From contig CAZXPD010000007.1 in assembly GCA_964643065.1 (NCBI GenBank), positions 136 through 64,135 on the forward strand: a DNA stretch of 64,000 nt, given 5' to 3'. This stretch comes from an uncultured Gammaproteobacteria bacterium (GTDB taxonomy: Bacteria > Cyanobacteriota > Vampirovibrionia > Gastranaerophilales > CAZEDP01). This document shows, piece after piece, positions 1 to 64,000 of this stretch. The notes below the pieces were generated by a model. The model worked only from the letters and a program-made list of their open reading frames with translations. It was not told the origin of the DNA and made no database searches. How positions within the stretch are numbered: position 1 is the first letter of the stretch; every line of letters begins with the position of its first letter. Both the position numbers and the translations under genes were made by a program.

Positions 1-429
1 GAAATCTGAATTTACTAATCGTATTTATTTTGTCTTATGTCAAAATATGAAGATTTTCTCAAATCATTTTCACATTAATTCCTTCCAACCATTTATTCCT
101 TTCTCTACTCCTTTCTTCTGAATCATAAGCCATGTTTACACAACTTTTATCAATCAATATTGGTTGAACTGCAAATCATGAATCGTTATTTTTTTCGTTT
201 CACTCAGCAATTTCTCGCTATGTAATAAGAATTACTTAGATAATATATAACTATTAAATAACCTTATATCTATTGTCAAGTAAAAATTGTTTAGTTTTAA
301 TTAAACAGTATTATGAAAATACACCTTGGATTATTGATGCTAAATTGAATAAATATTTCTCCATAATCAATGTTCCAATTGACAATCAATACATTTACAT
401 TTAAATAATAAATGCAAAAGGTTGTTGAA

Positions 430-588
430 ATGCTCGATATTAATATTCAAAAACTTAAAACAGAGCAACAAATCAGAGACAGAATTGAATATCTCAGAAA
501 ACATCCGATGCTGAAAAATCCGGAAACAGCAGGAACGGTAAACGGCATGATACAGGCACTTAAATGGGTTCTTGGCGAAGAGACATAA
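430..588 (+). CDS. Small hypothetical protein (52 aa, MLDINIQKLKTEQQIRDRIEYLRKHPMLKNPETAGTVNGMIQALKWVLGEET), below the ORF-track cutoff
   Basis: Hand-translated ATG..TAA ORF. It ends 18 nt before the next ORF, whose GAGGT ribosome-binding site lies in the spacer. A weak AAAGG sits upstream of its own ATG. Confidence 0.3.
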   Translation: MLDINIQKLKTEQQIRDRIEYLRKHPMLKNPETAGTVNGMIQALKWVLGEET

Positions 589-606
589 TAAATCGAGGTT
601 AAATAC

Positions 607-879
607 ATGAAATATCTTTTGACAATGATGCTGGGTATTATAATATGCTTTTCTGCTTTAAATCCCGCATATGCCGAGAACAATTTGTCCCTTAAATCCG
701 ATGAAATTCAGTCATCAGCCAAACAAAAATCTTCTGACAGATTATATATGCTTGAGCAGGAAGTCAAAGAACTTCGAAATAAGGTTAATCAGATTGAAAA
801 ACAGTTAATGAATAAAGCAAATGTAACACACAGCCATACTTGCAGTTATTCCGGCGGAAGTACGGTATATTGCTACTAG
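607..879 (+). CDS. Small secreted coiled-coil protein with a Sec signal peptide (..FSALNPAYA|EN) and a two-Cys C-terminal tail (CSYSGGSTVYCY)
   Basis: 90-aa ORF with a GAGGT ribosome-binding site 8 nt upstream. It has a hydrophobic N-terminus with an AxA cleavage site and is followed by a hairpin terminator. Confidence 0.55.
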   Translation: MKYLLTMMLGIIICFSALNPAYAENNLSLKSDEIQSSAKQKSSDRLYMLEQEVKELRNKVNQIEKQLMNKANVTHSHTCSYSGGSTVYCY

Positions 880-890
880 AAACCAAAAAG

Positions 891-930
891 AAACTACCTT
901 TCCGGAGGAACCTGGTCAGGTAGTTTTTAG
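891..930 (+). terminator. Rho-independent terminator after the small secreted protein gene
   Basis: AAACTACCT (891-899) pairs with AGGTAGTTT (918-926) and is followed by a T run. Confidence 0.55.
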
Positions 931-1141
931 TAAGTATATATTGATTTATCGTTCCATACGGCTAAATCAAATATATAGCCGAACCCTAACAGTTTTTAAC
1001 AAGATACTGTTAACTTGATTTATTCGTGAATACTCAAATAAGTTCAATTCATATTACATAATGAATATAAATTAATTTTGTTTCGATTTTTTTTATTAAT
1101 TGTAACAATTTCAAAACATTGGATATAAATTCTTTTTATAG

Positions 1142-3445
1142 CTATACAGAGGGCAGATGAATTGAAAATACAGAGCCATGATTTAGCTTGCTGTTCACGG
1201 ATACATAACCTTTATGAGCCTCAGCAACCAATTTAACGATAGATAACCCAAGACCTGCGCCTCCCGTCTGTCTGTTTCTGGATTTATCTATTCTGTAAAA
1301 TCTCTCGAATATATAATCGAGCTGGCATTGTTCGATGCCGTAGCCCCAATCTCTGACCTGTAATATAATTTCTCCGTCTTTTTCACAACCGGATAATAAA
1401 ACTTTTGAATTTATATCGGAGTACTTTACAGCATTTGATATTAAATTCACGACCGCTTGCTGCAAAAGCAAAAAGTTTGCTTTAATTTCAATATAATCAC
1501 AGCACTCAATTATGAGATGACTTTTTTTGGATTTAATTTCATTTTCTGAAATTTCTGCCGCTCCGTCTAATATATCAATCAGCTTGCATTCTTCTAATGC
1601 TATCTTCCCTTTTCTGGAATTTACTTCAATTTTAGAAATAAAAAGTAAATTTTGTATGATACAGTTTATTCTCGCAACATTTTCATTAATAATTTTGAGA
1701 TACTTAACAGCTTCTGAAGGATTGTATGATTTATCAAGAAGCAGTTCGGAATATCCGCTGATTGTGGTCAAAGGCGTTCTGATTTCGTGCGAAACGTTTG
1801 CCAAAAACTGTGCCTGATTATATAAACTGGCTTCTTTAATGAGCAGTGTCAGATGCTGAGAGATGTTTTCCAACAAATTTATTTCGTTTTCAGTCCACTT
1901 TTTAAATCGCGTGTAAGTTGAGAGAGAAAGGCATCCCCATTTGTTGTCACCGTATTTAAGGGAAATAATTATTAACGATTTAAGGTTGATTTTTAGATAA
2001 TAAGATCTGACTGACTCTGAATCTGTGTATTCGAAAATATTATCAATAACAATAGCATCACTTGACTGTTTGAATTTATCTGTCCAGTGTTTATAGAGCA
2101 TTTCTCTCGTTTTAATATCGGTTTCATTTATGCCGGTAAAATTATTATCGACTTTATATTCTGCAAGATTTGAATGTGTTTCAAAATTATTCTCGAAATT
2201 CTGTACAAATACTCTTTCAACGTCAAAAAAATGTGCAATATCTTTGCATATTGAATTTAGGATATTTTTACCGTCAGAGCAATTTTTAATTTTACCTATT
2301 ATTTTTCTTAATAATTCTTCATTCTCTGCTTTCTGTTTTTCTTTTTGGTAGAGATGAGCCTGATAAAGGGCTATACCGGTTTGATTGGCAAGTACTTTGA
2401 TAAAATCCAATTCTTCGCAAGACAAGAATATTTTTTCTTTAACATAGTTTAGGATTAGCAATCCCATCAATTGTCCCGAATAAAAAATGGGAAGCCTAAT
2501 TCCGCTTTTAAGTTTAGCTTTTTTAAAATATTCGTTTGCTTCCTTGTCATTACTGCTTATTGATGCAGGAATATCCATATTGATAAAATCGCAGTTATTT
2601 TTGTGGTAATGATTCAAATAATCCGTCCATCCTGATTCATTACAAATATCAACTATGCTGTGAATATCCTCAGTTGAGATGTACTCACAATTATTTTCAA
2701 CAGGCAAAAACTTGTCATTCTCAATATCGTAAATTCTCAAAATACAACGGTCAGCACCCAGTGCTTTACCAATTTCACAGACAATATTTGATTTAATTTC
2801 TTCAATATTAAGTGAGCTTCTTATAATATCTGTTATACGGCGCAATAATTGTTCTCTTTCTGCTTGTTTCTTAACGGTAGAGTATAGCTCAGCCTGTTTT
2901 GCCGCAATATTTAACTGGTTTGATATGGATATAACCAGAGATATTTCTTCCTCTGTCCATTTCCTGAAATACTCGTACTCTGACAGAAAAATACCGCCCC
3001 ATATTTCAGCCCCTATGCGCAAAGGCATGCAAAAAAACGACTTAACTCCGATTAACCTGTAGGAATTCTTCACATATTCAGGCAGTGAGGAGTTCGGAAG
3101 GTTTTCGATTAGTACAGGTTCATTTCTTTTAAGAAGTATTTCTGTCCAGTATTCATTTATAGCTCGCTTATCAGGCAGAGAATCCGCTCCTTTGTACAAG
3201 TCACTTACTATATGTTCAATGTAAATAAACGACTTGGAACACATAATTGCATCAAATTTCCATATAGAAGTTCTCTGAACATTTAAAAGAATGGAAACTT
3301 CCTTGCAAATAATTTTTAAAATCTCATCAATATCAAGAGAATTTCTTATGCTGTCGGAAATTAAAGCTAGAATCTTCTCTTTTTCCTCATACATCGATTT
3401 AGAAGCTGCAATACTATTCATTTTGATCCTTAAATCTGTATCCAA
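1142..3445 (-). CDS. Cytoplasmic multi-GAF sensor histidine kinase
   Basis: 767-aa ORF with repeated GAF-like sensory modules. It has the H-box FLANVSHEIRTPL and HATPase motifs (RDWGYGI, GGAGLGLSIV), and no TM segments. The track start at 3445 is TTG. The ATG at 3421 overlapping the regulator stop (ATGAATAG) is the more likely start. Confidence 0.9.
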   Translation of the reverse strand: MDTDLRIKMNSIAASKSMYEEKEKILALISDSIRNSLDIDEILKIICKEVSILLNVQRTSIWKFDAIMCSKSFIYIEHIVSDLYKGADSLPDKRAINEYWTEILLKRNEPVLIENLPNSSLPEYVKNSYRLIGVKSFFCMPLRIGAEIWGGIFLSEYEYFRKWTEEEISLVISISNQLNIAAKQAELYSTVKKQAEREQLLRRITDIIRSSLNIEEIKSNIVCEIGKALGADRCILRIYDIENDKFLPVENNCEYISTEDIHSIVDICNESGWTDYLNHYHKNNCDFINMDIPASISSNDKEANEYFKKAKLKSGIRLPIFYSGQLMGLLILNYVKEKIFLSCEELDFIKVLANQTGIALYQAHLYQKEKQKAENEELLRKIIGKIKNCSDGKNILNSICKDIAHFFDVERVFVQNFENNFETHSNLAEYKVDNNFTGINETDIKTREMLYKHWTDKFKQSSDAIVIDNIFEYTDSESVRSYYLKINLKSLIIISLKYGDNKWGCLSLSTYTRFKKWTENEINLLENISQHLTLLIKEASLYNQAQFLANVSHEIRTPLTTISGYSELLLDKSYNPSEAVKYLKIINENVARINCIIQNLLFISKIEVNSRKGKIALEECKLIDILDGAAEISENEIKSKKSHLIIECCDYIEIKANFLLLQQAVVNLISNAVKYSDINSKVLLSGCEKDGEIILQVRDWGYGIEQCQLDYIFERFYRIDKSRNRQTGGAGLGLSIVKLVAEAHKGYVSVNSKLNHGSVFSIHLPSV

Positions 3446-4106
3446 TTCCCCATAAGGTTTCCAAGTACTTGTTGTAAGGTTTAATTTTTTTGCGGATTCT
3501 TACTATCAATATATCAATTGACCTGTCAATGCAGTCGTAAGTATCTCCTTTCGTGGCATCAATAATCTGATCGCGTGTGAAGACCTTACCGGGATTACTC
3601 GCTAACAAATAGAGCGTTTGAAATTCAGTGTTAGTTAATGAAATGGATTTACCTTTAGCCGTTACGGAAAATTTTTCGGGATCGATTTCCAGTTCCCGAT
3701 ACTTTATGATTTCTTTAGTTTCAGATATATCTCTTTTCCTTCTTAATACGGCTTTTACTCTCGCCGTGAGAATTTTAAGACTGAACGGTTTGGTGATATA
3801 ATCGTCTGCGCCAAGTGTCAATCCCGCAATTATATCGGATTCATCATCCTTCGCCGTAATTATAATAATCGGTATGTTTTGAGTTTGGGGATTGTTTTTC
3901 AAAATTCGGCAAATATCAAGACCATCCATGTCTGGAAGCATTAAGTCCAATAAAATTAGATTAGGAAGTTTATTTTTGATTTCAGTCAATGCTTGATTAC
4001 CCGATGAAACACACGACACCTGATAGCCCTCTCTCAAAAGAGATACATTAATCATTTCAGATATATTTGTTTCATCTTCAATTATTAAAATATATTGCTT
4101 AGCCAT
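3414..4106 (-). CDS. OmpR/PhoB-family response regulator
   Basis: It has an N-terminal receiver (ILLDLMLPDMDG, KPF) and a C-terminal winged-helix domain (TEFQTLYLLASNPGKVFTRDQI..WGIGYRF). It is translationally coupled to the kinase. Confidence 0.92.
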   Translation of the reverse strand: MAKQYILIIEDETNISEMINVSLLREGYQVSCVSSGNQALTEIKNKLPNLILLDLMLPDMDGLDICRILKNNPQTQNIPIIIITAKDDESDIIAGLTLGADDYITKPFSLKILTARVKAVLRRKRDISETKEIIKYRELEIDPEKFSVTAKGKSISLTNTEFQTLYLLASNPGKVFTRDQIIDATKGDTYDCIDRSIDILIVRIRKKIKPYNKYLETLWGIGYRFKDQNE

Positions 4107-4305
4107 GAATACCAGCCAAAATCACTAAATTATGTAATTTAAAATGTAGACACAATAAGATGATATATCTTTAAGATAACATAAATATAGTTTGGTTAAT
4201 TTAAAAATAAAGTATTTCCATTTTTATAATCAATGCCTAACAGACTGATAATAAAATCCCGACAATGTTTTATATTGATATAGTCAGATTTTAAGGAATA
4301 TTATT

Positions 4306-4818
4306 ATGGGAAAAAGTGGTGTTGAAATTTTAGATTTGGACGTTAAGAAACTGACGGCTATGTTAAATGCGGCATTATCTGAAGAATGGCTTGCATATTA
4401 TCAATACTGGATTGGCGCAAGATTAATGGAAGGTCCAATGAGAGCTGAAATTGAACCCGAGCTTCTGGTTCATGCCGCACAGGAGTACAATCATGCAAAT
4501 ATGGTGGTTGACAGAATTATTCAGCTTAACGGTACACCCGTACTGTCCCCGTATGAGTGGGTTAAATTGGCAGAATGCAAATACGAAGCCCCTGTTGACA
4601 GATATGTGGAAATTATCCTTAAGCAAAATCTTAACGGGGAACGATGCGCAATACAAAGATACAAACAAATAGCAGACTTTACAAACAGTATAGACCATGC
4701 AACTCATCAAATAGTCACAACAATTCTCGCTGAAGAACTGGAGCATGAGCAGGATATTGAAGACTGGCTGACTGATATAGAAAGACTCAAAGAAGATATC
4801 AAAAGAATAAGAACATAA
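4306..4818 (+). CDS. Ferritin-like di-iron protein (Dps-like/bacterioferritin-like)
   Basis: 170 aa with four-helix-bundle ligand motifs (EEWLAYYQYW, EYNHANMV, ERCAIQRY, EELEHEQD). Confidence 0.8.
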   Translation: MGKSGVEILDLDVKKLTAMLNAALSEEWLAYYQYWIGARLMEGPMRAEIEPELLVHAAQEYNHANMVVDRIIQLNGTPVLSPYEWVKLAECKYEAPVDRYVEIILKQNLNGERCAIQRYKQIADFTNSIDHATHQIVTTILAEELEHEQDIEDWLTDIERLKEDIKRIRT

Positions 4819-4870
4819 TTTAAATTGCCCACAAATGCCACAGTAAATAAAATATGTATGTACATATAAA

Positions 4871-7495
4871 GTGCCAAATTTAATGACGCAAGATTCTGCA
4901 CTTGAACATAATTATAATCGTGAATTCCTGAATAAAATTGCATTCGGGAATGCGAATGATGCGTTTATACTTTTAGAATCAAATGAAAACGGACTTTCTG
5001 AAGAAGACGTTATTAAAAAACAAAAACAATTCGGATTAAACGTAATTTCAAACAGCAAAGAAAAGCATCCGGTAATAATATTTTTTATGCTGTTTGTGAA
5101 TCCTCTGGCAATTCTTTTACTGTGTCTGGCTACAGTTTCTATTATTATGAATGACATCAGAACCGCAGTTATTCTGATATTTATGGTTTTACTAAGCGTT
5201 GTTTTAACGTTTATTCAGGAATACAGGTCAGGCAAAAGCGCCGATAAATTAAAAGCAATGATTCGAATATACTCAATTGTTAAGCGAAGAAAGACAAATG
5301 AGGATAAATACCCCGAAATTCAAAATGTACCTATTGCGGAATTAGTCCCCGGAGATATAGTTATATTATCTGCTGGGGATTTAATACCCGCAGATTTAAT
5401 GATATTAAATTCTAAGGATTTATTTATAAATCAGTCAACACTTACCGGAGAATCTCTTCCCGTTGAGAAAACATCCGATATTCAAAATACAGGCACCATC
5501 AGCCCCTTTGATTATGAAAATATTTGTTTTATGGGGAGCACAGTAGTAAGCGGCAGCGCAGTCGGACTTGTAATAGTCACGGGGCAAAAAACTTTTTTCG
5601 GTCAAATTGGAGAAATAATAGCAAAGCATCAAAAAATAACAAATTTTGACGAAGGAATTAAAAAATTCACTTGGCTTATGATTAAATTTATACTTGTTAT
5701 GGTTCCGCTTGTATTTTTAATCAACGGGTTCGGCAAAGGAGACTGGATTGAAGCCTTTTTATTTGCTGTTGCCGTCGGAGTCGGATTAACGCCGGAAATG
5801 CTTCCTGCTATCGTAACAATTAATCTTTCTCAAGGCGCTATTACAATGTCGAAAGAGAAGGTTATTGTCAAAAGATTAAATTCTATTCAAAATTTTGGAG
5901 CAATAGATGTATTATGCGCAGATAAAACCGGGACTATCACTCAAGATAAAATAATTTTAGAAAAACATGTGGATTTATTCGGAAATGAAAGTCAGAAGGT
6001 TTTCTCATACGCTTATCTTAACAGTTATTATCAGACAGGATTAAAGAACCTTCTTGACAGAGAAGTTTTAAAACATTCAGAAACTCATTACCCGTCGGCA
6101 ATTCAAAATAAATTCAAAAAAATTGACGAAATCCCTTTTGATTTTGTCCGAAGAAGAATGTCCGTTATACTTCAATCAGAAGACAATAAAAATATTCTCA
6201 TATGTAAAGGCGCCGTTAAAGAAATTTTTGACGTCTGCGTTAAAGCAGAAACAAAAACAGAAAAGTTTAACCTTGATAAAAACCATTTGGAAACTTTAAA
6301 CAAAGTTGTAGAAGAGTTGAACTCCGACGGGTTTAGAGTAATAGCAGTAGCTTACAAAGAGTTCACCGATAGTAAGAATTCCTACACCAAAGATGATGAA
6401 TCTGACTTAACGATGCTGGGTTATATAGCATTTCTGGATCCTCCCAAAGAAACCGCAGCCAAAGCAATGAATGATTTATCCAAACTCGGTATAAAGGTAA
6501 AAATACTGAGCGGGGATAATGACACGGTTACTAAAAAAATCTGTCGAGAAGTAAATTTACAGTTTGACAAGGTATATACCGGAGCGGATTTGGAAAATAT
6601 GACAAATGACCGCTTTTCAGCATCAGTAGAGGAAGGTTCTGTTTTTGCAAAATTGACACCCGAACAAAAAGCTAAGATTATAACCGCCCTTCGGCAAAAC
6701 GGTCACGTTGTAGGTTTTTTAGGCGACGGCATTAATGACTCGGCTGCATTAAAAGCATCCGACGTCGGGATTTCTGTTGATACAGCTGCAGATATAGCAA
6801 AAGATACGGCGGATATTATTTTGCTCGAGAAAGACCTTATGGTCTTGAGTAAAGGTGTGATGAGAGGAAGGCAGGTTTTCGGAAACATAATCAAATACAT
6901 AAAAATGGGAGCAAGCTCTAATTTCGGTAATATGCTCAGTATCATCGGCTCATCATTATTTTTACCATTTTTGCCGATGCTGCCAATTCAAATCATAGCT
7001 AACAACATGCTTTATGATATTTCACAGACAACTATTCCGACTGATAATGTTGATGAGGATTATCTTAAGCAGCCCCGAAAATGGGATATAAGTAACATTA
7101 CAAAGTTTATGTTTTTCATGGGACCTGTCAGTTCACTTTTTGACTATGCAACTTTTTTCAGTTTGCTTTATTTTTTAAATTGCTTCAACAACCCTGCATT
7201 GTTCCAAACAGGATGGTTTGTCGAATCTGCCGTATCTCAGATATTAATCATACACGTAATCAGAACTGCAAAAATCCCGTTTATTGAGAGCAGAGCAAGT
7301 ACTCCATTAATAATAAGTTCTGTATTAATTGTATTGTTTGCAATATGGCTGCCGTATTCACCTTTTGCCGATAGTTTGGGTTTCGTTAAGATACCGGTTG
7401 AATATTGGACAATACTGTCTATAATTTTGCCCTGTTATATTATTTCAACAACAGCGGTAAAAAACCTTATCGGCAAGAAATACAATATAATCTGA
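4871..7495 (+). CDS. mgtA: Magnesium-translocating P-type ATPase
   Basis: 874 aa with the DKTGTITQ phosphorylation motif, TGES, GDGINDS and MgtA-type N- and C-terminal TM topology. The ATG at 4883 is an alternative to the GTG at 4871. Confidence 0.9.
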   Translation: MPNLMTQDSALEHNYNREFLNKIAFGNANDAFILLESNENGLSEEDVIKKQKQFGLNVISNSKEKHPVIIFFMLFVNPLAILLLCLATVSIIMNDIRTAVILIFMVLLSVVLTFIQEYRSGKSADKLKAMIRIYSIVKRRKTNEDKYPEIQNVPIAELVPGDIVILSAGDLIPADLMILNSKDLFINQSTLTGESLPVEKTSDIQNTGTISPFDYENICFMGSTVVSGSAVGLVIVTGQKTFFGQIGEIIAKHQKITNFDEGIKKFTWLMIKFILVMVPLVFLINGFGKGDWIEAFLFAVAVGVGLTPEMLPAIVTINLSQGAITMSKEKVIVKRLNSIQNFGAIDVLCADKTGTITQDKIILEKHVDLFGNESQKVFSYAYLNSYYQTGLKNLLDREVLKHSETHYPSAIQNKFKKIDEIPFDFVRRRMSVILQSEDNKNILICKGAVKEIFDVCVKAETKTEKFNLDKNHLETLNKVVEELNSDGFRVIAVAYKEFTDSKNSYTKDDESDLTMLGYIAFLDPPKETAAKAMNDLSKLGIKVKILSGDNDTVTKKICREVNLQFDKVYTGADLENMTNDRFSASVEEGSVFAKLTPEQKAKIITALRQNGHVVGFLGDGINDSAALKASDVGISVDTAADIAKDTADIILLEKDLMVLSKGVMRGRQVFGNIIKYIKMGASSNFGNMLSIIGSSLFLPFLPMLPIQIIANNMLYDISQTTIPTDNVDEDYLKQPRKWDISNITKFMFFMGPVSSLFDYATFFSLLYFLNCFNNPALFQTGWFVESAVSQILIIHVIRTAKIPFIESRASTPLIISSVLIVLFAIWLPYSPFADSLGFVKIPVEYWTILSIILPCYIISTTAVKNLIGKKYNII

Positions 7496-7513
7496 CAGCT
7501 TGTTATTCATTTC

Positions 7514-8752
7514 TTACTTAGCATTATTAATTATCCTGAAAGAATTGAACATGCCGTTTTGTGCCTTTTTATGATTGGGATCCAGTGCTAAGCATTTTTT
7601 AAAATTATTTATGGCTGCTTCGTGGGCACCGTTTTGAGCCAACCTGTTTGCCAGATTATAGTAATACTCGGGGTCATCGTCATACTGATAAGGCGCACCG
7701 GTTTTTATTGTAGTAGTTACGTTCTGCCCTGTATTATTTTGAACATATGCTTCTTTTGCCAGTTCAACGGCAATTGTAAGTGACAGCCTTGCATTATGAT
7801 GGTCAGGTTGAAGAAACAAGACTTTTTCAAACTGCTTAATTGCATCCTCATACTTACCTTGTTCGGCAAAAAATAATCCCGTAGAATAGTATTTTTCGGG
7901 GTCCTCATTTCTGCTGCTGTTTATTTGAGTAATGATGAAATACAATGAGCTTCTTTCAGCATTATGGTTAGGATTGATTTCAAGACACTTTTTAAAATCT
8001 GCTAATGCAGCCTCATAGTCACGATTTAATTTGTGTTTTACTCCCGAATTGAAATACACCTCTGCATCTTCAGTTTTCTTTTCTGATTGAGGCTCCGGCG
8101 TTTCAGTTTTATTCTGTGCCGCTCTCATTAGCTCAATGGTGATTTCCCGAGCTAATCGAGCTTCGATGTTATCCGGATCCAACTCAAGGCATTTTCTGAA
8201 ATTATCTAACGCTTCTTCAAAATGGTTCTGCTCTGCAAGAAAAAGACCTATACTGTAATATTTTGCCGGATCATCAAGAGTTTTTTCGTTAATCGTTCCC
8301 ATAAGATGGGCTAACGAGTCTTTTATGTACTGATTTTCAGGAGCAAGTAAAAGAGCTTTGTTTATGCATTCGCAGGCGTGTTCCAAATCGCCCATTTCAC
8401 TGTAAACAACCCCAAGATTATAATAGCCGTTAAAATCTAAAGGCTTTATTCTTACAGAATTGTTAAAACAGTCTATTGCTTTGCTGTAATATTTTTTTTC
8501 AATGTAAATTAAACCGAGATTATAATGCGATTCGCTGTCGTTAGAATTAAACTGAAGAGCTTTTTGAAAACTTTGAACAGCTCTGTCCAAATCTCCCATT
8601 TTGTACTGGACAAGTCCGATATTGTAATAGACCTCATCTCTTTCCGGATTTTCTGCAACACATCTTTCAAAAGACTCGAGAGCAAGCTCATATCTACCCT
8701 CCTCAAAGTATTTTGAACCTGCATCATAAAAAATATTGTTTAAATTATCCAT
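7514..8752 (-). CDS. TPR-repeat protein
   Basis: 412 aa of repeated 34-residue TPR units (..YYNLGxxYxxxGxxxxAIxxFxKALxLxPN..). Confidence 0.85.
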   Translation of the reverse strand: MDNLNNIFYDAGSKYFEEGRYELALESFERCVAENPERDEVYYNIGLVQYKMGDLDRAVQSFQKALQFNSNDSESHYNLGLIYIEKKYYSKAIDCFNNSVRIKPLDFNGYYNLGVVYSEMGDLEHACECINKALLLAPENQYIKDSLAHLMGTINEKTLDDPAKYYSIGLFLAEQNHFEEALDNFRKCLELDPDNIEARLAREITIELMRAAQNKTETPEPQSEKKTEDAEVYFNSGVKHKLNRDYEAALADFKKCLEINPNHNAERSSLYFIITQINSSRNEDPEKYYSTGLFFAEQGKYEDAIKQFEKVLFLQPDHHNARLSLTIAVELAKEAYVQNNTGQNVTTTIKTGAPYQYDDDPEYYYNLANRLAQNGAHEAAINNFKKCLALDPNHKKAQNGMFNSFRIINNAK

Positions 8753-8898
8753 GCTCTATCCCGGTAAATTTACCTCAATAATTTGATACAAAATCAATTG
8801 ATACTTCTGCAAAAAAAATAACAAAAAAGGAAGCATAATATCATTTTTTTATTATAACAAATTATCTACAAAAGTTTAATATGATAAATATAGATATT

Positions 8899-10581
8899 TT
8901 AATTTTTCTTTGAAATTTTAGACCAAGAATCCCTTAAAGTAACAATTCTGTTAAATACAGGCTTGTCAGCAGAATAGTCAAAATCTTTGCAGAAATAACC
9001 CTGTCTTTCAAATTGATACCAACCGTCAAATTTGTCTTGCAAGATACTCGGTTCAATACAGCAGTCACGGAGAACGGCTAATGAGTTTGGATTTAAATCC
9101 TCTAAATAATTTTCAGGATTTTCTTCAGTTAATAGCCTGTCATATAGGCGGATTTCAGCATTAAGCGCATGTTCGCAGGCAACCCAATGAATCGTGCCTT
9201 TAACTTTTTTTCCGCTTGTGTCCGTACCGCTTTTCGATTGCGGGTCATAAGTACACCTTAATTCAACTATTTCACCTGCGTCATTTTTGATAATTGTTTC
9301 ACATTTAATAATATAAGCATGTCTGAGTCTGACTTCGCTGCCGGGTGAAAGCCTGTAATATCCTTTTGGCGGTTCTTCAAGAAAATCGTCTTTTTCAATA
9401 TAAATAGTTTTTGTGAAAGGAAGTTTCCTTGTACCTTCTTTGGGTACATCATGGGGATAATAAGAAGCATCAAGCCATTCGGTCTGACCTTCAGGATAAT
9501 TTTCAATGACGATTTTTAAAGGTTTTAATACGCACAGCACTCTTGGTACTTTTTGATTTAAATCATCTCTGATACAAAACTCAAGCTGTGCCATATCAAC
9601 AACGCTGTTTGCTTTTGCAATGCCTATACTGTCGCAGAAATTTCTGATTGCTTCAGGTGTGTATCCTCGGCGTCTCAATCCTGAAAGAGTCGGCAGTCTC
9701 GGATCATCCCAGCCGTTTACATAATTATTCTCAACCAATTCAAGCAGTTTTCTTTTGCTCATAACCGTATAATTTAAATTTAATCGTGCAAATTCGTACT
9801 GATACGGTCTTGGCAGCGGAAGTTCGAGCTCATCAAGAATCCAATCGTATAATTCTCTATTATTCTCAAATTCAAGAGTACATATTGAATGAGTAATTCC
9901 TTCAATATAGTCAGACAAACAGTGAGCAAAATCATACATAGGATAGATACACCAATTGTCGCCTGTTCTGTAATGGTGTGCATGTCTAATCCTGTATAAG
10001 AGGGGGTCTCTCATTTTCATATTAGGAGAAGACATATCAATTTTTGCTCTCAGGACATGCTCTCCGTCTTTAAACTCGCCTGCTTTCATTTTGCTGAAGA
10101 TTTCCAGATTTTCTTCGACAGTTCTGTTTCTGTAAGGACTTTCTTTGCCCGGCTGAGTAACCGTTCCCCTGTATTCTTTAATTTCTTGTTCGTTTAAACT
10201 GCAAACATATGCTTTCCCCATTTCAATAAGTTTTACAGCATAGTCATAAAGCTTTTCAAAGTAATCCGATGCAAAAAACATTTTATCGTTCCAGTCAAAG
10301 CCCAGCCATTTAACGTCATTTTTGATTGATTCAACATATTCCATACTTTCTTTTGTTGGATCGGTGTCATCAAAGCGCAAATGAGTAATCCCGCCTTCAT
10401 AATCAGCAGCAATTCCGAAATTCAGGCATATAGATTTAGCATGCCCGATATGCAGATAACCGTTTGGTTCAGGCGGGAATCTCGTTATAACTTTGCCGCC
10501 GTATTTCCCGGTTCTGATATCTTCATTTATGATATTTCTCAAAAAATCAGTTTTCTTACCCAAATCGTTGTTATCTGCCAT
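8899..10581 (-). CDS. glnS: Glutaminyl-tRNA synthetase
   Basis: 560 aa with class I signatures HIGHAKS and VMSKRKL and a GlnRS-type C-terminal anticodon-binding domain. Confidence 0.95.
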   Translation of the reverse strand: MADNNDLGKKTDFLRNIINEDIRTGKYGGKVITRFPPEPNGYLHIGHAKSICLNFGIAADYEGGITHLRFDDTDPTKESMEYVESIKNDVKWLGFDWNDKMFFASDYFEKLYDYAVKLIEMGKAYVCSLNEQEIKEYRGTVTQPGKESPYRNRTVEENLEIFSKMKAGEFKDGEHVLRAKIDMSSPNMKMRDPLLYRIRHAHHYRTGDNWCIYPMYDFAHCLSDYIEGITHSICTLEFENNRELYDWILDELELPLPRPYQYEFARLNLNYTVMSKRKLLELVENNYVNGWDDPRLPTLSGLRRRGYTPEAIRNFCDSIGIAKANSVVDMAQLEFCIRDDLNQKVPRVLCVLKPLKIVIENYPEGQTEWLDASYYPHDVPKEGTRKLPFTKTIYIEKDDFLEEPPKGYYRLSPGSEVRLRHAYIIKCETIIKNDAGEIVELRCTYDPQSKSGTDTSGKKVKGTIHWVACEHALNAEIRLYDRLLTEENPENYLEDLNPNSLAVLRDCCIEPSILQDKFDGWYQFERQGYFCKDFDYSADKPVFNRIVTLRDSWSKISKKN

Positions 10582-10753
10582 TTTTAATGCATGCTCCGTT
10601 TCTTCATATTATCAATATCAAAAGTTTAGCATAATATCTTTTGCTTGAGATAATACAAAAAAATGGCTCTTAACAGCAGATTGCAAAAAATATTATATGA
10701 CTTTCTAATGTAAAAAATAAATTTCTGATTTATCTTTCATTTAACAATTTATT

Positions 10754-12043
10754 TTGAATATTACGGAGTTTATTATGAGCAAAATACAGATAATTGTTAC
10801 AAGCTGCAGCAGACGAAGTTTAGAGATAGAACAAATGAAAGACTTTTTTGAGGGGAACGGATACGATGTTGCGGATGATAACTGGAATATAGATACAAAT
10901 GCCGATTATATCCTTCTCAATACCTGTGCCTTCACAAAAGCGGCAGAGGATTTCGGAATAGAAACACTTCGAAAGATTCAAGCAAAAATGAAACCCACCG
11001 CAAAAGTTATTGTATGCGGGTGTATGCCTGAAATCAACAAAGAAAGGCTTCAGGAAGAGTTTGACGGGGAATTTTTCGGTCCCCGTTCTTATGAAAGTTT
11101 GAATGAAATATTTAAACCCGGCAGGAAGTTTCAGGAATTTAAACGTCCCAATATCATAAAAAAATCATTGCTATGCAAGATTAGAGATGATATAGACAAA
11201 ACGGCCGACACGCTAAAAACTTTTGACGGCAGTATATCAGGCTTAATATACATTGCCAAACAGCTATCAAACGGTATCAGTAAAAGATTGATTCAAAAAA
11301 TCGCAAACATTGAAAGCTCAAAGATTTTTTACATTCAAATTCAGGAAGGATGTCCTATGCATTGCACCTACTGCGTAATAAGGCTCGCCATAGGCAGTCT
11401 TAAAAGCCGCAGAATTCACGAAATCATGGAAGAATTCCGGCATGGACTTGAATTGGGGTATAAAAATTTTCAATTATTGGGTGATTGTGCCGGAGCCTAC
11501 GGACTCGATATTGGAGTTAATCTCGGAACACTTTTAAATGAATTTATAAAGACTGACGCAGAGTTCAAGCTCGACATTACCGATATTTCACCGCAATATC
11601 TGCAATTAATCAAAGAACCTCTGATAAAGCTTTGTCAAATGAACAAAATTTCAAGTTTTTATATACCGATACAGTCAGGCAGTTCAAGAATATTAGAGCT
11701 TATGAACCGGCTCTGCGATGTTACAAAATTGAAAAAGGATTTAATCGATATCAGAAATTCATCGGACAAATTTGCATTTGGAACATCGGTTATAGTCGGG
11801 TTTCCCTCAGAATCTATACTAGAACTTGAGGAAACGATTGCTATGTGTAACGATGTCGGATTTAATTGGGTTTGGTGCCATAGTTTTTCTGCCAGACCAG
11901 AAACAGAAGCAGCTGTTATGCCCTATCAAATCGAGGATAATGAAATCCTAAAAAGATCGGAATATTTTAAATCTGTTCTAAAAGAAAAAGTTCTTGTCAC
12001 CAATGCTCAAGATACGGCAGGAAGTAAAACCTGTCAGGGATAA
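10754..12043 (+). CDS. MiaB/RimO-family radical SAM methylthiotransferase-like enzyme
   Basis: It has an N-terminal MTTase domain with three Cys (TSCSRR, NTCAF, VCGCMP) and a radical SAM motif CPMHCTYC. The likely true start is the ATG at 10778 (MSKIQ..), preceded by ACGGAG. Confidence 0.75.
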   Translation: MNITEFIMSKIQIIVTSCSRRSLEIEQMKDFFEGNGYDVADDNWNIDTNADYILLNTCAFTKAAEDFGIETLRKIQAKMKPTAKVIVCGCMPEINKERLQEEFDGEFFGPRSYESLNEIFKPGRKFQEFKRPNIIKKSLLCKIRDDIDKTADTLKTFDGSISGLIYIAKQLSNGISKRLIQKIANIESSKIFYIQIQEGCPMHCTYCVIRLAIGSLKSRRIHEIMEEFRHGLELGYKNFQLLGDCAGAYGLDIGVNLGTLLNEFIKTDAEFKLDITDISPQYLQLIKEPLIKLCQMNKISSFYIPIQSGSSRILELMNRLCDVTKLKKDLIDIRNSSDKFAFGTSVIVGFPSESILELEETIAMCNDVGFNWVWCHSFSARPETEAAVMPYQIEDNEILKRSEYFKSVLKEKVLVTNAQDTAGSKTCQG

Positions 12044-12052
12044 AGCAAAAAG

Positions 12053-12928
12053 CTACATTTCCATATTCATCTGAGTGAACTGGACAATTTTGTTTTTGCC
12101 TCTGGATTTTGCCGCGTAAAGAGAGTGTTCTGCATATCTTACGAGTGTTTGAGCTGTCTCATCATCGATATCCGCAGGGAAAGGATAACTGGATATCCCT
12201 CCGCTGATTGTAACAATGTGTCTTTCTTCTTCTCCTTCGGGGATAAATTCCATTTGTGCAATATCCGCTCTTAATCTGTCGGCAAAAACATACGCGCTCT
12301 CTTCATCAGTATTGGGAAGCAGGAGCATAAATTCTTCATCACCGTATCGCGTTACAATATCTTCTTTTCTGGCATGTTTATTAAGCATTTGGGTTACGGA
12401 TTTCAACAATACATCGCCCCAATCATAACCATAGATGTCATTAACTGATTTAAAATAATCAATATCGAGAAGCAATAATGATAACGGAATATTATAACGT
12501 TTTGAACGGGATAATTCGGCTTCCAATCTTTGGTGGAAATAAGTTCTGTTATATAGTCCCGTCAATTCATCAGTTGTTGAAACAATTTTAATGCACTCTT
12601 TCAGTTCCTTTATTTTCAATAGATTTCTTATTCTTATGTTTAGCACATCCCTGTCAACGGGTGTCTGAATAAAATCATATGCTTCGCACCTGACATAAAG
12701 ACCGGGATTAAAATTATCAGTTACAAATAACGTCGGAAAATGAAATTTTGTCCTTACAAGCAAATCACTGATGCAACCCGAGTCGGCATCAACTATAACT
12801 ACGCCTTTGTCTTCATCAATGTTGCCTATCTCTTCAAGATTATAATTTTTTAATTCAATTTCATCGTTTTTTAATAACCCGTTTAAATTTGAAACCCCGC
12901 CATGGCTGTAAATGCTAATTTTCTTCAT
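12053..12928 (-). CDS. GGDEF-domain protein with an N-terminal receiver-like domain. The active-site motif is degenerate (RYGDEEF).
   Basis: 291 aa with a GGDEF fold (TGLYNRTYF, LLLDIDYFKSVND, RYGDEEF) and an RxxD (RKED) five residues upstream. Confidence 0.85.
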   Translation of the reverse strand: MKKISIYSHGGVSNLNGLLKNDEIELKNYNLEEIGNIDEDKGVVIVDADSGCISDLLVRTKFHFPTLFVTDNFNPGLYVRCEAYDFIQTPVDRDVLNIRIRNLLKIKELKECIKIVSTTDELTGLYNRTYFHQRLEAELSRSKRYNIPLSLLLLDIDYFKSVNDIYGYDWGDVLLKSVTQMLNKHARKEDIVTRYGDEEFMLLLPNTDEESAYVFADRLRADIAQMEFIPEGEEERHIVTISGGISSYPFPADIDDETAQTLVRYAEHSLYAAKSRGKNKIVQFTQMNMEM

Positions 12929-12997
12929 ATTACCACCGTATTAACTATTACTTGATTAATTTTATCAAATTATTATAAAAAAAAATACGTTTATACG

Positions 12998-13025
12998 TTA
13001 AAAGGGCGGGAATATATTCCCGCCC
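12998..13025 (-). terminator. Rho-independent terminator downstream of hup
   Basis: GGGCGGGAA-TATA-TTCCCGCCC perfect stem at 13004-13025, with a T tract on the minus strand. Confidence 0.7.
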
Positions 13026-13048
13026 TGAAAGTTATTCGTAAAAAAGTT

Positions 13049-13324
13049 CTACTTGTTTACGAGTTCTTTGAATTTTTTGCCTGCTGTGAAAGCCGGAACT
13101 GTTTTAGCAGCAATCTTGATTTCTTTACCTGTTTGAGGATTTCTGCCTGTTCTTGCTTTACGTTTGCGAGCTTCGAATGTACCGAAACCGACTAATGTTA
13201 CTTTTTTACCTTTAGCAACTGTTTTTTCTACAACGTCCATAAGGACTGAAAGAACTTCAGAAGCTTCTTTTTGTGTAACCTTAGCTTTTTTGGAGATTTC
13301 TTGTACTAATTCTTCCTTATTCAT
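13049..13324 (-). CDS. hup: DNA-binding protein HU
   Basis: 91 aa (MNKEELV..GFGTFEARKRKARTGRNPQTGKEI.I...VPAFTAGK). Confidence 0.95.
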   Translation of the reverse strand: MNKEELVQEISKKAKVTQKEASEVLSVLMDVVEKTVAKGKKVTLVGFGTFEARKRKARTGRNPQTGKEIKIAAKTVPAFTAGKKFKELVNK

Positions 13325-13628
13325 CCGTAAACTCCTTTCAATAAATAAACGGATAACACTGACATGACTATTATATTGATAAAGTCGAAATGCGCAAGCT
13401 TTTTTTGTGAAGTATTAAATATTTTCAGAAACAATTCGTTTGAATATCTAACGGTCATATGAGTTTAGAAATTTCCGAATATCGCATATTCCGGTTAATT
13501 CAGCAAACGCCAAAATATAAGACATTTCAGGAATATGGCTCATAAAATCAATCATTCTAAAGGTGACGACATTTCTGAATTTCAATAATATACCGAAATA
13601 CTCTTTCCTAAAGCGGATTGATTGTCTC

Positions 13629-13742
13629 AAAAAAAAGAAAGCTGCCGAAACGGCAGCTGCAAGACAATCTTGGGAGGAGATTTGGGGGTTGTTTGTTTAC
13701 ATCTTAATTAAGAGTCAAGGCAAAAAAAAATTGTCTTTTTTT
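13629..13742 (-). ncRNA. Candidate ~115-nt small RNA defined by an orphan promoter and a canonical terminator. It carries a C-rich anti-Shine-Dalgarno stretch.
   Basis: On the minus strand there is a -35 TTGGAA (13778-13773), an 18-nt spacer and a -10 TAATAT (13754-13749). A terminator GCTGCCG-TTT-CGGCAGC (13657-13641) follows, then TTTCTTTTTTTT. No minus-strand ORF lies upstream. The body contains CCCCCAAAUCUCCUCCC. Confidence 0.35.
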
Positions 13743-13876
13743 CTTCAAATATTACAAAATTGTTACAAAGATTTCCAAAAGTCGCGGAATAACAGCACTT
13801 TAATTATGAGAAACTTAACTAATAACATTTTTGATTTATATTTAGTAGTGACAAGCATATAAAAATTTTTTTTTCG

Positions 13877-14323
13877 ATGGTCTATAACAATTTTAAAACT
13901 GAATTTATGTTGGAGGCTTACAGGACTGCTCAATCTTCTGTAAATGAAGTCCCGGTCGGTGCGGTTATTGTTAAAGGCGGAAAGATTATCGCAAAATCAG
14001 GAAATTTGAAAGAAACCGAAAACAATCCCTGTATGCACGCAGAAATAGCTGCAATAACAGAAGCCTGTAAAAATCTCAAAAGCTGGCGTCTTGATGACAC
14101 CTCAATTTATGTAACATTAGAGCCCTGTCCAATGTGTGCGGCTGCAATTTTGTACGCCAGAATACCAAACGTTTATTTTGGAGCCTATGACAGTCTTTAC
14201 GGTGCATTTGGTTCGGCATTGAATATGCAGGAATATATTAACTTTTATCCAAAAGTCAAAGGCGGAATTATGGAAAAGGAATGTTCCGAACTGCTTAAAG
14301 AGTATTTTCAATCAAGACGGTAA
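13877..14323 (+). CDS. tadA: tRNA-specific adenosine deaminase
   Basis: 148 aa with CDA zinc motifs HAEIAAI and PCPMCAAA. Confidence 0.92.
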   Translation: MVYNNFKTEFMLEAYRTAQSSVNEVPVGAVIVKGGKIIAKSGNLKETENNPCMHAEIAAITEACKNLKSWRLDDTSIYVTLEPCPMCAAAILYARIPNVYFGAYDSLYGAFGSALNMQEYINFYPKVKGGIMEKECSELLKEYFQSRR

Positions 14324-14387
14324 ATATTTGTCAACATTTTCATAATTCTGTTTCCAAATTTCTCAATAAATGCTTAAATATTAACAG

Positions 14388-14589
14388 CTCCATGCTGTTG
14401 TCCGTTTTGATCCTACAAATTTTCAAAAGGGAGCTCTATCTCCGATGATATTGAAGTAAACCTAACGCGTATTAGGAAACGGAAAGTATCAGGGGGGGCA
14501 CCCACCTATCTGAGGAAGATAGGTTTCAAAACCTCAGCTGTATGGAGTGATTTTTTAAAAAAGCTTCCCATTTATACGGGAAGCTTTTG
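14388..14589 (+). ncRNA. Candidate structured RNA: a ~160-nt rod-like fold plus its own intrinsic terminator. The family is not identified.
   Basis: Closing helix CTCCAT/GCTG (14388-14397) pairs with CAGC..ATGGAG (14535-14547). A second helix GTTTTGA pairs with TCAAAAC. There is an internal 7-bp hairpin CCTATCT-GAGGA-AGATAGG. Terminator AAGCTTCCC/GGGAAGCTT lies at 14561-14586 with a T run. A TATTAA -10-like box lies at 14376-14381. Confidence 0.4.
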
Positions 14590-14678
14590 ACATACTAATA
14601 ATTTGTTTTAGCGAATAATAAAGTTTTGCATACCAAGTTATGCTCCTGTATCATTTAGAAAATAATACGTGACAAAAA

Positions 14679-15362
14679 ATGGATAACTATACGTTTAATT
14701 CGGATAAATTCTTAACATGGCACGAATGCCGTAAGAAGTATTATTTAAAATACATTAAGGAGATAAAAGTACCTCAAATTGAAAATCAATTTGAATTAGG
14801 TAAATCAGTTCATGCATTAATTAATTATTATTTGAGAGGATTTGATGTCAAACCTCTTTTGAAAAATGCGTCAGATGATATTAAACAAGCGTGGAATGTA
14901 ATAACAAGCAGTAATTTTTTATCTGCTAATAATGTATTTTTAACGGAATGGCAGTTTAACTGCAGCCTGAAGAACACTGAATACTGGCTTAGCGGACGAA
15001 TTGACGCAGTGTTTTATGACGGACTAACATCAAAATATACTATTGTTGATTGGAAAACAGGTCAAACCATTCCGAAGAATGCTGAAATGAATCCTCAAAC
15101 AATACTGTATCTATATTCTTTTTTCAAAGCTCAAAATGATTTAAAAATATCATTCAAACAAGATGATTTAGCATTTGAATACGTTAAAATTTCGGAGTGC
15201 ATCACAACAAAACGCGTCAATTATTCTGCGAAGCTCGAAAATATTTATGAAGACTATCTGATTGCTACTTTACAGGATATAGAAAATGAACTCGAATATA
15301 ACAGAACCGACTGCTGTACCTCAAAATTCTGCGAATATGCAAACATCTGCCAAAATATTTAA
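14679..15362 (+). CDS. PD-(D/E)XK (RecB/Cas4-like) nuclease family protein with Fe-S cysteines
   Basis: 227 aa with motifs GRIDAVF and IVDWKTGQ. It has one N-terminal Cys (WHECRKKYY) and a C-terminal CCTSKFCEYANIC cluster. Confidence 0.7.
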   Translation: MDNYTFNSDKFLTWHECRKKYYLKYIKEIKVPQIENQFELGKSVHALINYYLRGFDVKPLLKNASDDIKQAWNVITSSNFLSANNVFLTEWQFNCSLKNTEYWLSGRIDAVFYDGLTSKYTIVDWKTGQTIPKNAEMNPQTILYLYSFFKAQNDLKISFKQDDLAFEYVKISECITTKRVNYSAKLENIYEDYLIATLQDIENELEYNRTDCCTSKFCEYANICQNI

Positions 15363-15368
15363 AATTTC

Positions 15369-16358
15369 TTAAAAGCCGCCTAAAAAATTTGTATCGTTAT
15401 TATTCATATATACAAAAGCGTATAATATATTAGGCATAAACCACCTTGTGCCGATTTCAAGCATAATCTTCGTTGCTTCGTTAGGTCCCGAAACATAAAA
15501 TTCAGTTCTGTTGCAAATTATGTTATGAAACATATCAGCCACAATCAAAACATAAGTTTCCTGTGAAATTTCTTCCGATTCTAATTTTAAGGGGTAACCT
15601 GAACCGTCGTTTCTTTCATGGTGATTTAAGACAATTTGAGCAACACCCTCACTGTATAATAACTCATCACGAATTATGCCGTACGAAATCTTTGGATGTT
15701 CTTCAAGAAGAGATTCTTCAACTGCACTCAGGGCTTTTTTATCCAATATATCCGTAGGAAGCCTTTTTTTGCCTATATCATGAAGCAACGCTGCTAAAGC
15801 AATATTATTTATTTGGCTCCTTGTCATCTTCAAACTTGCAGCCAGAGCGGTACTCAATATCGCAGTATTGATACCATGAACCTGGTGATAATCTCCTTCA
15901 ACAAGAAGCTGTGATTTATAAACCATATTATCGAAATTATTCAGCGTTCCCTGAACAATTTTATTCCTGAGTTCGTAAAAAACAGTTGACTTAGTTTTAA
16001 TTTCGTCATTTGCAGCCGCTCTCACAGCATTAGAATAGTGATGCTTTATATATTCAAGCAGCTCCGGGGTAAGTTTTTTAATTTCTACTTCAGGCGGAAA
16101 ATATAAATCCTCAATCTTGATTTGATTTAAATTTGCTGATGGTTTTGGAATATCAACGACAGACACTTCCAGAGCTGATTGCAGCTCTTCCAGAATATCA
16201 TCGTCCTGTTTATACAATGCAGATATGTATTTTAATTGAAGAATCCTTCCTGCTGTTAGTGCTTCCCCTTTCTTCATTACAATATCGCCTTCCTCATTAT
16301 ACAAATCAAACGGAAGCTCTTTTTTGTCTATTAATTCTCCGATGGATATTTGCTTCAA
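15369..16358 (-). CDS. HD-GYP domain protein (putative c-di-GMP phosphodiesterase)
   Basis: 329 aa with HDIGK and HHERNDGSGYP motifs. Confidence 0.88.
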   Translation of the reverse strand: MKQISIGELIDKKELPFDLYNEEGDIVMKKGEALTAGRILQLKYISALYKQDDDILEELQSALEVSVVDIPKPSANLNQIKIEDLYFPPEVEIKKLTPELLEYIKHHYSNAVRAAANDEIKTKSTVFYELRNKIVQGTLNNFDNMVYKSQLLVEGDYHQVHGINTAILSTALAASLKMTRSQINNIALAALLHDIGKKRLPTDILDKKALSAVEESLLEEHPKISYGIIRDELLYSEGVAQIVLNHHERNDGSGYPLKLESEEISQETYVLIVADMFHNIICNRTEFYVSGPNEATKIMLEIGTRWFMPNILYAFVYMNNNDTNFLGGF

Positions 16359-16380
16359 TTAATGCTCTCCGGCAAATTAA

Positions 16381-17931
16381 TTATTCCCATTCTATTGTGC
16401 TTGGGGGTTTGGAAGATATATCATAGACAACTCTGTTAATCCCCTTCACCTCATTTATTATACGATTTGAAATCAATTCTAACAAGTTATGAGAAACTTT
16501 AACCCAATCTGCCGTCATGCCGTCCGAACTTTCTACTATACGAATGACTGCCACATTTTCGTATGTACGCTCATCACCCATAACACCGACTGATTTTATC
16601 GGCAAAAGAACTCCGAATGACTGCCATACCTTATTATAAAGACCGGCTGCTTTCACTTCATCCACTATTATCTTGTCTGCTTTTCTTAATATTTCGAGCT
16701 TGTGTTTATCAATTTCCCCGATGATTCTGACTGCCAGACCCGGACCCGGGAACGGCTGTCTGTTAATAATTTCTTTGGGCATCGAGAGTTCGCCTGCAAT
16801 CAATCTGACTTCATCTTTAAATAACTCTCTGAACGGCTCAACAAGTTTCAGGTTCATTTTATCGGGTAAACCGCCTACATTATGATGGCTTTTTATAGTG
16901 CACGAAGGACCGTTAACCGAAACACTCTCGATAACATCGGGGTACAGAGTACCCTGAGCAAGAAATTTTACGTTCTTAATTGTATTTGCTTCTTGTTCAA
17001 ATACCTCGATAAATTCTCTGCCGATGATTTTTCTCTTTTGTTCAGGATCGATAACACCTTGCAGCGCTTTTAAGAATCTGTCCTCCGCATCAACATATAT
17101 AAGATTGATTTTAAAATTATCTTTAAATATCTTAACAACCTTCTGTGCTTCGCCATCGCGTAAAAGCCCGTTGTTTACAAATATACACTTTAGCTTATCT
17201 CCGACGGCTTTATGCAGTAGTACGGCAAGGGTTGAAGAGTCCACACCTCCGCTTAATCCGCAAATAATATTGCTCTCTCCGACCGTTGCTTGTATTTCAT
17301 TAATCTGTGATTTAACAAAATCACCTATGTTCCAGTCAGGCTTGCAATTGCAGATTGCAAACAGGAAATTTTTTAATATTTCCCTGCCTCTGGGTGTATG
17401 CTCGACCTCGGGATGGAACTGTACGCCGATAAAGTTTTTCTGTTTATTTTCGATGGCACAATAAGGGGTATTTTCGCTCACTGCAAGCAGTGAAAAACCA
17501 TTCGGAATGCGGGTAATTTTATCACCGTGACTCATCCATACTTTAGTCTTTTTAGTGCTAAAGCCTTTAAAAATATCCGAATAGTCACTAATTGTTATGA
17601 AAGCGTTTCCGTATTCTTTTTTTGCGGATTTTTGAACTTCTCCGCCTAAAACCTGACACATGAGCTGAAGCCCGTAACAAATGCCAAGCACGGGTATACC
17701 CAAATTGAATACCTCAATATCGCATATAGGTGCATTTTTTTCATAAACACTGGACGGACCACCCGAAAGGATAACCCCTTTTGGATTAAAGTCTTTAATT
17801 TTTTTTATGGGACAGTTAAAAGGGTATATTTCGCAGTATACTTTCTGTTCTCTTATTCTCCTTGCTATGAGATGAGTGTATTGGGAACCGAAATCCAGTA
17901 TTAAGATTTTATTTTCTGATTTTTGCCTCAA
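16381..17931 (-). CDS. guaA: GMP synthase (glutamine-hydrolysing)
   Basis: 516 aa with a GATase domain (GICYGLQ, HPE), an ATP-PPase loop SGGVDSS and a C-terminal dimerisation domain ending PPSTIEWE. Confidence 0.96.
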
Positions 17932-18120
17932 ATTAATATCCCCGTTTTAATTAGAAAATATCGTAGCATAAGCAGATGTTTTTAATACAATTTCATATGT
18001 AAAGTTCAGTAAAGCTAAAATATATGATGACTAAATCCCTGTTATCGTTCATAATATATGATGTATTATCACTTGTGATACTTCTCTTTAAAAATAACAA
18101 AGCAAGCGTGAGGTTTAGGT

Positions 18121-19893
18121 TTGAAGAGATATTTTTTTGTTTTAACAATGACGGCAGTAATACTGCTTAATTTGTTATGCAAAACAGCTTTAGCTGAGGG
18201 TAATTTCATAATAAGAAACGTTATGAGAGACGATTCCGGCAATATGGTTCTTTTAAACGGCATCAATGAAAACAAAAATATTAATTTTAAAGTCTCTTCA
18301 CTGTCCGGTCCCGACAGAGTCGTGGTCGATATCGTCGATTCAATACTTCCGGACGTCAAACGAAGTTTTGATAATCTGACAAAAGATATTTCGAGCTTCA
18401 GAATAGCCCAATTCTCAACAAACCCAAACATAGTCAGAGTTGTTTTTAATGTTAATTCAAAAGACAGTTTTTCGAAAATTGCTTTGTACAAATCAAAAAG
18501 CGGAATTATTTTTAAACTGAACGACATTAATAAGCCCCAAAGCATCAACAATTATTTGTATGTTTCAGGTGATAACAAACAACCTTACAGCCAAAACATT
18601 AATTCTTCGGACAAAAAATTTTCTATAAACAGAATCAAATTTTCGGATAATTCTTTAACCATATCCGGTACTGGAAATATTAATATTAAGCAGCCATTTG
18701 TGCTTCAAAACCCGAGCAGAATAGTCTTTGATATGCCAAACAGCAAAGTATCATCCGGTGATTTTCTGAAATCATTTAATTTGAGCAATAAAGACACAGT
18801 CAGGATAGGACAGTTTAACCCTGATACCGTAAGAATAACTATTGACACTGCAAAACCGGAAATTTACAGACAAATTATCTCACCTGATTTGCAAACATTA
18901 ATTATTGCGCATAAGGATTTTGTCAACATATCAGATATGCCTGATTCTAAATCCACAGCTTACATTCAATCAATCAAAACATTCAAATTACCTGACAATA
19001 AAACAGAAATTCAGATTGCATTCAATAAGCCCGTTATTCATTCGTTCAGATATTTGAACGGAACAGTTGGGCTTGATTTATATAACGTTTTCAAGCCTAA
19101 AAAAACTTTAATCGAGCACTTTACAAGTTCAGAACAATGCAAGGAAATCAAAGCCGCAAATATTGACGGTTACAAAACCGGCACTTCTTTGCTTTTTTCC
19201 GCTAACCGAGGAGCAATTATTGATACTGCAATCAGCAAAGACAGTAAAATATTGAAGTTAACAATTAAAGACACTATTAATCCGAATTTACTTAATCAGC
19301 CTGCAGCATTTGTAGTCATTGACGCAGGACACGGCGGAAGCGATCCGGGCGCACAGCGAGCCGGCATTTCCGAGAAAAATATTAATATTGCGGTTGCAAA
19401 AAAAGTCAAAGAATACTTGACTAAAGCTAATGTTAGTGTAGTAATGACTCGTGAGGACGACAGTACTGTCAGCCTGCAGGACAGAGTCGGAATGGCAAAT
19501 AATCTGCCTAAATCAGATGCATTTGTCAGCATACATGCGAACGCGTGTGAAAGTCACGGAGTAACAGGTATTGAGATATACTGGTTTACCCCGCAGAGCA
19601 GTGAACTTGCTAAAGACGTTCATGAAAAACTCGTTCAGTATGTAAATACCAAGGACAGAGGTACAATATACAATATGTTTTACGTGATAAAAAATACAAA
19701 TGCCCCGTCAATTCTAGTAGAGATAGGTTTTCTTACCAATGAAGAAGAGAGAAACTCCCTCTTAACTCCTGAAAGGCAAGATGCTACCGCAAAAGGAATT
19801 GCGAAAGGCATATTGGACTTTTTAAAGCTTAAATCTCCTGCTTTAAGTTTTAACTTTGGTGAAATCGGAATTGAGGACAATAATGGACAATGA
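18121..19893 (+). CDS. N-acetylmuramoyl-L-alanine amidase with a signal peptide and AMIN domains
   Basis: 590 aa with an N-terminal signal peptide, repeated AMIN-like domains (..RVVVDI.., ..RIVFDM..) and a C-terminal Amidase_3 domain (VIDAGHGGSDPGA, SIHANA, EIGFLTN). Confidence 0.88.
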   Translation: MKRYFFVLTMTAVILLNLLCKTALAEGNFIIRNVMRDDSGNMVLLNGINENKNINFKVSSLSGPDRVVVDIVDSILPDVKRSFDNLTKDISSFRIAQFSTNPNIVRVVFNVNSKDSFSKIALYKSKSGIIFKLNDINKPQSINNYLYVSGDNKQPYSQNINSSDKKFSINRIKFSDNSLTISGTGNINIKQPFVLQNPSRIVFDMPNSKVSSGDFLKSFNLSNKDTVRIGQFNPDTVRITIDTAKPEIYRQIISPDLQTLIIAHKDFVNISDMPDSKSTAYIQSIKTFKLPDNKTEIQIAFNKPVIHSFRYLNGTVGLDLYNVFKPKKTLIEHFTSSEQCKEIKAANIDGYKTGTSLLFSANRGAIIDTAISKDSKILKLTIKDTINPNLLNQPAAFVVIDAGHGGSDPGAQRAGISEKNINIAVAKKVKEYLTKANVSVVMTREDDSTVSLQDRVGMANNLPKSDAFVSIHANACESHGVTGIEIYWFTPQSSELAKDVHEKLVQYVNTKDRGTIYNMFYVIKNTNAPSILVEIGFLTNEEERNSLLTPERQDATAKGIAKGILDFLKLKSPALSFNFGEIGIEDNNGQ

Positions 19894-20707
19894 AAACAGA
19901 CCAATAGGAATTTTTGACTCGGGTGTGGGCGGATTAAGTGTTTTAAAGAAATTAGCCAAGGAAATGCCGTTTGAGGAATATATATATTTTGGTGACACGG
20001 CAAGAGTGCCTTACGGAGAGAAAACTCCCGAACAGCTTTATTCTTTTGTAAAGGATATTTTAGACTTCTTTAAATCAAAAAATACAAAAGCGGTGTTAAT
20101 GGCTTGTAATACCAGTTCTGCCATAGTTCTCGAAAAAATCAAAAACGAATATGATTTTTTGATTTTAGGCTTAATTGAACCCACAGCAAAATATATTGCG
20201 GGTATTGAAGCTGATAATATTGGTCTTATGGCTACAAGCGCAACAGTGAAATCCGATGCTTATGCAAAAGCAATTCATAAACTCGCACCTGATAAAGAAG
20301 TAATATCCGTTCCGTGCAAAGGACTTGTTGAAATAGTAGAAGCAGATATGGTGCATTCCAACGAATCCAAAAACCTGACCAAAAGTTATCTTAAACCGCT
20401 TTTAGATAAGAATTCACAAAAATTAATTCTCGGATGCACGCATTACCCTTTCTTGATTCCCGTTATTGACGAAATAACCGAAAGACCTGAAATGCTTATT
20501 GATCCGGCGGACTTTCTGGTTAAAGAAGCATATACTCAGCTTGCAGCCAGAAATTTATTAAAAACTAAAGGTCTCGGCGAAATTCAATATTACGTCAGTT
20601 CAAATCCTCAGGGTTTTCTAAGGACCGGAAGAAAATTTTATCCCGATTGCAAACTGCCTGAGTTGATTGATTTTTCAAAAGCTAAAGGGTTATGTAGAAA
20701 TATTTAA
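19883..20707 (+). CDS. murI: Glutamate racemase
   Basis: MDNENRPIGIFDSGVGGLSV, ACNTSS and GCTHYP motifs. The ATG at 19883 overlaps the amidase stop by 11 nt. The track start at 19856 is an upstream TTG. Confidence 0.93.
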   Translation: MDNENRPIGIFDSGVGGLSVLKKLAKEMPFEEYIYFGDTARVPYGEKTPEQLYSFVKDILDFFKSKNTKAVLMACNTSSAIVLEKIKNEYDFLILGLIEPTAKYIAGIEADNIGLMATSATVKSDAYAKAIHKLAPDKEVISVPCKGLVEIVEADMVHSNESKNLTKSYLKPLLDKNSQKLILGCTHYPFLIPVIDEITERPEMLIDPADFLVKEAYTQLAARNLLKTKGLGEIQYYVSSNPQGFLRTGRKFYPDCKLPELIDFSKAKGLCRNI

Positions 20708-20730
20708 CCGACAAAAGTTTAATTTATCCA

Positions 20731-21135
20731 TCAATTTTGTTCTTTATTTTTTAAAAATGATGAAACTTTTGCATCTAATTTTTCCATTTGATTTGCAAAA
20801 GCTTTACAATATTTGCTTTGGCGATATTGTGCCCAAATGTTAAGTTTGCTCCATGCATAATAATCGTCAGGAGCATTGTTTTTGGTTAAAAAATATTTGA
20901 GACAATATTCTCCCCAATCCATTAGGAAGATTTTACTAAGAGGATAAAATAGTAAAAAATTATCAACGTCCAATTGATTTGTATGCATTAACTTAGCAAT
21001 GGGATAAGCAATTTTGCCGGCTTCAATTACGGCAGTCGGTCCATATTTGCGTGAAGCGTCTATAATCTGTTTAGTTGTATTGCCTTGAATACTTATATTA
21101 TTATTTAGACCCGAATTTACTGTCGATATTTGCAT
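20731..21135 (-). CDS. Hypothetical protein with an Asn-rich N-terminal module (MQISTVNSGLNNNISIQGN..)
   Basis: 134-aa ORF with a strong ribosome-binding site (AAGGAAGAGGTAGGA). I see no recognisable domain. Confidence 0.6.
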   Translation of the reverse strand: MQISTVNSGLNNNISIQGNTTKQIIDASRKYGPTAVIEAGKIAYPIAKLMHTNQLDVDNFLLFYPLSKIFLMDWGEYCLKYFLTKNNAPDDYYAWSKLNIWAQYRQSKYCKAFANQMEKLDAKVSSFLKNKEQN

Positions 21136-21527
21136 TCCTACCTCTTCCTTATGAATTTATTTCATTCATGTTTTATTAAAACCGCTGAAACTAAAACATG
21201 CTATTTATTCTGAAATTTGTAAAGTTTCTTTAATAAATTGCTTATGAACTAGCAAATTTATTTTTGACAGGTTTTTAAACTTTTACCTAAATGTATTTTG
21301 AGGAAATAAATATATTTGTATCAAATGTGAACAATGGACAGAGTTTTGGCAGCGTATTTATAGTAAAAGTCAAAATTCGTGGAATTGATTTCAAAGTTTA
21401 AATGATACACAAAAGATAAAGTTATACAGATCAACCTGCATTTGTCAATTCAGAAAGAAGGAAATAATTGATAATACAAAAAAAATTCAGCTTAAACACC
21501 CAAATTTGTTTAAAGGGAATTTATATA

Positions 21528-21866
21528 ATGACAGCACAAAATCCTGCGAATCAGACTCAATTTGCCGAAACTGTCAAATCAACTCAGAGTTACAGAGATT
21601 ATCTTGCAAGAAATTACGCAGATGCTGAAGGTGCTCTGAATTGTGTTGTTTTGTCAGACAATACTGTAATTGGTCTCACCGGAAAGCATTCTTCGCGGTT
21701 TAACAAATTATTATATGAATATAGCCCGCTATTGCCAACCAATAAAAATGAATTAACCGAATTACAGGAAAAATCATTTAATCAACTCCTTGCTGAAGAA
21801 GGAAAGACATTAGCTGATACAGATATTATCCGAGTTCCTGAAGACAATATCTGGCCTTTCTGTTAA
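21528..21866 (+). CDS. Hypothetical protein (MTAQNPANQTQFAETVK..)
   Basis: An ORF in an otherwise empty region. The internal ATG at 21528 is preferred over the track start at 21468. Confidence 0.45.
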   Translation: MTAQNPANQTQFAETVKSTQSYRDYLARNYADAEGALNCVVLSDNTVIGLTGKHSSRFNKLLYEYSPLLPTNKNELTELQEKSFNQLLAEEGKTLADTDIIRVPEDNIWPFC

Positions 21867-21988
21867 TTTTGGCAACTTCTAATAATTACGGTTTAATTTC
21901 TCTAAATCTTCCATAAATTAAAAAAACCTTGTAAAATAACATGTTCTCGATAGAATTATATTGAGATACCATTTTTATTTGAGGTTAT

Positions 21989-22204
21989 ATGTCAAAGGAA
22001 GTCATCGAATTTGAAGGTACAATAATCGAATCATTGCCAAACGCTATGTTTCGTGTAGAATTAGAGAACAAACACATGGTGCTGGCTCATATATCAGGTA
22101 AGATAAGGAAGAATTTTATAAGAATACTTCCCGGGGACAAGGTAAAAGTTGAATTAACCCCTTATGACCTGTCAAGAGGGCGGATTACGTACCGAATGAA
22201 ATAA
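21989..22204 (+). CDS. infA: Translation initiation factor IF-1
   Basis: 71 aa ([52 protein letters not shown]). Confidence 0.96.
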
Positions 22205-22238
22205 GCATAACACTTCTCATATATGAAAGGATACAACA

Positions 22239-22352
22239 GTGAAAGTCAGAACGTCAGTCAAAAAAATGTGCGACAAATGCAAGGTAATTAAAAGAAAAGG
22301 CAGAGTCGCAATAATATGCGAAAACCCAAAACATAAACAAAGACAAGGATAA
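22239..22352 (+). CDS. rpmJ: 50S ribosomal protein L36
   Basis: Hand-translated 37-aa ORF with a GTG start ([37 protein letters not shown]). It is not in the ORF track. Confidence 0.9.
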
Positions 22353-22538
22353 GGTTCAGGCTTGTCAGTTTTAAGAGCCAGCTTTTAAGCCTTAAAAATT
22401 GCAAAAAACTTGATTGTTTTTTGTCTTTTAGTTAAATTATTCTTTACGGGCAAATTTTTATATTGAGTAATTTATTTGCCTTCATACAAAAGAAAAAGCA
22501 ATAAAACCAAAATTAATAAGCAGAAGGAGCATACATAA
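22353..22538 (+). promoter_or_regulatory. Long structured rpmJ-rpsM spacer, a possible ribosomal-protein autoregulatory leader
   Basis: A 186-nt non-coding gap inside an otherwise tight operon. It contains hairpins GGCTT..AAGCC and GGCAAAT..ATTTGCC just upstream of the rpsM ribosome-binding site (AGAAGGAG). Confidence 0.3.
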
Positions 22539-22904
22539 ATGGCAAGAATCGCCGGAGTTGATTTACCAAGAAACAAAAGAATGGTTATAGCATTAACCTA
22601 TATTTACGGTATAGGACCTGCTTTTGCAGAAAAAATTCTTGCGGAGTGCCGTATTTCCGTGGATACCAAAACAGACAATCTCACGGAAGATGAAATCAAC
22701 AGACTTAGAGAACAGATTGACAAGTACACAGTTGAAGGCGACCTTCGAAGAATTGAAGGCATGAATATAAAGAGGCTAATTGAAATCAATTCATACAGAG
22801 GTCAGCGTCACCGTAAAGGGCTGCCGGTAAGAGGACAAAGAACAAAAACTAATGCCAGGACAAGAAGAGGCAAGAGATCCGGTCCTGTCTCCAAGAAAAA
22901 ATAA
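22539..22904 (+). CDS. rpsM: 30S ribosomal protein S13
   Basis: 121 aa ([14 protein letters not shown]..). Confidence 0.97.
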
Positions 22905-22929
22905 TAAAACAGGAGAATAATAAACTATC

Positions 22930-23325
22930 ATGGCAAAAGCATCAGCTAAATCCAAAGTAAAGAAAAAAGAAAAAAAGAACATACTTCAGGGTAGAGTTCA
23001 TATTCAATCTACATTCAACAATACAATAGTTACGTCAACTGATATGATAGGAAACGCAATAGCTTGGGCTAGTGCAGGAACAAGCGCGTTCAAAGGCGCA
23101 AGAAAAGGGACACCTTTTGCAGCACAGTCCGCGGCTGAGACTGTTGCGAAAAAATCTATCGATCAGGGGATGAAGACGGTAGAAGTTTACGTTAACGGAC
23201 CGGGTTCAGGCAGAGAAACAGCTATCAGGGCTATACAGGCTGCCGGTCTTGAAATTACACTTATTAAAGACGTAACAAGAATACCACACAACGGATGCCG
23301 TCCCCCTAAAAAGAGAAGAGTATAA
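22930..23325 (+). CDS. rpsK: 30S ribosomal protein S11
   Basis: 131 aa (..[19 protein letters not shown]...W.SAG..FKG.RK.TPFAAQ..). Confidence 0.97.
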
Positions 23326-23355
23326 TTCCCAATCTGAGAAATAAGGAGAACACAA

Positions 23356-23976
23356 TTGGCAAGATATACAGGACCGGTATGTAAATTATGCAGAAACGAA
23401 AATGAAAAACTGTTTCTCAAGGGAAACAGATGTTATTCTGCAAAATGTGCAATGTCACGCAGACCTTTCGGTTCAGGTCAACACGGCAAATCAAGAAAAA
23501 AATTGTCTGAGTATGCAACACATTTGAGAGAAAAGCAAAAAGTCAGACATTCTTATTTAATACTTGAAAAACAGTTTGCGAAATATTTTGATCAAGCTTC
23601 CCACAAGAAGGGAGTAACGGGTACGTTACTTCTTCAAATGCTTGAATCGAGATTAGATAACGTAATGTTTGCGTCAGGATTTGTTGCAGGTAAAAAACAG
23701 GCAAGACAGCTCATCAGACACAGACATTTCATAGTCAACGGCAGAATTGTTGACATACCTTCATACAGGCTCAAAGCAGGTGATGAAATATCTGTTAAGG
23801 TTGCAAGTCAAAAACTTATTAAAGAAATAATCGAATCCAATGCTCTTACACCAGAGCCACAGTGGCTGAGCGTTGACAGAAATGATTTAAAAATAAAGGT
23901 AATTGCGCTCCCTGAAAGAGATCAAATAAATCCTTCATTCAAAGAGCAGTTAATCATTGAATACTATTCTAAATAG
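23356..23976 (+). CDS. rpsD: 30S ribosomal protein S4 (zinc-finger type)
   Basis: 206 aa with a TTG start (MARYTGPVCKLCRNENEKLFLKGNRCYSAKC) and an S4 RNA-binding domain. Confidence 0.96.
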   Translation: MARYTGPVCKLCRNENEKLFLKGNRCYSAKCAMSRRPFGSGQHGKSRKKLSEYATHLREKQKVRHSYLILEKQFAKYFDQASHKKGVTGTLLLQMLESRLDNVMFASGFVAGKKQARQLIRHRHFIVNGRIVDIPSYRLKAGDEISVKVASQKLIKEIIESNALTPEPQWLSVDRNDLKIKVIALPERDQINPSFKEQLIIEYYSK

Positions 23977-24007
23977 TTAGAGATATTTTGGAGGAAAAAT
24001 ACCAGTT

Positions 24008-24997
24008 ATGGATTTAAAGATAAGATGTATCAATACAACAACAGACTCAGACGGTACAATATATGGCAAGTTTGCAATTGAGCCGTTAGAAAGAGGCTAC
24101 GGGACAACAATCGGCAACTCATTAAGACGCGTGCTGCTCTCTGGTCTTGAAGGCGCAGCAGTCACTTCGGTAAGAATTGAAGGTATAACTCACGAGTATA
24201 CATCCATACCGGGAGTTGTCGAAGACGTAATTGATATCATGCTCAATTTAAAAGGGCTTGTTATTAAGTCAGAAAGCAAAGAACCGCAGCATTTGAGACT
24301 CGACGTTGACCGCAGCGGTCCTGTTTTCGCTTCTGATATTCAACTTCCTGCCGGAGTCAAAATCGTAAATCCGGACTGGATTATAGCCACCATAGCAGAA
24401 GGCGGCGGACTGCATGCTGATATAGTTGTAGAAACAGGAAAAGGCTATCTTACATCAGACGTATTAAAAGACAGCAAATCCGCGATGCCAATTGACATGT
24501 TGCCGATTGACGCAGCATTTATGCCTGTAAGAAGAGTCAGCTACACGGTTGAAAACACACGCGTTGGACAAATCACAGACTATGACAAACTCATATTAGA
24601 AATCTGGACAAACGGCAGTATTGATGTAACAACGGCATTAAGCTCTGCAGCAAATCTTCTTATAGAACACTTTGTTCCGATGGCTCAATTATCAGGTCCC
24701 GCAGCAATGGTAGGTACAGTACCCGTTGTACCGGAACCAAAAGCAGAACCTCAAACACCTACAATCGGAATTGAAGAACTGGAACTTTCAGTTCGAGCTT
24801 ATAACTGTTTAAAACGCGCAAGTATTAATTCCTTAACAGAATTGCTTGTGAAATCAGAGCATGATTTGCTCAATATAAAGAACTTCGGTAAAAAATCAGC
24901 TGACGAAGTTATTGAAAAGCTTCACCTTTTTGGTTTAAAGCTCGCTCCAAATCCCGAACCTGTTGAAGGTGAAGAGGAAGAAGAAGCTGTTTCGTAA
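24008..24997 (+). CDS. rpoA: DNA-directed RNA polymerase subunit alpha
   Basis: 329 aa with an N-terminal assembly domain and a C-terminal domain (IEELELSVRAYNCLKRA.I..L.EL). Confidence 0.97.
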   Translation: MDLKIRCINTTTDSDGTIYGKFAIEPLERGYGTTIGNSLRRVLLSGLEGAAVTSVRIEGITHEYTSIPGVVEDVIDIMLNLKGLVIKSESKEPQHLRLDVDRSGPVFASDIQLPAGVKIVNPDWIIATIAEGGGLHADIVVETGKGYLTSDVLKDSKSAMPIDMLPIDAAFMPVRRVSYTVENTRVGQITDYDKLILEIWTNGSIDVTTALSSAANLLIEHFVPMAQLSGPAAMVGTVPVVPEPKAEPQTPTIGIEELELSVRAYNCLKRASINSLTELLVKSEHDLLNIKNFGKKSADEVIEKLHLFGLKLAPNPEPVEGEEEEEAVS

Positions 24998-25025
24998 ATT
25001 AACAACAAATTAGGAAAGATAAAAA

Positions 25026-25478
25026 ATGAGACACCAGTGCAAAAGACATCAATTGAACAGACCGCAGGATCAGAGAAAAGCTCTGTTAAAATCATTAGCG
25101 ACATCTCTGTTCACATATGATGAAATAACGACAACAATGGCAAAAGCTAAGGCTTTGAAAGAATATGCAGAACACATTATCACAATCAGCAAAAATGATG
25201 ATGTTCATTCAAGAAGACAAGCATTGAAATATATCCATGACCTTTCAACAGGTTATGCAATATGTTCAAAATGCGGTAAAACCGTTTCCACTGCTGAACT
25301 CAAAGACGATAAAGCTTGTGAATGCGGCGAAAAAATGATGGACATGACAGTACTTCGCAAACTGTTTTCAAAAATTGCAAAAAATTATGAAAACAGAAAC
25401 GGCGGATATACAAGAATTTACAGATTGCCACCAAGACGCGGAGACGCATCAGAAATGGCGTTAATTCAGTTAGTATAA
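25026..25478 (+). CDS. rplQ: 50S ribosomal protein L17 with an internal Cys4 insertion
   Basis: L17 termini are present (MRHQCKRHQLNRPQDQRKALL.. and ..NGGYTRIYRLPPRRGDASEMALIQLV). An extra segment of ~35 aa contains C80-x2-C83-x14-C98-x-C100. Confidence 0.9.
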   Translation: MRHQCKRHQLNRPQDQRKALLKSLATSLFTYDEITTTMAKAKALKEYAEHIITISKNDDVHSRRQALKYIHDLSTGYAICSKCGKTVSTAELKDDKACECGEKMMDMTVLRKLFSKIAKNYENRNGGYTRIYRLPPRRGDASEMALIQLV

Positions 25479-25484
25479 AAGAAA

Positions 25485-26348
25485 ATGCCATATACCGAAA
25501 CAAAAATTGAAAGCTTGACAGGAGAATCTTTATTAAGATTCTCCCAACGCTATGCAATGATTGTTGAATATAACGGTTATGGATACAGCGGCAGTCAAAA
25601 ACAGTTAAATGCCCGAACAATCCAATCTGAAGTCGAAGAAGCCATTTTAAAAATCACGGGCATAGTTACTAAGACTGTATTTTCAGGCAGAACGGACAGC
25701 AAAGTCAATTCAAAAGGACAAACTGTTCATTTCGATCTGCCTTACAAAGCAAATATCAACAAACTACTCTATTCTTTAAATTCAGTACTGCCTGCGGATA
25801 TTGCGGTAAGAGAGATTATTGAAACCGACAGAGATTTCCACGCTCAAAAGAGTGCTAATTGGAAATGGTATCGGTACACCATTTTCAACAGAAGAGAAAA
25901 ATCGGTCTTTCATAACCATTCCTCATTGCATGTTACGCAGAAGCTCAATGTTGCTGAAATGAACAAGGCATTGCAATTTCTTATCGGAGAACACGATTTT
26001 TCGGCGTTCAAAAGTTCGGGAGGCAGTGTACCGGGTACTATCTGCAACATGATGAGCGCACAGTGTTTTAGTGAAGAAGATTTCATTCACATTGACATTG
26101 TTGCGAACCGTTTTTTATATAACATGATTAGAATTATTGCAGGAACTCTTGTAGAAATTGGTTCAGGCAATTCTAATGCGGAGTATATGCAGGAAGTTCT
26201 CAATTCAAAGGATAGAAAAACAGCGGGTAAAACGGCAAGACCTGAAGCATTGACGTTAATGTCCGTAGGTTATAACATGAAATATAATTTCGAAACATTA
26301 AATAAGGAGAAAGCAAACAATGAAATCCTATTGCGCAAAGCCTCATGA
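25485..26348 (+). CDS. truA: tRNA pseudouridine(38-40) synthase
   Basis: 287 aa (..[12 protein letters not shown].., GRTDSKV catalytic Asp, RFLYNMIR). It overlaps rplM by 29 nt. Confidence 0.9.
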
Positions 26349-26763
26349 GGTTGAAGCAAAATGGTATTTAATAGATGCGGAAGGACAAACGCTCGGGCGT
26401 CTTGCATCATTAATTGCCGATATACTTCGGGGCAAAAATAAACCTCAATACACACCGCACATTGACACAGGCGATTTTGTCATTGTCATTAATGCCGAGA
26501 AAATTAAAGTATCGGGCAAAAAAGAAACCGATAAACTCTATCGCAGTCACTCAGGATATCCTGGCGGATTTAAAGAAATCAGTTTTAAAGACCTTCTTGC
26601 AAAATCACCGGAAAGAGTTCTTGAGAAAGCAGTTCGTGGTATGATTCCTCATAACACACTGGGTGAACAGCAATATATGAAGTTAAAAGTTTATGCAGGA
26701 CCAAATCACCCGCATGAAGCCCAAAAACCGATAGAATACAAACAAGTGGAGGTTAATAAATAA
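26320..26763 (+). CDS. rplM: 50S ribosomal protein L13
   Basis: 147 aa ([45 protein letters not shown]). Confidence 0.95.
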
Positions 26764-27158
26764 TGCCGGATACAAATAATTGTGGAGTTGGTCGCAGAAA
26801 GACCGCAATAGCAAGAGTTAAATTAGTCCCCGGTAAGGGAAAAGTTATTATAAATAACAGAACAATCAAGGATTATTTCGGAAACCGTTCTGCATTGGAA
26901 ATGATGGTTTATCAGCCGTTAGTGCTTACCAAGAACGAAACAACATTTGATGTTAAAGTTAAAGTTGTCGGAGGCGGCGTCAGCTCACAAGCCGGAGCTA
27001 TCAGACACGGTATTTCTAGAGCTTTGCTTCTTGTAGCAGATGAAAATAAACCCATTCTCAAGACAGAAGGACTTTTGACGAGAGACGCAAGAGAAAAAGA
27101 ACGTAAAAAATACGGCAGAAAAAGAGCCAGAAAACGCTTCCAGTTCTCGAAACGTTAA
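26763..27158 (+). CDS. rpsI: 30S ribosomal protein S9
   Basis: 131 aa ending ..[27 protein letters not shown]. It overlaps the rplM stop (TAATG). Confidence 0.96.
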
Positions 27159-27170
27159 GTATTTATCAAA

Positions 27171-27197
27171 AAACCTCCCGTTTGGGAGGTTTTTAGT
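27171..27197. terminator. Bidirectional intrinsic terminator between rpsI and the convergent hypothetical gene
   Basis: AAACCTCCC-GTTT-GGGAGGTTT with flanking A and T runs. Confidence 0.75.
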
Positions 27198-27849
27198 TTA
27201 TATACAATGGTCTGTCACTTTTAAACTTTCCCCCGGTCATTATCAAACAACCGCGTTCATTAATTATAGGTAGTCCCTTTGACATTTCAACAAACAGTTC
27301 TTTAATTACCGACCATTTTTCGCTAGCGCGGCTTAGGTCTATATTTTCCGTCAAAAGCATCTTTCTTTTGACTGGTATAACTTTTATGCGATAATCTTGC
27401 GGTATAAGAATATTTACGCATTGGGACAATATTCCTGTACTCATATCATAAACATAATGGCAATCATTTTTGCCTGTAATATCTTTTATTTGAAGATGCA
27501 CTTGGTTATCTTTAACAAAATTAAAAGAAATAATATTATCTGCAATTTCGCTAAATCCGCTATCCATGATATTCGCAACTTTTTCACTGTGCTGAGGTTG
27601 ACTAATAATACGGGCTATCATAGCCTGTATCGTCTCCGGTCTCATGGTTTTATGCTCTTGGGAATATAATAAATCTATATTAATGCAGATTTTTAAGAGT
27701 TTTGTAATTTCATCAATAATTAAATCAGACTGTTTGGGATACTTTTTACAAAACTCGCTTACCGGAACAGCCCCAAATATAATATTTCTATTGCAGTTAT
27801 TTGCAGAATTTGCATTTGATCGATTTTTATTAATAAGAGAAACTTGCAT
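27193..27849 (-). CDS. Hypothetical protein carrying the shared N-terminal module (MQVSLINKNRSNANSANNCNRNIIFGAVPV..)
   Basis: 218-aa ORF that is monocistronic. Its N-terminal 30 aa match the module seen in other ORFs of this window. Confidence 0.6.
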   Translation of the reverse strand: MQVSLINKNRSNANSANNCNRNIIFGAVPVSEFCKKYPKQSDLIIDEITKLLKICINIDLLYSQEHKTMRPETIQAMIARIISQPQHSEKVANIMDSGFSEIADNIISFNFVKDNQVHLQIKDITGKNDCHYVYDMSTGILSQCVNILIPQDYRIKVIPVKRKMLLTENIDLSRASEKWSVIKELFVEMSKGLPIINERGCLIMTGGKFKSDRPLYIN

Positions 27850-28021
27850 AATTATGTACGAAAATTTACGATTTTATCTTCATGCTTCTATAAAACACAA
27901 AATCAAAAATAATTGCTTTTTGGCATCTTATGTTTACATTTCTTAATTGCTGTGGATTTACACGGGCAGTTATTATATGCTTTTAAAAGACTAAGCCTAT
28001 AATTTGATTTTCAGGATATAA

Positions 28022-29104
28022 ATGAAACAAATACTCGACTACTCAAAGCTCTTTGATATTCTTAGAGATGTATATTCCGCTTTACCTTGTTATTTAGGAC
28101 ACGGTCATTCTTTTCCGCCTCTCAGATATTCACTTGAGCTGACCTACAAATGCAACCTGAACTGTCCCTTTTGCTATATCGGCGAATCAAGGAACAAAAA
28201 CGAACTAAACCCTGAGGAATGGCTGAATCTAATAAAACAAATTCCGCCGTGGAGTCTGATTACTCTAGTGGGAGGCGAACCTCTCGCAAGAAAAGATTTC
28301 CCGGAAATCTTTTCCGCTGCGGCAAGAAGAGCAAAAGTAAACGTGGTAACTAACGGTGTTCTTTTAAATGAAGATATTATTGATCTTTTTATTAGTAGCA
28401 AGCTCTTATTGCTTAGCGTCTCTCTTGACGGTTACGGTAAAAATCATGACAAGAACCGCGGGAAAGAAGGCATATTTGAAACTATCATGAGCAATCTTGA
28501 AAAACTCAATTCTAAAAGGCAGGGTAAGAATCGCCCAATGGTGGATATTAAGACAATTGTTCTTGAAAACAACCTTGATGATTTGATAAAAATTTACAAA
28601 CTATGCGCTGAAATGAATTTTGAATTTATGTCCATAGCATTTCTCAGGGCAAATAATTTAAAACAAAATTCAGTCCTTAGAGAGAGCTTTGGTGAAGAGT
28701 TTTATAAAACTCAATATGATATCAAACCGTATTTTGATATCGAGCATTTTAAGGAGGTTTATAAAGAGCTCAACGCACTTTCAAATAAAGCTACGACAAC
28801 TGTCAGATTCGCTCCAAAATTTCCTTCAAATAATGAACTGAACCAAATAGAGAAATTTTTTGCAAATAGTGACAAGTGCGAGTCAGAAATTTATAATCCA
28901 TGCCTTTATCCATGGTCTAATATTCATATAAACCCTGAAGGTGATATCTATCCCTGTTTAGCATATAAAATAGGTAATGTAAGAAATACGGGCATCATGG
29001 AAGTATGGAACAGCAGGAAATTCGCTAATTTTAGAAACAAACTTAAGAAACAAAAAGTATTTTCGGCATGCCAAATGTGCTGTGAACTTAAGGTAAAGAA
29101 GTAA
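28022..29104 (+). CDS. Radical SAM enzyme with a C-terminal SPASM/twitch-like Cys cluster
   Basis: 360 aa with CNLNCPFC (CxxxCxxC) and a GGEPL motif. C-terminal cysteines lie at CLYPWSNIHINPEGDIYPC ... CQMCC. Confidence 0.85.
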   Translation: MKQILDYSKLFDILRDVYSALPCYLGHGHSFPPLRYSLELTYKCNLNCPFCYIGESRNKNELNPEEWLNLIKQIPPWSLITLVGGEPLARKDFPEIFSAAARRAKVNVVTNGVLLNEDIIDLFISSKLLLLSVSLDGYGKNHDKNRGKEGIFETIMSNLEKLNSKRQGKNRPMVDIKTIVLENNLDDLIKIYKLCAEMNFEFMSIAFLRANNLKQNSVLRESFGEEFYKTQYDIKPYFDIEHFKEVYKELNALSNKATTTVRFAPKFPSNNELNQIEKFFANSDKCESEIYNPCLYPWSNIHINPEGDIYPCLAYKIGNVRNTGIMEVWNSRKFANFRNKLKKQKVFSACQMCCELKVKK

Positions 29105-29114
29105 AGCTAAAATT

Positions 29115-30536
29115 ATGGAAAAGAAAAAAATATTATTAATATATCCGCCAAGCGGAATAATGAATAGAGAAGACAGATGTCAACAGCCGGTAAAGGAGCT
29201 TATTGTTATTCCTCCTCTGCCGCCGACTGATTTGCTCTATATGGCTGCCATAGCCGAAAAAGCCGGTTGCAACGCAATGGTTAAGGATTACAGTCTTGAT
29301 GCTCAAACAGGAATTGATTTAGTCAGAGACCTTAATGAGTTCAAACCGGATTTTATTGTTATAAACGTAACCACACCCACAATTAAAAGCGACCTTCAGT
29401 ACTGCACAATTGCAAAAGAAATCCTGCCCTCGATTCAAATCATTGCCAAAGGTGCACACTTTCTGACCTTTGCTGAAGAGACTTTAAAAGCATTTCCGAA
29501 TTTGGACTTTGCAATTAAAGGCGAGCCTGAGCTGACTCTCGAAGAACTTCTTAACGGCAAAAATGCCCAAGACATTAAGGGATTAGTTTGGAGAAACAAA
29601 GATAAAATAATAATCAACCCCGACAGAGCGTTTAATGAAGATTTAGATTCACTGCCCTATCCTGCAAGACATCTGGTAGATAATTCTCGTTTCAGACGTC
29701 CCGATAACAACAGGGTGCAAGCGGTAATAAAAGTTTCAAGAGGCTGTCCGTATCATTGTTTCTTCTGCCTTGCAACGCCGGTTTCAGGAAAGAAAGTCAG
29801 GACAAGAAGTCCTGAAAATATTTTAGGCGAAATTAAAGAATGCATCGAAAAATATAATATAAGAGATTTTATATTCTGGTCGGATATTTTCAATTTTGAC
29901 AGAAATTGGGCTGTTGAACTTTGCGAAGCCATCATAAAATCGGGACTGAAATTCACATGGGCTGCCAATACCAGAGCAGATACCGCAGATTTGGAACTGG
30001 CAAAACTCATGTACAAAGCCGGCTGCAGACTCGTCAGTATCGGCGTTGAAAGCGGCAATCAGGAAATGCTTGATAAAATGGGTAAAAAAACTACCCTTGA
30101 GCAGATACGGCAAACCGTTAATGATTTTAAAAAAGCCGGTATGAAAATTTATAACTATTTTGTCATCGGGCTTCCATGGGAAACAGAAGAAACAGTCAAT
30201 GATACCGTTGATTTTGCGATAGAGCTGAACAGTGATTTCATCAATTTTTATACGGCTGTCGCATTCCCGGGAACAAAATTTTACAATTATGCAGTTGAAA
30301 ATAGTCTTGCTGACTCATCAAACGTGTTAGAATTATTTAATGATGTATATTATTATCCGGTTACAAGCGGTCATCATTTAAGTAAAGAAAGGATATTTGA
30401 ACTTCATAAAAAAGCGGTAAAAAAGTATTACCTGAGACCTGAATTTATACTTAAAACGCTGCTATCCATACGCTCAATCAAAGAATTTCAAAACTATACA
30501 AAAGCAGCATTAGCAATAATAAGAAAAAGTGACTAA
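29115..30536 (+). CDS. B12-binding-domain radical SAM enzyme (class B)
   Basis: 473 aa with an N-terminal Rossmann-like B12-binding region (ILLIYPP.., DFIVINVTTP) and a radical SAM motif CPYHCFFC. It lies 10 nt downstream of the preceding radical SAM gene. Confidence 0.88.
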   Translation: MEKKKILLIYPPSGIMNREDRCQQPVKELIVIPPLPPTDLLYMAAIAEKAGCNAMVKDYSLDAQTGIDLVRDLNEFKPDFIVINVTTPTIKSDLQYCTIAKEILPSIQIIAKGAHFLTFAEETLKAFPNLDFAIKGEPELTLEELLNGKNAQDIKGLVWRNKDKIIINPDRAFNEDLDSLPYPARHLVDNSRFRRPDNNRVQAVIKVSRGCPYHCFFCLATPVSGKKVRTRSPENILGEIKECIEKYNIRDFIFWSDIFNFDRNWAVELCEAIIKSGLKFTWAANTRADTADLELAKLMYKAGCRLVSIGVESGNQEMLDKMGKKTTLEQIRQTVNDFKKAGMKIYNYFVIGLPWETEETVNDTVDFAIELNSDFINFYTAVAFPGTKFYNYAVENSLADSSNVLELFNDVYYYPVTSGHHLSKERIFELHKKAVKKYYLRPEFILKTLLSIRSIKEFQNYTKAALAIIRKSD

Positions 30537-30597
30537 ATTTAGCCGATAAACCTATTATGGCTGTGATTTTAATTTGAAGGAAAAGTAAATATAAATT

Positions 30598-31854
30598 ATG
30601 ATAAATAAGACGACATTTCCAAACGGTTTAAGACTGATAACCGAATATATGCCCGAGACATATTCAGCAACTGTTATGGTTTGGATTGATGCGGGTACGA
30701 ATGTAGAAAAGGCCGAGCATAACGGTATTTCACATTTTATAGAACATCTTGTATTTAAAGGAACAACAAATCGCACATCAAAGGATATTGTGCAGACAAT
30801 AGAATGCACCGGCGGAAGTATAAATGCATTTACTGACAAAGAAACTACCTGTTATTATGCAAAAGTGCTCGGGAAAGACACTGCAACGGCAGTTGACATT
30901 TTGCTCGATATGACATTTAACTCCAAATTCGAGGATCATGATATTGAGCTTGAAAGACAGGTTATACTTGAAGAAATCAAGATGTATGAAGATGCGCCCG
31001 ATGAACTTGTTCATGACCTTTTAATTAAATCATTCTGGGATGAGCACCCGCTTGCAAGACCTATTACAGGTTCGATAAAAACTGTAAAAAACATAACAAG
31101 GAATGATATTTTAAACTTTGCAAACGACTACTACACTCCCGACAACATAATTATTTCAGTTGCAGGCAATTTTAATGAAGAAGAAATCATTAATCTTATC
31201 AAAGATTTCACAGAAAATATCAACAGCAGATGTAAAATCAGACAAGATATCCTACCTGTTGCAAAGCCGTTAATTAATGTTAAAAGAAAAGACATAGAAC
31301 AGGCTCATATTTGTATCGGCACCAAAGCAGTTTCCGTCCTCGATAAAGACAGATATGCGCTGGCAATAATTGACGTTTGTTTAGGCGGCGGAATGTCATC
31401 AAGGCTGTTTCAGACAATCAGAGAGCAGCGGGGACTTGCCTATTCCATCAACACATACGAAGCTCTTTATCGTCCGTCAGGGATATTCGGTATTTATTCA
31501 GGAGTTAACAGCCAAAACGTTAATGAGGTTATTCAATTAACTTATGAAGAAATAGAGAAATTTAAATCCGAGGGACCTGCTGAGGAAGAATTCATTCAGG
31601 CAAAAGAACAGCTCAAAGGAAGCCTTTTAATCGGGCTTGAATCCACTAAATACAGAGCAGGAAGAAACGGCAGATCAGAATTGTACTTTAACAAAATCAT
31701 CAATGCCGAGGAGCTCTGCTCTGAAATTGACAACGTATCAACAGTTGACATTAAGAGAATGGGCGATTACATTTTTAACGAAACTTCAACAGCGGTTTAT
31801 ATACTTGCTCCGAAAAGTTACAAACACAGGGGGGGAAACTTTGGCAGAAATTGA
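30598..31854 (+). CDS. M16 (pitrilysin-family) zinc peptidase
   Basis: 418 aa with the inverted zinc motif HFIEH (HxxEH) and a downstream E (LEEIKMYED). Confidence 0.9.
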   Translation: MINKTTFPNGLRLITEYMPETYSATVMVWIDAGTNVEKAEHNGISHFIEHLVFKGTTNRTSKDIVQTIECTGGSINAFTDKETTCYYAKVLGKDTATAVDILLDMTFNSKFEDHDIELERQVILEEIKMYEDAPDELVHDLLIKSFWDEHPLARPITGSIKTVKNITRNDILNFANDYYTPDNIIISVAGNFNEEEIINLIKDFTENINSRCKIRQDILPVAKPLINVKRKDIEQAHICIGTKAVSVLDKDRYALAIIDVCLGGGMSSRLFQTIREQRGLAYSINTYEALYRPSGIFGIYSGVNSQNVNEVIQLTYEEIEKFKSEGPAEEEFIQAKEQLKGSLLIGLESTKYRAGRNGRSELYFNKIINAEELCSEIDNVSTVDIKRMGDYIFNETSTAVYILAPKSYKHRGGNFGRN

Positions 31855-32284
31855 ACTTAAAATCCACAAATTACCCAATAACTTCAGCATGCCATCATAC
31901 GCAACAGCAGGCGCAGCAGGAATGGATTTGACGGCAGGAATATCCGAAACAATAACATTAAAACCTTTTGAACGAAAACTTATTCCGACAGGTATAATTA
32001 TCGAACTCCCGTCGGGTTATGAAGCGCAAGTTCGCCCCCGCTCAGGTTTAGCAATAAAATTCGGAATATCATTATCCAACTGCGTTGGTACAATTGATGA
32101 GGATTACAGAGGCGAAGTCTGTGTAGGATTGATAAACTTATCATCCGAAGATTATACAATCCATCCCGGTGACAGAATAGCTCAAATGATTATCTCACCG
32201 GTTCAGCGCGTTAAAATTACGGAAGTAAAAGAATTAAGTTCAACAGAGCGTTCATCCGGCGGATTTGGTTCAACAGGAAGATAA
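31841..32284 (+). CDS. dut: dUTP diphosphatase
   Basis: AGAAGMDL, RPRSGL, GTIDEDYRGE and C-terminal SSGGFGSTG motifs. The probable TTG start at 31841 follows a G-rich ribosome-binding site and overlaps the peptidase stop. The track start at 31637 is an in-frame read-through inside the peptidase gene. Confidence 0.9.
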   Translation: MAEIELKIHKLPNNFSMPSYATAGAAGMDLTAGISETITLKPFERKLIPTGIIIELPSGYEAQVRPRSGLAIKFGISLSNCVGTIDEDYRGEVCVGLINLSSEDYTIHPGDRIAQMIISPVQRVKITEVKELSSTERSSGGFGSTGR

Positions 32285-32521
32285 TATTTTTTTACAAAGT
32301 TTTTTGTTTTTGTAGGCAAAACTCAATTGAGCTGCGAAAACATCTAGGATAAATTCTGTAATAAATTATGCCCCATAATATATTGACAACTAACGAGACT
32401 ATACCAAAGATAATCTCTGTTTATTATCAATTTTATAAAAATATGCAAATAGGAATTAAATATGATATACTGTTTTTCTTAAAAAGTTCTAAGGTATGGT
32501 TAGCTACAAGAGGGTTTGGAA

Positions 32522-32704
32522 ATGGAAGAAGAAAAAAGAATGACTCAGCATCAAATGCCGCAGGAAGAAGAAATGTCTTCAAAAGAAGAAAATCAATGCA
32601 ATCATTGGCATTCTGAAGCTACAAATTCCTGTTCCGGAAGGTGTATGCTCAAAGCCAATCATTCTTCAAACCATGGCTGCGGAATTTGCCACGGTCAATG
32701 GTAA
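32522..32704 (+). CDS. Small acidic-leader, Cys/His-rich peptide (60 aa)
   Basis: The ATG at 32522 is preceded by AGAGGG 7-8 nt upstream. There is an extended -10-like TGATATACT near 32464-32472, and a strong terminator follows directly. Sequence: MEEEKRMTQHQMPQEEEMSSKEENQCNHWHSEATNSCSGRCMLKANHSSNHGCGICHGQW. Confidence 0.5.
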   Translation: MEEEKRMTQHQMPQEEEMSSKEENQCNHWHSEATNSCSGRCMLKANHSSNHGCGICHGQW

Positions 32705-32725
32705 AAAATTATCCGTAAACTTGAA

Positions 32726-32751
32726 GAGCAGGCGTTATGCCTGCTCTTTTT
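32726..32751. terminator. Bidirectional intrinsic terminator
   Basis: GAGCAGGC-GTTAT-GCCTGCTC followed by TTTTT. It is shared with the convergent minus-strand ORF. Confidence 0.75.
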
Positions 32752-32754
32752 AAT

Positions 32755-32985
32755 TTAATAAGACTGCTGTTCGCGCAGTACAATAAAGAATTTACTCATT
32801 TGAACAAGATGGTTCATGCCGTTATACACTGATTTTGAGTTACTTCCAGTATCCTGCGCTGATGCAGAATCATCGTCAGAGAGTATAATGCCTCTCCTTT
32901 CCAGCTGTTTCAATATCTGTTCATCAATTTGGCTGCCCATTTTAGAAATATCTAAATTAATCATTTTTTCACTTCCGGTTTCCAT
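32755..32985 (-). CDS. Small hypothetical protein (76 aa; possible start at MINLDISK)
   Basis: An ORF between a terminator and an AT-rich promoter region. I see no recognisable motif. Confidence 0.4.
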   Translation of the reverse strand: METGSEKMINLDISKMGSQIDEQILKQLERRGIILSDDDSASAQDTGSNSKSVYNGMNHLVQMSKFFIVLREQQSY

Positions 32986-33143
32986 CCCTATATATATTAT
33001 ACATAATCTATATATCTTATTGTTGATTTATTTGTTCTTCTATAAAAAATATTTACAATTCAGAAACAATTATAAATAGTCAATCGGGCGGTGAAGTTTG
33101 AAAGAATTTCAGAAAAAATGTTTTACAAAAAGGAGACAGGGAT

Positions 33144-34265
33144 ATGAATACTAAGGAAAAATTGCAGACTTTGTTTAAGAAAGCTGACATTAGGATATTG
33201 GATGATTTTTCAAACGCAGAAGAACGTCCGTGGGACTTAAGGGTCCTCAACAATAAGTTATATGACAGGATATTCAGTTCCGGGTCACTGGGTCTTGGAG
33301 AAGCATACATAGAACAATGGTGGGACTGCAGCGAACTTGAAAATTTAATATATCGAATTTTAAAGAAAGATTTGCACAGGTTTCTAAACATAGCAGACGT
33401 TATGCTGCTCATAAAATCAAAAATAATGAATCTGCAATCGTTAAAAAGGGCATTTGAGGTCGGGATAAAACACTATGACATCGGAAACGAGCTCTATGAA
33501 AATATGCTTGACGGCAGAATGCTTTATTCATGTGCTTACTGGGAAAATTCTGCCAATCTGGAGGAAGCACAGGAAGCGAAATTGGAACTCATCTGTAAAA
33601 AGCTTAAAATTGAACCCGGAATGGAAGTTCTTGACCTTGGCTGCGGTTGGGGCAGTTTAGCCAAATATATATCCGAAAAACACAATGTAAAAGTCACCGG
33701 AATATCTGTATCCAAAGAGCAAATCAAGTATGCAGATGATATTTGTGCCGGCAATGACGCATATTTTTATTTGGAAGATTACAGAGATTTTGCCAAAAGA
33801 AAGTTAAAATTCGACAGAATAGTTTCTGTCGGAATGTTTGAGCATGTCGGTTTTAAAAATTACCGGACGTATATGAAGTGCGTCAACGATTGCCTCAAGC
33901 CCGACGGACTTTTTCTGCTGCACACAATCGGAAACAGCAGCACAACTAAGTTTGGTGACGGATTTTTAAATAAATATGTTTTCCCGAACGGAGTTCTGCC
34001 GTCACTGCAGCAAATAGGCAAAGCATCAGAGATGATTTTTAACATTGAGCATCTTGAAAATATCGGACCTCACTACGAAAAAACATTATTGGCGTGGTAT
34101 GACAATTTTGAAAGAAATTGGGATAAAATTACATCACTAAATCCCAAATATGATGAAAAGTTTTACAGGCTTTGGAAATATTATCTGCTCTCATGCGCAG
34201 GGGCATTCAAAGCAAAACATATTCATGTATGGCAGATAATTTTCTCGATGTATAAACCCTTTTAG
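33144..34265 (+). CDS. cfa: Cyclopropane-fatty-acyl-phospholipid synthase family methyltransferase
   Basis: 373 aa with the SAM motif VLDLGCGWGSLAKY and CFA-synthase-type flanks (HYDIGNELY, MFEHVG, W.YYL..CAGAF). Confidence 0.88.
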   Translation: MNTKEKLQTLFKKADIRILDDFSNAEERPWDLRVLNNKLYDRIFSSGSLGLGEAYIEQWWDCSELENLIYRILKKDLHRFLNIADVMLLIKSKIMNLQSLKRAFEVGIKHYDIGNELYENMLDGRMLYSCAYWENSANLEEAQEAKLELICKKLKIEPGMEVLDLGCGWGSLAKYISEKHNVKVTGISVSKEQIKYADDICAGNDAYFYLEDYRDFAKRKLKFDRIVSVGMFEHVGFKNYRTYMKCVNDCLKPDGLFLLHTIGNSSTTKFGDGFLNKYVFPNGVLPSLQQIGKASEMIFNIEHLENIGPHYEKTLLAWYDNFERNWDKITSLNPKYDEKFYRLWKYYLLSCAGAFKAKHIHVWQIIFSMYKPF

Positions 34266-34354
34266 AAACATGTATTTTTATAATGCCCGACTTTTATGTA
34301 TAATTAGTTTCAATAAGTTTATATCAGAGCAGAGAGTGTTATGGAGGAATACAA

Positions 34355-34852
34355 ATGACAGAATTTTCAAGCAGCGACTTAAAAGCAAGACTTGCTCAAA
34401 TACAAATAGAACTCAATCATTCAGAAAATCTTGAAAAAAATCTTACGGAAAAATTATCTGACGAAGAAAAGGAATTTATTGCACAAAACCGCATCAGATA
34501 TACTGATCTGGTAATTGAAGCAAACGACATTGAAAATCTTTTAGGCAGCAAAGGGGAAACAATATCTATTGATGAGCTCAAGCAAAAATATGCCGGTATA
34601 AAGGAGCTGTTAGCCGATCCCAAGCCGAGAGAGGCTTCGAATGCACTTGAGCAACGTGCAAAAAGATGCTGGACAAGATGCGTAACTTGCATTTCCTGTA
34701 CAACATGCATTACCAATTCAGGTCTTCGTCCAAATGAACATTTCTGCTACCCTGCAGGATCGAGAGAATACATCTGTAATCCTAAATCTGAAACTACGGG
34801 TCAATATGAAAATGGTAAAATTGAAGACCTGAAAATCAAATGGAACAAATAA
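34355..34852 (+). CDS. Candidate RiPP precursor or radical SAM substrate protein (165 aa) with a Cys-free helical leader and a Cys-rich C-terminal region
   Basis: Strong ribosome-binding site GGAGGAA. All 7 Cys lie in the last 61 aa. Core block RCWTRCVTCISCTTCIT lies at 34664-34714. The next gene starts 11 nt after the stop. Confidence 0.65.
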   Translation: MTEFSSSDLKARLAQIQIELNHSENLEKNLTEKLSDEEKEFIAQNRIRYTDLVIEANDIENLLGSKGETISIDELKQKYAGIKELLADPKPREASNALEQRAKRCWTRCVTCISCTTCITNSGLRPNEHFCYPAGSREYICNPKSETTGQYENGKIEDLKIKWNK

Positions 34853-34863
34853 GTTTATAAGTT

Positions 34864-36315
34864 ATGATAATTACCGAAAATAAATTTCTTCGTCTCTCAG
34901 ACAACTGGCGTCTCAGAGTTGAAGGAGGACATTCAATATTATATTCTTATGATCCCGAGGTTCTTGTGTGGTATCCACTGTCAAAAGAAATGACAGCCGG
35001 TCTTCTGTTAATGGACGGCAAAAAGACATTAAGCGAAATCAAAAAAATATTGCTGTTTCTATTTGATGATGTACCTGAAACATTCATAAAAGAACTTCTC
35101 GAAAGCCTTATGCTGCTTTCGTCGAATGAACAAAACCCAAATCACATTGTAGAATATTCTGACTTAGCGTTTTCAGAAACTCACAGATATGATATTGAAA
35201 ATATACTCAAAAAGATGCAAACTTACACACAGGAAGAATATGACAGAGTTGAATCTGGATTATTGCTTTCACCGTTAAATTTAACTATTATGCCGACTGA
35301 AAAATGCTTTACAAACTGTGTATACTGCTATTCCCAACGAAAAGAAACAAAAACCGACGAAATGCTTTCTCTCGAGAGATGGTTTGAAATTATTGACGAG
35401 GCTTCTGAGTTGGGAATTGAACTGGCAGTCCTGACCGGCGGAGATCCAATGGCATATCCTCATATAATACCCCTGCTCCAAAAGCTCATAGAAAAAGGAT
35501 TTTTGTTTGTAATACCGTCCAAATCATTTATTTCTAAAGAACTTGCACAGAGAATGGCTGATATCGGTATGAGGAAAGCATGGAATCAGATAAGCATAGA
35601 TGCCGTTTCCAACGATATTGCAAAGAAAATGGTCGGGGTTGAGAATTATGCAGAATTAGCTTTCGAATCAATTCAAAACATGATTGAGGCAGGTTTAAAT
35701 GTAAGAGCCAACTGTGTAATGACGCCTATTAACTGTTCAGAGGCACTGGAACTTGTAAAAAAATTAGACGAACTCGGTGTAAAAAAAATCAGCATCGCAG
35801 GTTACGGAAGGTCCTATTACCGTCATAACGACGATTTATTTCTTACCGATGAGCAGATGGAAGTTATTAACTCTGCTGTTGATTCAATAAAGAATGAATT
35901 GAATGCAGAAATAAGCTGCAATATGTCTCGAAGAGATTATAGCGATGCATCTGTCGAACAAAGAACGCAAGAATGGAAAGAACGAGCAAAATGCTCAGGC
36001 GGTCGTTCAAGCATGGTAATAGCTCCGTCCGGAAAAGTTACACTATGCGAACAAATGCCCTGTGAAGACGAATTCTTCGCAGGAGATCTAAGTCATCAAA
36101 GCATTATGGAAATATGGAATTCAGAGCGTATAAAATTCCTGATGGCTCCTCCCGTAGAAATGTTTAAAGGAACAGCATGCGAAAAATGCGAAGACTATGA
36201 AAAATGCATGAATTACTATGGATATTGCTTCAGAGACGCACTGTTTACATACAACACAGTTTACTCTCCCCCTCCGAATTGCCCTAAAGCACCACCGGGC
36301 ATTCGTTTGCAATAA
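34864..36315 (+). CDS. Radical SAM/SPASM peptide-modifying enzyme with an N-terminal PqqD-like RRE domain
   Basis: 483 aa. The N-terminal ~90 aa resemble a PqqD-like recognition element (..LSKEMTAGLLLMDGKKTLSEIKKIL..). It has the radical SAM motif CFTNCVYC and C-terminal SPASM cysteines (CSGGRSSMVIAPSGKVTLC, CEKCEDYEKCMNYYGYC). Confidence 0.88.
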   Translation: MIITENKFLRLSDNWRLRVEGGHSILYSYDPEVLVWYPLSKEMTAGLLLMDGKKTLSEIKKILLFLFDDVPETFIKELLESLMLLSSNEQNPNHIVEYSDLAFSETHRYDIENILKKMQTYTQEEYDRVESGLLLSPLNLTIMPTEKCFTNCVYCYSQRKETKTDEMLSLERWFEIIDEASELGIELAVLTGGDPMAYPHIIPLLQKLIEKGFLFVIPSKSFISKELAQRMADIGMRKAWNQISIDAVSNDIAKKMVGVENYAELAFESIQNMIEAGLNVRANCVMTPINCSEALELVKKLDELGVKKISIAGYGRSYYRHNDDLFLTDEQMEVINSAVDSIKNELNAEISCNMSRRDYSDASVEQRTQEWKERAKCSGGRSSMVIAPSGKVTLCEQMPCEDEFFAGDLSHQSIMEIWNSERIKFLMAPPVEMFKGTACEKCEDYEKCMNYYGYCFRDALFTYNTVYSPPPNCPKAPPGIRLQ

Positions 36316-36326
36316 TTCAAAATAGA

Positions 36327-36351
36327 AAGACCTCTTAAAGAGGTCTTTTTA
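36327..36351. terminator. Bidirectional intrinsic terminator
   Basis: AAAGACCTCT-TAA-AGAGGTCTTT perfect 10-bp stem with a T run. Confidence 0.8.
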
Positions 36352-36369
36352 TTAATGTGATGATTAGCC

Positions 36370-38508
36370 CTAAATCTTAAATACCGAAATAAACTTTTTA
36401 AGATTTTCGGCAATTTTTTCAAGAGAACCAGAATTATTGGTAATTTCCTTTAATGTAGTTCCTTGTTCTGTTGTAATAACGGAAATCTCTTTTGTACCCT
36501 GCTCAACTCTGGCAGTAACGGCAGATATAGTTTCCATATTCTTTACAACTTTATCCGAGTTAGTTACCAGCTCATTTGCAATACTGGAAACTTCCGAAGC
36601 CATGCCATTTACGTCTTTAGAAACATTCAGAATTTCTTTGAGAGCTCCGCCGACACTTGAAATTGTGACAACGCCGTCATCAATTTCTTTATTACTTTCT
36701 ACCATTGATTTTACGACGGTTTGAGTTTTATCCTGAATGTGTTTAATCATAGATGTAATATTATCTGTTGCTTTAGCTGACTGGTCCGCAAGTTTTTTAA
36801 CTTCATCGGCGACAACCGCAAAGCCTTTACCGTGTTCACCTGCTCTGGCTGCTTCAATAGCTGCGTTCAAAGCAAGAAGATTTGTCTGACCGGCAATGTT
36901 TTTGATTAAATCTACGATTTGACCGATGTCAGCGCTTAGTGTGCCCAACTCATCAACAGTAGCTGACGTTTCTACCGATGAATGTTTAATCTGATTAATT
37001 TTATCGACAGCTTTATCTGCCTGTTCACCGCTTTTAGCAGCAGTATCACAAGCAAGTCCCGCAAGTTCCACAACTTTAATGGCATTTTCACAAATTTTTT
37101 GAATAACATCATTCATAACATTGATGTCATCCAGAATTAGCGTAATTTTTGTTGCCTGATCCTGAGAACCTTTAGAAAGTTCGCCGACTTTTATTCCTAC
37201 ATTTTGCGCGCCTTTTGCGGTTCGCTCAGCAGCATGACCGACAATGGCAGATTCAGTAATGACTTCATCAACACTTTCATTTACTTTTTTAATAAATCCT
37301 CTTACTTGTTCGGTTAAAGTATTCAATGCAATTGCTACCTGACCGACTTCATCTTGTGAAAATACTTTAACTTCCTTAATTTGGATATGACCTGAAGTAT
37401 CCTTTTCAATACCTTTAAGGATTTCATGTATTGATGCAACTATTTTCCCGCTTACAACAATAAAAATCGGAACAACAATTGCTATAAGTATGATTATGGT
37501 TACGATAAATTTACTTAAGAAATTATTTTTAATAATATCCATAAGTTTCTTTTCTGACATTGCGGTAAACAAACAACCTATTACTTGATTATCAGAGTTC
37601 TTAACAGGGCTGTAAAATGACCAGAACGGGTTGCCGACAACCATAGCTCTGCCTACAAAATCAGAACCGCCTATGAGAACCTTATCAACGACTTTTTCCG
37701 AGAGAAGAGTTCCCACTGCTCTGTTACCGTCTGGCTTCACCACGGTTGTTGCTATTCTTAAATCATCCTGAAATATTGTAACCGCAATTCCGTCGTTATC
37801 GGCTTTAACTGAATCAACAAGCTCAAGATTTCTGTTCATTAAGGAACCTGCTGCAACAGCTCCTACAACCTGACCTGAATTATTTTTAATAGCGGTTATT
37901 ACAATATTAACCAATGCATCTTCGTTGAGTTTTTCTCCGCCGCGAAAATCCTTTTTAGCGCCTTCTGTGTGTGCTTTTTGCATTTTTGCCCGTTCATATA
38001 GTTCTTTATTTTCTTTTAGCAAGTCATCCTTCAAAACAATCTCGTAAGATGTTATTGTTTCTTTATTTGTCATTGCCTTCTTCAAAAGTTTGTCTAAACT
38101 CGCAAACTTACCGCCGCTTCTTGAGGGATTATTATAGTCAGCAATAATTTTTCCGTTTTTATCAACAACGAAAAATATATCTGTTGTTTTATTCTTAGCT
38201 ATCGGCATAACGTGATTTTGTAATACGGAATAGTCTCCGTTTACAATAGAATTTACCGATAAATCAGCATTTGCAATGAACTCAGTCCCTTGTTTTAATT
38301 CAGAACGCTCTTCCAGGAGTTTCTGTTGAAGAATTCTGTAATATATTTGAGCATCTGTTACAGCAACCTTTTCCGTAAACTGTACAAAACTGTTAAATAC
38401 CGAATAAGATATAACGCCAATGGTTAATAGAATTGAAATGATACCCAGCAATAAAATTTTAGACTTAATTGACATATTATTAAGTCTGCTTAAACCCTTC
38501 ACCGACAT
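36370..38508 (-). CDS. Methyl-accepting chemotaxis protein with a periplasmic Cache-type sensor and HAMP domain
   Basis: 712 aa with two TM segments flanking a ~300-aa sensor. The highly conserved signalling hairpin [34 protein letters not shown] is present. Confidence 0.93.
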
Positions 38509-39083
38509 AAATGTTCCTCCAAATTCAACTATACTTAATATAATAAATAATCTTCACTGTTACTTTATAAAAGTATATCATTTTTGTATAAACATTGGCT
38601 AACAATTAAATCATTTTTAATATGAAATACAGAAAGAATGTGGGCAATAATTTATTAAATTTGTTAATTTTTTAAAATTTTGATCATTTTTCTTCGTCTC
38701 ATCAGAGTTTTTTTAAAGAAAAATGAGGTATGGGTACATAATAAGTGCAAATTTAATAAAATATACAAATAATATTACTGAGATAATATTGTAACATTCT
38801 ATTAACAATTTAAGGATTAAAGAACTTAAATGTTTTAATTTATTTGTTAATGAGGGTTTGAAAAATTCTGATAATTTTGAAAAATCGAATTTTTCAAACC
38901 CGACCTTGGAAAGGTTGTTAAACCGGAGTTATACAAAAGGAAAGGATGAGTTTTCTTTTTATAACTCATACGTGCGAGAGGCAATAACAGCTGCGAGAAG
39001 CCGTCAATTTAGCCTTGACAAAGGATAATGTAAGTTACGAGAAAATATAATTAATTTGCATCTTCAATTACAAAGCTGATAAT

Positions 39084-39647
39084 TTAAAGGGCTTTGCCGA
39101 TTGAAAAAGCCATCCCCAAAGAGTTACCCACAGAAAAATATTGTTGGATTTCCGGAGCATAGAGCATCGGCTTTAATTTCGACATATCTGGAACCCCGTC
39201 CGTAATGATATCAGCATCAGCATAAACATCAATAATCTCGCCCACAAATTCAGTATGCAATCCCAGTTCTATAACGTTTACAACTTTACAATGCAGATTA
39301 AGCGAAAATTCCTTTATGTACGGTGCATCGACTAATTCGCTCTTTACCGGAGTTAAACCTGTAATTGCAAATTTGTCTTTATCTCTTCCGGTCACCATTC
39401 CAAAATAGTCAGCTTCCTTAATGTGTTTTTCCGATGGAATATTCACCGTATATGCCATTTTTTCCATAATATTTTCATAAGTATATGTAGCTTTCCTGAG
39501 TGATACATATACGCAAGGGGGATTAGAGCAGCAAATACCGCCCCATGCGGCATTCATTGCATTAGCCTTACCCTCTTTATCATATGAAGCAACAATAAAC
39601 ACAGGGGTTGGATATACAATAGTTTTAGCTCCGAGGCTTTTTTTCAT
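39084..39647 (-). CDS. Flavin reductase-like (FMN-binding split-barrel) protein
   Basis: 187 aa (..YPTPVFIVASYDKEGKANAMNAAWGG..). Confidence 0.8.
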   Translation of the reverse strand: MKKSLGAKTIVYPTPVFIVASYDKEGKANAMNAAWGGICCSNPPCVYVSLRKATYTYENIMEKMAYTVNIPSEKHIKEADYFGMVTGRDKDKFAITGLTPVKSELVDAPYIKEFSLNLHCKVVNVIELGLHTEFVGEIIDVYADADIITDGVPDMSKLKPMLYAPEIQQYFSVGNSLGMAFSIGKAL

Positions 39648-39789
39648 AAAACATCTCCTGTTTAATTTATTAAATTATATCGGCAGTCGATGAATCCTGT
39701 AAATTATACAAATGAACTATCAAGGGAATGTTTTAATAATACAAAAGCCTCTCTGCTTGAGAGGCTTAAAACAAATATGTCCGAAGAAA

Positions 39790-40677
39790 TCATACGAGGA
39801 TATGTTCAATGTACCCGTCTCCAAAACCGTCTGACTGATTATCAAAATAATCATTAATAAAAATCGATGCCGTTTCATTATGATTTGCTTCCTGCAGAGT
39901 TATTTCCGCTGTACGCAGGATTTCAATTTCAGTTTCGGTAAAGTTAATCAGAAGACTGTCCAAATAGCCGTTCTGGTCGTTATCCATAGAAACATATTCA
40001 ATAATTATGTTGTCATTCAAAGTAGTCAAATCAAGAGTATCTTCGCCGCCAACATCTCTGATAATGTCATTGCCGAAATCCGCTGAAAAGTAGCCTTGAT
40101 ATGTATCGTTCCCATGGTCCCCTGCAAGCCAGTCATTGCCCGTTGCTCCTACAAGTATGTTTGCACCGTCATTTCCGCCTAAATGATTGTTTAGACTGTT
40201 TCCAACTAGATTGATATCGCCGTTTCCCGTTAATTTTATATTCTCAACATTGGCAGGCATCAAATAACTTGCCGAACTATAAACAAAATCAATTCCCTGT
40301 GCTTCGTCTTCCAGTACTATGTCATCCGAATTATTGACATAATAAGTATCATTTCCTTGTCCGCCAATCATTACATCTATACCGGCTCCTCCGTCAAGCA
40401 TGTCATTTCCGTCATTGCCGTATAAAGTATCCTCACCGGAGCATCCCTTGAGCCAATCATCTCCTTCATTTCCCGCCAGAGCATCATTTCCGTTCCTGCC
40501 GGATATGTTGTCATTGCCAAGTCCTCCGGATAGCCCGTCATTACCTTCTCCGCCAATAACCAAATCATTGCCTTCAAAGGCTAATATTTTGTCATCTCCT
40601 TCCAAACCGTTTATGAAATCGTTATCCAACGTGCCGTTCAGTGTATCATCACCCGATGTTCCTATTATCAAAGCCAT
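39790..40677 (-). CDS. RTX-type calcium-binding repeat protein
   Basis: 295 aa with more than 10 tandem GGxGxDxL/I nonapeptide repeats (GGEGNDGLSGGLGNDNISGRNGNDALAGNEGDD..). It has no N-terminal signal peptide. Confidence 0.85.
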   Translation of the reverse strand: MALIIGTSGDDTLNGTLDNDFINGLEGDDKILAFEGNDLVIGGEGNDGLSGGLGNDNISGRNGNDALAGNEGDDWLKGCSGEDTLYGNDGNDMLDGGAGIDVMIGGQGNDTYYVNNSDDIVLEDEAQGIDFVYSSASYLMPANVENIKLTGNGDINLVGNSLNNHLGGNDGANILVGATGNDWLAGDHGNDTYQGYFSADFGNDIIRDVGGEDTLDLTTLNDNIIIEYVSMDNDQNGYLDSLLINFTETEIEILRTAEITLQEANHNETASIFINDYFDNQSDGFGDGYIEHILV

Positions 40678-40932
40678 ATTTGCCTCCTTATTAATTGACC
40701 TGTATAAAAAGATTTTCTATTTTTATAAAATTATAAAATTTAAAACACGGCATAAAAGCACTAGGAGGCTAAAATATCTTTGTTATGATTTTCAATCGAA
40801 TCATTATTATTATTTTTGTAAATGAATACTTACAGATAAAAAAAGTTCCTGCAAATTTATTACCAACTTGGAATTCACGCTTGTTAAATTTATAATTAAT
40901 GAACAAGAAACAGCTAAATTCAGGTTATTGAA

Positions 40933-42303
40933 TTGAATAAGAAAATTATGCTTTTTGTCCTATTTTTAATTACCGGTACAGGGTTTACACCCTTTTACAG
41001 CTCATATGCGGCGCAAAATAACCCTCAAAACCGCCCTAAGACAGTTTCATCAAAGCAACAGGAAGCAATAAGTTACTACAACAAGGCTGTAAAACTTCAT
41101 TTAGAAAATCAATACGATATTGCCGTTATTAATTATCGCAAGGCTCTTGAATTAAATCCCAATTTTAATGATGCCAAATTTAATCTGGCAAATATTTATT
41201 TTATCAAAGCTAACCAATATTCCAAAAAAAACGATTTTGCACAAGCCGTATCTTATATGAACAAAGGGATTGCGCTAAATCCCAAAGCGTTAAACGCAAA
41301 GCACAATCTTGCGGTAATTTATTACAACAATGGCGTTACTCAATTCGATAATAATGATTTTGAGGGAGCATTAAAGTCTTATGATAAGGTAACGGAAATC
41401 GAACCTGATTTCACGGAAGCATATTTTGCAAAAGGAAACGCATATTTAAAACTCAATCAGTATGATTTGGCACAAGGCTGTTACAAAAAAGTTCTTGAAC
41501 TCAATCCTAATCACTCAGGCGCAAAAAACAATAACGGCTATGCTCTTCAACAACAAGAAGAATACACCGTAAACAAAAATCTTAACGAATTTCGAATTAC
41601 CGAACGAGCCCCATCGCAGCTGTATAATCTTGTCAAATCTGACACAAGGGTTGATAAATCCTTAATCAGCAGTTTATATACAATGCTGGATTTAATCTGG
41701 TCTGACCCTGACGGCAAAAAACTTCTAAGCATAGTAATTAACAAAAAAATTCCAATCAATATCACCCCTTCAATGACGCGAGCCAATGCAAAGGTCGAGC
41801 AAAAACAATACAAATTAATGGTTTACGGTATTATACCTTTAACTGTTTACAATGAGAAAAATATTTCAATCAATATAAGTCAGGACTATATAAACGAATT
41901 CAATGACACTAACCTCTCATATCGGCAGAGAATTAACAGTCTTCAGGTAATAATTCACGAAGTCTGCCATGCCGCAAAATCAACCTTATCAAAGACAAAA
42001 GATTCTCTCAGCGAAGAAATGGGAGCTTCAATCATCGGCTATAACATTTCATACAGAGTTCTTACGGGTAATCCAATGACAGAAAAGCAAATTGAAGATT
42101 ATTCCAAAACCATCTTAAAATCACTGCTTATGGACAGTCACCGCTATCTTGACGTATATAACGATTTTAGCGAACAAATGAACAGACTCGGCATTGTACA
42201 GCCTTATTCATACAAATATGCGAGCATTCCCGCCGTTTATTCACAAATCAGAAGAGACAAAGACACTCAAAGACTTGACACACTTGAAAAGATGTTAAAT
42301 TAA
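40933..42303 (+). CDS. Secreted TPR-repeat protein with a C-terminal HExxH domain
   Basis: 456 aa with a signal peptide (..FYSSYAAQ), about 5 TPR units and a C-terminal region containing IIHEVCHAAKS with a downstream EEMG. Confidence 0.75.
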   Translation: MNKKIMLFVLFLITGTGFTPFYSSYAAQNNPQNRPKTVSSKQQEAISYYNKAVKLHLENQYDIAVINYRKALELNPNFNDAKFNLANIYFIKANQYSKKNDFAQAVSYMNKGIALNPKALNAKHNLAVIYYNNGVTQFDNNDFEGALKSYDKVTEIEPDFTEAYFAKGNAYLKLNQYDLAQGCYKKVLELNPNHSGAKNNNGYALQQQEEYTVNKNLNEFRITERAPSQLYNLVKSDTRVDKSLISSLYTMLDLIWSDPDGKKLLSIVINKKIPINITPSMTRANAKVEQKQYKLMVYGIIPLTVYNEKNISINISQDYINEFNDTNLSYRQRINSLQVIIHEVCHAAKSTLSKTKDSLSEEMGASIIGYNISYRVLTGNPMTEKQIEDYSKTILKSLLMDSHRYLDVYNDFSEQMNRLGIVQPYSYKYASIPAVYSQIRRDKDTQRLDTLEKMLN

Positions 42304-42316
42304 ATATATTCACATC

Positions 42317-42343
42317 GTCATTCTGAGGCAACGCCGAAGAATC
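42317..42343 (+). repeat. GTCAT...ATC hairpin repeat, single copy in a 3' UTR
   Basis: GTCAT-TCT-GA-GGC-AAC-GCC-GA-AGA-ATC. It lies between the stop at 42303 and the terminator at 42440-42483. Confidence 0.6.
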
Positions 42344-42439
42344 TCATCATCATTGATCTAACGATGTTTCGTTTTACTGTACATTACCAATATAATTAAT
42401 CCCTTTATATAAATAATCTTTAAATTAAATTTTGTTAAT

Positions 42440-42483
42440 TTTTCGTGCTAAATAAGTTTTTCAGCGCGAAAATTTTTTTTTAT
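42440..42483 (+). terminator. Intrinsic terminator
   Basis: TTTTCGTGCT pairs with AGCGCGAAAA (one G-T pair) across a 13-nt loop, followed by a T run of more than 10. Confidence 0.55.
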
Positions 42484-42527
42484 TTATTTAGAAGGGAATA
42501 AGTCGGGCAGATTTTTGAAGGAAAGCA

Positions 42528-43505
42528 ATGCATCAAGTAAGTGGATTTAATAAGGAATATTATTTTAATAATTTCAATTCTGTGAGCTTTAAACAAGCCG
42601 ATAATTTAGCATTTGTGCGAAATGAGAATAAGGACAAACCTGTAACAAAACCCGCAAATCCTTTTCTGAGCAAGGACACTTTAGAATTATCGGGTAAAAA
42701 AATAGAAACCGCCCTGAAAAGTTTTGATTCCGGAGCAGTTAATTTCAAAGACATTTCGATTGGACTGCTTGAATCAATCCCGTTTGTGAGAAGAATTGTG
42801 AGTATTGAAAGCGGAAAAGAAAATAATGATAACTTCAAAACGCTTGGAGCAACCCTTCTGCTTCTGGCAAACGCGCCCGAAGACACAAGAGATTTAATTG
42901 CAGGCATCAACCAATTTATTAATCCCAAAAAGGTAAAGGCAGGCTTGAGCTATGAATACCAGTCGAAGTTTTCATTTTTAAGAGGCACTTTGTTTGAATT
43001 TTTGCTTAAGGGAAAAGGTAGATACACCAAGCCGATTTCGGAATTTTTGTATAAAAAAGATAAAACATTATTTGATACAGAAATAGGACAAAAAATTTTA
43101 AATCTGGCAAAATGTTCTGTTGAAGATATGCAATTAACTCAAAGAAAAGACATAATGAAAAATGCAGTTCCTTCCTTTAAATTTTTTGATAAGCCAAAAT
43201 TAAGGTGGATTATCGGAAGGGCTTCATTAAGAATAACTCTTCTTAGCATTTTAGTATTTTCCGCTCTTGAAATTCCTCAAATAATTAAAGCCGTTAAAAA
43301 AGGAAATAATATAACCTCTAAAATATCAAACGGCTTAAAGCAAATACTAAAATCATTAGTTAATGTTTCGGTTATTCTCTTATCAACAGCGCTGTTCGGT
43401 GCATTTTTCGCTAAAAAAGGACCTGCGGGATCTTTGTTCGGCATAGGAACAGGCGCTTATCTTGGCTCTAAAGTATCAAAAAAGATTAATGAAAACATTG
43501 TTTAA
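42528..43505 (+). CDS. Hypothetical membrane protein with the shared N-terminal module (MHQVSGFNKEYYFNNFNSVSFKQ..)
   Basis: 325 aa with ribosome-binding site GAAGGAAAG and C-terminal hydrophobic segments (ITLLSILVFSALEI, VSVILLSTALFGAFF). Confidence 0.65.
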   Translation: MHQVSGFNKEYYFNNFNSVSFKQADNLAFVRNENKDKPVTKPANPFLSKDTLELSGKKIETALKSFDSGAVNFKDISIGLLESIPFVRRIVSIESGKENNDNFKTLGATLLLLANAPEDTRDLIAGINQFINPKKVKAGLSYEYQSKFSFLRGTLFEFLLKGKGRYTKPISEFLYKKDKTLFDTEIGQKILNLAKCSVEDMQLTQRKDIMKNAVPSFKFFDKPKLRWIIGRASLRITLLSILVFSALEIPQIIKAVKKGNNITSKISNGLKQILKSLVNVSVILLSTALFGAFFAKKGPAGSLFGIGTGAYLGSKVSKKINENIV

Positions 43506-43954
43506 TTATTAATCATCATATCAATTACACCACTGGCGGAATTTTTCCCAAGTTTTTCTTCAGAAGCCCTTTTCGCTGCATTGATAATTTGTTGAAAAAG
43601 AGATGTATTTTGTATTCCGTCAAAATCATTATGTATAAGCCGACCGAATTCACCATGATCGTGCCTTAATGCAATTCCTTCCGTTGCTTGAATCAAGTCT
43701 GCAAACTGCTTAACAGTTAAAATAATTTTTTCTGAAAATCGGACTTTACCATTCAGTATTTGAAAACCCACATCTTTGATTACGGGACTCTCAAAAACTT
43801 GCGGCGATATACCGCCCCAGCCGAATGAAACCTTATTATGTTGAACCGACTTTGTTCTTTCAAAGCAGTCATTTAAATATCTAAGTTTATTCTGCGCGCA
43901 TGAATCTTTCTTCTCTAACCCAATACGGTTTGATAATACAGGACATACTTTCAT
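43502..43954 (-). CDS. Hypothetical protein with the shared N-terminal module (MKVCPVLSNR..DSCAQN..HNKVSFGWGG)
   Basis: 150 aa with ribosome-binding site AGGTG. It is convergent with the previous gene and overlaps it by 4 nt. Confidence 0.65.
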   Translation of the reverse strand: MKVCPVLSNRIGLEKKDSCAQNKLRYLNDCFERTKSVQHNKVSFGWGGISPQVFESPVIKDVGFQILNGKVRFSEKIILTVKQFADLIQATEGIALRHDHGEFGRLIHNDFDGIQNTSLFQQIINAAKRASEEKLGKNSASGVIDMMINN

Positions 43955-44151
43955 TGATTAACACCTGCTGTTTAATTTTCCTCTAACTCTAATATATTTA
44001 TTATTTTGATTAAAGATTAAAGCAAAACTTTAAAAAGTGCAATATTTTTAAAAAAAATATTAAGTTTCTGTAATATTTTTTAAAATGATATTCCCGGACA
44101 TACGGACAAAATAAATTGTTATTGTATTTTGTGTGTATTTTAATAACTAAT

Positions 44152-45288
44152 ATGCTTAAAAGAATTATTAAAAGAATAATAAATAGACAAGATAAAAAGA
44201 TTTCAGGCAAACAGGATACAAAAAGTCTTCTTTTAATACGCCTTGACGGTATCGGCGATTATATACTGTTTCGCAATTTTATTGAGGTACTTAAAAACAG
44301 CCCGCAGTACAAAAACCATAAAATAACACTTCTCGGTAACAAACTCTGGAAAGATCTTGCAGTTAACCTCGATTCTAAATTCATCGATAATTTTATATGG
44401 CTTGACACTGATAAATATCAGCACAACAAAAGATATGAAAAACAAATAAACAAACAACTTTCAAAAATCTCTTTTGATGTACTGATTAACCCAATACACT
44501 CAAGCGCATTCTATGTACATTGCATTGCAAACATTATAAAAGCCGAAGAAAAAATTGCTTCTAAAGGTGATGAATTCATCATCTCAAAAGAACATAAACT
44601 AACCTCAGAACATTGGTACACAAGGCTTATTGAAACCGATGCGGGAAATCAATTCGAATTTTACCGCATAAAAGACTTTTTCGAAAAACTTCTCGGAACT
44701 AAAATTAATTTGTCAGCGCCGTTTATTGACATAAAAAATACAAAATCACCAATTAAAGGAAGAACTGATTATGCAGTTATTTTCCCTCAGGCTTCAACAA
44801 AATCAAAACGCTGGAAAGCCAAAAACTTTGCCGAAATCTCAGAATATCTTTTCAAAAAATATAATCTGAAATCTGTCTTAGCAGGAGGCAAAAATTTTAA
44901 CGATTTAAAAATTTCATACAGGGTTTGGAATTTTTTCAAGCCGAAATATATAGCAAACTATACCGGCAGAATTTCTCTTTGTGAATTGGCAAAAATAATA
45001 TCCGAAGCGAAAATTCTTGTGTCAAACGATACAGGAGCTTACCATATTGGAGTATCAACGGGAGTAAAAACTCTTTGCATTTCAAACGGATTTACACTCG
45101 GACGATACCACCCTTATCCAAAAGAAATTTCTGATAAAGCAGAATTTATTTATCCGCCGGAAATCAGCCAACAAGGAAAAATTAGTCACGAACTCTATGA
45201 AAAATACAGATATTTTTCACCATTCCGGATAAATTCAATCAAAACTGCTGATGTTATTGATATACTCGACAAACTACTTTCAAAATGA
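44152..45288 (+). CDS. Glycosyltransferase family 9 (heptosyltransferase-like)
   Basis: LLIRLDGIGDYILFRNF and a C-terminal VSNDTGAYHIG motif. The ATG at 44152 (MLKRII..) is preferred over the track start at 44116. Confidence 0.85.
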   Translation: MLKRIIKRIINRQDKKISGKQDTKSLLLIRLDGIGDYILFRNFIEVLKNSPQYKNHKITLLGNKLWKDLAVNLDSKFIDNFIWLDTDKYQHNKRYEKQINKQLSKISFDVLINPIHSSAFYVHCIANIIKAEEKIASKGDEFIISKEHKLTSEHWYTRLIETDAGNQFEFYRIKDFFEKLLGTKINLSAPFIDIKNTKSPIKGRTDYAVIFPQASTKSKRWKAKNFAEISEYLFKKYNLKSVLAGGKNFNDLKISYRVWNFFKPKYIANYTGRISLCELAKIISEAKILVSNDTGAYHIGVSTGVKTLCISNGFTLGRYHPYPKEISDKAEFIYPPEISQQGKISHELYEKYRYFSPFRINSIKTADVIDILDKLLSK

Positions 45289-45322
45289 ATCCATGTCAGA
45301 AAAAGCTGAGAAGTGCGGCTTT

Positions 45323-46657
45323 TTACTTTTTCTTTGCCGGTTTAGTCTTCTCGATATTATTCAGCGGAGTGTGACTGATGATGTTCTCGGTAATATTCAA
45401 ATTAACTTTTCTGTTAAGCTGATTTTCAAGCAGTTTTTTAACGGAGCTTTTGAAAGTATCATCTAACGGAGTTGAGACATCAACGTTGATAAGGATATTG
45501 TAAGCAGCTGTTGAATTTGAATAAGAATATTCGTAATTTTTTAAAACCGCATCCTGAAGTATGGTCAATTTTTCCTTAACTGTTTTTTCTATTATGTCCT
45601 CGGGATAGACAGGTGTTAAAGCTGCAATTTCGGTTTTCTTTTCGGAAGGCTCGGTTACATAAGTCTGCAACAGCTTATTACTGACCCGCACAACAGGTGA
45701 AACTTCAAGGTTTAGCTGAACCGGATGACCAATTTCATACTCGATTTTATTTTCTATTTTTCTAACTTCCTGAGGAGTAACTTTTTGTGAGGTTCTGATA
45801 TTTGCATTAATTACAAAGATATTATCTTTTTGGATAAAATCCAGATTTACCAATTTAGAATTGGGTTCTAACAGACTTATACTATCGGTAATATTTGATG
45901 AGAATAAATTCTGCATTTTCGTATTTTTAATAGACTTATACATAAAGAATATCAGGGGAATAGAAATTAAAAAAAGCATGGAAATGGGATATATAAGTCT
46001 TTTGGGAAAAAACTTCAGTTTTCCTGTTTCTTCGTCAAAGAATATTTTTTCTCCAAAACCGACCAATTTAAAAATTAAAATCCCGGCAACATTAATTGCG
46101 ATGATGTTGGACAAAAACAGCAAAACCGCTCCACCGGCAATATTAAAATCCTGTTTTGCTATACCTATGCCGATAACGCAGAGAGGAGGCATCAATGCCG
46201 AAGCAATTGCAACCCCTGGAAGTATAGCGCTTTGGGGTCTGTAACAAATCGCAATGGTACCGGCAAGGCCGCTTGCAAATGCAATGATTAAATCAAGCAA
46301 AGTAGGCTTGCTTCTTGCCAAAATCTCGGGATTTATCGAAAAAACCGGCAAAAGAAGCGTAAGTAAAATTGCTATGGATATTGAAATCAATACCCCGCTT
46401 AGTTCCGCCCATATTGCTGTTTTGAACAGTTCGTTATTTCCCATTGTTAGAGAAAGCGCTCCCTTCAGAATAGGGTACATCAGCGGAGCAATAAGCATCG
46501 CGCCTATAATTACCGCAACACTGTTTGAAACCAGTCCGTAAGTTGCAATAATGCAGGAAAGCGTTACCATAGCAAAATAATATTTGTCAGGCGTAGATTC
46601 TAACTTAATGTTCTCAATTATTTTATTTTTTGTATGCTTATCGAGTTTATAATTCAT
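45323..46657 (-). CDS. DUF389-like integral membrane protein with a C-terminal soluble extension
   Basis: 444 aa with multiple TM helices (..VAVIIGAMLIAPLMYPI.., ..AILPGVAIASALMPPLCVIGIG..). Confidence 0.65.
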   Translation of the reverse strand: MNYKLDKHTKNKIIENIKLESTPDKYYFAMVTLSCIIATYGLVSNSVAVIIGAMLIAPLMYPILKGALSLTMGNNELFKTAIWAELSGVLISISIAILLTLLLPVFSINPEILARSKPTLLDLIIAFASGLAGTIAICYRPQSAILPGVAIASALMPPLCVIGIGIAKQDFNIAGGAVLLFLSNIIAINVAGILIFKLVGFGEKIFFDEETGKLKFFPKRLIYPISMLFLISIPLIFFMYKSIKNTKMQNLFSSNITDSISLLEPNSKLVNLDFIQKDNIFVINANIRTSQKVTPQEVRKIENKIEYEIGHPVQLNLEVSPVVRVSNKLLQTYVTEPSEKKTEIAALTPVYPEDIIEKTVKEKLTILQDAVLKNYEYSYSNSTAAYNILINVDVSTPLDDTFKSSVKKLLENQLNRKVNLNITENIISHTPLNNIEKTKPAKKK

Positions 46658-46667
46658 AACTCTGCCT

Positions 46668-47927
46668 CTACATACTGATAAAGAACCTGAAATATAAATA
46701 TGCCGAACTCATAATGAGTGAAACAGCGGTAACAAGAACGCCATATTTAAAGAATTTCATAAACGAAATGTTATATCCGAATGCGCGTGAAGAATCAATA
46801 ACTATAACATTAGCCGCAGCGCCTATTATTGTGGCATTACCGCCTAAGCATGCACCCAGAGCAAGACTCCACCACAGCGGATATACATTCATTGTTGCTG
46901 AAAGTTCCTTTATTAAGGGTACCATTGTTGCAGTATAAGGTATATTGTCGATAACGGCAGAAAAAATCCCCGACATCCACAAAATCATATATGCTGCAAT
47001 TTCTGAACTTCCCCCGGTCAGAGACAGCATCTTTTCAGACAGAAGTTTAATCCCGCCTGCTTCGGCAAATCCGCCGACAATCAAGAATAAACCGATGAAA
47101 AAGAATATTGTCGTCCATTCGACTTCCTGAATAATCTGAGACGGAGTATCGAAGAGTAACAATACACCCGCTCCGAGCATTGATATTATATAGGCATCAA
47201 TTTTTGTGATGTCGTGAGTTAAAAAACCTAATATGACAAGTGCAAGAACCACAACCGACCTGATCATGGATTTTTTGTCTTTTATCAAATTTTTGTTATC
47301 TACATTTTGTAATTTATCTTCGATAGCAGGAGTGCATTTAAGTTCTCTTCTAAACAGGAAAAGTAAAAGGAACATTGACACCACAAAAATTAATACCACA
47401 ATTAATGTCAGCTCTCTTACGAAGTCAAGGAATGACAATCCTGCGGCGCTTCCGATAATAATATTCGGGGGGTCTCCTATCAATGTAGCTGTTCCGCCTA
47501 TATTTGAGGATAAAATAATTGTAATGAGGTAGGGTATCGGGTCAATATCTAATTCCGAGGCTATGGAAAAAATTACCGGCAGTATAAGAAAAACCGTTGT
47601 CACATTATCAAGAAAAGCCGAAAAGAATGCAGTAAACAATGCAACAGAAAGTAATATAAGCTTGGGATTCCCTTTAGTCAGCTTTATCATTTCAAAAGCA
47701 ATTTTTTTAAAAACGCCGGTTCTGGCAGTAATTGTTACAATAATCATCATACTGACAAGCAGGAATATAACACTGAAATCAATATGAGAGAATATTTTTT
47801 CCTGTGGTCCCTTCTCCATTACAAGCATTAAAGCTGACCCGATGAGAGCAGTCGTTACTTTAGGAATTTTTTCCCACGCTATTAAAATAAACGCCGTTAT
47901 TAATATTAATGATGAAAATACTAACAT
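46668..47927 (-). CDS. ArsB/NhaD-superfamily (SLC13-like) anion permease
   Basis: 419 aa, polytopic, with a duplicated motif (SAFLDNVT..; SAVIDNIPYTA; GG.ATLIGDPPN / GGNATIIGAAAN). Confidence 0.82.
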   Translation of the reverse strand: MLVFSSLILITAFILIAWEKIPKVTTALIGSALMLVMEKGPQEKIFSHIDFSVIFLLVSMMIIVTITARTGVFKKIAFEMIKLTKGNPKLILLSVALFTAFFSAFLDNVTTVFLILPVIFSIASELDIDPIPYLITIILSSNIGGTATLIGDPPNIIIGSAAGLSFLDFVRELTLIVVLIFVVSMFLLLFLFRRELKCTPAIEDKLQNVDNKNLIKDKKSMIRSVVVLALVILGFLTHDITKIDAYIISMLGAGVLLLFDTPSQIIQEVEWTTIFFFIGLFLIVGGFAEAGGIKLLSEKMLSLTGGSSEIAAYMILWMSGIFSAVIDNIPYTATMVPLIKELSATMNVYPLWWSLALGACLGGNATIIGAAANVIVIDSSRAFGYNISFMKFFKYGVLVTAVSLIMSSAYLYFRFFISM

Positions 47928-47989
47928 TACGCCTCTAAATTATACATTAGTATAATTATACATGCTTAATTTCGGGTTTGAATTTTTTG

Positions 47990-48217
47990 TTATTTTAACA
48001 AACCCAACCTTTGAAACAACCCTTTGATAAAAGACACGTCATTAGCAAGTTTCAAATCAATTTTATTTCTGCCGAAAATCCTTCTGTCTATTCCTGAACG
48101 TTTATCGTCATTAACAGGCACATCTTCTTTGCGCCTGTCCGATTTATTCAAATACTGCGGATAAAGATTTAATATATTTATCAGCAATTTACCCGTCCCT
48201 GAATTTTCACTCGCCAT
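47990..48217 (-). CDS. Small basic hypothetical protein (75 aa)
   Basis: An ORF only. It contains DRR-type basic repeats (SDRRKED, SGIDRRIFGRN). Confidence 0.35.
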   Translation of the reverse strand: MASENSGTGKLLINILNLYPQYLNKSDRRKEDVPVNDDKRSGIDRRIFGRNKIDLKLANDVSFIKGLFQRLGLLK

Positions 48218-48381
48218 ACAAATTTTACACCAAATTTGAAATTTTTATATTGCCCGTCTAATTAATAAAACCAAAACAAAATAAAAATTGCTTAATTATT
48301 TTTACATAAGGGTAAAACTTTAGCAATTTTTATAATAAAACGAAGTATAATAGACATAAATCAATCAAAAAAGGACTAAAA

Positions 48382-48738
48382 ATGTACGAAGTAAGAACAG
48401 AGGCACATTTTTCATCAGCTCACAGACTTTTAAACTACGAAGGCAAATGCGAAAATCTCCACGGACACAACTGGAAGGTCGAGGTTTATGCCCGGGGCGA
48501 AAACCTTGATAAATCAAACATACTTATAGACTTTAAATTATTGAAAAAAGTATTAAATGAAGTATTGGAAACGCTGGACCACAAAGTCCTAAATGAATTA
48601 GATTGGTTTAAAACGCAAAGTCCGAGCAGTGAAACGATAGCAAAATATATCTACGAACAGATTAAAACAGAAATCCCTCAAATAACAAAAGTTTGCGTTT
48701 GGGAAACTCCCACATCCTGCGCAGGTTACTGGGAATAA
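48382..48738 (+). CDS. queD: 6-carboxy-5,6,7,8-tetrahydropterin synthase
   Basis: 118 aa (FSSAHRL..YEGKCENLHGHNWKVEV, ..LDH..LNE..). Ribosome-binding site AAAGGA. Confidence 0.92.
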   Translation: MYEVRTEAHFSSAHRLLNYEGKCENLHGHNWKVEVYARGENLDKSNILIDFKLLKKVLNEVLETLDHKVLNELDWFKTQSPSSETIAKYIYEQIKTEIPQITKVCVWETPTSCAGYWE

Positions 48739-49260
48739 TCAGCTTTTGTTCAAAATCCAGAACAACTTGGCTGTTCTTATTCTTTCTTCACCAATCAATT
48801 TAAGTAAAAACAGCTCAAATGTACTTTGTTTTCTGGCTCCGACAAGTTTGAAGGTATATAAAATCTCATCTTTTCTTTCACCCGCATTAACTATCTGGAT
48901 ACCTATACGCGCTTTATTACCTCTAGAGAAGAATATGGGTATAAATTCAGACCTTACTTTAACATCAGTGTGCTTTAGATGACTGATTTGTCCAAGAGCC
49001 TTTTCAATATGTGCAAGAACATCATCGGGAAACTTGCACACAATTAATCTTTCGGCTTTATCAGAAGATTGAGCTATAACTTCCATTGTATCCAGCGTGG
49101 ATAATCGTGATAATCTCCTTAATACAGCGGCTTTATTTACAAATGGAACAGCTCCAAATTGTGCTTTATCATTTTGTTGAGATAACGAGCCTGCATTAAG
49201 CCTACAATACTTAGCATCGTTAAATTTGTCCCTGTATAAATTTGTTCCGATTATTTTCAT
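48739..49260 (-). CDS. Hypothetical protein with the shared N-terminal module (MKIIGTNLYR..KYCRLN..DKAQFGAVPF)
   Basis: 173 aa with ribosome-binding site GGGGGAA. It abuts the queD stop. Confidence 0.65.
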   Translation of the reverse strand: MKIIGTNLYRDKFNDAKYCRLNAGSLSQQNDKAQFGAVPFVNKAAVLRRLSRLSTLDTMEVIAQSSDKAERLIVCKFPDDVLAHIEKALGQISHLKHTDVKVRSEFIPIFFSRGNKARIGIQIVNAGERKDEILYTFKLVGARKQSTFELFLLKLIGEERIRTAKLFWILNKS

Positions 49261-49373
49261 TTAATTCCCCCAATAATATTTATATGCTTAAAGTCATCAC
49301 ACATGAAAAATTGACGGTAAATCCGACTTGTTGTCACAAAAATTTACAAGTATTGAGAAATTTATAATTCAGT

Positions 49374-50591
49374 TTAACAAAGAACTTTTACAAGACACTC
49401 GTAAGCAAAGTCCAATTCTTTCTCAGTGATAATCAAAGGCGGAGCAATTCTGATGATATTGTCATGAGTTTCTTTACAGAGCATGCCCAGCGCTTTCAGA
49501 TTTTCGCAAAACCCTCTTGCTTTTGTATTTAACTCAATCCCTATAAATAATCCTTTTCCCCTGATTTCAATGATATGAGGACTCTTTATTGTTTTTAGCC
49601 TTTCAAGAAAAGCTTTGCCCAGTTCAGCCGAACGATTTATGAGATTTTCTTCAACAATAACTCTTAATGCGGCTCTGGCAACGGCGCAACCGAGTGGATT
49701 CCCCCCGAACGTACTGCCATGGTCTCCGGGATTGAAAACCGACAAAATTTCCTTTCTTGCCAACACGGCTGAGACGGGATAATATCCGCCTGAAAGAGCT
49801 TTTCCTATGATTATCACATCAGGTTCAACATTTTCATGCTGAAATGCAAACATTTTCCCTGTTCTGCCAAAACCGGTCTGTATCTCATCAAGCATAAGAA
49901 GAACATTATTTTCCTTGCAGATTTTTTCGGCTTCTTTCAAAAAGCCTTCAGGGGGAATAATTATTCCGGCTTCTCCCTGAATTGGTTCAAGCATAAATGC
50001 GCATGTCTGCGGCGTTATAGCATTTTTCAGTGCTTCAATATCCCCGTAAGGGATAATTTTAAACCCGGGAGTGTATGGTCCAAAGCCTTCCTTATACTGC
50101 TCCTCGCTCGAAAAACTAACGATAGTAGTTGTTCTCCCGTGAAAATTATTAGTGCAGACTATAATTTCGGCTTTGTTGTTTTCGATGCCTTTCACTGTAT
50201 AGCCCCATTTTCTGGCAGCTTTGACAGCGGTTTCAACTGCTTCCGATCCTGTATTCATGGGAAGAATCATTTCGGCTCCGGTCAAATCCGATAATTCTTT
50301 GTAAAACAACGGCAGTTCGCTGTTTCTGAAAGCTCGCGAAGTCAAAGTCACTTTTTCAGCCTGTTCTTTCAATGCTTTTAATATTTTCGGATGGCAGTGT
50401 CCCTGATTAACAGCAGAATAAGCGCTTAAGCAATCGAGATATTTATTGCCTTCGGCATCATAAACCCATACCCCCTGAGCGTGTTCTATAACAACATCAA
50501 TCGGTTTATAATTATTGGCTCCAATCGTTTGCTCAATTGAAATATATTCCTGTGACGAAAGTGTATTTGACTGCACGTTAATTTTCTCCAT
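49374..50591 (-). CDS. rocD: Ornithine aminotransferase-type class-III PLP aminotransferase
   Basis: 405 aa ([34 protein letters not shown]). Confidence 0.88.
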
Positions 50592-50741
50592 AAAAAGTAG
50601 CTTTACAGACTAATTATAGAATAAAAGAACGGTAAGACTCTCAAATCTAATTTTTACATTTCTTAAAATACTCACGATAATTTAGCAACTTATTTCTGCC
50701 TGTTTTTTTATTATAAAAAGAGCAACAATTTCGGATATTTA

Positions 50742-51929
50742 ATGCATTCATCATCGATAAAAACAAATCAAACAAACCAAAGCTTCGGATGTTTCGGAAT
50801 ACGGCGTATGTTGGGGTTTTCAACTAAACGGATAACCGTTTTACAGCCCAATATTGATTCATTCAGCACATATTTAACCCGTGTTTGTTCAAAGGAATGG
50901 AAATCCGTCATTAAACACATCCAGAAAAAATTCTCAAAACTTAAATTTGCCGATGATATTAATAATGCGCTGAAAATAGATTACAGAACCGTTAACGATA
51001 AACTTTTTGCTGATATAACATACAGCCCGAGAAACAACTTTAATCTAAAAAACAAATTTCAAAGAGAACTGGAATCCTACGGCTTAAGATTGCCAAACCA
51101 GCCCTTTAGTATTGCTTTGCCATCAGAACCGACAAAAATGTCCGCTCTTAAATGCGAAATAACAGGAAGCGAATGGTTCAAAAGCATTAAAAAAACTACC
51201 GAAAACCTTCATAAATGCATCGCATTTTGGGGCAAAGGCACTTTCCCTACAAAAATCGAATCCGGCAAAGTACTTATAAACAAGCCCTTAAATCAAACAG
51301 AGCTGAAGCCAAGAACAATGGAGCTGATTGATTACTTTAAAAATTTTAAAAACAAAGTTAAGAAAGCAGCAAGACCTGATTGTTGGGGTTTTGGACGTGC
51401 GAAATTCTTTAAAAACGATGTTCTCAAAATTGATACACATTTAGATACAAGTGCTTCTGCGGGAATCAGCCACGATGTCAATATGGTTTTCGGCAATGAT
51501 TTACAAAATCTTCGCGCTAAAATGGAAATCATAATACCCGATGAAGCATTAAACAAAACAAATTTGTCACAGGAAAAAAGTTTACAATTTATTTCACAAA
51601 TGAGCGAATTCTCCAGACAGCTTAATGATTTAGTTTGCACAAGCAAAAAATTTAAAGCATTAAAAACCGACATCGACAAAATTAAAATTTCTTATTTTGT
51701 AAATACAGAGGGCATTATTGCGGCAAATCTGGACGTTGCTCTGAACGGAAGAAATTTTAATCTTGCAAACAATGTTATATTTGCAGAGGAACTCAGAGCG
51801 CGCATAATTACAAACAGACAAAGCATCCCTGTATGCAAGATTAACAAATATCTTTCAGACCTTGACAATGAGCTTGCTTGTTTAACTAAGAGAGAAAAGA
51901 ACCATCAAAATCTTATAAATACCAGATAG
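50742..51929 (+). CDS. Hypothetical protein with the shared N-terminal module (MHSSSIKTNQTNQSFGCFG..)
   Basis: 395-aa ORF with a weak ribosome-binding site and no recognisable domain. Confidence 0.6.
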   Translation: MHSSSIKTNQTNQSFGCFGIRRMLGFSTKRITVLQPNIDSFSTYLTRVCSKEWKSVIKHIQKKFSKLKFADDINNALKIDYRTVNDKLFADITYSPRNNFNLKNKFQRELESYGLRLPNQPFSIALPSEPTKMSALKCEITGSEWFKSIKKTTENLHKCIAFWGKGTFPTKIESGKVLINKPLNQTELKPRTMELIDYFKNFKNKVKKAARPDCWGFGRAKFFKNDVLKIDTHLDTSASAGISHDVNMVFGNDLQNLRAKMEIIIPDEALNKTNLSQEKSLQFISQMSEFSRQLNDLVCTSKKFKALKTDIDKIKISYFVNTEGIIAANLDVALNGRNFNLANNVIFAEELRARIITNRQSIPVCKINKYLSDLDNELACLTKREKNHQNLINTR

Positions 51930-51951
51930 ATTAATTTTGCGGAAATTATTA

Positions 51952-52326
51952 TTAAATAACAGGCGTTAAAAACAACTCTAATTCGGCAGTCATCCCTTTT
52001 TGAAGAACACTAGCAATAGCTGAATTCAAGGGTTCTATCCAACTGCCGGGATGCTCAGGGGATGCTGTTTTGTCGAGAAATACTTTCGACAAAATTTTAT
52101 CCTGATCGGATTTTCGAAAAATTGAAACCAGCCCTTTTTGTTCTTTCTCGCAAAATTCAAATGCAATTTTCAACCCTCTGTCATCAAGCATTTGAATAAA
52201 GGGTGAATAAACCTTATAAAGCCAAATCTGAACTTCAGGAGGGATATTTTGTCGAAAACTGACATTCCTTGAATTCGTCGTACTTGATTTTTGGCATAAA
52301 CCGTTGAGATTAAGCATAACTTTCAT
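51952..52326 (-). CDS. Hypothetical protein with the shared N-terminal module (MKVMLNLNGLCQKSSTTNSRNVSFRQNIPP..)
   Basis: 124 aa with a strong ribosome-binding site (GGAAGGAGGA). Confidence 0.65.
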   Translation of the reverse strand: MKVMLNLNGLCQKSSTTNSRNVSFRQNIPPEVQIWLYKVYSPFIQMLDDRGLKIAFEFCEKEQKGLVSIFRKSDQDKILSKVFLDKTASPEHPGSWIEPLNSAIASVLQKGMTAELELFLTPVI

Positions 52327-52529
52327 AATTGTCCTCCTTCCAAATTTTTCTTCCGGAAAATTTTATCCGGTAACAAACATTTTTTCTAAAAAAAAGGGCT
52401 AAACAATAATCCATACGATTATAATTACAATATTTTTTGTTAAGAATTTTGTAAATTAGAGATGATTAATAGCAACTTTTTTTCTGTTCCGATTTTAATC
52501 ATTTAGGTTGATTAAAGGAAGGAAAATTA

Positions 52530-53489
52530 ATGAAAATCCAAAATATAGCAATTTTTTCTAACAACAAATTACACAGAAAAAATACGACAGCTGAACAAAA
52601 TTCAGCTTTAAGCTGTCAAAAAAGTTTTTTAAACCTCAACTGCACCGATATAGTCTGCTTTTCGGCAAAAATCCCTAAAAAGATATCAATAATCGTTCCT
52701 CGCGGGAGTTCTCCCGATCTTGCAAGAGAACTTGAAAAAGGGCTAATCAGTAAAGATCATATGGAAAGAGGACTGACTGCCTTACGAATCGGCAAATTAA
52801 AAATTAAGGAAAATGCAAGAGCCCTAAAAGATTTATTCACAGACGGTTCTGCTTATGTCAGATTGCTGGCAGTCAGAGGATTTGCAAAAATAGGAAATCC
52901 GAACAACGGACACTGGCTCAAAATATTAGTGAATGATAAAGACCCTGAAGTAAGAAAAGAAGTTGCAATTGCCGTAAGAGAATTCGGAAATAAAAAACAG
53001 GTCGGCTTAATTTTAGAACTTATGAAGGATAAAGATCTTTCGGTTAAATCAGCGGCAGTCAGGACATTGGGTTTTATCGGGGGAAAAGAACATGTCAAGC
53101 ATTTGGTTCCCATCCCTGATTTTTCTCTTAGTGTTTCAAGTCCGGTTCATCCATTGGAAGCCTATGCAGAAGCTTTGGGAAAAATCGGCAGTGAAGAGCA
53201 TGTAAGTGAACTTGAAAAATTACTTTACCTCAATAACCGCAGGATACAAGAAACAGCTGCCGCATCCATAGCCAAAATTGCGAGCCTTGATACTTTGCTT
53301 TCGTTCTTACCTAAACTCTCAGACGAAAAACCCATTGTAAGAGAGATATTCGCATACTTGTTCGGAGAAACCAAACGCACGGATTTTCTTAGTTATTTAG
53401 ACCATATCAAGGTTTCTGACGGCAATGAATATGTCAGACAAGCCGCTTCAACCGCAGCGAAGAAAATCCGTCAAGCAAATTCAAAGTGA
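52530..53489 (+). CDS. HEAT-repeat (PBS-lyase-type) protein with the shared N-terminal module
   Basis: 319 aa with ribosome-binding site AAGGAAGGAAA. Its N-terminus is MKIQNIAIFSNN..LSCQKSF..IVCFSAKIPKK. Repeated HEAT units follow (VRLLAVRGFAKIGNP, DPEVRKEVAIAVREFGN, DLSVKSAAVRTLGFIGG, EYVRQAASTAAKKI). Confidence 0.75.
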   Translation: MKIQNIAIFSNNKLHRKNTTAEQNSALSCQKSFLNLNCTDIVCFSAKIPKKISIIVPRGSSPDLARELEKGLISKDHMERGLTALRIGKLKIKENARALKDLFTDGSAYVRLLAVRGFAKIGNPNNGHWLKILVNDKDPEVRKEVAIAVREFGNKKQVGLILELMKDKDLSVKSAAVRTLGFIGGKEHVKHLVPIPDFSLSVSSPVHPLEAYAEALGKIGSEEHVSELEKLLYLNNRRIQETAAASIAKIASLDTLLSFLPKLSDEKPIVREIFAYLFGETKRTDFLSYLDHIKVSDGNEYVRQAASTAAKKIRQANSK

Positions 53490-53553
53490 TTTGTTTCAGA
53501 TTATAGGCTAAAAAGACGGTTATAAACCTCAAAGAATAACCTATAATTTTTTC

Positions 53554-54288
53554 ATGATTAATAAAACAAAATTCAGGAAATACATCGAAAAGCAGGAATT
53601 CAACCCTGATATTACGGGGCTATTAATCAACCCGTTTTATTTTGCACGCCGTGGACTGTACAAAAACATCAAAGAGCTCTCAAAATTCATAAAAGGCAGA
53701 GTTCTTGACGTCGGATGCGGTCAAAAACCCTACGAAGAACTTTTTAACTGTGAACAATACATAGGGCTTGAATATGACAGCCCGCAGAACAGAGCGGTAA
53801 AAAAAGCCGATTATTTCTATGACGGAACAACTTTTCCTTTTGACGGCAAAGAATTTGACAGTGCCGTTATGAACGAAGTCCTTGAACACGTGTTTAATCC
53901 TGACCAGTTTCTGAAAGAGCTTAACAGAGTTTTGAAAGACGGAGCAAATTTGCTGCTGACCGTACCTTTTGTTTGGGACGAGCACGAACAGCCCTATGAT
54001 TACGCAAGATATTCTTCTTTCGGTATAAAACATCTGCTTGAGAAGCACGGCTTTGAAATCTTAGAATTCAGAAAAAGCGTTGATAATATCGGAGTTATTT
54101 TTCAGCTCATAAACGATTATATTTACAAGCTGATTATCAAAAAGGGCAAAAAATACGAATTTTGGCTGACAAATTTTTTAACTGCCCCGTTTAATATCAC
54201 GGGCATCGTTTTGGCATTTATTTTGCCGAAAAACAAAGATCTCTATCTTGATAATATCGTTCTTGCAAAGAAGGTGTCCGATGCATAA
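53554..54288 (+). CDS. Class I SAM-dependent methyltransferase
   Basis: 244 aa (VLDVGCGQKPY, FDSAVMNEVLEHV). Confidence 0.85.
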   Translation: MINKTKFRKYIEKQEFNPDITGLLINPFYFARRGLYKNIKELSKFIKGRVLDVGCGQKPYEELFNCEQYIGLEYDSPQNRAVKKADYFYDGTTFPFDGKEFDSAVMNEVLEHVFNPDQFLKELNRVLKDGANLLLTVPFVWDEHEQPYDYARYSSFGIKHLLEKHGFEILEFRKSVDNIGVIFQLINDYIYKLIIKKGKKYEFWLTNFLTAPFNITGIVLAFILPKNKDLYLDNIVLAKKVSDA

Positions 54289-55321
54289 TTTTTGCACTCT
54301 GTTTGATTCTCATTACTTGCCGAGAGGACTTGCAATGTACGAGTCTCTCAAAAAGCACTGCGGCGATTTTCACCTGTATATTTTTGCCTTTGATGAGAAA
54401 TGCTTAGAGATATTAAAAGAATTTAATCTTGATAATGTAACGGTCATTTCTCTGGAAGAATTTGAAAATGATAAGCTTCTCGGCATCAAACAATCGAGAA
54501 CAAGAGGCGAATACTGCTGGACTTGCACATCTTCGAGCATTCTGTATGTGCTTGAAAAATACAAAGTCCCTGATTGTACCTACCTTGACGCGGACATTTA
54601 TTTTTATGAGGACCCCGAAATACTTCTTGACGAACTTAAAGACAAATCCGTGCTTATTACGGAACACGGTTTTACCGAAAAGTATGCGCAGGGCATCGTA
54701 AACGGCAAATACTGCGTTCAGTTTACTGCGTTTAAAAATAATGAGAACGGACTTAGAGTTCTCAAAGACTGGGTAGCTAAATGCTTAGACTGGTGCCATG
54801 CAAGATACGAAAACGGCAAATTCGGCGACCAAAAGTATCTTGACACTTGGACACAAGATTATGACTGTGTAAAAGTCCTTGAACATAAGGGCGGAGGAGT
54901 TGCCCCGTGGAATATACAGAGATTTAAAATAAACAGCTCAGATAAAAAGTTCATTCTTGAAGATATCAGTTCTAAAGAGCAGTTTCCCATGGTGTTTTAT
55001 CATTTTCACGATATCAAGTTCGATACAAAAGGAAATTTAAACCCCGTAAATTATTATGAATACGACATTGATAAGCAGGTGCGGGATATTATCTATAAGC
55101 CTTATTTAGAGCATATCGGCAGTATCAGCAAACAGATTGGTCTTATTCACATTGATTATCAGCCTTATAATCGAATTACGGTTTCGGTATCGGGGCATAT
55201 TAGGGTTATTTTGCACAAAACGGCTGTAAATTTCAAAACGGCATATATTTATGTAATTACACTTCCTCAGAGAATAAAACAGTATTTAAGAAATTTAATC
55301 AAATCATTAATAAGAGGTTAG
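54281..55321 (+). CDS. Putative nucleotide-sugar glycosyltransferase (GT8-like fold)
   Basis: MHNFCTLFDSHYLPRGLAMYESL.. with a YLDADIYFY (DxD) motif. The ATG at 54281 overlaps the methyltransferase stop (ATGCATAA). Confidence 0.6.
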   Translation: MHNFCTLFDSHYLPRGLAMYESLKKHCGDFHLYIFAFDEKCLEILKEFNLDNVTVISLEEFENDKLLGIKQSRTRGEYCWTCTSSSILYVLEKYKVPDCTYLDADIYFYEDPEILLDELKDKSVLITEHGFTEKYAQGIVNGKYCVQFTAFKNNENGLRVLKDWVAKCLDWCHARYENGKFGDQKYLDTWTQDYDCVKVLEHKGGGVAPWNIQRFKINSSDKKFILEDISSKEQFPMVFYHFHDIKFDTKGNLNPVNYYEYDIDKQVRDIIYKPYLEHIGSISKQIGLIHIDYQPYNRITVSVSGHIRVILHKTAVNFKTAYIYVITLPQRIKQYLRNLIKSLIRG

Positions 55322-55324
55322 AAT

Positions 55325-55690
55325 ATGGCATATTTATTGGACATGAGAACATTTTCCGATAACAGAGGAAACCTTAGCGTTATTGAAGAACACGAACTTC
55401 CTTTTCACATCAGGAGAGTGTTTTATATTTACGGTGTTGACGATTCCGTCAGAGGCGGACACAGGCATAAAAGCACAACGCAGGCTCTTATGTCGCTTGC
55501 GGGAAGCTGTACTGTGTATAATGATAACGGCAATATTAAGGAGGAATTTGTACTGGACAGACCAAATAAATGCTTAATACTTTTACCGGAAGACTGGCAC
55601 AAAATGTACAATTTCACTCCGGACTGTATATTACAGGTATTTGCATCAAACACTTTTGACCCGGATGATTATATTTACGAGGGATACTAA
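55325..55690 (+). CDS. fdtA: FdtA/WxcM-type dTDP-4-keto-6-deoxyhexose 3,4-ketoisomerase (cupin)
   Basis: 121 aa (F.D.RG.L.V.E....PF.I.R.FYI..V......RG.H.HK...Q). Confidence 0.8.
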
Positions 55691-56787
55691 TGCCGACAGA
55701 TACGACTATTGATTATGAAAACCTCGGAAAGCTCAATGAGCCGTTTTTTGACGAATTTGAACTTAGTTTCAAAAACATGCTTCACAGCGGGTGGTATGTC
55801 TTGGGCAAAAACGTCGAGAATTTCCAGAATGAATTTGCCTTATATAACGGCAGTAAACATTGCATAGGGGTAGCTTCTGGACTTGACGCGCTTATTTTGG
55901 GATTGAAAGTTTTTGATTTTCCCGCCGGCAGTGAAGTAATCGTTCCCTCTAACACCTATATTGCAACAATTCTTGCCATAATTCACTGTAACTTAAAGCC
56001 CGTTTTGGCAGAGCCGGATATCAGAACTTATAATATTAACCCCGATTTGATAGAGAGAAAAATAACATCCAGAACCGTTGCAGTAATGCCGGTTCATCTT
56101 TACGGCAAAGTATGCAAAATGGATAAAATTTGTGAAATTGCAAATAAACACGGATTGAAAATCATAGAAGACTGTGCTCAGGCTCACGGCGCAAAATTCA
56201 AAAACCAGACATCAGGCACATTCGGAGATGTCGGGGCGTTTAGCTTTTATCCGACAAAGAATCTGGGAGCGTTAGGCGACGCAGGAGCCGTAACCGTGAA
56301 TGATTCGGAAATAGCCGAAAAGATAAAAAAACTCCGCAACTACGGCTCGGGTGTTAAATACTATAATGAGTATGTCGGCTTAAATTCAAGACTGGACGAA
56401 GTGCAAGCGGGATTTTTGTCGATTAAGCTCAAAAAACTTGATGAAATAAACGAACATAAGCGCAAATTAGCTGATATTTATGCAAAAAATCTAAAAGATG
56501 ACTTTATAAAACCGGTCATTGAGCATGATTATTATGATGTTTATCATATTTTCAACATCAGACATGAAAAGAGAGACGAACTGCGCGAATATCTGCTCAA
56601 GAACGGGATAAAAACCGAAATACACTACCCTGTCTCACCTCACAGACAAAAAGCAATGCAGGGAATTATAGAAGGCGATTATCCGATATCCGATGAAATT
56701 CACAATACAACCCTGAGCTTACCTATATCGTATTTTCATCGGGAAGATGATATTTACAGGGTGGTTGAAGTAATGAACGGGTTTTAG
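55690..56787 (+). CDS. fdtB: DegT/DnrJ/EryC1/StrS-family sugar aminotransferase (FdtB-like)
   Basis: 365 aa ([33 protein letters not shown]). It overlaps the fdtA stop by 1 nt. Confidence 0.88.
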
Positions 56788-56837
56788 ACATAGGCTGTTA
56801 TCATACTAAACCATGTGCTGAACCATCATGCTAAATT

Positions 56838-56945
56838 GTCATGCTGAACTAGTTTCAGCATCGCAAGGTCATTGGCACGACCCTTGCGATTCCGTGTCAA
56901 GCACGGAATGACATCAGAACTTGTTTCAGCATCGCATGGTCGTCG
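56838..56945. repeat. Cluster of nested GTCAT...ATC-family hairpin repeats in both orientations
   Basis: Copies are GTCAT-GCTGAA-CTAGT-TTCAGC-ATC (56838-56862), the hairpin CGCAAGG..CCTTGCG (56862-56888) and an inverted copy GATTCCGTG-TCAAG-CACGGAATGAC (56888-56912). A degenerate copy repeats GTTTCAGCATCGCA(A/T)GGTC. Confidence 0.6.
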
Positions 56946-57039
56946 ATATATTGCATATATTTCAACCATTGCTTCCATACAAATAGTTAAATCCCCCTTT
57001 TTCTTATATACTTATTTCATGCAGTATTTAGGAAAAGAT

Positions 57040-57759
57040 ATGTTTGTAAGAAAAAGCCGCAGAAAATATAACGAATTAAGACCGGTAAAATTCACAAGAA
57101 ATTTCACAAAATACGCAGAAGGCTCGGTTCTTGTCGAATTCGGCGATACAAAAGTAATTGTTACGGCAATGATTGAAGACAAAGTGCCTCGATTTCTTAT
57201 AGATTCAGGACAGGGTTGGCTTACGGCGGAATATTCAATACTTCCCGGCGCAACCCAGAGCAGGGTAAACAGAGACAGGGGAATGCTGATATCAGGCAGA
57301 ACGCAGGAAATCCAAAGATTAATCGGACGCAGCCTCCGCGCTTCAATAGATTTGAAACAAATAGGCGAGAGAACGATAACGATTGATGCCGATGTAATAC
57401 AAGCCGACGGCGGAACGAGAACGGCAAGTATTTCCGGCGGATTTATCGCGGTTTATGACGCTCTTTCCAAACTCTGCGAAAAGAAGCAAATTGACTGCAT
57501 CCCGGTTATAGAGCAGATAGCGGCAGTCAGTGTTGCGCTTGTTGACGGTGAAATCCTACTCGATCCCGACTATTTTGAGGATTCCAATGCAATCGCCGAT
57601 GCCAATATTATCATGGGCGCATCAGGCAAAATCATCGAATTTCAATGCACCGGAGAAAAAAGCTCATTTGACAAAAAAGATTTATACAAAATCATAGACA
57701 CGGCTGAAGAGGGTATTTCGCAAATAGTAACGCTTCAAAAAGAAATAATCGGATTATAG
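57040..57759 (+). CDS. rph: Ribonuclease PH
   Basis: MFVRKSRRKYNELRPVKFTRNFTKYAEGSVLVEFGDTKV.., GRTQEIQRLIGRSLR, DADVIQADGGTRTASI. The ATG at 57040 follows AGGAAAAG. The track start at 56872 runs through the repeat cluster. Confidence 0.93.
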   Translation: MFVRKSRRKYNELRPVKFTRNFTKYAEGSVLVEFGDTKVIVTAMIEDKVPRFLIDSGQGWLTAEYSILPGATQSRVNRDRGMLISGRTQEIQRLIGRSLRASIDLKQIGERTITIDADVIQADGGTRTASISGGFIAVYDALSKLCEKKQIDCIPVIEQIAAVSVALVDGEILLDPDYFEDSNAIADANIIMGASGKIIEFQCTGEKSSFDKKDLYKIIDTAEEGISQIVTLQKEIIGL

Positions 57760-57767
57760 GAGAATAT

Positions 57768-59006
57768 ATGAAACTATCTGCGCCGAAAGGGACAAAAGAT
57801 ATTTTACCGCAGGAAAGCGCCAAATGGCAGTATATCGAAGAAACCGCAAAAAAATTGCTTGACAATGCGCTGTACAAAGAAATCCGTACGCCTATTTTTG
57901 AATCCACAGAGCTTTTTTGTAGAGGTGTCGGCTCATCTACCGATATCGTAAACAAAGAAATGTACACATTTGTGCAAAAAGACCGCAGTTTGACGCTAAG
58001 ACCCGAAAACACAGCCGGAGTAGTAAGAGCATATATAGAAAACGGCATGCACAAACTTCCTTCACCGCAAAAGCTCTGGTACAAAGGTCCGATGTTCAGA
58101 TACGAACGTCCGCAGGCAGGAAGACAAAGACAGTTCCACCAGCTGGGCGTCGAGCTTTTCGGTATCAAAGAACCTTCAGCAGATGCCGAAGTCATCTTGC
58201 TTGCTCTTTCTTACTTAGATGAGCTCAAATTATCGGGTTTAAAGCTTGAAATAAACAATATCGGCTGCCAAAAATGCAGAGAAGCTCACAAAACAAAAAT
58301 TAAAAACATTCTCGAAAACCGCCTTCAAAGCCTATGCCCTGACTGTCATGTCAGATATGAAAAAAATCCTCTTCGAATATTGGACTGCAAAGACGAAAAC
58401 TGCAAAAAAGTCCTTTCAGACGAGCATATCATCGCGGTAATAAATGAGGATTTTGTTTGCGAAAGCTGTTCGGAATATTTTTCGCGCCTGCTTGATTATT
58501 TGCAAAAATTCAACGTCAGCTACGAAATCAACAAAAAGCTTGTAAGAGGGCTTGATTATTACAACGGGGCGGTATTTGAGATAACAGCCTCAAATCTCGG
58601 CGCTCAAAACGCAGTTTGCGGCGGCGGCAGATATGACACGCTTGTCGAGATGCTCGACGGACAACCGACGCCTGCAGTAGGCTGGGCAATAGGTCTTGAA
58701 AGACTCTACTCTCTTGTTGACTTCGTGCCGGAGGTTACCAGCGGGGTATATGTAATTTCGGATAAAACCGATGAAGCCCTTAAACTGACCTTCGAACTAC
58801 GGAAAAACGGTATAAAAGCTGATTTTGATTTCACGGCAAAGAACTTTTCAAAACAGTTTGAAAAAGCCCAAAAATCAAATACAAAATTCGCGGTTATACT
58901 GGGTGAGAATGAAATCTCTTCTAATTCATTCACCATAAAAGAGCTGAAAACGGGCGTTCAGCAGACCGTGAGCAAATCCGAACTGATAAATATTTTGAAG
59001 AGCTGA
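57768..59006 (+). CDS. hisS: Histidyl-tRNA synthetase
   Basis: 412 aa with class II motifs (..LRPE.TA...R.., FRYERPQAGR.RQFHQ, GGGRYD). Confidence 0.96.
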   Translation: MKLSAPKGTKDILPQESAKWQYIEETAKKLLDNALYKEIRTPIFESTELFCRGVGSSTDIVNKEMYTFVQKDRSLTLRPENTAGVVRAYIENGMHKLPSPQKLWYKGPMFRYERPQAGRQRQFHQLGVELFGIKEPSADAEVILLALSYLDELKLSGLKLEINNIGCQKCREAHKTKIKNILENRLQSLCPDCHVRYEKNPLRILDCKDENCKKVLSDEHIIAVINEDFVCESCSEYFSRLLDYLQKFNVSYEINKKLVRGLDYYNGAVFEITASNLGAQNAVCGGGRYDTLVEMLDGQPTPAVGWAIGLERLYSLVDFVPEVTSGVYVISDKTDEALKLTFELRKNGIKADFDFTAKNFSKQFEKAQKSNTKFAVILGENEISSNSFTIKELKTGVQQTVSKSELINILKS

Positions 59007-59223
59007 TTGCCTTTTGTTTATTAATTGTAAAGTATCATTAAGAATATATACTTGAAGGATATACAAACTACTATATTCGTAGTATAATTATCATGTTTTT
59101 AAGTTAAGCGTGTTAAAGAAGAATAGCCGGAATTGGTTTGGGTATGTACGAAGTTTTTGATGAATGCAATTTAATTATTAATATATATATACGTTAATCG
59201 ATCTAAGTTCTTAGGAGGATTCT

Positions 59224-59451
59224 ATGAACCCACGTTTTACGTTCCAGTTTCAATTCGAAAAAACCAAAAATCTTGATGAAACAATTATTTCCTACCTGCT
59301 GAATGAAAAAACTAATACTGAAATAGCAAACGAAACAGGATACTCAATGGGATATATAAAAAGAAGGTTAAGCTACCTGTTTAAACTTTACGGAGTAAAA
59401 ACCAAGGTCGGGCTTGTCAGAGAAATCCTGAGACTGGATCAAACCTGGTAA
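59224..59451 (+). CDS. Small LuxR/GerE-type helix-turn-helix protein
   Basis: 75 aa with ribosome-binding site AGGAGGA and an HTH (TNTEIANETGYSMGYIKRRLSYLFKLYGV). Confidence 0.65.
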   Translation: MNPRFTFQFQFEKTKNLDETIISYLLNEKTNTEIANETGYSMGYIKRRLSYLFKLYGVKTKVGLVREILRLDQTW

Positions 59452-59466
59452 TTACGGTTAAAACAC

Positions 59467-59490
59467 AAAACCCCCTTAAAGGGGGTTTTT
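59467..59490. terminator. Bidirectional intrinsic terminator
   Basis: AAAACCCCC-TTAAA-GGGGGTTTT. Confidence 0.8.
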
Positions 59491-60466
59491 AAATGTTAAT
59501 AAATTTGATGTTAAAATCCCTGCATGCCGAAATACAATAACCGCAAAGCACGCATTTTTCGTGAATTACTTTTGCAATGCCGTACTCCAAAACAATTGCA
59601 TTCTGCGGACATATTTTAATGCACTCTTTGCATGCGCTGCACCATGGTTCAACAGAAACCCGCTTTTTCTTGAATGCAGCCTGCCCGATGCTCTTTTCCG
59701 CATTCCCCGTGAAAAAACCAATATTGCAGTCCAATTCTTCTATACAGGACATTCCTGCCGCAACCGAATCAATATAGGGATTATCAAGCACATATCGGAA
59801 AGATTTCTCAAGTTCCCCCGCAAAAAGTCCCCCCGCAAGAACTTTCATTGCAAAAATTCCCTTGCCGTTTGCTTTAGCGGTAGAAATCGCCTCCTCCATA
59901 TCTTTAAGGCATCCGTCTCTTATTCCGATTCCTTTAAAGTTTATCAGGGGCATAATGACATCAATTTCTTCAATACTTGACGCTTGCATGACGGCTTTGG
60001 CGCTGTGTGAGGTTAAGGAAACAGCTTTAATGATACCCTTTTCTTTTGCTTGAAAAAGCGCTCTCAGGGCATCTTTTCTAAACATCCCGTTGTAAAATTC
60101 TTCCATTCGTACTTCATGAAGTCCGAAAACTTCGATAATATCTTTATTTATTGCTTTTCTGCATTTATCAATACTCAAAAGCATTTCCTGATGTGTTTGA
60201 GCGTAAGAACGCGAAGATATAATTATATCCTGCGGGCTTCCCGTTGCCTGAAAACCCTCCCGTACATGCGGATAAGTCTCATACAGTTCTGCCCCGTCCC
60301 AAAAGTTAATACCGCGTTCATAACCTGCTTTCAGAAGCAAACCCGCTTGTGCCGGAGAAATGTTTGAATGATAAGGACTGAAAGAAAGCGTACCCCAGCA
60401 GAGTTTTGATACACACAGGCCGGAATCGCCCAACGAAACTTTTTTAATTATTAAATCGTTACCCAC
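59489..60466 (-). CDS. Aldo/keto reductase fused to a C-terminal 2x[4Fe-4S] ferredoxin domain
   Basis: 325 aa with an AKR barrel (..GINFWDGAELYE..) and C-terminal motifs CSACKECIKICP and CVLCGYCISAC. Confidence 0.82.
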   Translation of the reverse strand: MGNDLIIKKVSLGDSGLCVSKLCWGTLSFSPYHSNISPAQAGLLLKAGYERGINFWDGAELYETYPHVREGFQATGSPQDIIISSRSYAQTHQEMLLSIDKCRKAINKDIIEVFGLHEVRMEEFYNGMFRKDALRALFQAKEKGIIKAVSLTSHSAKAVMQASSIEEIDVIMPLINFKGIGIRDGCLKDMEEAISTAKANGKGIFAMKVLAGGLFAGELEKSFRYVLDNPYIDSVAAGMSCIEELDCNIGFFTGNAEKSIGQAAFKKKRVSVEPWCSACKECIKICPQNAIVLEYGIAKVIHEKCVLCGYCISACRDFNIKFINI

Positions 60467-61200
60467 GGACTTTTTTCCTCCGCGGCAAAAACTTCAACAT
60501 TGTATTGAGCTAAAATCTCATTCAAACGCGGAATTATTACTCTCTCTGTTTCAAAATGCCCCGCATCCGCAAGAGCAAAATCCTGCACAGCCAAAGCCTG
60601 ATGGTATTTAATATCAGCCGTCACATACAGATCAATATCTTTAAGCTCCCCGATAAAATCTCCGCCACCGCCGGGACACAACGCAACTTTTTTGACGGTT
60701 TTAATCCCCGCAGGATTAATAATTCTCAGCTTATCAACATTTAGCGCTTTTTTTAATTTTGATAAATAATTATCCAACGTCTCTACCTTTTCTGTCATTC
60801 CAATTCTGACAAATTCATTGGAATTCACAACATTAACCAACCCAAGCATTTCCGCAAGACGATCTGCAAGTCCTCCCATACACGAATCAAGATTTGTATG
60901 CATTGAATAAATTTGTATATTATTCTTAATTGCCGTTTCAATTATTTTTCCGCTCGGAGTATCAGAATTAATTTTTTTTAATTTGTCAAAAATCAACGGG
61001 TGATGCGAAACAATTAAATCACAGCCCCTGTCAGCCGCTTGTTCAACCACATCAATTGAAGGCGTGACGCAGAGCATGATTTTTTTAACTTCAGTATTTG
61101 AAAGAAAAATCTGCCAGCCGGAATTATCCCATTCACACGCCATTTGAGGTGGCGCGAATTCTTCAAGTTTTTTTATGATTGTTTCTAATTTTTCGCTCAT
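60451..61200 (-). CDS. Nif3-like dinuclear metal centre protein (GTP cyclohydrolase 1 type 2 homologue)
   Basis: 249 aa (..DLIVSHHPLIF.., ..YSMHTNLD.., ..ADAGHFETE). Confidence 0.88.
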   Translation of the reverse strand: MSEKLETIIKKLEEFAPPQMACEWDNSGWQIFLSNTEVKKIMLCVTPSIDVVEQAADRGCDLIVSHHPLIFDKLKKINSDTPSGKIIETAIKNNIQIYSMHTNLDSCMGGLADRLAEMLGLVNVVNSNEFVRIGMTEKVETLDNYLSKLKKALNVDKLRIINPAGIKTVKKVALCPGGGGDFIGELKDIDLYVTADIKYHQALAVQDFALADAGHFETERVIIPRLNEILAQYNVEVFAAEEKSPWVTI

Positions 61201-62384
61201 TTTTCAAAAACTTCCTCTAATATTTGTCGGGCAATGTCTGTTTTTAGTGCTCTTTTGATAGTTTTTGCTTCGCCCTTTTTATTAATAAGCAAAACTTCAT
61301 TGTAATCGCTGTCAAACCCGCAATCCTTTCGCGAAATATCATTAGCAGCGATAAAATCAAGATTCTTTGCTTTAAGTTTGCTTACGGCATTTGATTTTAG
61401 ATTTTCGCTTTCGGCGCAAAATCCAACTGTTACTTGATTTTTCTTTTTTAATTTACCGACTTCCGCCAAGATATCGGGATTCTTTACCAGCCTTAATGTC
61501 AATTCATCCATATCTTTGGACTTCTTAATTTTTGTGTTTTTCACAGATTCGGGACGAAAATCCGCAACCGCCGCAGCCATAATAAGAGCATCGCAGTATT
61601 TAAAATTATCCTTAACATTTTCCAGCATGTCCTGTGCTGATTGAACTTTTATGACCTTATACGGACGCGAAATTTCAACGGTTGTTATTAAGGTTGTTTC
61701 GGCGCCTGCTTCAAATGCTTTATCGGCAAGAGCAATTCCCATTTTACCGGAGCTGTAATTCCCAATAAATCTCACGGGATCAATGTTTTCTTTTGTTCCG
61801 CCGGAAGTTACGAGAATTTTTTTCCCCTTCAAAAACACCTGACTGTCAAAAACGCTTTTCACTTTTTCAACAATTGCGCAAGGTTCAGCTAATCTTCCGT
61901 TTCCGCTCCATCCGCAGGCAAGTTCACCTTCTTCCGGTTCAATGACAATTATTCCGCTGTTTTTCAAAATATCAAGATTCTTTTTAAAAATCGGATTATC
62001 CCACATACCCGTATTCATAGATGGAGCGATTATGATTTTTTTTTGGAAAGCAAGTGCAATGGAAGTCAACAGATTATCGCAAATGCCGTTTGCAATTTTG
62101 CTTATGGTATTTGCCGTTGCAGGAGCAATTAAAAAAATATCGCTGTCATCTGCAAGACTGATATGCTCGGGTTTCCACTCGGGAACATCAAATTGCTCGC
62201 AGTAAACTTCATTTCTCGTGAGGGTACGCAAAGTCGTCAGTGTCACAAATTCCTTTGCATTCGGAGTAATGACAGCTTTAACATCTGCACCCTGCTTTAC
62301 AAGCAGTCGAATAATTTCGCAGGACTTATATGCAGCAATTGCGCCTGTTATTCCGAATAAAATTTTTTTTCCTTTAAGAGACAT
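61197..62384 (-). CDS. coaBC: Bifunctional phosphopantothenoylcysteine decarboxylase/phosphopantothenate-cysteine ligase
   Basis: 395 aa with an N-terminal flavoprotein domain (ILFGITGAIAAYK, PATANT) and a C-terminal CoaB domain (TSGGT.E.IDPVRFI.N.SSGKMG, AAAVADFRP). Confidence 0.95.
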   Translation of the reverse strand: MSLKGKKILFGITGAIAAYKSCEIIRLLVKQGADVKAVITPNAKEFVTLTTLRTLTRNEVYCEQFDVPEWKPEHISLADDSDIFLIAPATANTISKIANGICDNLLTSIALAFQKKIIIAPSMNTGMWDNPIFKKNLDILKNSGIIVIEPEEGELACGWSGNGRLAEPCAIVEKVKSVFDSQVFLKGKKILVTSGGTKENIDPVRFIGNYSSGKMGIALADKAFEAGAETTLITTVEISRPYKVIKVQSAQDMLENVKDNFKYCDALIMAAAVADFRPESVKNTKIKKSKDMDELTLRLVKNPDILAEVGKLKKKNQVTVGFCAESENLKSNAVSKLKAKNLDFIAANDISRKDCGFDSDYNEVLLINKKGEAKTIKRALKTDIARQILEEVFEK

Positions 62385-62958
62385 TTTGAGTTTTTTTGTT
62401 CAATTCACTTAAAACGATATTTTTAAGCTTTTCGTATGCAACGCTTAAATCATCATTAATTATTTCATAATCAAACAAAATTTTCCTCTCAAGTTCGCTT
62501 TTTACTATGGCAAGTCTGTTTTCAATAGCTTGCGGAGAATCGGTCTTCCGTTTGAAAAGTCTCGATTTCAGCACATCTATTGAAGGCGGCAGAATAAAAA
62601 TTAAAACCGCATCTTCAATTTTCTCGTTAACCTGAACGGCGCCTTTTACGTCAATTTCGAGAAAAACATCATTACCGATGAGAAGAGTATCCTGAAGATT
62701 TTTTATTGCAGTACCGTAATAGTTTCCCGCAAACTCCGCCCATTCGAGAAACTCACCCTTATTTACCATTAACCGAAATGTTTCCTGATTTACAAAATGA
62801 TAATCAACATCCGGTACTTCATTGAACCGCGGACGTCTTGTAGTATAAGAAATAGAAAGTTTAACATCAGGAAAATCTTTGCACAGCATACCAAGTAAAG
62901 TTCCCTTGCCGACGCCGGAAGGACCTGATAATACAAAAATTTTTCCCTTTTTCACCAT
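62374..62958 (-). CDS. gmk: Guanylate kinase
   Basis: 194 aa (GPSGVGKGT, TTR.PR..E..G.DY.F, EWAEF.GNYYGT). Confidence 0.95.
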   Translation of the reverse strand: MVKKGKIFVLSGPSGVGKGTLLGMLCKDFPDVKLSISYTTRRPRFNEVPDVDYHFVNQETFRLMVNKGEFLEWAEFAGNYYGTAIKNLQDTLLIGNDVFLEIDVKGAVQVNEKIEDAVLIFILPPSIDVLKSRLFKRKTDSPQAIENRLAIVKSELERKILFDYEIINDDLSVAYEKLKNIVLSELNKKTQNVS

Positions 62959-63110
62959 AATTCAAATGTAACATAAAATTCAAATTGAGTTAAGGGGGCA
63001 ATGACGACGAATAGAAAAAAGGAGCTTTTTAACCATTCGTTAACAGCCGCGAAAAGCATATATTCTTTCTTCAAAATCCCCGCGGTTATAAGGCGCCTTT
63101 TAGGAGGCTG

Positions 63111-63617
63111 TTATGGATTCAACACCGGCGGCAAACCGCGTTTAGTTCTGAAAAACTTTATGAATCCTTTTGCCAAGTCCCTGAGTGACGGCTTCTGTAT
63201 ATTTTCCCCTGAAGAGCTTTCGATTTTATAATGACCGACTTCATTGGAAAATTCTAATTTTAGCTTGGTTGTCATTTCTTTGCCTAATGTAAACGAACTG
63301 CTGAGCTGTTTGATGGAACTGATTGAATCAAAATCAAAATCAGCCATTCCCGCATGTTCTTTTAAGAAATTAATAAAACTGTCAAAATTCCAATATGTTT
63401 CGGGGTTGGGAATTAATTCTGATTTAGAACCTCGTTTAACATCATGGATTATAAGTTTTGTACCCGCAGGCAGGTTATTCAATCGTTCTGCGAACTTAAT
63501 AAACGCGGGTTTCCACTGCACAAAACCGTGGCTATAGGTTACAACCGGAATGCCCTTAAAGTTCTGAGGTCTAATCGCTGTATTATGATGATTTAAATTC
63601 CTGCTTTGCACCTGCAT
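63111..63617 (-). CDS. Hypothetical protein with the shared N-terminal module (MQVQSRNLNHHNTAIRPQNFKGIPV..)
   Basis: The internal ATG at 63617 is preceded by GGAG 9 nt upstream and gives the module-type N-terminus. The track start at 63686 adds 23 aa with no ribosome-binding site. Confidence 0.6.
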   Translation of the reverse strand: MQVQSRNLNHHNTAIRPQNFKGIPVVTYSHGFVQWKPAFIKFAERLNNLPAGTKLIIHDVKRGSKSELIPNPETYWNFDSFINFLKEHAGMADFDFDSISSIKQLSSSFTLGKEMTTKLKLEFSNEVGHYKIESSSGENIQKPSLRDLAKGFIKFFRTKRGLPPVLNP

Positions 63618-63744
63618 AATGTAATCTCCGTTGCTATATATAATGTTAAAGTCAGAACACGGCAAAACGTGATAGTCAATAAGCAAATTTTTAAGAAATA
63701 TTTACAGAATTTTGCAACCTATTTGCAGCCTTTAACGCCAAACC

Positions 63745-64000
63745 GTCTTCTTGAGCGACAGCGATAGATCTTAATATTGTTGTGTCATTCTCAGCCCCGA
63801 AGGGGCGTGAGAATCTGTCCCTTAACCAACACAAAACAGCTTCATAAAGCCATATCTCATCAATTGCGAGCGACCAAAGGCAGCGCGGCAATCCAAAAAT
63901 ACCCTTTATCGTCATTCTGAGCGCAAGCGAAGAATCTCATAATCATTGCCTCCAAAGAAAAAAAGAAATGTCATTCTCAGCCTCGCACTGGCGTGAGAAT
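63745..64000 (+). repeat. Array of at least five GTCAT...ATC-family hairpin repeats, truncated by the window end
   Basis: Copies lie at 63745-63770 (degenerate), 63784-63815 (GTCAT-TCTCAGCCCC-GAA-GGGGCGTGAGA-ATC), about 63857-63893 (variant TCAT..TTGC..GCAATC), 63911-63936 (GTCAT-TCT-GA-GC-GCAA-GC-GA-AGA-ATC) and 63970-64000 (GTCAT-TCTCAGCC-TCGCACT-GGCGTGAGA-AT). Confidence 0.65.

Follow-up and report, generated by a model that had tools for sequence, protein, structure and literature searches.

Several otherwise unrelated proteins encoded on a metagenome contig of a gut-dwelling, uncultured relative of cyanobacteria (Gastranaerophilales, Melainabacteria) share a short N-terminal extension, which is restricted to N-termini and to this lineage and precedes bodies of very different kinds. 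In the 64,000-nucleotide stretch of DNA analysed here (hereafter, the window), nine open reading frames (ORFs) had been proposed, from a sequence-only reading, to open with such a module, and all nine are present with the N-termini then given (Table 1). The extension (about 12-55 residues) appears to have been grafted onto unrelated proteins in Gastranaerophilales and in at least one more distant melainabacterium. It can be described in three parts: a conserved tip, M-[KQRN]-[IV]-x-x-[IV/N]; a probably disordered, fast-evolving and acid-poor spacer of variable length, rich in Asn, Gln and Ser; and a conserved hydrophobic peptide, [IV]-[SN]-F-[GK]-x-(x)-[VIL]-P-[VF], which lies just ahead of the folded domain.

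With a probability of roughly 0.4, the extension may be read as a bipartite docking peptide that is specific to this lineage and would probably serve export or sorting. On this reading, the tip and the Phe peptide would act as two recognition elements, docking these proteins to one common partner, while the spacer would merely set the distance between them. Most likely, the partner would be part of a pathway for export or sorting, and the extension would be a bipartite, unfolded signal comparable to those of type III secretion substrates, possibly removed afterwards. If this is so, the tagged proteins would constitute a fast-evolving, effector-like repertoire.

Table 1. Window proteins proposed to carry the extension, with their leaders and motifs, and a peptidase gene discussed in the text.
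Protein	Length (aa)	Coordinates (strand)	Leader	Motif	Remarks
Orphan	218	27193..27849 (-)	27784-27849 (residues 1-22, MQVSLINKNRSNANSANNCNRN)	IIFGAVPV, 27760-27783	Strict core
Orphan	173	48739..49260 (-)	49165-49260	AQFGAVPF, 49141-49164	Strict core
Orphan	168	63111..63617 (-)	63567-63617	QNFKGIPV, 63543-63566	Strict core
Orphan	124	51952..52326 (-)	52264-52326	VSFRQNIPP, 52237-52263	Strong ribosome-binding site (RBS) upstream
HEAT-repeat protein	319	52530..53489 (+)	52530-52652	VCFSAKIPK, 52653-52679	Pfam HEAT_2
Orphan	150	43502..43954 (-)	43832-43954	VSFGWGGISP, 43802-43831	Loose motif only
Orphan	395	50742..51929 (+)	50742-50777 (short)	QSFGCFG, 50778-50798	Loose motif only
Protein with two C-terminal hydrophobic segments	325	42528..43505 (+)	42528-42581	VSFKQ, 42582-42596	Loose motif only
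Orphan	134	20731..21135 (-)			'MQISTVNSGLNNN' tip present, Phe motif absent; strain-variable locus
M16 peptidase		30598-31854

The strict core and the loose consensus

A stricter core, F-[GKH]-[AGS]-[VIL](1-2)-P-[VF], is genuine. Three window proteins contain it (FGAVPV, FGAVPF and FKGIPV), as do, outside the window, a strain-variant 165-aa gene ('MQVSNNGRRNNFGSVIPV') and a phosphatase of another locus, L039 ('FKALPV'). Across 4.7 M translated residues, this amounts to five independent Melainabacteria families, in which the core is found only at residues 12-41, after a polar leader; no internal occurrence was detected in 197,191 Melainabacteria residues. In a replication set independent of the window, two matches were obtained against 0.08 expected, a number reached by 2 of 400 shuffles. 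The comparison sample comprised about 1 Mb of Melainabacteria DNA, mostly from around rpoA, rather than whole proteomes.

The tip accompanies the Phe motif: among non-window proteins chosen by the Phe motif alone, 5 of 12 have I or V at position 3, against a background of 11.9% (p=0.009), and the same residues are found there in 19 of 25 collected leaders, a set partly picked by eye. Four members also share an Arg four residues ahead of the Phe (RNIIF, RNVSF, RPQNF and RRNNF). Other Gastranaerophilales also have the tag, which is in addition carried by strain-specific genes, among them two of the three strain-specific hypothetical genes of a sister strain. In the strain sampled by Logan SRR36158021, the locus of the 134-aa orphan is occupied instead by the 165-aa gene, located on the opposite strand.

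The loose consensus is, as a motif, weak. The pattern [VIA][SQN]F[GKR], initially presented as common to the nine proteins, fits only four of them. Patterns derived post hoc inside the window do exceed shuffles (5 vs 0.75 and 5 vs 0.22), but de novo motif discovery by expectation maximization (EM) on the window N-termini does not, and no additional members are recovered from the other loci with a position-specific scoring matrix (PSSM) derived from the window seeds. The core [VI][SN]F[KG] occurs 0.20-0.23 times per 1000 aa at N-termini and 0.13-0.15 times internally, a 1.5-fold enrichment that is not significant (p=0.13-0.16). A composite of polar leader and [SN]F[KGRS], which speaks for the extension, is found 19 times in Melainabacteria vs 9.4±3.0 expected (2 of 200 shuffles reach this number), and 6 times vs 4.3 in other phyla. 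The Cys at residue 19 followed by x-x-N, pointed out in three of the nine, and the CQKS shared by two are both estimated to lie within chance, and the Cys of the CQKS of the HEAT-repeat protein is not kept in its ortholog. Since the loose consensus fails the unbiased tests (de novo discovery, the PSSM and N-terminal enrichment), true membership among the nine is uncertain: three are strict-core members, and four or five fit loosely only. The 134-aa orphan, listed from the start as a weaker member, is doubtful because it has no Phe motif, and its inclusion is not supported.

These results bear on the view that the extensions have no common function, these being young genes of an AT-rich genome with Asn-rich tails, in which the 'motif' would combine the start of a fold (a hydrophobic-polar-Phe strand beginning, then a turn) with coincidence and post hoc selection. 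The failure of de novo discovery, the non-significant enrichment of the four-residue core and the PSSM that does not generalise all suit it, as do the relaxed constraint and AT-rich codon skew of the leaders and the fact that the signature tracks orphan status. It is nevertheless unlikely: the strict core, six to seven residues long, is found in five unrelated families, at N-termini only and with independent replication, and the tip I/V co-occurs with the Phe motif. Moreover, the motif lies outside the modelled fold in both AlphaFold models and is far better conserved than the spacer directly before it.

Translation, conservation and disorder of the extension

The starts of the ORFs, described from the outset as well supported, are those called by the source pipelines (the JGI/Logan call for the 218-aa orphan, for example, has an identical start), and the ATG at 63617 is the true start of the 168-aa orphan. 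Syntenic loci of a related species (L170/L171, 68-93% protein identity to the window proteins) retain the same Met and reading frame, and leader indels relative to these loci are in-frame (multiples of three). The ratio of non-synonymous to synonymous divergence (dN/dS) relative to this species is 0.42 in leaders, 0.19 in motifs and 0.12 in bodies. The leader ratio, together with the shared Met, frame and in-frame indels, indicates that the leaders are translated.

Translation beginning downstream of the motif, with the leaders being untranslated 5' regions of mis-annotated genes, is therefore very improbable. No clear RBS precedes the 218-aa and 395-aa orphans, and synonymous divergence is lower in leaders (0.53) than in bodies (0.90), two observations that such mis-annotation would accommodate. 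Besides the preserved Met and frame and a leader ratio below 1, it is contradicted by the good RBS directly upstream of most ORFs, the lack of an alternative start codon near the motif in several of them, and the agreement of independent pipelines.

The first residues and the Phe peptide change little between species, in contrast to the hypervariable spacer. In the 173-aa orphan, compared with its L170 ortholog (68% identical), QFGAVPFVNK is identical and the spacer about 50% identical; in the HEAT-repeat protein, V[CS]FSAKIPKKISIIVP is identical in the ortholog P0006, against about 35% identity, and indels, in the leader. F20, G22, P24 and V25 of the 168-aa orphan are retained in three orthologs, with a varying leader, and NVSF[RK]QNIPP is conserved in the ortholog of the 124-aa orphan. 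The loose-motif proteins also have orthologs, 93% identical for the 150-aa orphan and 74% identical for the 395-aa one (in L170, with a conserved N-terminus), and [VM]SF[KR] is found in that of the 325-aa protein. The 218-aa orphan has no match in Pfam, NCBIfam, PADLOC or PDB, and its sole distant homolog, P0014, also carries an N-terminal 'ISF...AIP'.

AlphaFold models give a pLDDT below 50 over nearly all of residues 1-33 of the 168-aa orphan and across residues 1-62 of the HEAT-repeat protein, although these low values may partly be due to alignments of two to three sequences. The Asn/Ser richness is most simply AT-biased drift in a weakly constrained spacer, given the 35% GC content, the leader dN/dS of 0.42 and a composition skewed to AT-rich codons.

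Cargo of the extension and its possible destination

The claim of a short conserved N-terminal element on diverse cargo is upheld, the cargo being unrelated and mostly orphan. Bodies were compared by BLASTP, which found no match (E<0.01), and by hhalign, which gave at most 1.5% probability for all 45 pairs, the use of single sequences limiting the sensitivity. Descent from one highly diverged paralogous family, or from a shared duplicated 5' segment, by which the common N-terminus would be inherited rather than convergent or functional, has very little probability in view of these comparisons. The genes are clustered (six within 42.5-53.5 kb), and the 15 nt encoding the FGAVP common to two of them are 93% identical, as such an origin would predict. 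However, the 5' regions show no DNA similarity beyond these 15 nt, and the proteins range from 124 to 395 aa, one being a HEAT solenoid and another having C-terminal transmembrane (TM) segments.

Among the nine, only the HEAT-repeat protein has a Pfam domain. The loose signature is carried by 8 of the 11 Pfam-less window proteins of at least 100 aa (a tally that includes the doubtful 134-aa orphan) and, among Pfam-annotated window proteins, by the HEAT-repeat protein alone. In other loci, the tagged cargo includes a DSP phosphatase, a CheR-type methyltransferase, an AAA+M41 protease without TM segments and a PPDK-like dikinase. A Sec signal peptide replaces the polar leader in three of four full-length distant HEAT homologs from other phyla (repeat proteins about 30% identical), which weakly suggests an extracytoplasmic destination.

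Several cargos are cytoplasm-type enzymes and some cargos have C-terminal TM segments, which counts against export, as does the absence of any identified partner or machinery in the window. A cytoplasmic short linear motif is a doubtful alternative: the Phe peptide, with or without the tip, would dock proteins to an intracellular hub, such as a protease or unfoldase adaptor (the peptide being a degron), a peptidase processing a pro-segment, a TPR/HEAT scaffold or a positioning ATPase, and nothing would be exported. This would fit the conservation of the peptide in a region left unmodelled by AlphaFold, the typical cytoplasmic enzyme domains, and C-terminal TM anchors (e.g., in L043_1206 and a 164-aa gene of L174) that would keep the N-terminus in the cytoplasm. 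The Arg that precedes the Phe by four residues in four members and the M16 peptidase gene, 2.7 kb from the gene of the 218-aa orphan, also point in this direction. Conversely, orphan, strain-variable and fast-evolving cargo suits an outward-facing repertoire better than housekeeping regulation, the distant HEAT homologs bear Sec peptides, and no partner was found within the window.

Comparison with known signals

As first claimed, no Sec, Tat or lipobox signal is found on these proteins; prepilin and double-glycine features are also absent, and none of the signals compared matches the motif, in agreement with the initial remark that it was not recognised as a described signal. A Sec signal peptide requires a hydrophobic core of about 7-15 residues in the first 30 or so, behind a short basic n-region. 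In the nine proteins, the maximal Kyte-Doolittle hydropathy over 12 residues is 0.5-1.75, peaking at the motif, and the longest apolar run does not exceed 6 residues; three true signal peptides in the window reach 2.0-2.7 at residues 2-4. None of the members has a twin-arginine pattern (S/T-R-R-x-F-L-K) within its first 45 residues, and no lipobox ([LVI][ASTVI][GAS]C) is matched, the leader Cys residues being in a polar context. Class III type IV prepilins have Gly at -1 and an F/M-T-L-I-E site followed by about 20 hydrophobic residues, features lacking here and seen in genuine prepilins ('FTLAEVLI...') of related loci. The leaders of C39 peptidase substrates (15-30 aa, ending in GG/GA, with an LSxxELxxIxGG-type consensus) are not matched either, GG being absent from the first 30 residues in every case. 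The tag resembles Sec, Tat, lipoprotein and prepilin signals in its N-terminal position, diverse cargo and polar or positively charged start, but lacks the hydrophobic core, the twin arginine, the lipobox and the G|FTLIE site that define these classes. In the same genomes, authentic Sec peptides and prepilin leaders are found on other proteins.

The presequences and transit peptides of organelles, which M16 peptidases cleave, and the N-terminal packaging signals on cargo of extracellular contractile injection systems are likewise acid-poor extensions, rich in hydroxyl or amide residues, variable in length and borne by unrelated proteins. Presequences follow a rule for M16/MPP, by which Arg is located at -2/-3 (or -10) from the site where the M16 peptidase removes them, and some cleavage sites have an Arg a few residues ahead of an aromatic. 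The likeness of the tag is one of composition only, as no amphipathic helix or contractile injection system is seen here.

Type III effectors and non-flagellar proteins that leave through the flagellum (e.g., Campylobacter Cia) also have N-terminal signals (reviewed in PMC9856085). Like the tag, these are disordered, polar and acid-poor, about 20-30 residues long, and borne by diverse cargo that evolves fast, is often orphan, includes enzyme and repeat domains and is strain-variable. They have no conserved sequence motif, whereas the tag has a defined and conserved Phe-Gly/Lys...Pro peptide. This lineage is not known to have an injectisome.

Early flagellar type III substrates carry a bipartite signal, in which an N-terminal small-hydrophobic element is combined with an FlhB-C-binding gate recognition motif (GRM; Bryant et al. 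2022, PMC8983047). The tag is similar in having two short elements in an unfolded N-terminus, small hydrophobics at positions 2-8 (here, the tip I/V at position 3) and a Phe-centred peptide further in, with a spacer whose length counts above its sequence, no chaperone and no Sec-type hydrophobic core. Nevertheless, the FxxxΦ pattern of the GRM is not recovered: of 18 motif instances, about 6 have a hydrophobic residue four positions past the Phe, which equals the third or so expected by chance. The placement also departs from that of the GRM: of the eight window proteins with a Phe motif, five have the Phe at residue 15, 20, 21, 24 or 25, and the strain-variant gene has it at residue 12. Furthermore, the Pro that the tag has 3-6 residues past the Phe does not belong to the GRM, and the tagged cargo is not flagellar. 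Within the 64-kb window, no secretion or flagellar gene was found, aside from one MCP. Flagella have been reported in some Gastranaerophilales (PMC4451040), and at the GRM position a rod protein of locus L045 carries 'SFRGVL'.

Setting, starts and relatedness of the nine genes

Melainabacteria are the non-photosynthetic sister group of cyanobacteria, and the Gastranaerophilales among them are frequent in animal and human guts, uncultured, and without predicted function for most of their lineage-specific genes. The window has a GC content of 35% and contains housekeeping genes (GlnRS, GuaA, a ribosomal protein-rpoA cluster, HisS, and CoaBC), as well as an MCP gene and genes for TPR proteins (7514-8752 and 40933-42303). 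Its proteins recur on Logan contigs and on JGI metagenome contig 3300022666/Ga0248168_1000531. No species representative has an RpoA more than 75% identical to that of the window, and the best matches are all Candidatus Gastranaerophilales/Melainabacteria MAGs. The RpoA scan yielded about 1 Mb of Melainabacteria DNA (loci L007-L058 and L060), together with a control of about 0.5 Mb from Firmicutes, and a second scan supplied about 0.75 Mb from further phyla. Among the 80 loci obtained in a metagenome search with the adjacent ornithine aminotransferase, none was syntenic and none had motif-gene orthologs. Further look-ups around GlnRS, IF-1, and P0002 yielded for the most part the same strain again.

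Translation gave the N-termini listed in the sequence-only reading for all nine ORFs. Eight have no match in Pfam or NCBIfam, while the ninth has HEAT repeats. Sequence searches of PADLOC, NCBIfam, and PDB produced generic HEAT matches and, for the other eight, a single marginal PADLOC match (43502-43954 to NsnC, E=0.005).

The start codons, previously described as well supported, are borne out by a related species (Logan SRR8925823_8284, L170, the same as NCBI GCA_964418165.1, L171), which is fully syntenic over 42.5-63.6 kb of the window. Each motif gene in this interval has an ortholog there (68-93% identity) beginning at the same Met, and the leader indels are in frame. Pooled dN/dS amounts to 0.42 for the leaders, 0.19 for the nine residues around the Phe, and 0.12 for the bodies. 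The shared Met, the in-frame indels, and the leader value indicate that the starts are sound, so that mis-annotated starts are a very improbable source of the extensions. Just as improbable is paralogy, by which the nine would be divergent copies of one protein: no BLASTP match links them, and hhalign of the bodies gives at most 1.5% probability over all 45 pairs, which confirms them as otherwise unrelated. A common 5' DNA module was ruled out as well, since the 5' regions share only 15 nt encoding FGAVP, in two genes.

No Sec-type hydrophobic core, twin arginine, or lipobox occurs in any of the nine, as had been claimed, and three genuine signal peptides of the same window score clearly above these N-termini. 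Prepilin sites and GG were sought in the nine N-termini and are absent.

Six of the nine motif genes lie within 11 kb, with housekeeping genes in between (see table). The neighbouring pair 42528-43505 and 43502-43954 is convergent with a 4-bp overlap, and three adjacent motif genes form a second group (50742-53489). Relative to the related species, dS is lower in the leaders (0.53) than in the bodies (0.90; genes 42528, 43954, 49260, 50742, 52326, 52530, and 63617), which suggests an additional mRNA constraint near the start.

Motif genes and other genes of note, with their positions in the window
Positions	Strand	Feature	Basis
20731-21135	-	motif gene, doubtful	
21528-21866		112-aa orphan	
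27193-27849	-	motif gene	
28022-29104		radical SAM-SPASM gene	Pfam
29115-30536		B12-binding radical SAM gene	Pfam
30598-31854		M16 peptidase	Pfam
32368-33079		small ORFs	
33144-34265		CMAS-type methyltransferase	Pfam
34864-36315		radical SAM-SPASM gene	Pfam
within 28022-36315		dUTPase	Pfam
39790-40677		295 aa, RTX calcium-binding nonapeptide repeats	Pfam HemolysinCabind, 6 stretches
42528-43505	+	motif gene	
43502-43954	-	motif gene	
47990-48217		75-aa protein	
48739-49260	-	motif gene	
50742-51929	+	motif gene	
51952-52326	-	motif gene	
52530-53489	+	motif gene, HEAT protein	Pfam
63111-63617	-	motif gene, 168-aa protein	

Anatomy and conservation of the extension

The extension comprises a tip, M-[KQRN]-[IV], an Asn-rich spacer, and a Phe peptide with either a loose core, [VI][SN]F[KG], or a strict one, F[GKH][AGS][VIL]{1,2}P[VF]. 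The leaders are 10-51 residues long and, in a set chosen partly by eye, contain 17.4% Asn (3.3 times the protein-body level), with enrichment of Gln, Ser, and Cys, and depletion of Glu, Gly, Asp, Leu, Val, and Trp. In a genome of 35% GC, so high an Asn content of the spacer calls for no functional cause. Some finer features fell away: the Cys19-x-x-N shared by three proteins corresponds, by estimate, to a roughly 1-in-10 event among nine Cys-enriched leaders, the Cys of the supposedly shared CQKS in the HEAT protein is absent from its ortholog, and 20731-21135 has the tip and lacks the Phe motif.

Across species, conservation covers the first residues and the Phe peptide, not the spacer. Leader identity between the HEAT protein and its ortholog is about 35%, with indels, and V[CS]FSAKIPKKISIIVP is identical. 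F20, G22, P24, and V25 are invariant in the three orthologs of the 63111-63617 family, and in a family from other genomes (loci L026, L031, and L033) residues 1-17 are conserved and 18-42 hypervariable, followed by a conserved IP..F.Y...IHFGE. The sole distant homolog of the 27193-27849 protein in an exhaustive HMMER search (P0014) is 31% identical over the body; its N-terminus is unalignable, yet contains 'ISF...AIP'. A genome-contig search with this orphan gave no relatives.

In AlphaFold2 models, indicative only as they derive from shallow alignments, the 168-aa protein has pLDDT <50 at almost every one of residues 1-33 and the HEAT protein throughout 1-62, the bodies of both reaching 70-89. 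The extension being unmodelled in both argues against the motif as the first strand of each fold.

The orphan 21528-21866 starts with 'MTAQNPANQTQFAETV' in the window and 'MTAQNPKNQQGFLHGV' in a sister strain (Logan SRR36158021, L174), the difference pointing to a tail that varies around a conserved Phe; this orphan could be an additional weak member of the tag class.

Tests of the loose and strict cores

Post hoc regular expressions matched the window 5 times vs. 0.75 and 5 times vs. 0.22 in composition-preserving shuffles, and for one of them there is modest replication in Melainabacteria orphan families from outside the window (9 vs. 3.6, p≈0.01). A composite in which [SN]F[KGRS] comes after a polar, acid-poor leader gave 19 matches in Melainabacteria vs. 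9.4±3.0 (2 of 200 shuffles reach this), and 6 vs. 4.3 in other phyla. The proposed N-terminal enrichment was found in direction, [VI][SN]F[KG] being about 1.5-fold denser at N-termini than internally, but not in significance (p=0.13-0.16). A PSSM trained on the window recovered its own seeds and gave no matches in other loci, an HMM built from 19 seeds retrieved those seeds alone, and an unsupervised EM search of the window N-termini, under two settings, yielded no motif that beats shuffles and did not recover the tag. Since the loose motif fails these unbiased tests, a non-functional explanation keeps some weight, although unlikely overall.

The strict core occurs in three window proteins (FGAVPV, FGAVPF, and FKGIPV). 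When scanned in six frames over all the collected DNA (4.7 M residues), it was also found in the 165-aa gene replacing 20731-21135 in the sister strain (start 'MQVSNNGRRNNFGSVIPV'), and in a dual-specificity phosphatase of the distant melainabacterium L039 ('...KDTVSFKALPV'). Outside Melainabacteria, the scan hit an internal ornithine aminotransferase site that is conserved, a single internal site in a Firmicute, two noise ORFs, and nothing else. The five matches in Melainabacteria are all 12-41 residues from the start, each preceded by a polar leader. Another strain-specific gene begins with 'MRVNSINTADIYKGTGKNCELSFKSPLV'. In a replication set of 999 proteins, with the window and its orthologs left out, 2 N-terminal matches were obtained vs. 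0.08 expected (2 of 400 shuffles reach this), and none at internal positions in 197,191 residues. Position 3 is I or V in 5 of 12 non-window proteins picked by the Phe criterion alone vs. 11.9% overall (p=0.009), so tip and Phe peptide go together. From these comparisons, the narrower core appears convincingly more than chance. The initial observation is thereby confirmed in part: the shared tag is real and lineage-specific, and three or more of the nine proteins have its well-supported strict core; four or five more match only the looser form and are individually unprovable.

Cargo and possible function

The loose signature is carried by 8 of the 11 Pfam-less window proteins of at least 100 aa (gene and Pfam tally, including the doubtful 20731-21135), and by the HEAT protein alone among the Pfam-annotated ones. 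Elsewhere in Gastranaerophilales, a similar N-terminus stands ahead of a DSP phosphatase, a CheR-type methyltransferase, an AAA+M41 (FtsH-like) protease without TM segments, a PPDK/GWD-like dikinase, a kinase-like protein (judged by eye), and several small proteins that have hydrophobic segments at the C-terminus. In a database of 5.8 billion proteins, the cargo families are nearly orphan, and they vary from strain to strain. A word-indexed protein search returned just 2 orthologs for the 63111-63617 protein and none for the 50742-51929 protein; absence from such a search does not mean absence in nature, as the latter has a 74% identical ortholog in L170. The 165-aa gene of the sister strain is unrelated to the 134-aa ORF that it replaces, lies on the opposite strand (L174:8968-9465), and bears a strong copy of the tag. 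In the same strain (L174:1594-2606), two hypothetical genes of 164 and 173 aa, one of them tagged, stand in place of the genes at 12-14.3 kb of the window.

Of four distant, full-length relatives that the HEAT protein has in other phyla, three (P0008, P0010, and P0011) start with a textbook Sec signal peptide at the position of the window protein's polar leader, a weak hint that this domain family may function outside the cytoplasm.

The anatomy, the conservation, the confinement to N-termini and to this lineage, and the unrelatedness of the cargo are shown; what the tag does is inferred. N-terminal unfolded recognition peptides on diverse cargo are a known kind, of which the tag would be a variant. 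Its most economical reading would be a bipartite docking peptide bound by one partner common to all, the spacer serving as a tether. Export or sorting is the favoured role, at a probability of roughly 40%, on account of the type III-substrate-like architecture and cargo profile, the orphan and strain-variable repertoire, and the Sec-exported HEAT homologs elsewhere. Nearly as likely, though doubtful in its own right, is a linear motif that acts in the cytoplasm (degron, processing site, or hub docking).

The small hydrophobic residues at positions 2-8 of early flagellar type III secretion substrates are present in the tag too, whereas their gate recognition motif, FxxxΦ, occurs only at chance level (about 6/18), and the flagellar spacing rule is broken in 5 of the 8 window proteins having the Phe motif. 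A signal of this class was rejected on both pattern and spacing. A similar mode of action may still be conceived, given that some Gastranaerophilales have flagella, which others have lost (PMC4451040), and that non-flagellar proteins can leave through flagella (PMC9856085). A literature search found no paper on such an N-terminal motif in Melainabacteria, in agreement with the view that it resembles no described signal, and the tag is a plausible, though unproven, candidate for a novel targeting signal.

Beyond an export or sorting role as such, a wider proposal, tentative and with the odds against it, is that Melainabacteria have an undescribed N-terminal signal (tip, spacer, and Phe-Gly/Lys...Pro peptide) marking a large, fast-evolving, strain-variable, effector-like repertoire, served by a dedicated or repurposed, unrecognised machine. 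Proteins of the phosphatase, kinase-like, protease, HEAT, and membrane-inserting types would belong to this repertoire, which might make up a tenth of the genes in some regions of the genome. If the tag is a genuine address label, a large share of the lineage's uncharacterised genes would fall into one functional class, with a sequence handle to list it in every genome. It would also imply that the closest non-photosynthetic relatives of cyanobacteria use a route of sorting or secretion not yet recognised, and what these bacteria deliver, and to whom, would become testable.

Three other loci of the window deserve mention. The genes of 28022-36315, transcribed divergently from the motif gene 27193-27849, look like a putative peptide (RiPP-type) maturation cluster. 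The RTX-repeat product of 39790-40677 is without an N-terminal signal and is likely a type I secretion substrate. The 75-aa protein is 89% identical in L170, contains two DRR motifs, has no Pfam match, and carries a C-terminal 'NDVSFIKGLF'.

Follow-up and report, generated by a model that had tools for sequence, protein, structure and literature searches.

What does a 60-codon open reading frame encode when it stands between a block and a cassette of radical SAM genes in the chromosome of an uncultured bacterium of Melainabacteria/Gastranaerophilales-like affinity? We addressed this question for one such frame in a 64,000-nucleotide stretch of DNA, the whole of which is called the window here. 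An initial annotation had described a stand-alone 60-aa peptide with an acidic leader and a Cys/His-rich tail, and had offered two readings of it, namely the precursor of a RiPP or a small metal-binding protein. Its translation and residue counts are exact, with 8 Glu among residues 1-25 and 5 Cys, 5 His and 2 Trp among residues 26-60. The explanation that we favour, with a probability of roughly 0.6, is that the gene is monocistronic and specifies a cytoplasmic micro-protein made of a metal-stabilised mini-domain, probably with two Zn, and a disordered tail. The features on which the argument depends are as follows.

32442-32471, plus strand: predicted promoter-like element, read from the sequence and compared among relatives
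32442-47, plus strand: weak -35 hexamer, ATGCAA, about 3 of 6 consensus matches
32463-64 and 32466-71, plus strand: predicted extended -10, TG and TATACT respectively
32510-32514, plus strand: Shine-Dalgarno-like GAGGG, 7 nt 5' of the peptide ATG
32522-32704, plus strand: peptide ORF of 60 codons, ATG to TAA, product MEEEKRMTQHQMPQEEEMSSKEENQCNHWHSEATNSCSGRCMLKANHSSNHGCGICHGQW
32522-32596, plus strand: codons 1-25, a variable hydrophilic N-terminal tail, predicted to be disordered and acidic in the window clade only
32597-32704, plus strand: codons 26-60 and stop, the conserved Cys/His core, a putative metal-binding mini-domain
32723-32749, probably both strands: intrinsic terminator hairpin, 12-bp stem with 6 GC pairs, T run

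The signals that the initial annotation ascribed to the gene (its own ribosome-binding site, an extended -10-like element and a strong terminator) were all recovered. The GAGGG lies within a segment, AGAGGGTT, that does not vary among the five aligned loci (the window, L001, L003, L005 and L006), and a TTG two codons 5' of the ATG would leave an unusable spacing to it. The extended -10 (TGnTATACT) is identical in L001 and L003 and reads TGaCATAAT in L005, in intergenic DNA that has otherwise diverged; a generic promoter scan missed it because the -35 is weak. The terminator hairpin has a dG of -18.9 kcal/mol (z -6.1) and is probably bidirectional, given its position between the peptide gene and a convergent 76-aa gene (32755-32985, minus strand). 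Hairpins unrelated to it in sequence follow the peptide gene in L001, L005, L013 and L094, such that a terminator is found behind the gene in five lineages in all. Upstream, an inverted repeat with Fur-box-like half-sites (GATAAT-N8-ATTATC, 32409-32430, plus strand) sits just 5' of the promoter and is not kept in L001 or L005, and a search for an operator motif common to the upstream regions of the different clades found none.

The peptide ORF is a real gene under strong purifying selection, as the initial annotation had supposed. Across the 35 core codons, comparison with close relatives (including L013) by the Nei-Gojobori method gave pN values of 0.04-0.17 against pS values of 0.80-1.07, which are saturated, and the ratio of the two is 0.03-0.19 in the core and 0.39-0.92 in the tail. 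Aligned DNA from the window, L001, L003, L005 and L006 shows that core substitutions fall mostly at third codon positions, and the reading frame is kept in seven homologous loci, with tail indels that are multiples of three. One could argue that the frame is no gene at all and arose by chance, or that it crosses an sRNA or leader in which reading frame is irrelevant, given that it is short, unannotated and has no family match. Its 10 Cys and His per 35 residues are the six-frame maximum of the window, and two non-coding frames equal this density, so composition alone proves nothing and it is conservation that decides. The substitution pattern and in-frame indels effectively refute the idea of a non-gene, and with homologues at 31-71% identity in unrelated genomes and phages, and no Rfam match in the gene region, we regard its likelihood as close to nil.

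The family to which the peptide belongs is very rare and unannotated. We gathered it in two steps: HMMER was run exhaustively against 1.84 billion representative proteins, and a profile was then searched against 5.8 billion proteins. Only 14 clusters emerged, every one of 55-67 aa; two HMMER matches (P0006 and P0010) were dropped as repeat or low-complexity false positives. Public data hold an exact copy of the peptide and two close variants, P0002 (68% identical) and P0003 (56%). A DNA scan with the back-translated ligand pattern added seven metagenome loci, all from a phage clade, whilst the other 11 metagenome matches and the single IMG/VR match were attributed to chance. When the window and L001-L101 were read in six frames, the pattern was confined to members of the family. 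Its carriers are phages and bacteria, the latter being uncultured Melainabacteria-like organisms and one other lineage. A three-sequence alignment used as query against genome and metagenome contigs returned nothing, P0004 had no match in IMG/VR or among phages in GenBank, and a search of phages and plasmids with P0001 gave nothing relevant. Pfam, NCBIfam, PHROG and PADLOC contain no significant match to the family, and our literature search found no paper that prints the ligand motif or describes these proteins.

The 14 members divide into a conserved core and a variable tail. The core follows the pattern C-x3-H-x6-C-x3-C-x5-H-x3-H-x-C-x2-C with a Trp or Phe at its end, in which C26, H30, C37, G39, C41, H47, H51 and C53 are invariant and C56 and S36 are each present in 13 of the 14. 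P0008, the only member to lack C56, has a His at the next position, in line with the Cys-to-His swaps seen at metal sites. The conserved ligand set thus comprises eight positions, 5 Cys and 3 His, within 31 residues; H28 and H57 of the window copy are not conserved. Non-ligand positions of the core are also largely fixed (W/Y29, S/T31, S36, S38, G39, R40 and W/F60). In the tail, Met1 is the only invariant column, and net charge varies among members from -8 to +5, the phage clade being Lys-rich there. Hydrophobic segments and signal peptides are absent throughout the family, the highest 9-residue Kyte-Doolittle mean being at most 1.06.

Eight potential ligands, fixed small and aromatic residues between them and a freely varying tail together point to a metal-stabilised mini-domain with a disordered extension. 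That the peptide binds metal, as the second reading of the initial annotation had it, is suggested by the conservation of the eight Cys/His positions over the 14 clusters, and we consider it quite probable; the loose likeness to SmtA which that annotation mentioned did not survive, for reasons given below. The product would be a soluble cytoplasmic micro-protein made from a monocistronic gene, in which a hydrophilic tail of 20-30 residues, evolving freely and probably disordered, precedes a mini-domain of 35 residues that is stabilised by metal ions bound at C26, H30, C37, C41, H47, H51, C53 and C56. These ligands would make up two tetrahedral sites, most likely for Zn(II), around which W/Y29, S/T31, S36, S38, G39, R40 and W/F60 would pack, though we put the chance that there are indeed two Zn sites at about even. 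The ligands may be grouped sequentially (CHCC and HHCC), nested (C2H2 and CHCC) or cross-braced, as a C4 ribbon with a CH3 site. Structure prediction with AF2 gave a mean pLDDT of 58.6 for the model from the full-length alignment, with residues 1-23 below 50, and of 46.7 for the core alone, and this low confidence makes both models unusable for assigning ligands to sites. The only element in the former, itself of low confidence, is a beta-hairpin formed by residues 28-31 and 36-39.

Among characterised proteins, those closest in kind are the C(P)XCG micro-proteins of Haloferax volcanii, HVO_2753 (PDB 6YDH) and HVO_0758, which are likewise shorter than 70 aa, cytoplasmic and stand-alone, with one or two Cys/His sites and short tails, and which function through partner binding, as we propose for the peptide. 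The likeness is one of kind, as there is no sequence homology, the carriers differ (haloarchaea in the one case, Melainabacteria-like and other bacteria and phages in the other), and the C5H3 ligands of the peptide (C-x3-H, C-x3-C, H-x3-H and C-x2-C) contrast with the paired C(P)XCG knuckles of the Haloferax proteins. Although its length of 55-67 aa would fit, the family lacks the C(P)XCG motif pair, the window copy having CSGRC and CGICH and some members a single CGxCG. A Foldseek search of the PDB with the low-confidence AF2 model gave nothing at E below 3.8; its non-significant top matches were archaeal ribosome chains and HVO_2753, the latter at rank 3 (E 4.9, probability 0.06). Studies of the Haloferax proteins show that predicted zinc-finger micro-proteins may bind Zn, bind Co/Ni or stay metal-free, and that AF2 cannot discriminate among these cases (PMC11241148). 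By profile search there was no significant PDB match either, the only protein to turn up being the eL37 zinc ribbon (E 0.24), in an alignment that pairs C37, C41, H47, H51, C53 and C56 through SC-x-RC...H-x3-H-x-C-x2-C. From this non-significant alignment, C37, C41, C53 and C56 could be read as a ribbon-type C4 site, but eL37 differs in its first knuckle (C-x2-C rather than C-x3-C) and spacer (14 rather than 11 residues), and it has no equivalent of the C26/H30 segment.

The neighbours of the gene bear on both readings of the initial annotation, which had proposed that homologues be sought in relatives and their surroundings recorded. This exercise showed the ORF to be conserved in frame, but in contexts unrelated to one another:

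Window and L001-L004: dut, peptide, convergent gene of 69-76 aa, cfa, in that order
L005: peptide, 143-aa homologue of the convergent gene, cfa, in that order
L013: peptide beside a divergent NUDIX gene
L007, L008 and the P0013 contig: peptide 50 nt after a Fer2 and MoCoBD oxidoreductase gene, same strand
L097: peptide beside a convergent PLP enzyme gene
L009, L010, L095, L096, L103 and L120: peptide among phage genes (small and large terminase, portal, Bro-N, ParB-like nuclease)

Most copies are monocistronic, with flanking genes mostly on the opposite strand, and no neighbour recurs across clades among the loci examined. The order of peptide, convergent gene and cfa is the only synteny that reaches L005. 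The convergent 76-aa ORF is itself a real conserved gene, 70% identical in L001-L004. It has a terminator in common with the peptide gene, and neither Pfam nor NCBIfam matches its product; its 143-aa homologue in L005 agrees with it at both termini (MxxxxISKxGSQIDEQI... and ...KFFxVxRxQ) and carries about 70 aa of inserted sequence. In the nearest reference MAGs ('Cyanobacteria bacterium' and 'Candidatus Melainabacteria', whose S9 and RpoA are 70-76% identical to those of the window host), neither the peptide nor the downstream synteny occurs within 10 kb of rpsI.

The RiPP reading deserves a full hearing at this locus, where three radical SAM genes and an M16 peptidase gene do lie within 4.5 kb of the peptide. 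It would have an acidic leader direct the cross-linking or methylation of a Cys-rich core by a radical SAM enzyme (28022-30536 or 34864-36315, both plus strand), with trimming by the M16 peptidase. The distances given by the initial annotation hold, the M16 gene being 0.67 kb and the cassette of a 165-aa ORF and a radical SAM gene 1.65 kb away, and the radical SAM/M16 synteny is kept in L001-L004. SCIFF/ranthipeptide and sactipeptide precursors resemble the peptide in size (about 50-60 aa) and in having a hydrophilic N-terminal part ahead of a Cys-rich C-terminal one, and in the window clade, though in that clade only, it too has radical SAM/SPASM genes within a few kb. Nor is a conserved core foreign to RiPPs, PQQ and mycofactocin being products of this sort. 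Against this, radical SAM genes accompany the peptide in the syntenic clade alone; neither they nor any other maturase gene were found near the homologues in five other contexts, and L007/L008, L009/L010, L013, L097, L103 and L120 have no radical SAM gene nearby. The supposed leader is the least conserved part of the protein, its charge changes sign between clades and it is Lys-rich elsewhere. The peptide has neither the conserved maturase nor the conserved N-terminal part of the SCIFF and sactipeptide systems; it matches no precursor HMM either (no NCBIfam family at E<=0.01, and none in Pfam for the window protein). Three invariant His, and the nearby His of the member that lacks C56, fit metal ligation and not thioether chemistry. 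The peptide gene has its own predicted promoter and terminator, with dut intervening between it and the upstream block, and two genes, one of them convergent, before the downstream cassette. As for dut, a mechanical ORF list gives it 215 aa from a TTG start (31637-32284, plus strand) and an overlap of more than 200 nt with the M16 gene, but its L001 counterpart (147 aa, 92% identity) places the real start at 31841. The overlap with the M16 stop is then 14 nt (8 nt in L001), from which the two genes look co-transcribed and the M16 gene does not look like that of a peptidase dedicated to the peptide. Nor do the radical SAM genes appear to need the peptide. The co-distribution of enzyme and peptide was surveyed for one of them, rSAM360 (28022-29104, radical SAM/SPASM, 360 aa), which proved widespread where the peptide is lacking: it has 716 homologues (E<=1e-30) and over 100 clusters at about 60% identity, set against 14 peptide clusters. 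Homologues of rSAM360 are labelled Candidatus Gastranaerophilales, and in L098-L101 orthologues of 61-64% identity stand among rpsL/rpsG, BioY, a GNAT gene, rpsT and sometimes Glycos_transf_3, with no B12 radical SAM, M16 gene or (within 10 kb) peptide; the family looks housekeeping-like in Gastranaerophilales. The HpnJ/BchE-like B12-binding radical SAM gene after rSAM360 (247 bits to HpnJ, below the cut-off) occurs in the window clade only. Downstream, rSAM483 (34864-36315; 483 aa, radical SAM/SPASM with a 130-residue N-terminal extension) has a Cys-rich ORF of its own, 12 nt upstream, which specifies 165 aa with a C-terminal part reading CWTRCVTCISCTTCITNSG...FCYPAG...YICNP. The pair (34355-36315, plus strand) is conserved at 90% and 85% in L001 and looks like a self-contained precursor-maturase pair; the 165-aa protein has no family match and no similarity to the peptide was found. 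We therefore set the RiPP reading aside as highly improbable. It is a remote possibility that, as a still rarer variant, the adjacent radical SAM enzymes have come to use the peptide as a substrate in the window clade alone.

If the peptide binds metal, it need not do so for the sake of its fold, and it might instead buffer, store or deliver metal in the manner of a metallothionein or a Ni/Cu/Zn carrier. Counting the clade-specific H28 and H57, 10 of the 35 core residues of the window copy are potential ligands, its acidic tail, likewise specific to the clade, might contribute a weak affinity for metal, and Cys-motif micro-proteins sometimes bind Co/Ni and not Zn (PMC11241148). Here belongs the proposal of the initial annotation that the GCGxCHG end loosely recalls cyanobacterial metallothioneins. 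SmtA/BmtA (PF02069) are indeed small and Cys/His-rich, come from the wider cyanobacterial lineage and have a C-terminal GC-x-x-CHG-like ending, but they arrange 9 Cys and 2 His round a Zn4 cluster where the peptide family has 5 Cys and 3 conserved His, and the His of the window 'CHG' is the non-conserved H57. The resemblance also fails at the level of profiles, as none of the 14 members matches PF02069 or any other Pfam family at E<=10, and hhalign of the family against SmtA gave a probability of 0.16%. With only five Cys a thiolate cluster is unlikely, the conserved non-ligand residues suggest a fixed fold, no metal transporter, regulator or riboswitch adjoins any family member, and phage copies beside terminase genes would be hard to explain, so we think a storage role rather unlikely. 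More doubtful still is a small Fe-S ([2Fe-2S] or [4Fe-4S]) or redox-active protein with redox-switch disulfides. Five conserved Cys with C-x3-C and C-x2-C pairs, one clade directly after a Fer2/MoCoBD oxidoreductase gene and the presence of WhiB among the non-significant Foldseek matches would be in keeping with it; against it, five Cys and three invariant His make eight ligands, which exceeds the need of one cluster, the Rieske-like C-x-H and C-x-x-C-H features depend on H28 and H57, and no ferredoxin, Rieske or Wbl HMM matches. Three further assignments were considered and rejected. A c-type cytochrome lacks support in the absence of a hydrophobic N-terminus and in the divergence of the window CGICH, which reads CGSCG, CDSCS or CDFCY in other members; the Rieske-like and CXXCH (heme c) readings rest on H28 and H57, neither of them conserved, and there is no signal peptide; and a PHROG HNH family is matched by 4 of 14 members only (E 0.066), with no Pfam HNH match. 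An HNH core would not fit into the 11 residues that separate the Cys pairs.

On the preferred reading of a metal-stabilised mini-domain, the folded domain would not be a substrate of enzymatic modification; it would serve as a self-contained module that binds or regulates a partner, be it protein or nucleic acid. We infer this from a gene that is monocistronic, has no fixed neighbours and is also borne by phages, and we hold it as a tentative suggestion. In the clade where the gene follows the Fer2/MoCoBD oxidoreductase gene pair (aldehyde oxidase/IorAB-type), the peptide could be an accessory subunit, a role suggested by gene position there that does not generalise to the window. The genome concerned (L007 7171-10174, L008 and the P0013 contig) is of high GC content and rich in glycoside hydrolases. 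Members of the phage clade (METTKKETKATNETPGKK...CGSCGEEW) were located in L009 (5735-5935), L103 (about 950-1120, minus strand), L120 (about 1585-1755, minus strand), L095/L114, L115, L117, L106 and L119, where the gene is a lone opposite-strand gene beside the small and large terminase genes, or beside genes for a ParB-like nuclease or DNA modification. About 160 nt upstream of it are nearly identical between contigs with different downstream neighbours (a ClpP-like protease in one case, Bro-N in the other). A more adventurous idea, which we regard as unlikely, is that a previously unrecognised two-metal mini-fold moves between phages and bacteria, modulates a conserved cellular machine or takes part in defence or take-over, and has been domesticated in this Melainabacteria-like chromosome.

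These findings suggest no new biological principle. They do remove a tempting RiPP assignment from a locus that truly contains radical SAM genes, and they define, by coordinates and ligand signature, a micro-protein family of a sort (small and Cys/His-rich) that is routinely missed in annotation. The C5H3 signature, with two probable metal sites per 35 residues, also makes the peptide a compact target for synthesis, metal analysis and NMR.

Elsewhere in the window, a 295-aa protein with RTX-type HemolysinCabind repeats (39790-40677, minus strand) is encoded alongside a flavin reductase-like protein and a Cache-domain chemoreceptor (36370-38508). The set is syntenic in L001-L003 and is unusual for a Melainabacteria-like genome.

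Follow-up and report, generated by a model that had tools for sequence, protein, structure and literature searches.

Two adjacent genes on the forward strand of the window (the whole 64,000-nt stretch of DNA that was analysed) form a real, co-inherited and conserved unit that encodes a Cys-rich protein of 165 aa and a radical SAM/SPASM enzyme of 483 aa. The enzyme combines the features of the general class of RRE-dependent radical SAM/SPASM peptide maturases (a radical SAM domain, a SPASM domain, a predicted RRE fold and an adjacent precursor), and most likely cross-links the neighbouring protein, its putative precursor. On the best reading of the sequences, the two would represent a RiPP-like family with a radical SAM/SPASM enzyme that is new and not yet curated. 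The account favoured here, and considered probable, is that of a self-contained precursor‒maturase unit of this family with a putative repeated thioether ladder as its product.

Organisation of the gene pair

The features of the pair and its flanks are as follows.

34277–34304, plus strand: promoter-like element, TTTATA-16 nt-TATAAT, 5' of the pair (scan, 10/12 matches, consensus only)
34343–34347, plus strand: Shine-Dalgarno sequence GGAGG, 7 nt 5' of the precursor ATG (sequence read)
34355–34852, plus strand: precursor ORF, 165 aa (sequence read)
34355–34666, plus strand: leader region of the precursor, aa 1–104, predicted helical, Cys-free (AF2, alignment)
34667–34714, plus strand: Cys-run core, aa 105–120, CWTRCVTCISCTTCIT, presumed modification site (alignment, AF2)
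34715–34852, plus strand: tail module, aa 121–165 (...FC-x9-C-NPKSETTGQ...KIKWNK), and stop codon (alignment)
34864–36315, plus strand: maturase ORF, 483 aa (sequence read, Pfam, AF2)
34864–35133, plus strand: N-terminal recognition element of the maturase, aa 1–90, predicted PqqD-like winged helix (AF2, Foldseek)
35305–35328, plus strand: radical SAM motif C148-x3-C152-x2-C155 (CFTNCVYC, residues 148–155; sequence read)
35992–36282, plus strand: SPASM domain with seven conserved Cys for two auxiliary [4Fe-4S] clusters (Pfam PF13186, 1.8e-9)
36326–36348, no strand assigned: GC-containing hairpin with a 10-bp stem, in the space where the maturase and MCP genes converge (terminator scan)

The precursor stop codon ends at nt 34852 and the maturase ATG begins at nt 34864, leaving a gap of 11 nt (GTTTATAAGTT) in which no Shine-Dalgarno sequence was found by inspection, in agreement with the initial annotation, which had described an 11-nt gap lacking a strong ribosome-binding site. 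The GGAGG of the precursor gene is kept in L001, a relative at 90%, and the promoter-like element TGTATAAT is also found 5' of the orthologous gene there. The pair had further been described as closed by a terminator. A hairpin is indeed present, but the scan reported it on the minus strand only; since it lies between convergent genes, and since the plus-strand sequence that follows it reads TTATTAAT, it probably acts as a terminator for both the maturase and the MCP genes.

Two nearby regions were considered as parts of the system and rejected. The CFA-synthase-like gene at nt 33,144–34,265, a candidate tailoring methyltransferase, scores 507 bits (cut-off 400) as a genuine cyclopropane fatty acyl phospholipid synthase; of the other loci examined, L088 alone has a similar gene in the vicinity of the maturase, on the opposite strand. 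A group at 28.0–31.9 kb comprising radical SAM/SPASM, B12-radical SAM and M16 peptidase genes was not assigned to the same cluster because a dUTPase and other genes intervene and because the group is missing in all non-Melainabacteria loci.

The precursor and its Cys run

All seven Cys of the precursor (C105, C109, C112, C115, C118, C131 and C141) fall within its last 61 residues and none within residues 1–104, just as first described. The leader ends in ...LADPKPREASNALEQRAKR, and is followed by the Cys run CWTRCVTCISCTTCIT and then by FCYPAGSREYIC. By chance, the placement of 7/7 Cys within the last 61 of 165 residues has a probability of ~8e-4, and conservation across the family rules out a chance origin of this clustering. 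Consistent with the helical leader proposed initially, AF2 predicts residues 1–102 to be helical (helices 6–29, 36–65, 72–78, 82–87 and 90–101, pLDDT 71–89) and residues 103–165 to be disordered, the Cys-run core having a pLDDT of <50.

An alignment of 15 family members shows that E55, K83 and L85 are invariant in the leader, which also carries the motif Y-x-x-[IV]-K-x-L-L-x-D (aa 79–88). Within the core, no member departs from C105, C109, C112 or C118, and T107 and C115 are almost as constant; invariance there is limited to Cys and one Thr. Codon comparison with L001 gave 20 synonymous and 0 nonsynonymous changes for aa 105–165, against 28 synonymous and 16 nonsynonymous changes for the leader, and the core and tail are under purifying selection. 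No cleavage motif is conserved in the precursor alignment and a double-Gly site is absent. The sequence C131-Y-P-A-G differs from C-x-P-x-R and is not kept in relatives.

Across the family the precursors are 89–244 aa long and contain 5–16 Cys. In 29 of them the run itself comprises 5–15 Cys spaced alternately by 4 and 3 residues, so that the repeating unit of the family, the heptad C-[VI]-T-x-C-x-x, contains two Cys. The residue following each Cys (+1) is beta-branched in 73% of cases, and Thr is the commonest residue at +2 (96/212 Cys). The initial annotation had read the run as a regular C-x-(S/T) repeat: the Cys run is real, but the family rule is the 4/3 spacing, as Ser or Thr occupies +2 in only 56%. 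Residues spaced in this way also occupy the a/d positions along one side of a helix, an arrangement that would lend itself to metal binding. The tail module, C-x9-C-x-PK-x-[DE]-x-G-x-Q...[VI]-x-W, is kept in about half of the family and is an optional second module. Five precursors end 5–11 residues after their last Cys (L021, L023, L012, L014 and L007), L021 and L023 after only 5.

The maturase

The enzyme had been described as carrying CFTNCVYC and a full set of SPASM Cys, and both are confirmed by Pfam and by an alignment of 39 homologues. Radical_SAM (PF04055) matches aa 143–286 at 3.9e-20, and C148, C152 and C155 are invariant; the SPASM Cys (C377, C395, C439, C442, C448, C455 and C473) are invariant or near-invariant. 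The PqqD-like N-terminus attributed to it is recovered as a predicted fold, yet Pfam PqqD (PF05402) gives no match at E<=1. In the AF2 model (pLDDT 94.1) this region adopts a beta3-alpha3 arrangement (strands 15–20, 23–28 and 36–39; helices 41–49, 56–66 and 72–86) at a pLDDT of ~90–97. When the N-terminal 100 residues were compared with PDB profiles, the best match was PqqD (5sxy), which at E=0.1 is not significant; it is colinear and falls on the motif L-x-L-x-DG-x-RT-L. A PqqD-like N-terminus is therefore backed by structure prediction and weakly by sequence.

Foldseek returned SuiB, SkfB, PqqE and CteB as the top structural matches, with SuiB the best; SuiB and CteB align over nearly the entire enzyme (431–481 columns). 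A search of PDB with the family profile gave PqqE (1e-29), SuiB (8e-23), SkfB (1e-21) and CteB (1.6e-12). The possibility that the enzyme would instead group with sulfatase or heme maturases was also checked, and in both searches the peptide maturases came first: anSME ranked 16 with Foldseek and gave no match at E<=0.01 when the profile was used. These results support a grouping with RRE-containing peptide maturases and not with anSME or heme enzymes.

Position relative to curated families

HMM searches of both proteins, as suggested with the initial annotation, found the Radical_SAM and SPASM domains and no specific family: no Pfam or NCBIfam family model reached its cut-off for the maturase, for 15 enzyme relatives or for 11 precursors, and the precursor had 0 NCBIfam family matches. 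The maturase scored well below the NCBIfam cut-offs for PqqE (85.7 vs 381 bits), MftC (75.5 vs 265), AlbA (51.3 vs 850) and StsB (48.5 vs 625), and matched MoaA, NirJ2 and AhbD weakly, at 65–67 bits. Maturase models for SCIFF, PapB (NF047865), CcpM and CefB were not among the 25 matches listed, the weakest of which scored 38.5 bits, and for the 15 relatives no match to the CcpM, PapB or Cys-every-fifth CefB models was found at E<=1e-20 or 1e-25. The CcpM, CefB and PapB models matched another protein of the window, so they are present in the library. For the Bacteroidales relatives, assignment to a 'CXXX-repeat target' maturase family was considered and dropped, as no model matched at E<=1e-25. 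Literature searches with the core motif strings and related concepts found no paper on the family. The earlier suggestion of an uncharacterised class agrees with these results, there being neither a model at cut-off nor a paper containing the core motifs.

Conservation and distribution of the pair

The association of the two genes, proposed as a check when the pair was first noticed, held in both search directions. Starting from the precursor, the maturase was found immediately 3' in every traceable homologue; starting from the enzyme (80 genome loci), a precursor-family ORF lay immediately 5' of all relatives of at least ~35% identity with readable upstream DNA. Homologues had been expected to keep the Cys run, and this is general, but at L008 the upstream ORF is truncated to 71 aa and retains the tail module without the run, which suggests that the run may not be the sole or essential substrate. 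The loci come from Melainabacteria (the window), Bacteroidia, Gammaproteobacteria, Desulfobacterota, Chlorobi, Chloroflexi, Acidobacteria, Firmicutes and Methanothrix, so that strict gene order and co-occurrence extend over at least nine phylum-level groups, including one archaeon (Methanothrix). The gap between the genes ranges from 1 to 150 nt in the family, which suggests translational coupling. A metagenome scan with the four closest precursor sequences found four loci, while one with a subset precursor alignment gave no confirmable match. Among cultured organisms, a related cassette turned up only in distant relatives, Parvimonas micra (P0043) and Anaerobacterium chartisolvens DSM 27016 (L042).

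Around 20 non-redundant loci the precursor and maturase are the only two genes conserved. The cassette had been noted to lack a protease and an exporter, and the same is seen family-wide: no protease is conserved around these loci and ABC transporters occur at only 4/20. Every clade of maturase relatives, down to 28% identity, is paired with Cys-rich peptides that are otherwise unrelated in sequence.

These data effectively refute the idea that a non-peptide SPASM enzyme, of cofactor, heme or sulfatase maturation, merely lies next to an unrelated small ORF; although MoaA, NirJ2 and AhbD score similarly to peptide maturases, the strict co-occurrence and gene order, the short gaps, the RRE-like N-terminal domain and the low standing of anSME, the solved structure of which is without such a domain, leave it scarcely credible.

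Proposed modification

The mechanism that we infer, from the docking of the leader on the RRE to the closing of local thioether rings and the fate of the product, would proceed as follows. The PqqD-like element would dock the leader, most likely at Y-x-x-IK-x-LL-x-D, the conserved stretch that immediately precedes the core. A core residue would then lose a hydrogen to the radical SAM site and, assisted by the two SPASM auxiliary clusters, neighbouring Cys thiols would bond to the resulting carbons. Repeated along the run, the reaction would yield a thioether ladder of small, local rings, comparable to those of ranthipeptides and sactipeptides. Local rings are probably the product: L021 and L023 have no downstream acceptor region, so the bonding partner should lie within the repeats, a layout easier to reconcile with local rings than with the hairpin of sactipeptides. 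In characterised SCIFF ranthipeptides the acceptor is Thr (PMC10352776), the residue that most often occupies +2 in the present family.

The enzyme side of the evidence is less favourable to thioethers. Ranthipeptide synthases are reported to resemble each other closely (PMC10288494) and the maturase is not similar to them; its closest relatives by sequence, PqqE and MftC, make C–C bonds. Both observations count against the thioether reading. The same precursor‒maturase pair might thus carry out another chemistry, forming a C–C crosslink, epimerising residues or modifying the Val, Ile or Thr that adjoins each Cys, with the Cys serving as metal ligands or in disulfides. The best structural match, SuiB, is itself a Lys-Trp C–C crosslinker, the predominance of beta-branched residues at +1 would fit such a reaction, and the radical SAM/SPASM enzyme TvgB modifies Val more than once within a repeated motif, converting it to cyclopropylglycine (PMC9062424). 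Against this stand the invariant core residues, which are Cys and one Thr only, and the Cys-rich partners found in every enzyme clade, which suggest that the reactive group they have in common is Cys. A non-thioether chemistry is rather unlikely on this evidence.

Two further readings start from a protein that is kept whole. In one, which is unlikely, the intact ~165-residue protein would remain in the cell, where the 4/3 Cys stripe, perhaps with the C-x9-C tail, would become a poly-thioether or metal-binding prosthetic structure. If true, the protein would itself be a cofactor or a redox/metal module that follows a QhpC-like logic, unrelated to QhpC, and that would have spread horizontally among anaerobes from Melainabacteria to Methanothrix. 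In the other, the protein is an intact intracellular metal or Fe-S binder whose a/d-spaced Cys would line one side of a helix or coiled coil, and the enzyme adds a limited modification or a cluster. The long leader predicted to fold, the alternating Cys spacing, the extreme, cofactor-like conservation of core and tail and the family-wide lack of a conserved cleavage motif, protease or exporter would all suit such a binder, for which QhpC/QhpD provides a protein-level precedent. The Cys region, however, is predicted to be disordered and not helical, a repeat number that varies from 5 to 15 is unsuited to a defined cluster site, and the maturase has, as RiPP maturases typically do, a domain for recognising peptides, all of which make this second reading quite improbable.

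Comparison with known systems

Returning to the favoured thioether ladder, the SCIFF system (CteA/Tte1186a with CteB/Tte1186) has much in common with the present pair. It too is a minimal two-gene cassette of a Cys-rich precursor and an RRE-radical SAM-SPASM enzyme, with no dedicated protease or exporter and a highly conserved core, scattered widely among anaerobes. In the present family, too, Thr could plausibly accept the thioether, and Foldseek places CteB near the top. The substrate was initially judged to be about 3–4 times longer than SCIFF-type peptides and to have a different core, and this is correct: the precursor has 165 aa and seven Cys (family 89–244 aa) against ~45 residues and six Cys, a predicted folded helical leader of ~100 residues and a 4/3-spaced run. 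The maturase also differs, as no SCIFF model is among the matches listed and CteB is a much weaker profile match than PqqE. Freyrasin/PapB and NxxcB likewise have a short, repeated Cys motif in which one enzyme is expected to close a small local ring at every repeat, but their motifs are C-x3-D and N-x-x-C, compared with C-[VI]-T-x-C-x-x here, their precursors are short peptides, and PapB (NF047865) is not among the matches listed.

Sactipeptides (thurincin H/ThnB, AlbA, SkfB) share a run of CxxC-spaced donor Cys (C-x2-C-x2-C-x2-C in thurincin H) and a radical SAM-SPASM enzyme with an RRE, and SkfB is a structural match. Their hairpin, however, is built from an N-terminal Cys run and a C-terminal acceptor half, an arrangement that is not shared across the present family because the five precursors mentioned above end so soon after their last Cys; the AlbA and StsB models are far under cut-off. 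By sequence the maturase comes closest to PqqE and MftC, and the PqqE/PqqA and MftC/MftA systems resemble the pair in their RRE logic and in having a conserved, non-hypervariable precursor. The maturase nevertheless scores far below both cut-offs, the precursor lacks the Glu-x3-Tyr of PqqA and the C-terminal Val-Tyr of MftA, and no other pqq or mft genes were found nearby.

In QhpC, a subunit of quinohemoprotein amine dehydrogenase, the radical SAM/SPASM enzyme QhpD forms several Cys thioethers, a precedent for such chemistry on a polypeptide that is kept in a protein. The likeness is an analogy of logic only; qhp genes are missing from the neighbourhood and the matches listed do not include QhpD. 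An unusually long folded leader before a short core is also a feature of NHLP/Nif11 precursors of cyanobacteria and others, but there is no sequence match, no double-Gly site and no peptidase-containing ABC exporter here. The anaerobic sulfatase maturases differ in that the present maturase has an RRE-like domain and C131-Y-P-A-G of the precursor does not fit their C/S-x-P/A-x-R substrate motif.

A radical SAM/SPASM enzyme with a Cys-rich precursor is a known kind of system, while the present family lies outside every curated model. Its precursors of 89–244 aa exceed what the usual discovery searches accept, and one survey restricted the enzymes examined to 340–450 aa (PMC9062424). The leader of ~100 residues, predicted to be folded, could be used for studies of leader recognition, and the variable heptad Cys repeats are suited to asking how one enzyme installs many crosslinks. 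As in SCIFF systems, a highly conserved product would be made in the absence of export machinery, and the occurrence of the family in Melainabacteria, a methanogen and common anaerobic phyla makes a metal, redox or signalling role as plausible as that of an antibiotic.

Organisation of the gene pair

The window carries a pair of adjacent genes on the forward strand, one for a small protein of 165 aa (the precursor) and the other for a radical SAM (rSAM) enzyme of 483 aa (the maturase), with the following elements.

34277–34304, promoter-like TTTATA-16-TATAAT upstream of the precursor gene (sequence scan)
7 nt before the precursor ATG, +, GGAGG (read from the sequence)
34355–34852, +, precursor gene, 165 aa (read from the sequence)
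34864–36315, +, maturase gene, 483 aa, with CFTNCVYC (Radical_SAM and SPASM Pfam matches)
36326–36348, 10-bp hairpin between the maturase gene and a convergent chemoreceptor gene, listed by the scan on the minus strand only

The precursor stop and maturase start are 11 nt apart, with no ribosome-binding site between them. Residues 1–104 of the small protein are Cys-free, and its seven Cys lie at positions 105, 109, 112, 115, 118, 131 and 141, the Cys run being CWTRCVTCISCTTCIT. The computed probability of all seven falling within the last 61 residues by chance is <1e-3, although a chance origin is irrelevant because the precursor is conserved. The initial annotation had described the ORFs, the Cys positions, the gap without a strong ribosome-binding site, the CFTNCVYC motif and the hairpin in the same way, and all were borne out. 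The gene directly upstream (33144–34265, +) is a neighbour outside the cassette and encodes a true cyclopropane fatty acyl phospholipid synthase, which scores 507 bits with NF008686, a model whose cut-off is 400.

Source of the window

The RpoA protein (24008–24997) shares 85% identity with its counterpart in the groundwater genome ACD20 and 72–75% with those of Candidatus Gastranaerophilales MAGs. These identities place the window in a member of the Melainabacteria (Vampirovibrionia), so that its source is, judged by this protein, a genome of the type found in this non-photosynthetic cyanobacterial sister group. The GC content is 36%. No species representative of the searched genome collection carried an identical cassette. 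The sole Rfam match in the window is a 6S RNA at 14384–14551 (+; RF00013, 58.7 bits, gathering score 46.4). Ribosomal protein L17 (25026–25478, +; 150 aa) contains CSKCG...x14...CECG internally; this segment may be an inserted zinc ribbon and looks unusual for a bacterial L17.

Family and fold of the maturase

Pfam models detected Radical_SAM (3.9e-20) and SPASM (1.8e-9) domains in the maturase, and the Pfam PqqD model did not match it. No curated NCBIfam family fits; the best matches were PqqE (85.7 bits, cut-off 381) and mycofactocin MftC (75.5, cut-off 265), followed at lower scores by MoaA, NirJ2, AhbD, WgkB, AlbA and StsB. A word-index search returned 45 homologues at E<=1e-10, mostly of about 460–500 aa. 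Aligning 39 of these showed all ten cluster Cys, three in the radical SAM motif and seven in the SPASM domain, to be invariant or almost so. The AlphaFold2 model built on this alignment (pLDDT 94.1, pTM 0.91) has an N-terminal domain (residues 15–86) in which three strands precede three helices. Foldseek searches of the PDB ranked SuiB first (E 7e-20, 431–481 aligned columns), then SkfB, PqqE and CteB, with anSME no higher than rank 16. The family profile, searched against PDB sequences, gave PqqE (1e-29), SuiB (8e-23), SkfB (1e-21) and CteB (2e-12), and anSME was absent from the results. When residues 1–100 were searched as a profile, the best PDB match was PqqD (5sxy), at a non-significant E=0.1, in an alignment colinear on the L-x-L-x-DG-x-RT-L motif. 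The proposal that the enzyme groups with peptide maturases rather than non-peptide SPASM enzymes is thus favoured by both fold and profile, and we conclude that it is a peptide maturase of an uncurated clade, combining a PqqD-like N-terminal recognition element (RRE) with rSAM and SPASM domains.

The precursor family

The small protein matched nothing in Pfam or NCBIfam. The word-index search found three relatives, and a profile search run exhaustively over 1.84 billion cluster representatives gave nine proteins, eight of them new. AlphaFold2 placed helices across residues 6–101 (pLDDT 71–89) and disorder from 103 to the C-terminus, so that the protein is predicted to consist of a structured leader and, after it, a disordered core. 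In comparison with a 90%-identical relative, the leader differs at 28 codons synonymously and at 16 nonsynonymously, against 20 and 0 in residues 105–165; therefore, the ORF is coding and its Cys-rich part is very strongly constrained.

Among 29 precursors, the leader is 61–136 aa long, and its most conserved element, Y-x-x-[IV]-K-x-L-L-x-D (K83 and L85 invariant), immediately precedes the core. The runs contain 5–15 Cys (three in a weak case, L020), spaced by 3 (90 cases), 4 (84) or 5 (9) residues, mostly in alternation, so that the repeat unit is a heptad, C-[VI]-T-x-C-x-x, tandemly expanded in some lineages (e.g. CVQCVTD x3). Residue +1 to Cys is Val, Thr or Ile in 73%. The C-x-(S/T) pattern first noted in the window gene is real there but does not define the family, since +2 is Thr or Ser in only 56%, with Thr the commonest residue and the remainder mostly Gln, Glu or Asp. 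A tail module, C-x9-C-[RNS]-P-K-x-[DE]-x-G-x-Q ... [VI]-x-W, is present in roughly half of the precursors, that of the window among them, and the others stop 5–16 residues past the last Cys.

Conservation of the pair

The enzyme gene lies directly 3' of the precursor gene in P0001, in five independent relatives (P0050, P0051, P0052, P0054 and P0055) and in all four metagenome loci found via the small protein. In one lineage (L093/L094, 701–2188 in each) the 165-aa precursor is duplicated in tandem, the two copies having diverged, ahead of a single enzyme gene; the L093 enzyme gene was read as two pieces, a frameshift being probable. A scan starting from the enzyme, with one genome per species, gave 191 relatives, from which 80 loci were retrieved. 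Wherever the enzyme showed about 35% identity or more and the upstream DNA was readable, a precursor-family ORF lay directly upstream on the same strand (L008, L009, L011–L019 and L021–L024, with L020 as a weaker case). In all but L008 these ORFs encode 89–244 aa, in which a long leader free of Cys precedes a Cys run. In L008, a Bacteroidia MAG (JAPLDR010000087.1), a truncated 71-aa ORF (L008:5708–5923) lacks the run and retains KYASLK in the leader and C-x9-C-KPKIDIGDQ...VQW in the tail; the enzyme beside it is intact and shares 51% identity with the window enzyme. The L008 ORF may be a decayed gene, or else it points to the tail module as a substrate in its own right.

The loci belong to Bacteroidia, Gammaproteobacteria, Eubacteriales, Lutisporaceae, Chlorobi, Desulfurivibrio, Anaerolineales, Arenicellales, Desulfuromonadales, Terriglobales, Chloroflexia and the archaeon Methanothrix, and the pair spans at least nine phylum-level groups. 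The suggested adjacency and, L008 apart, the presence of a Cys run therefore hold when relatives are traced from either gene, and the two genes very probably form a genuine precursor–maturase pair. They are the only recurring genes in 20 non-redundant loci; no protease recurs and ABC transporters occur in four, in agreement with the original reading of a cassette lacking both functions. The leader–core junction has no conserved cleavage motif (KR/C in the window; GS/C, KD/C, KE/C and RS/C in relatives). Given that no protease, exporter or cleavage motif is conserved, the product may be intracellular and still carry its leader, and the same may hold for SCIFF.

Distant relatives and other loci

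Enzymes 28–33% identical to that of the window, none of which reaches a curated NCBIfam model, are partnered by short Cys-rich peptides of other types. In four Bacteroidales MAGs (L048, L052, L075, L085) these have a GG-type leader and CxxxC repeats, e.g. ...slggaCKNGCKSCKTECKSC. Four other loci (L032, L033, L035, L036) all have a second rSAM/SPASM gene downstream, and in all but L035 the peptide ends in C-x-C-M-I-C-[VW]. For some distant enzymes the Cys-rich peptide is encoded 3' of the enzyme gene. Cys richness of the partner peptide is the sole constant over the whole superfamily, and it is mainly for this reason that Cys is taken as the reactive group.

The window also carries a second rSAM group, kept in the close relatives L001–L003.

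28022–29104, rSAM/SPASM protein, 360 aa
29115–30536, B12-binding rSAM protein, 473 aa, HpnJ-like (247 bits, cut-off 578)
30598–31854, M16 peptidase, YfmH-like (138 bits, cut-off 250)

Each of the three proteins falls short of every curated cut-off, and the group (28022–31854) has no obvious precursor next to it. A small Cys/His-rich ORF at 32516–32704 (+; 58–62 aa; ...QCNHWHSEATNSCSGRCMLK..NHGCGxCHGQW) has no family match and is kept in the 90%-identical relative (L001:8166–8342); its product might bind metal or be a further precursor.

Proposed chemistry and novelty

In the best-supported model, the precursor leader would be bound by the RRE, a hydrogen would be abstracted from a core residue at the radical SAM site, the adjacent Cys thiol would be joined to that carbon with the assistance of the auxiliary clusters, and the reaction would be repeated along the run. 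We lean slightly towards Cys thioether formation as the core chemistry. The acceptor in characterised SCIFF peptides is Thr (PMC10352776), the residue most often seen at +2 in the present family. Tail-less precursors have no downstream acceptor region, and crosslink partners would therefore lie inside the repeats, which argues for small local rings, as in repeat-type ranthipeptides, and against the hairpin of sactipeptides. Evidence against thioether formation comes from the maturase sequence, which is nearer to PqqE and MftC, both of which form C–C bonds, than to CteB, AlbA and StsB, and from the reported close resemblance of ranthisynthases to one another (PMC10288494). A rival idea, that the 165-aa product is a metal-binding protein, would draw on the 4/3 Cys spacing, which matches the a/d positions of a helical heptad and would put all thiols on one face.

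The pair is of a familiar type, in which a Cys-rich precursor is encoded together with an RRE-rSAM-SPASM maturase. Within that type it stands apart as an uncurated and apparently undescribed variant, marked by a long leader that is predicted to fold, a heptad Cys run whose length varies and a conserved tail that some members lack. In the literature library searched, neither core motifs nor concepts led to a paper on the family. Uncharacterised families of rSAM/SPASM enzymes and precursors are numerous; we regard this precursor–maturase pair as real and as meriting experiment.

Follow-up and report, generated by a model that had tools for sequence, protein, structure and literature searches.

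Hairpin repeats on a Melainabacteria-like contig as probable members of the CGTC-tagged REP/Ssn-related motif family

Results and discussion

The array of short hairpin repeats at 63745–64000 of the window (the whole 64,000-nt stretch of DNA analysed here) most probably consists of CGTC-tagged REPs, also called Ssn-related motifs (SRM), which are recognised as single-stranded hairpins by an Ssn-family GIY-YIG nuclease; we assign this reading a probability of about 0.8. The array is an ordinary new example of a described family with a characterised partner enzyme. Modestly new are the host lineage, the unit classes that the published motif misses, and the mixed head-to-tail arrays in a single orientation. 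We document the anatomy of the units, the covariation of their stems, a link between units and ssn genes that crosses phyla, and the absence of a link to RAYT genes.

CGTC-tagged REPs were defined by Di Nocera, De Gregorio and Rocco (BMC Genomics 2013, PMC3733652) as repeats with a CGTC, TGTC or CCTC tag, a stem of 8–9 bp starting with AT, a loop of 4–5 nt and a short tail with the consensus CCA. Their families CGTC-1 to CGTC-4 were found in Proteobacteria, Chlorobi, Bacteroidetes, Spirochaetes and Thermotogae, with head-to-head dimers predominant and head-to-tail dimers negligible (PMC3733652). Chenal et al. (Nat Commun 2025, PMC11893778) renamed these repeats SRM, a family that includes the Neisseria dRS3/NTS, and found ssn homologues flanked by SRMs across many phyla. 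The Neisseria enzyme SsnA, a single-domain GIY-YIG protein of family cd10448, binds the NTS (CGTCATTCCCGCG...GGGAATC) solely when it is single-stranded and cleaves it a few bases upstream of the hairpin, with no action on RNA or double-stranded DNA; the C after the palindrome is needed for binding and the three bases before it for cutting (PMC11893778). SsnA lowers transformation by motif-carrying DNA (PMC11893778).

Array units and further copies on the contig

The contig has 66,981 nt and corresponds to record L001 in reverse orientation (window x = L001 66775 − x). By sequence reading and folding as DNA, the interval 63745–64000 contains five units, all on the + strand, comprising three clean GTCAT-stem-ATC hairpins, one weaker unit (unit 2) and one decayed unit (unit 0). 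The sequence-only reading had counted at least five units at irregular spacing, and the start-to-start distances of 39, 72, 55 and 59 nt agree with its estimate. Its statement that each unit is bracketed by GTCAT and ATC is exact for three of the five and fails for units 0 and 2, which are mutated.

Unit 0 (63745–63770, +; (C)GTCTTCTTGAGCGACAGCGATAGATC) is a decayed type II unit that resembles GTCATYCTGAGCG-N-AGCGAAGRATC with point changes and lacks a stable fold (z +0.76). Unit 1 (63784–63815, +; GTCATTCTCAGCCCCGAAGGGGCGTGAGAATC), of type I, folds as DNA with −10.1 kcal/mol (z −4.9) and shows a tGTC tag, a 7 + 5 bp stem with a bulged G, a GAA loop and a 3' C, followed by the tail TGTCCCTTAACC...; a near-identical copy, tail included, is present in a second array. 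Unit 2 (63856–63894, +; CTCATCAATTGCGAGCG...GCGGCAATCC), of type IV, has a CCA-type tail, a mutated tag and a weak fold (z −0.8), and has a paralogue, CTCGTCGATTGCGAGCG...GCGGCAATCC, in the second array. Unit 3 (63911–63936, +; GTCATTCTGAGCGCAAGCGAAGAATC), of type II, consists of a cGTC tag, an ATTCT/AGAAT stem, tandem G.A/A.G, GC-GCAA-GC and a 3' C, and its class recurs together with its tail, TCATAATCATTG, at 42317. Type II units give the expected fold (in unit 3, 5 bp, GA/GA, 2 bp and GCAA) with a weak z (−0.3 for unit 3); the energy model, we assume, may under-credit sheared G.A pairs. Unit 4 (63970–64000, +; GTCATTCTCAGCCTCGCACTGGCGTGAGAAT; z −2.7), of type I', is cut by the window end, its final C being the next base of the contig.

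The array runs on past the window with a sixth unit (unit 5, GTCATGCTGAATTCATTTCAGCATC; z −4.2) and thus covers 63745–64047. About 2.3 kb beyond the first, at least six more same-strand units in the same orientation form a second array; a block of about 125 nt, made up of the type I tail and the type IV unit, is common to the two. In a scan of the window, the 12-mer GTCATTCTSAGC had three exact occurrences, every one within the array region, and 14 matches with up to two mismatches compared to 6.6 expected.

Three further copies stand apart from the arrays, in ordinary intergenic gaps of the window. A solitary type II unit (cGTCATTCTGAGGCAACGCCGAAGAATC; 42317–42343, +) starts 14 nt past the stop codon of the same-strand ORF 40933–42303. 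Two type III units form a tail-to-tail (convergent) pair between a DegT-type gene and the RNase PH gene: the left half (56838–56862, +; z −4.3) has an 8-bp stem, a 5-nt loop and the tail GCAAGG, and the right half (GTCATTCCGTGCTTGACACGGAATC; 56888–56912, −; z −5.2) has the same loop and inner stem as the unit that flanks the ssn homologue of N. aromaticivorans. The contig as a whole carries at least 16 units, none within long ORFs. As expected of SRMs, which are hairpin-forming inverted repeats of 20–50 nt, units 1, 4 and 5 and the three type III units fold with z between −2.7 and −5.2.

The units fall into four classes, each with its own stem and its own 3' tail, which have in common (C/T)GTC, a stem AT...AT and then C. 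A CGTC, TGTC or AGTC tag with AT...AT and C is found in 14 of 16 contig units, the exceptions being units 0 and 2. The invariant parts, (C/T)GTC, AT...AT and C, are the positions critical in SsnA mutagenesis.

Comparison with the described families CGTC-1 to CGTC-4 shows the same CGTC/TGTC tag, a stem starting with AT in all intact units, and no RAYT association. Type III units, with their 8-bp stem and 5-nt loop, fit the 2013 definition exactly, and type IV has the CCA tail, ending in ATCCA, whereas the remaining classes continue CTG, CTC or CGC. In contrast to CGTC-1 to CGTC-4, the host is Melainabacteria-like, both arrays keep one orientation throughout, and types I and II depart from the 8–9 bp stem through bulges or internal G.A loops and greater length (12 bp plus a bulge, and 5 bp + GA/GA + 2–3 bp, respectively). 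With SRM/SsnA systems the units share the 5' (H)GTC tag, the AT-initiated palindrome and the 3' C, as well as the character of directional intergenic hairpins of 20–50 nt that cluster around genes, and the window's unit classes are found beside ssn homologues, both from metagenomes and from a metagenome-assembled genome (MAG) of Melainabacteria. They differ in their stems (tandem-G.A CTGAG...CGAAG, CTCAG...CGTGAG with a bulge, and AT-rich 8-mers in place of the TCCCGCG type), in the lack of an ssn gene on the contig, and in the mixing of four classes head-to-tail in one array. The neisserial NIME is built of repeat units flanked by dRS3. As in dRS3/NIME, short hairpin repeats are clustered here and the short sequences between them are also repeated, whereas the unit sequences differ. 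Full-text literature searches gave no match to the unit sequences; the family is described there as CGTC-tagged REPs or dRS3.

The published SRM search sequence, HGTCWYN(0-2)YYVSBRHN(0-5)WNVSBRGN(0-2)RNCYNB, was derived from 29 genomes (PMC11893778). It has no match in the 66.8-kb contig and matches none of nine curated units; by hand check it also misses GTCATTCTGAGCGAAGCGAAGAATC, a member of the NCTGAG class and the commonest 25-mer among the IMG/VR matches listed. The search sequence is a search device and not a functional definition.

Stem covariation and spread of the family

We scanned IMG/VR with the pattern GTCATNCTGAG-N(5-12)-CGAAGNATC, in which both N positions are left free, and obtained at least 120 stretches. 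The free pair was Watson–Crick in 157 of 162 cases among the matches listed, and in 81 of the 86 distinct sequences among them, compared to 29.8 expected under independence. In an alignment of 46 distinct 25-mers, combined from the IMG/VR loci and from metagenome loci selected by their ssn genes, every sequence had a standard free pair; six pair types and 28 double changes were represented, and none of 500 shuffles reached the covariation score. The compensatory stem changes proposed from the sequence alone are thus confirmed, and the proposal of a REP-like hairpin family with fixed flanks is supported.

The covarying position was occupied by G-T in 1 of 162 cases among the matches listed and in 2 of the 46 distinct 25-mers, and GCGNAG(C) is the core usually found in the family. 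The GCGNAG(C) sequence forms a very stable DNA mini-hairpin. Because of this core and the near-absence of G-T at the covarying position, the structure is not specific to RNA, and the tandem G-A mismatches and GNRA loop, which had been taken as an RNA-like structural signature, are not diagnostic; the action of SsnA on single-stranded DNA, the antisense position of the array and the lack of a predicted terminator point the same way. A mainly RNA-level role, in which selection on RNA structure would maintain the units as 3' stabiliser, processing or terminator hairpins, is quite improbable. The position of the solitary unit at 42317 just past a stop codon would suit such a role, REPs mainly follow coding regions and could work as RNA (Di Nocera 2013, PMC3733652), and tandem G.A pairs with a GCAA loop are stable in RNA too. 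However, the array at 63745–64047 is antisense to both adjoining genes, no site resembling an intrinsic terminator was predicted in 63000–64000, and the earlier suggestion of transcribed stabiliser or processing hairpins finds no support there. Moreover, units flank ssn genes in mirror orientation, a symmetry at the level of DNA, and SsnA does not bind RNA (PMC11893778). Rfam gave no relevant match either at the gathering threshold in the whole window or at a permissive E-value in the extended array region, the weak matches being at chance level. A K-turn reading was dropped on the anatomy of the units. The sole Rfam match in the window is a 6S/SsrS RNA at 14384–14551 (+; RF00013, 58.7 bits against a gathering threshold of 46.4).

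The family is not confined to a few loci, which had been named as an outcome that would count against it: copies occur elsewhere in the window, in the IMG/VR stretches, on plasmids and in other MAGs. A short BLAST search of plasmids with the commonest unit found it in Planktothrix, Calothrix, Oscillatoria, Hymenobacter and Granulicella, that is, in cyanobacteria, Bacteroidota and Acidobacteriota. The type I pattern was found at 14 loci across the genome collection, one of them in a MAG with non-coding sequence 85–92% identical to that of the window contig. In one IMG/VR locus of high G+C content (L003), unit pairs lie between phage tail and baseplate-like genes, so that the family also populates phage or prophage genomes. 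The genes adjoining the 120 motif-selected IMG/VR loci (clustered, among the matches listed) were ordinary phage structural genes only, with no transposase and no ssn.

Homologues of HisS and RAYT point to a Melainabacteria/Gastranaerophilales-like host. The related MAG CAZEDP01 (L123, L127, L129, L133 and L136) has non-coding repeats in common with the window contig and is titled 'uncultured Gammaproteobacteria'; among named sequences, its RAYT is best matched by homologues from Melainabacteria, and the Gammaproteobacteria label is probably wrong.

Association with ssn genes

Loci were picked solely by homology to the GIY-YIG protein, giving 5 from IMG/VR and 80 from metagenomes, 67 of the latter extending 150 nt or more to either side of the gene. 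A unit lies within 300 nt of the ssn homologue in 66 of these 67. A same-strand unit is found upstream in 58, an opposite-strand unit downstream in 50 and both in 44, the typical layout having GTCAT facing outward on either side of the gene. The density of units is 6.9 per kb near ssn compared to 1.06 per kb further away (6.5-fold), and the ssn flanks contain 285 units compared to 34.6 in shuffles (8-fold). A strict detector, requiring at least five consecutive pairs from the T, misses units with G.A pairs and finds units at just 26 of 80 ssn loci; the counts given here use a looser detector with controls. The commonest class beside ssn homologues is NCTGAG (type II; 50 of 80 loci), and the GCTGAA (type III) and TGCGAG (type IV-like) classes also occur there, the ssn-flanking class comparable to the type IV unit 2 being GTCATTGCGAG; a type I-like unit beside an ssn gene was seen in a single case (L130). 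The association, recovered independently here, is already published (Chenal 2025, PMC11893778). Since the published pattern misses NCTGAG, the reported association of 71% may be an underestimate.

In named genomes, each species has its own variant of the unit beside the ssn homologue. Six GIY-YIG proteins are 49–61% identical to the Neisseria SsnA orthologue. The ssn homologue is flanked by dRS3/NTS in N. gonorrhoeae, by CGTCATCCCCGCGAAGGCGGGGATCC dimers in A. lipoferum, where the gene is placed between sufB and sufC, by CGTCGCCCCGTGCTTGACACGGGGC in N. aromaticivorans and by CCTC-tagged units in S. meliloti. On a Planktothrix plasmid, a 94-aa GIY-YIG gene lies between unit clusters within a DISARM operon, and a homologue 62% identical to its product abuts a type I unit in another MAG. 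A Melainabacteria MAG has its ssn homologue beside a head-to-tail array of mixed classes, which contains GTCATTCTGAGCGAAGCGAAGAATC and near-identical units of type II and of a type III-like form.

Tandem truncated 5' halves of units (GTCATTCTGAG plus about 11 nt, in two or three copies) often precede full units beside ssn (L144 14958–15215 and 15590–15800; flanks of L168 and L190), and could be a footprint of unit copying or repair. In Planktothrix, the slot between an MmeI/PglX-type gene and drmA holds the GIY-YIG gene in one strain (L144 14944–15860), and in two others (L230 2645–3797, L231 1867–3020) it contains a PIN-domain gene preceded by a small partner gene; its contents in every case adjoin tandem tail-to-tail (convergent) unit pairs. 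Comparison of Planktothrix plasmids gave no clean pair of an empty and a filled site, the slot being rearranged instead of carrying a simple insertion.

These data fit the following scheme. Once single-stranded during replication, repair or DNA uptake, the GTCAT strand would fold into a hairpin, and an Ssn-family nuclease (about 90 aa, GIY-YIG, cd10448) would bind it and cut the single strand a few bases upstream. The gene for such a nuclease typically lies between inverted units with GTCAT outward, and the many copies found elsewhere, the array in the window among them, are gene-less. No ssn homologue is present on the 67-kb contig, and the copies in the array are therefore non-autonomous; we infer that the organism carries an ssn gene elsewhere in its genome. 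The product of that putative gene may act on all four unit classes, and the arrays presumably arose by spread or duplication of units. In N. meningitidis, a change of the palindrome that kept the hairpin abolished SsnA activity (PMC11893778), yet four stem classes stand in one array here, which would call for several nucleases or a tolerant one, unless some units are relics.

Comparison with REP/RAYT systems

The sequence-only reading had suggested that the units might be mobilised by a RAYT-like transposase. That they are classical REP/BIME elements mobilised by a RAYT (Y1 HUH transposase) is highly unlikely. A GTCAT array in the related MAG is followed, about 180 nt downstream, by a bona fide RAYT gene (NF047646, 155 bits; cutoff 80), and the plan of a tag and hairpin with a gene between inverted units parallels REP/RAYT. 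However, this RAYT is bracketed by its own inverted GTAGGTTGGGTAAAAT... REPs and not by GTCAT units, and two homologues in other contigs are likewise flanked; the GTAG REP of the related MAG is absent from the window, and a search for a RAYT gene found none on the contig. Di Nocera et al. (2013) also reported that CGTC repeats do not flank any tyrosine transposase gene and that they have no dedicated transposase (PMC3733652).

The RAYT genes of the relatives (L123 4782–5410, L138 3948–4596, and L141 3897–4590 and 4700–4845) have inverted GTAGGTTGGGT(A/C)AAA... REPs, with more such REPs nearby. These GTAG (GTAGGTTGGG-type) REP/RAYT systems, found in relatives, indicate that GTAG and CGTC repeats coexist in the lineage. 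The two kinds of repeat are alike in the tag-plus-hairpin form, in the enzyme gene between inverted units and in the many gene-less copies. They differ in the tag, GTAG as opposed to CGTC, and in the enzyme, a HUH tyrosine transposase as opposed to a GIY-YIG nuclease.

Sequences surrounding the arrays

The ORF at 63691–63915 (−), which had been regarded as spurious, passes through the repeats and has no Pfam match, in agreement with that judgement. The long RNase PH ORF (56872–57759, +) begins within the convergent repeat pair. On the sister contig L002 (99.8% identical), the annotated gene is 44 aa shorter; translation probably starts past the repeats.

Immediately upstream of the array is a TTTGCAACCTATTTGCAGCC motif (63711–63730, +), an uncertain member of the feature with a single occurrence in the 64-kb window. 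The motif also precedes arrays in the contig extension (L001 about 430–570) and in the related MAG (L123 4385–4515 and, inverted, 6150–6185), where the two inverted copies enclose an array and a RAYT; runs of TGCANCC words accompany it directly upstream of arrays. Just past the array lies a non-coding module of about 400 nt (L001 2300–2650, or about 64125–64475 in window orientation; L133 4686–5103; L136 3176–3367), which is 85–92% identical in the related MAG yet has different neighbouring genes there. The module contains a hairpin followed by a T-run (GTCGAC...GTCGACCATATTTTCTGTTTT), has no Rfam match, and could be a non-coding RNA or a larger repeat module.

Between the two arrays, beyond the window, is an operon (L001 744–2245) of a Gp49/HigB-like toxin, an HTH_3 antitoxin and a 265-aa HEPN-domain protein. 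This arrangement bears on two further readings, namely that the units form an integron attC-like recombination array or encode a type III antitoxin RNA array for adjacent toxin/HEPN genes, both of which are extremely improbable. The two arrays do bracket the HigB-HigA-HEPN island, and the Planktothrix slot beside units holds different small genes depending on the strain. Against these readings, inspection revealed no GTTRRRY/RYYYAAC core sites, and the units are 11–40 nt apart with no cassettes between them. The units are also heterogeneous rather than identical tandem repeats, and the arrays are neither upstream of nor co-oriented with the toxin genes. No integron integrase or ToxN-like gene was seen next to such arrays in any of the loci examined.

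The HigB-HigA-HEPN operon between two arrays, and the Planktothrix DISARM slot, occupied in one strain by a GIY-YIG gene and in further strains by a VapBC-like pair, lead us to a speculation within the Ssn framework. Mixed arrays in one orientation might mark the edges of small exchangeable gene slots, where cutting of single-stranded DNA by Ssn at the arrays would block or drive the replacement of the selfish or defence genes between them; we consider this unlikely.

Implications

Recognition of these repeats has consequences for annotation. The arrays break assemblies (both the contig and its sister contig end in or beside them), create false ORFs such as 63691–63915, and extend the RNase PH call. 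Ssn enzymes have been proposed as site-specific tools for single-stranded DNA, and the differing stems described here point to further specificities.

If the arrays do delimit exchangeable gene slots, they would constitute a hairpin-bounded cassette system run by a GIY-YIG nuclease, and the tandem-G.A class CTGAG...CGAAG would be a separate specificity group that extends across phyla and was missed by the published motif.
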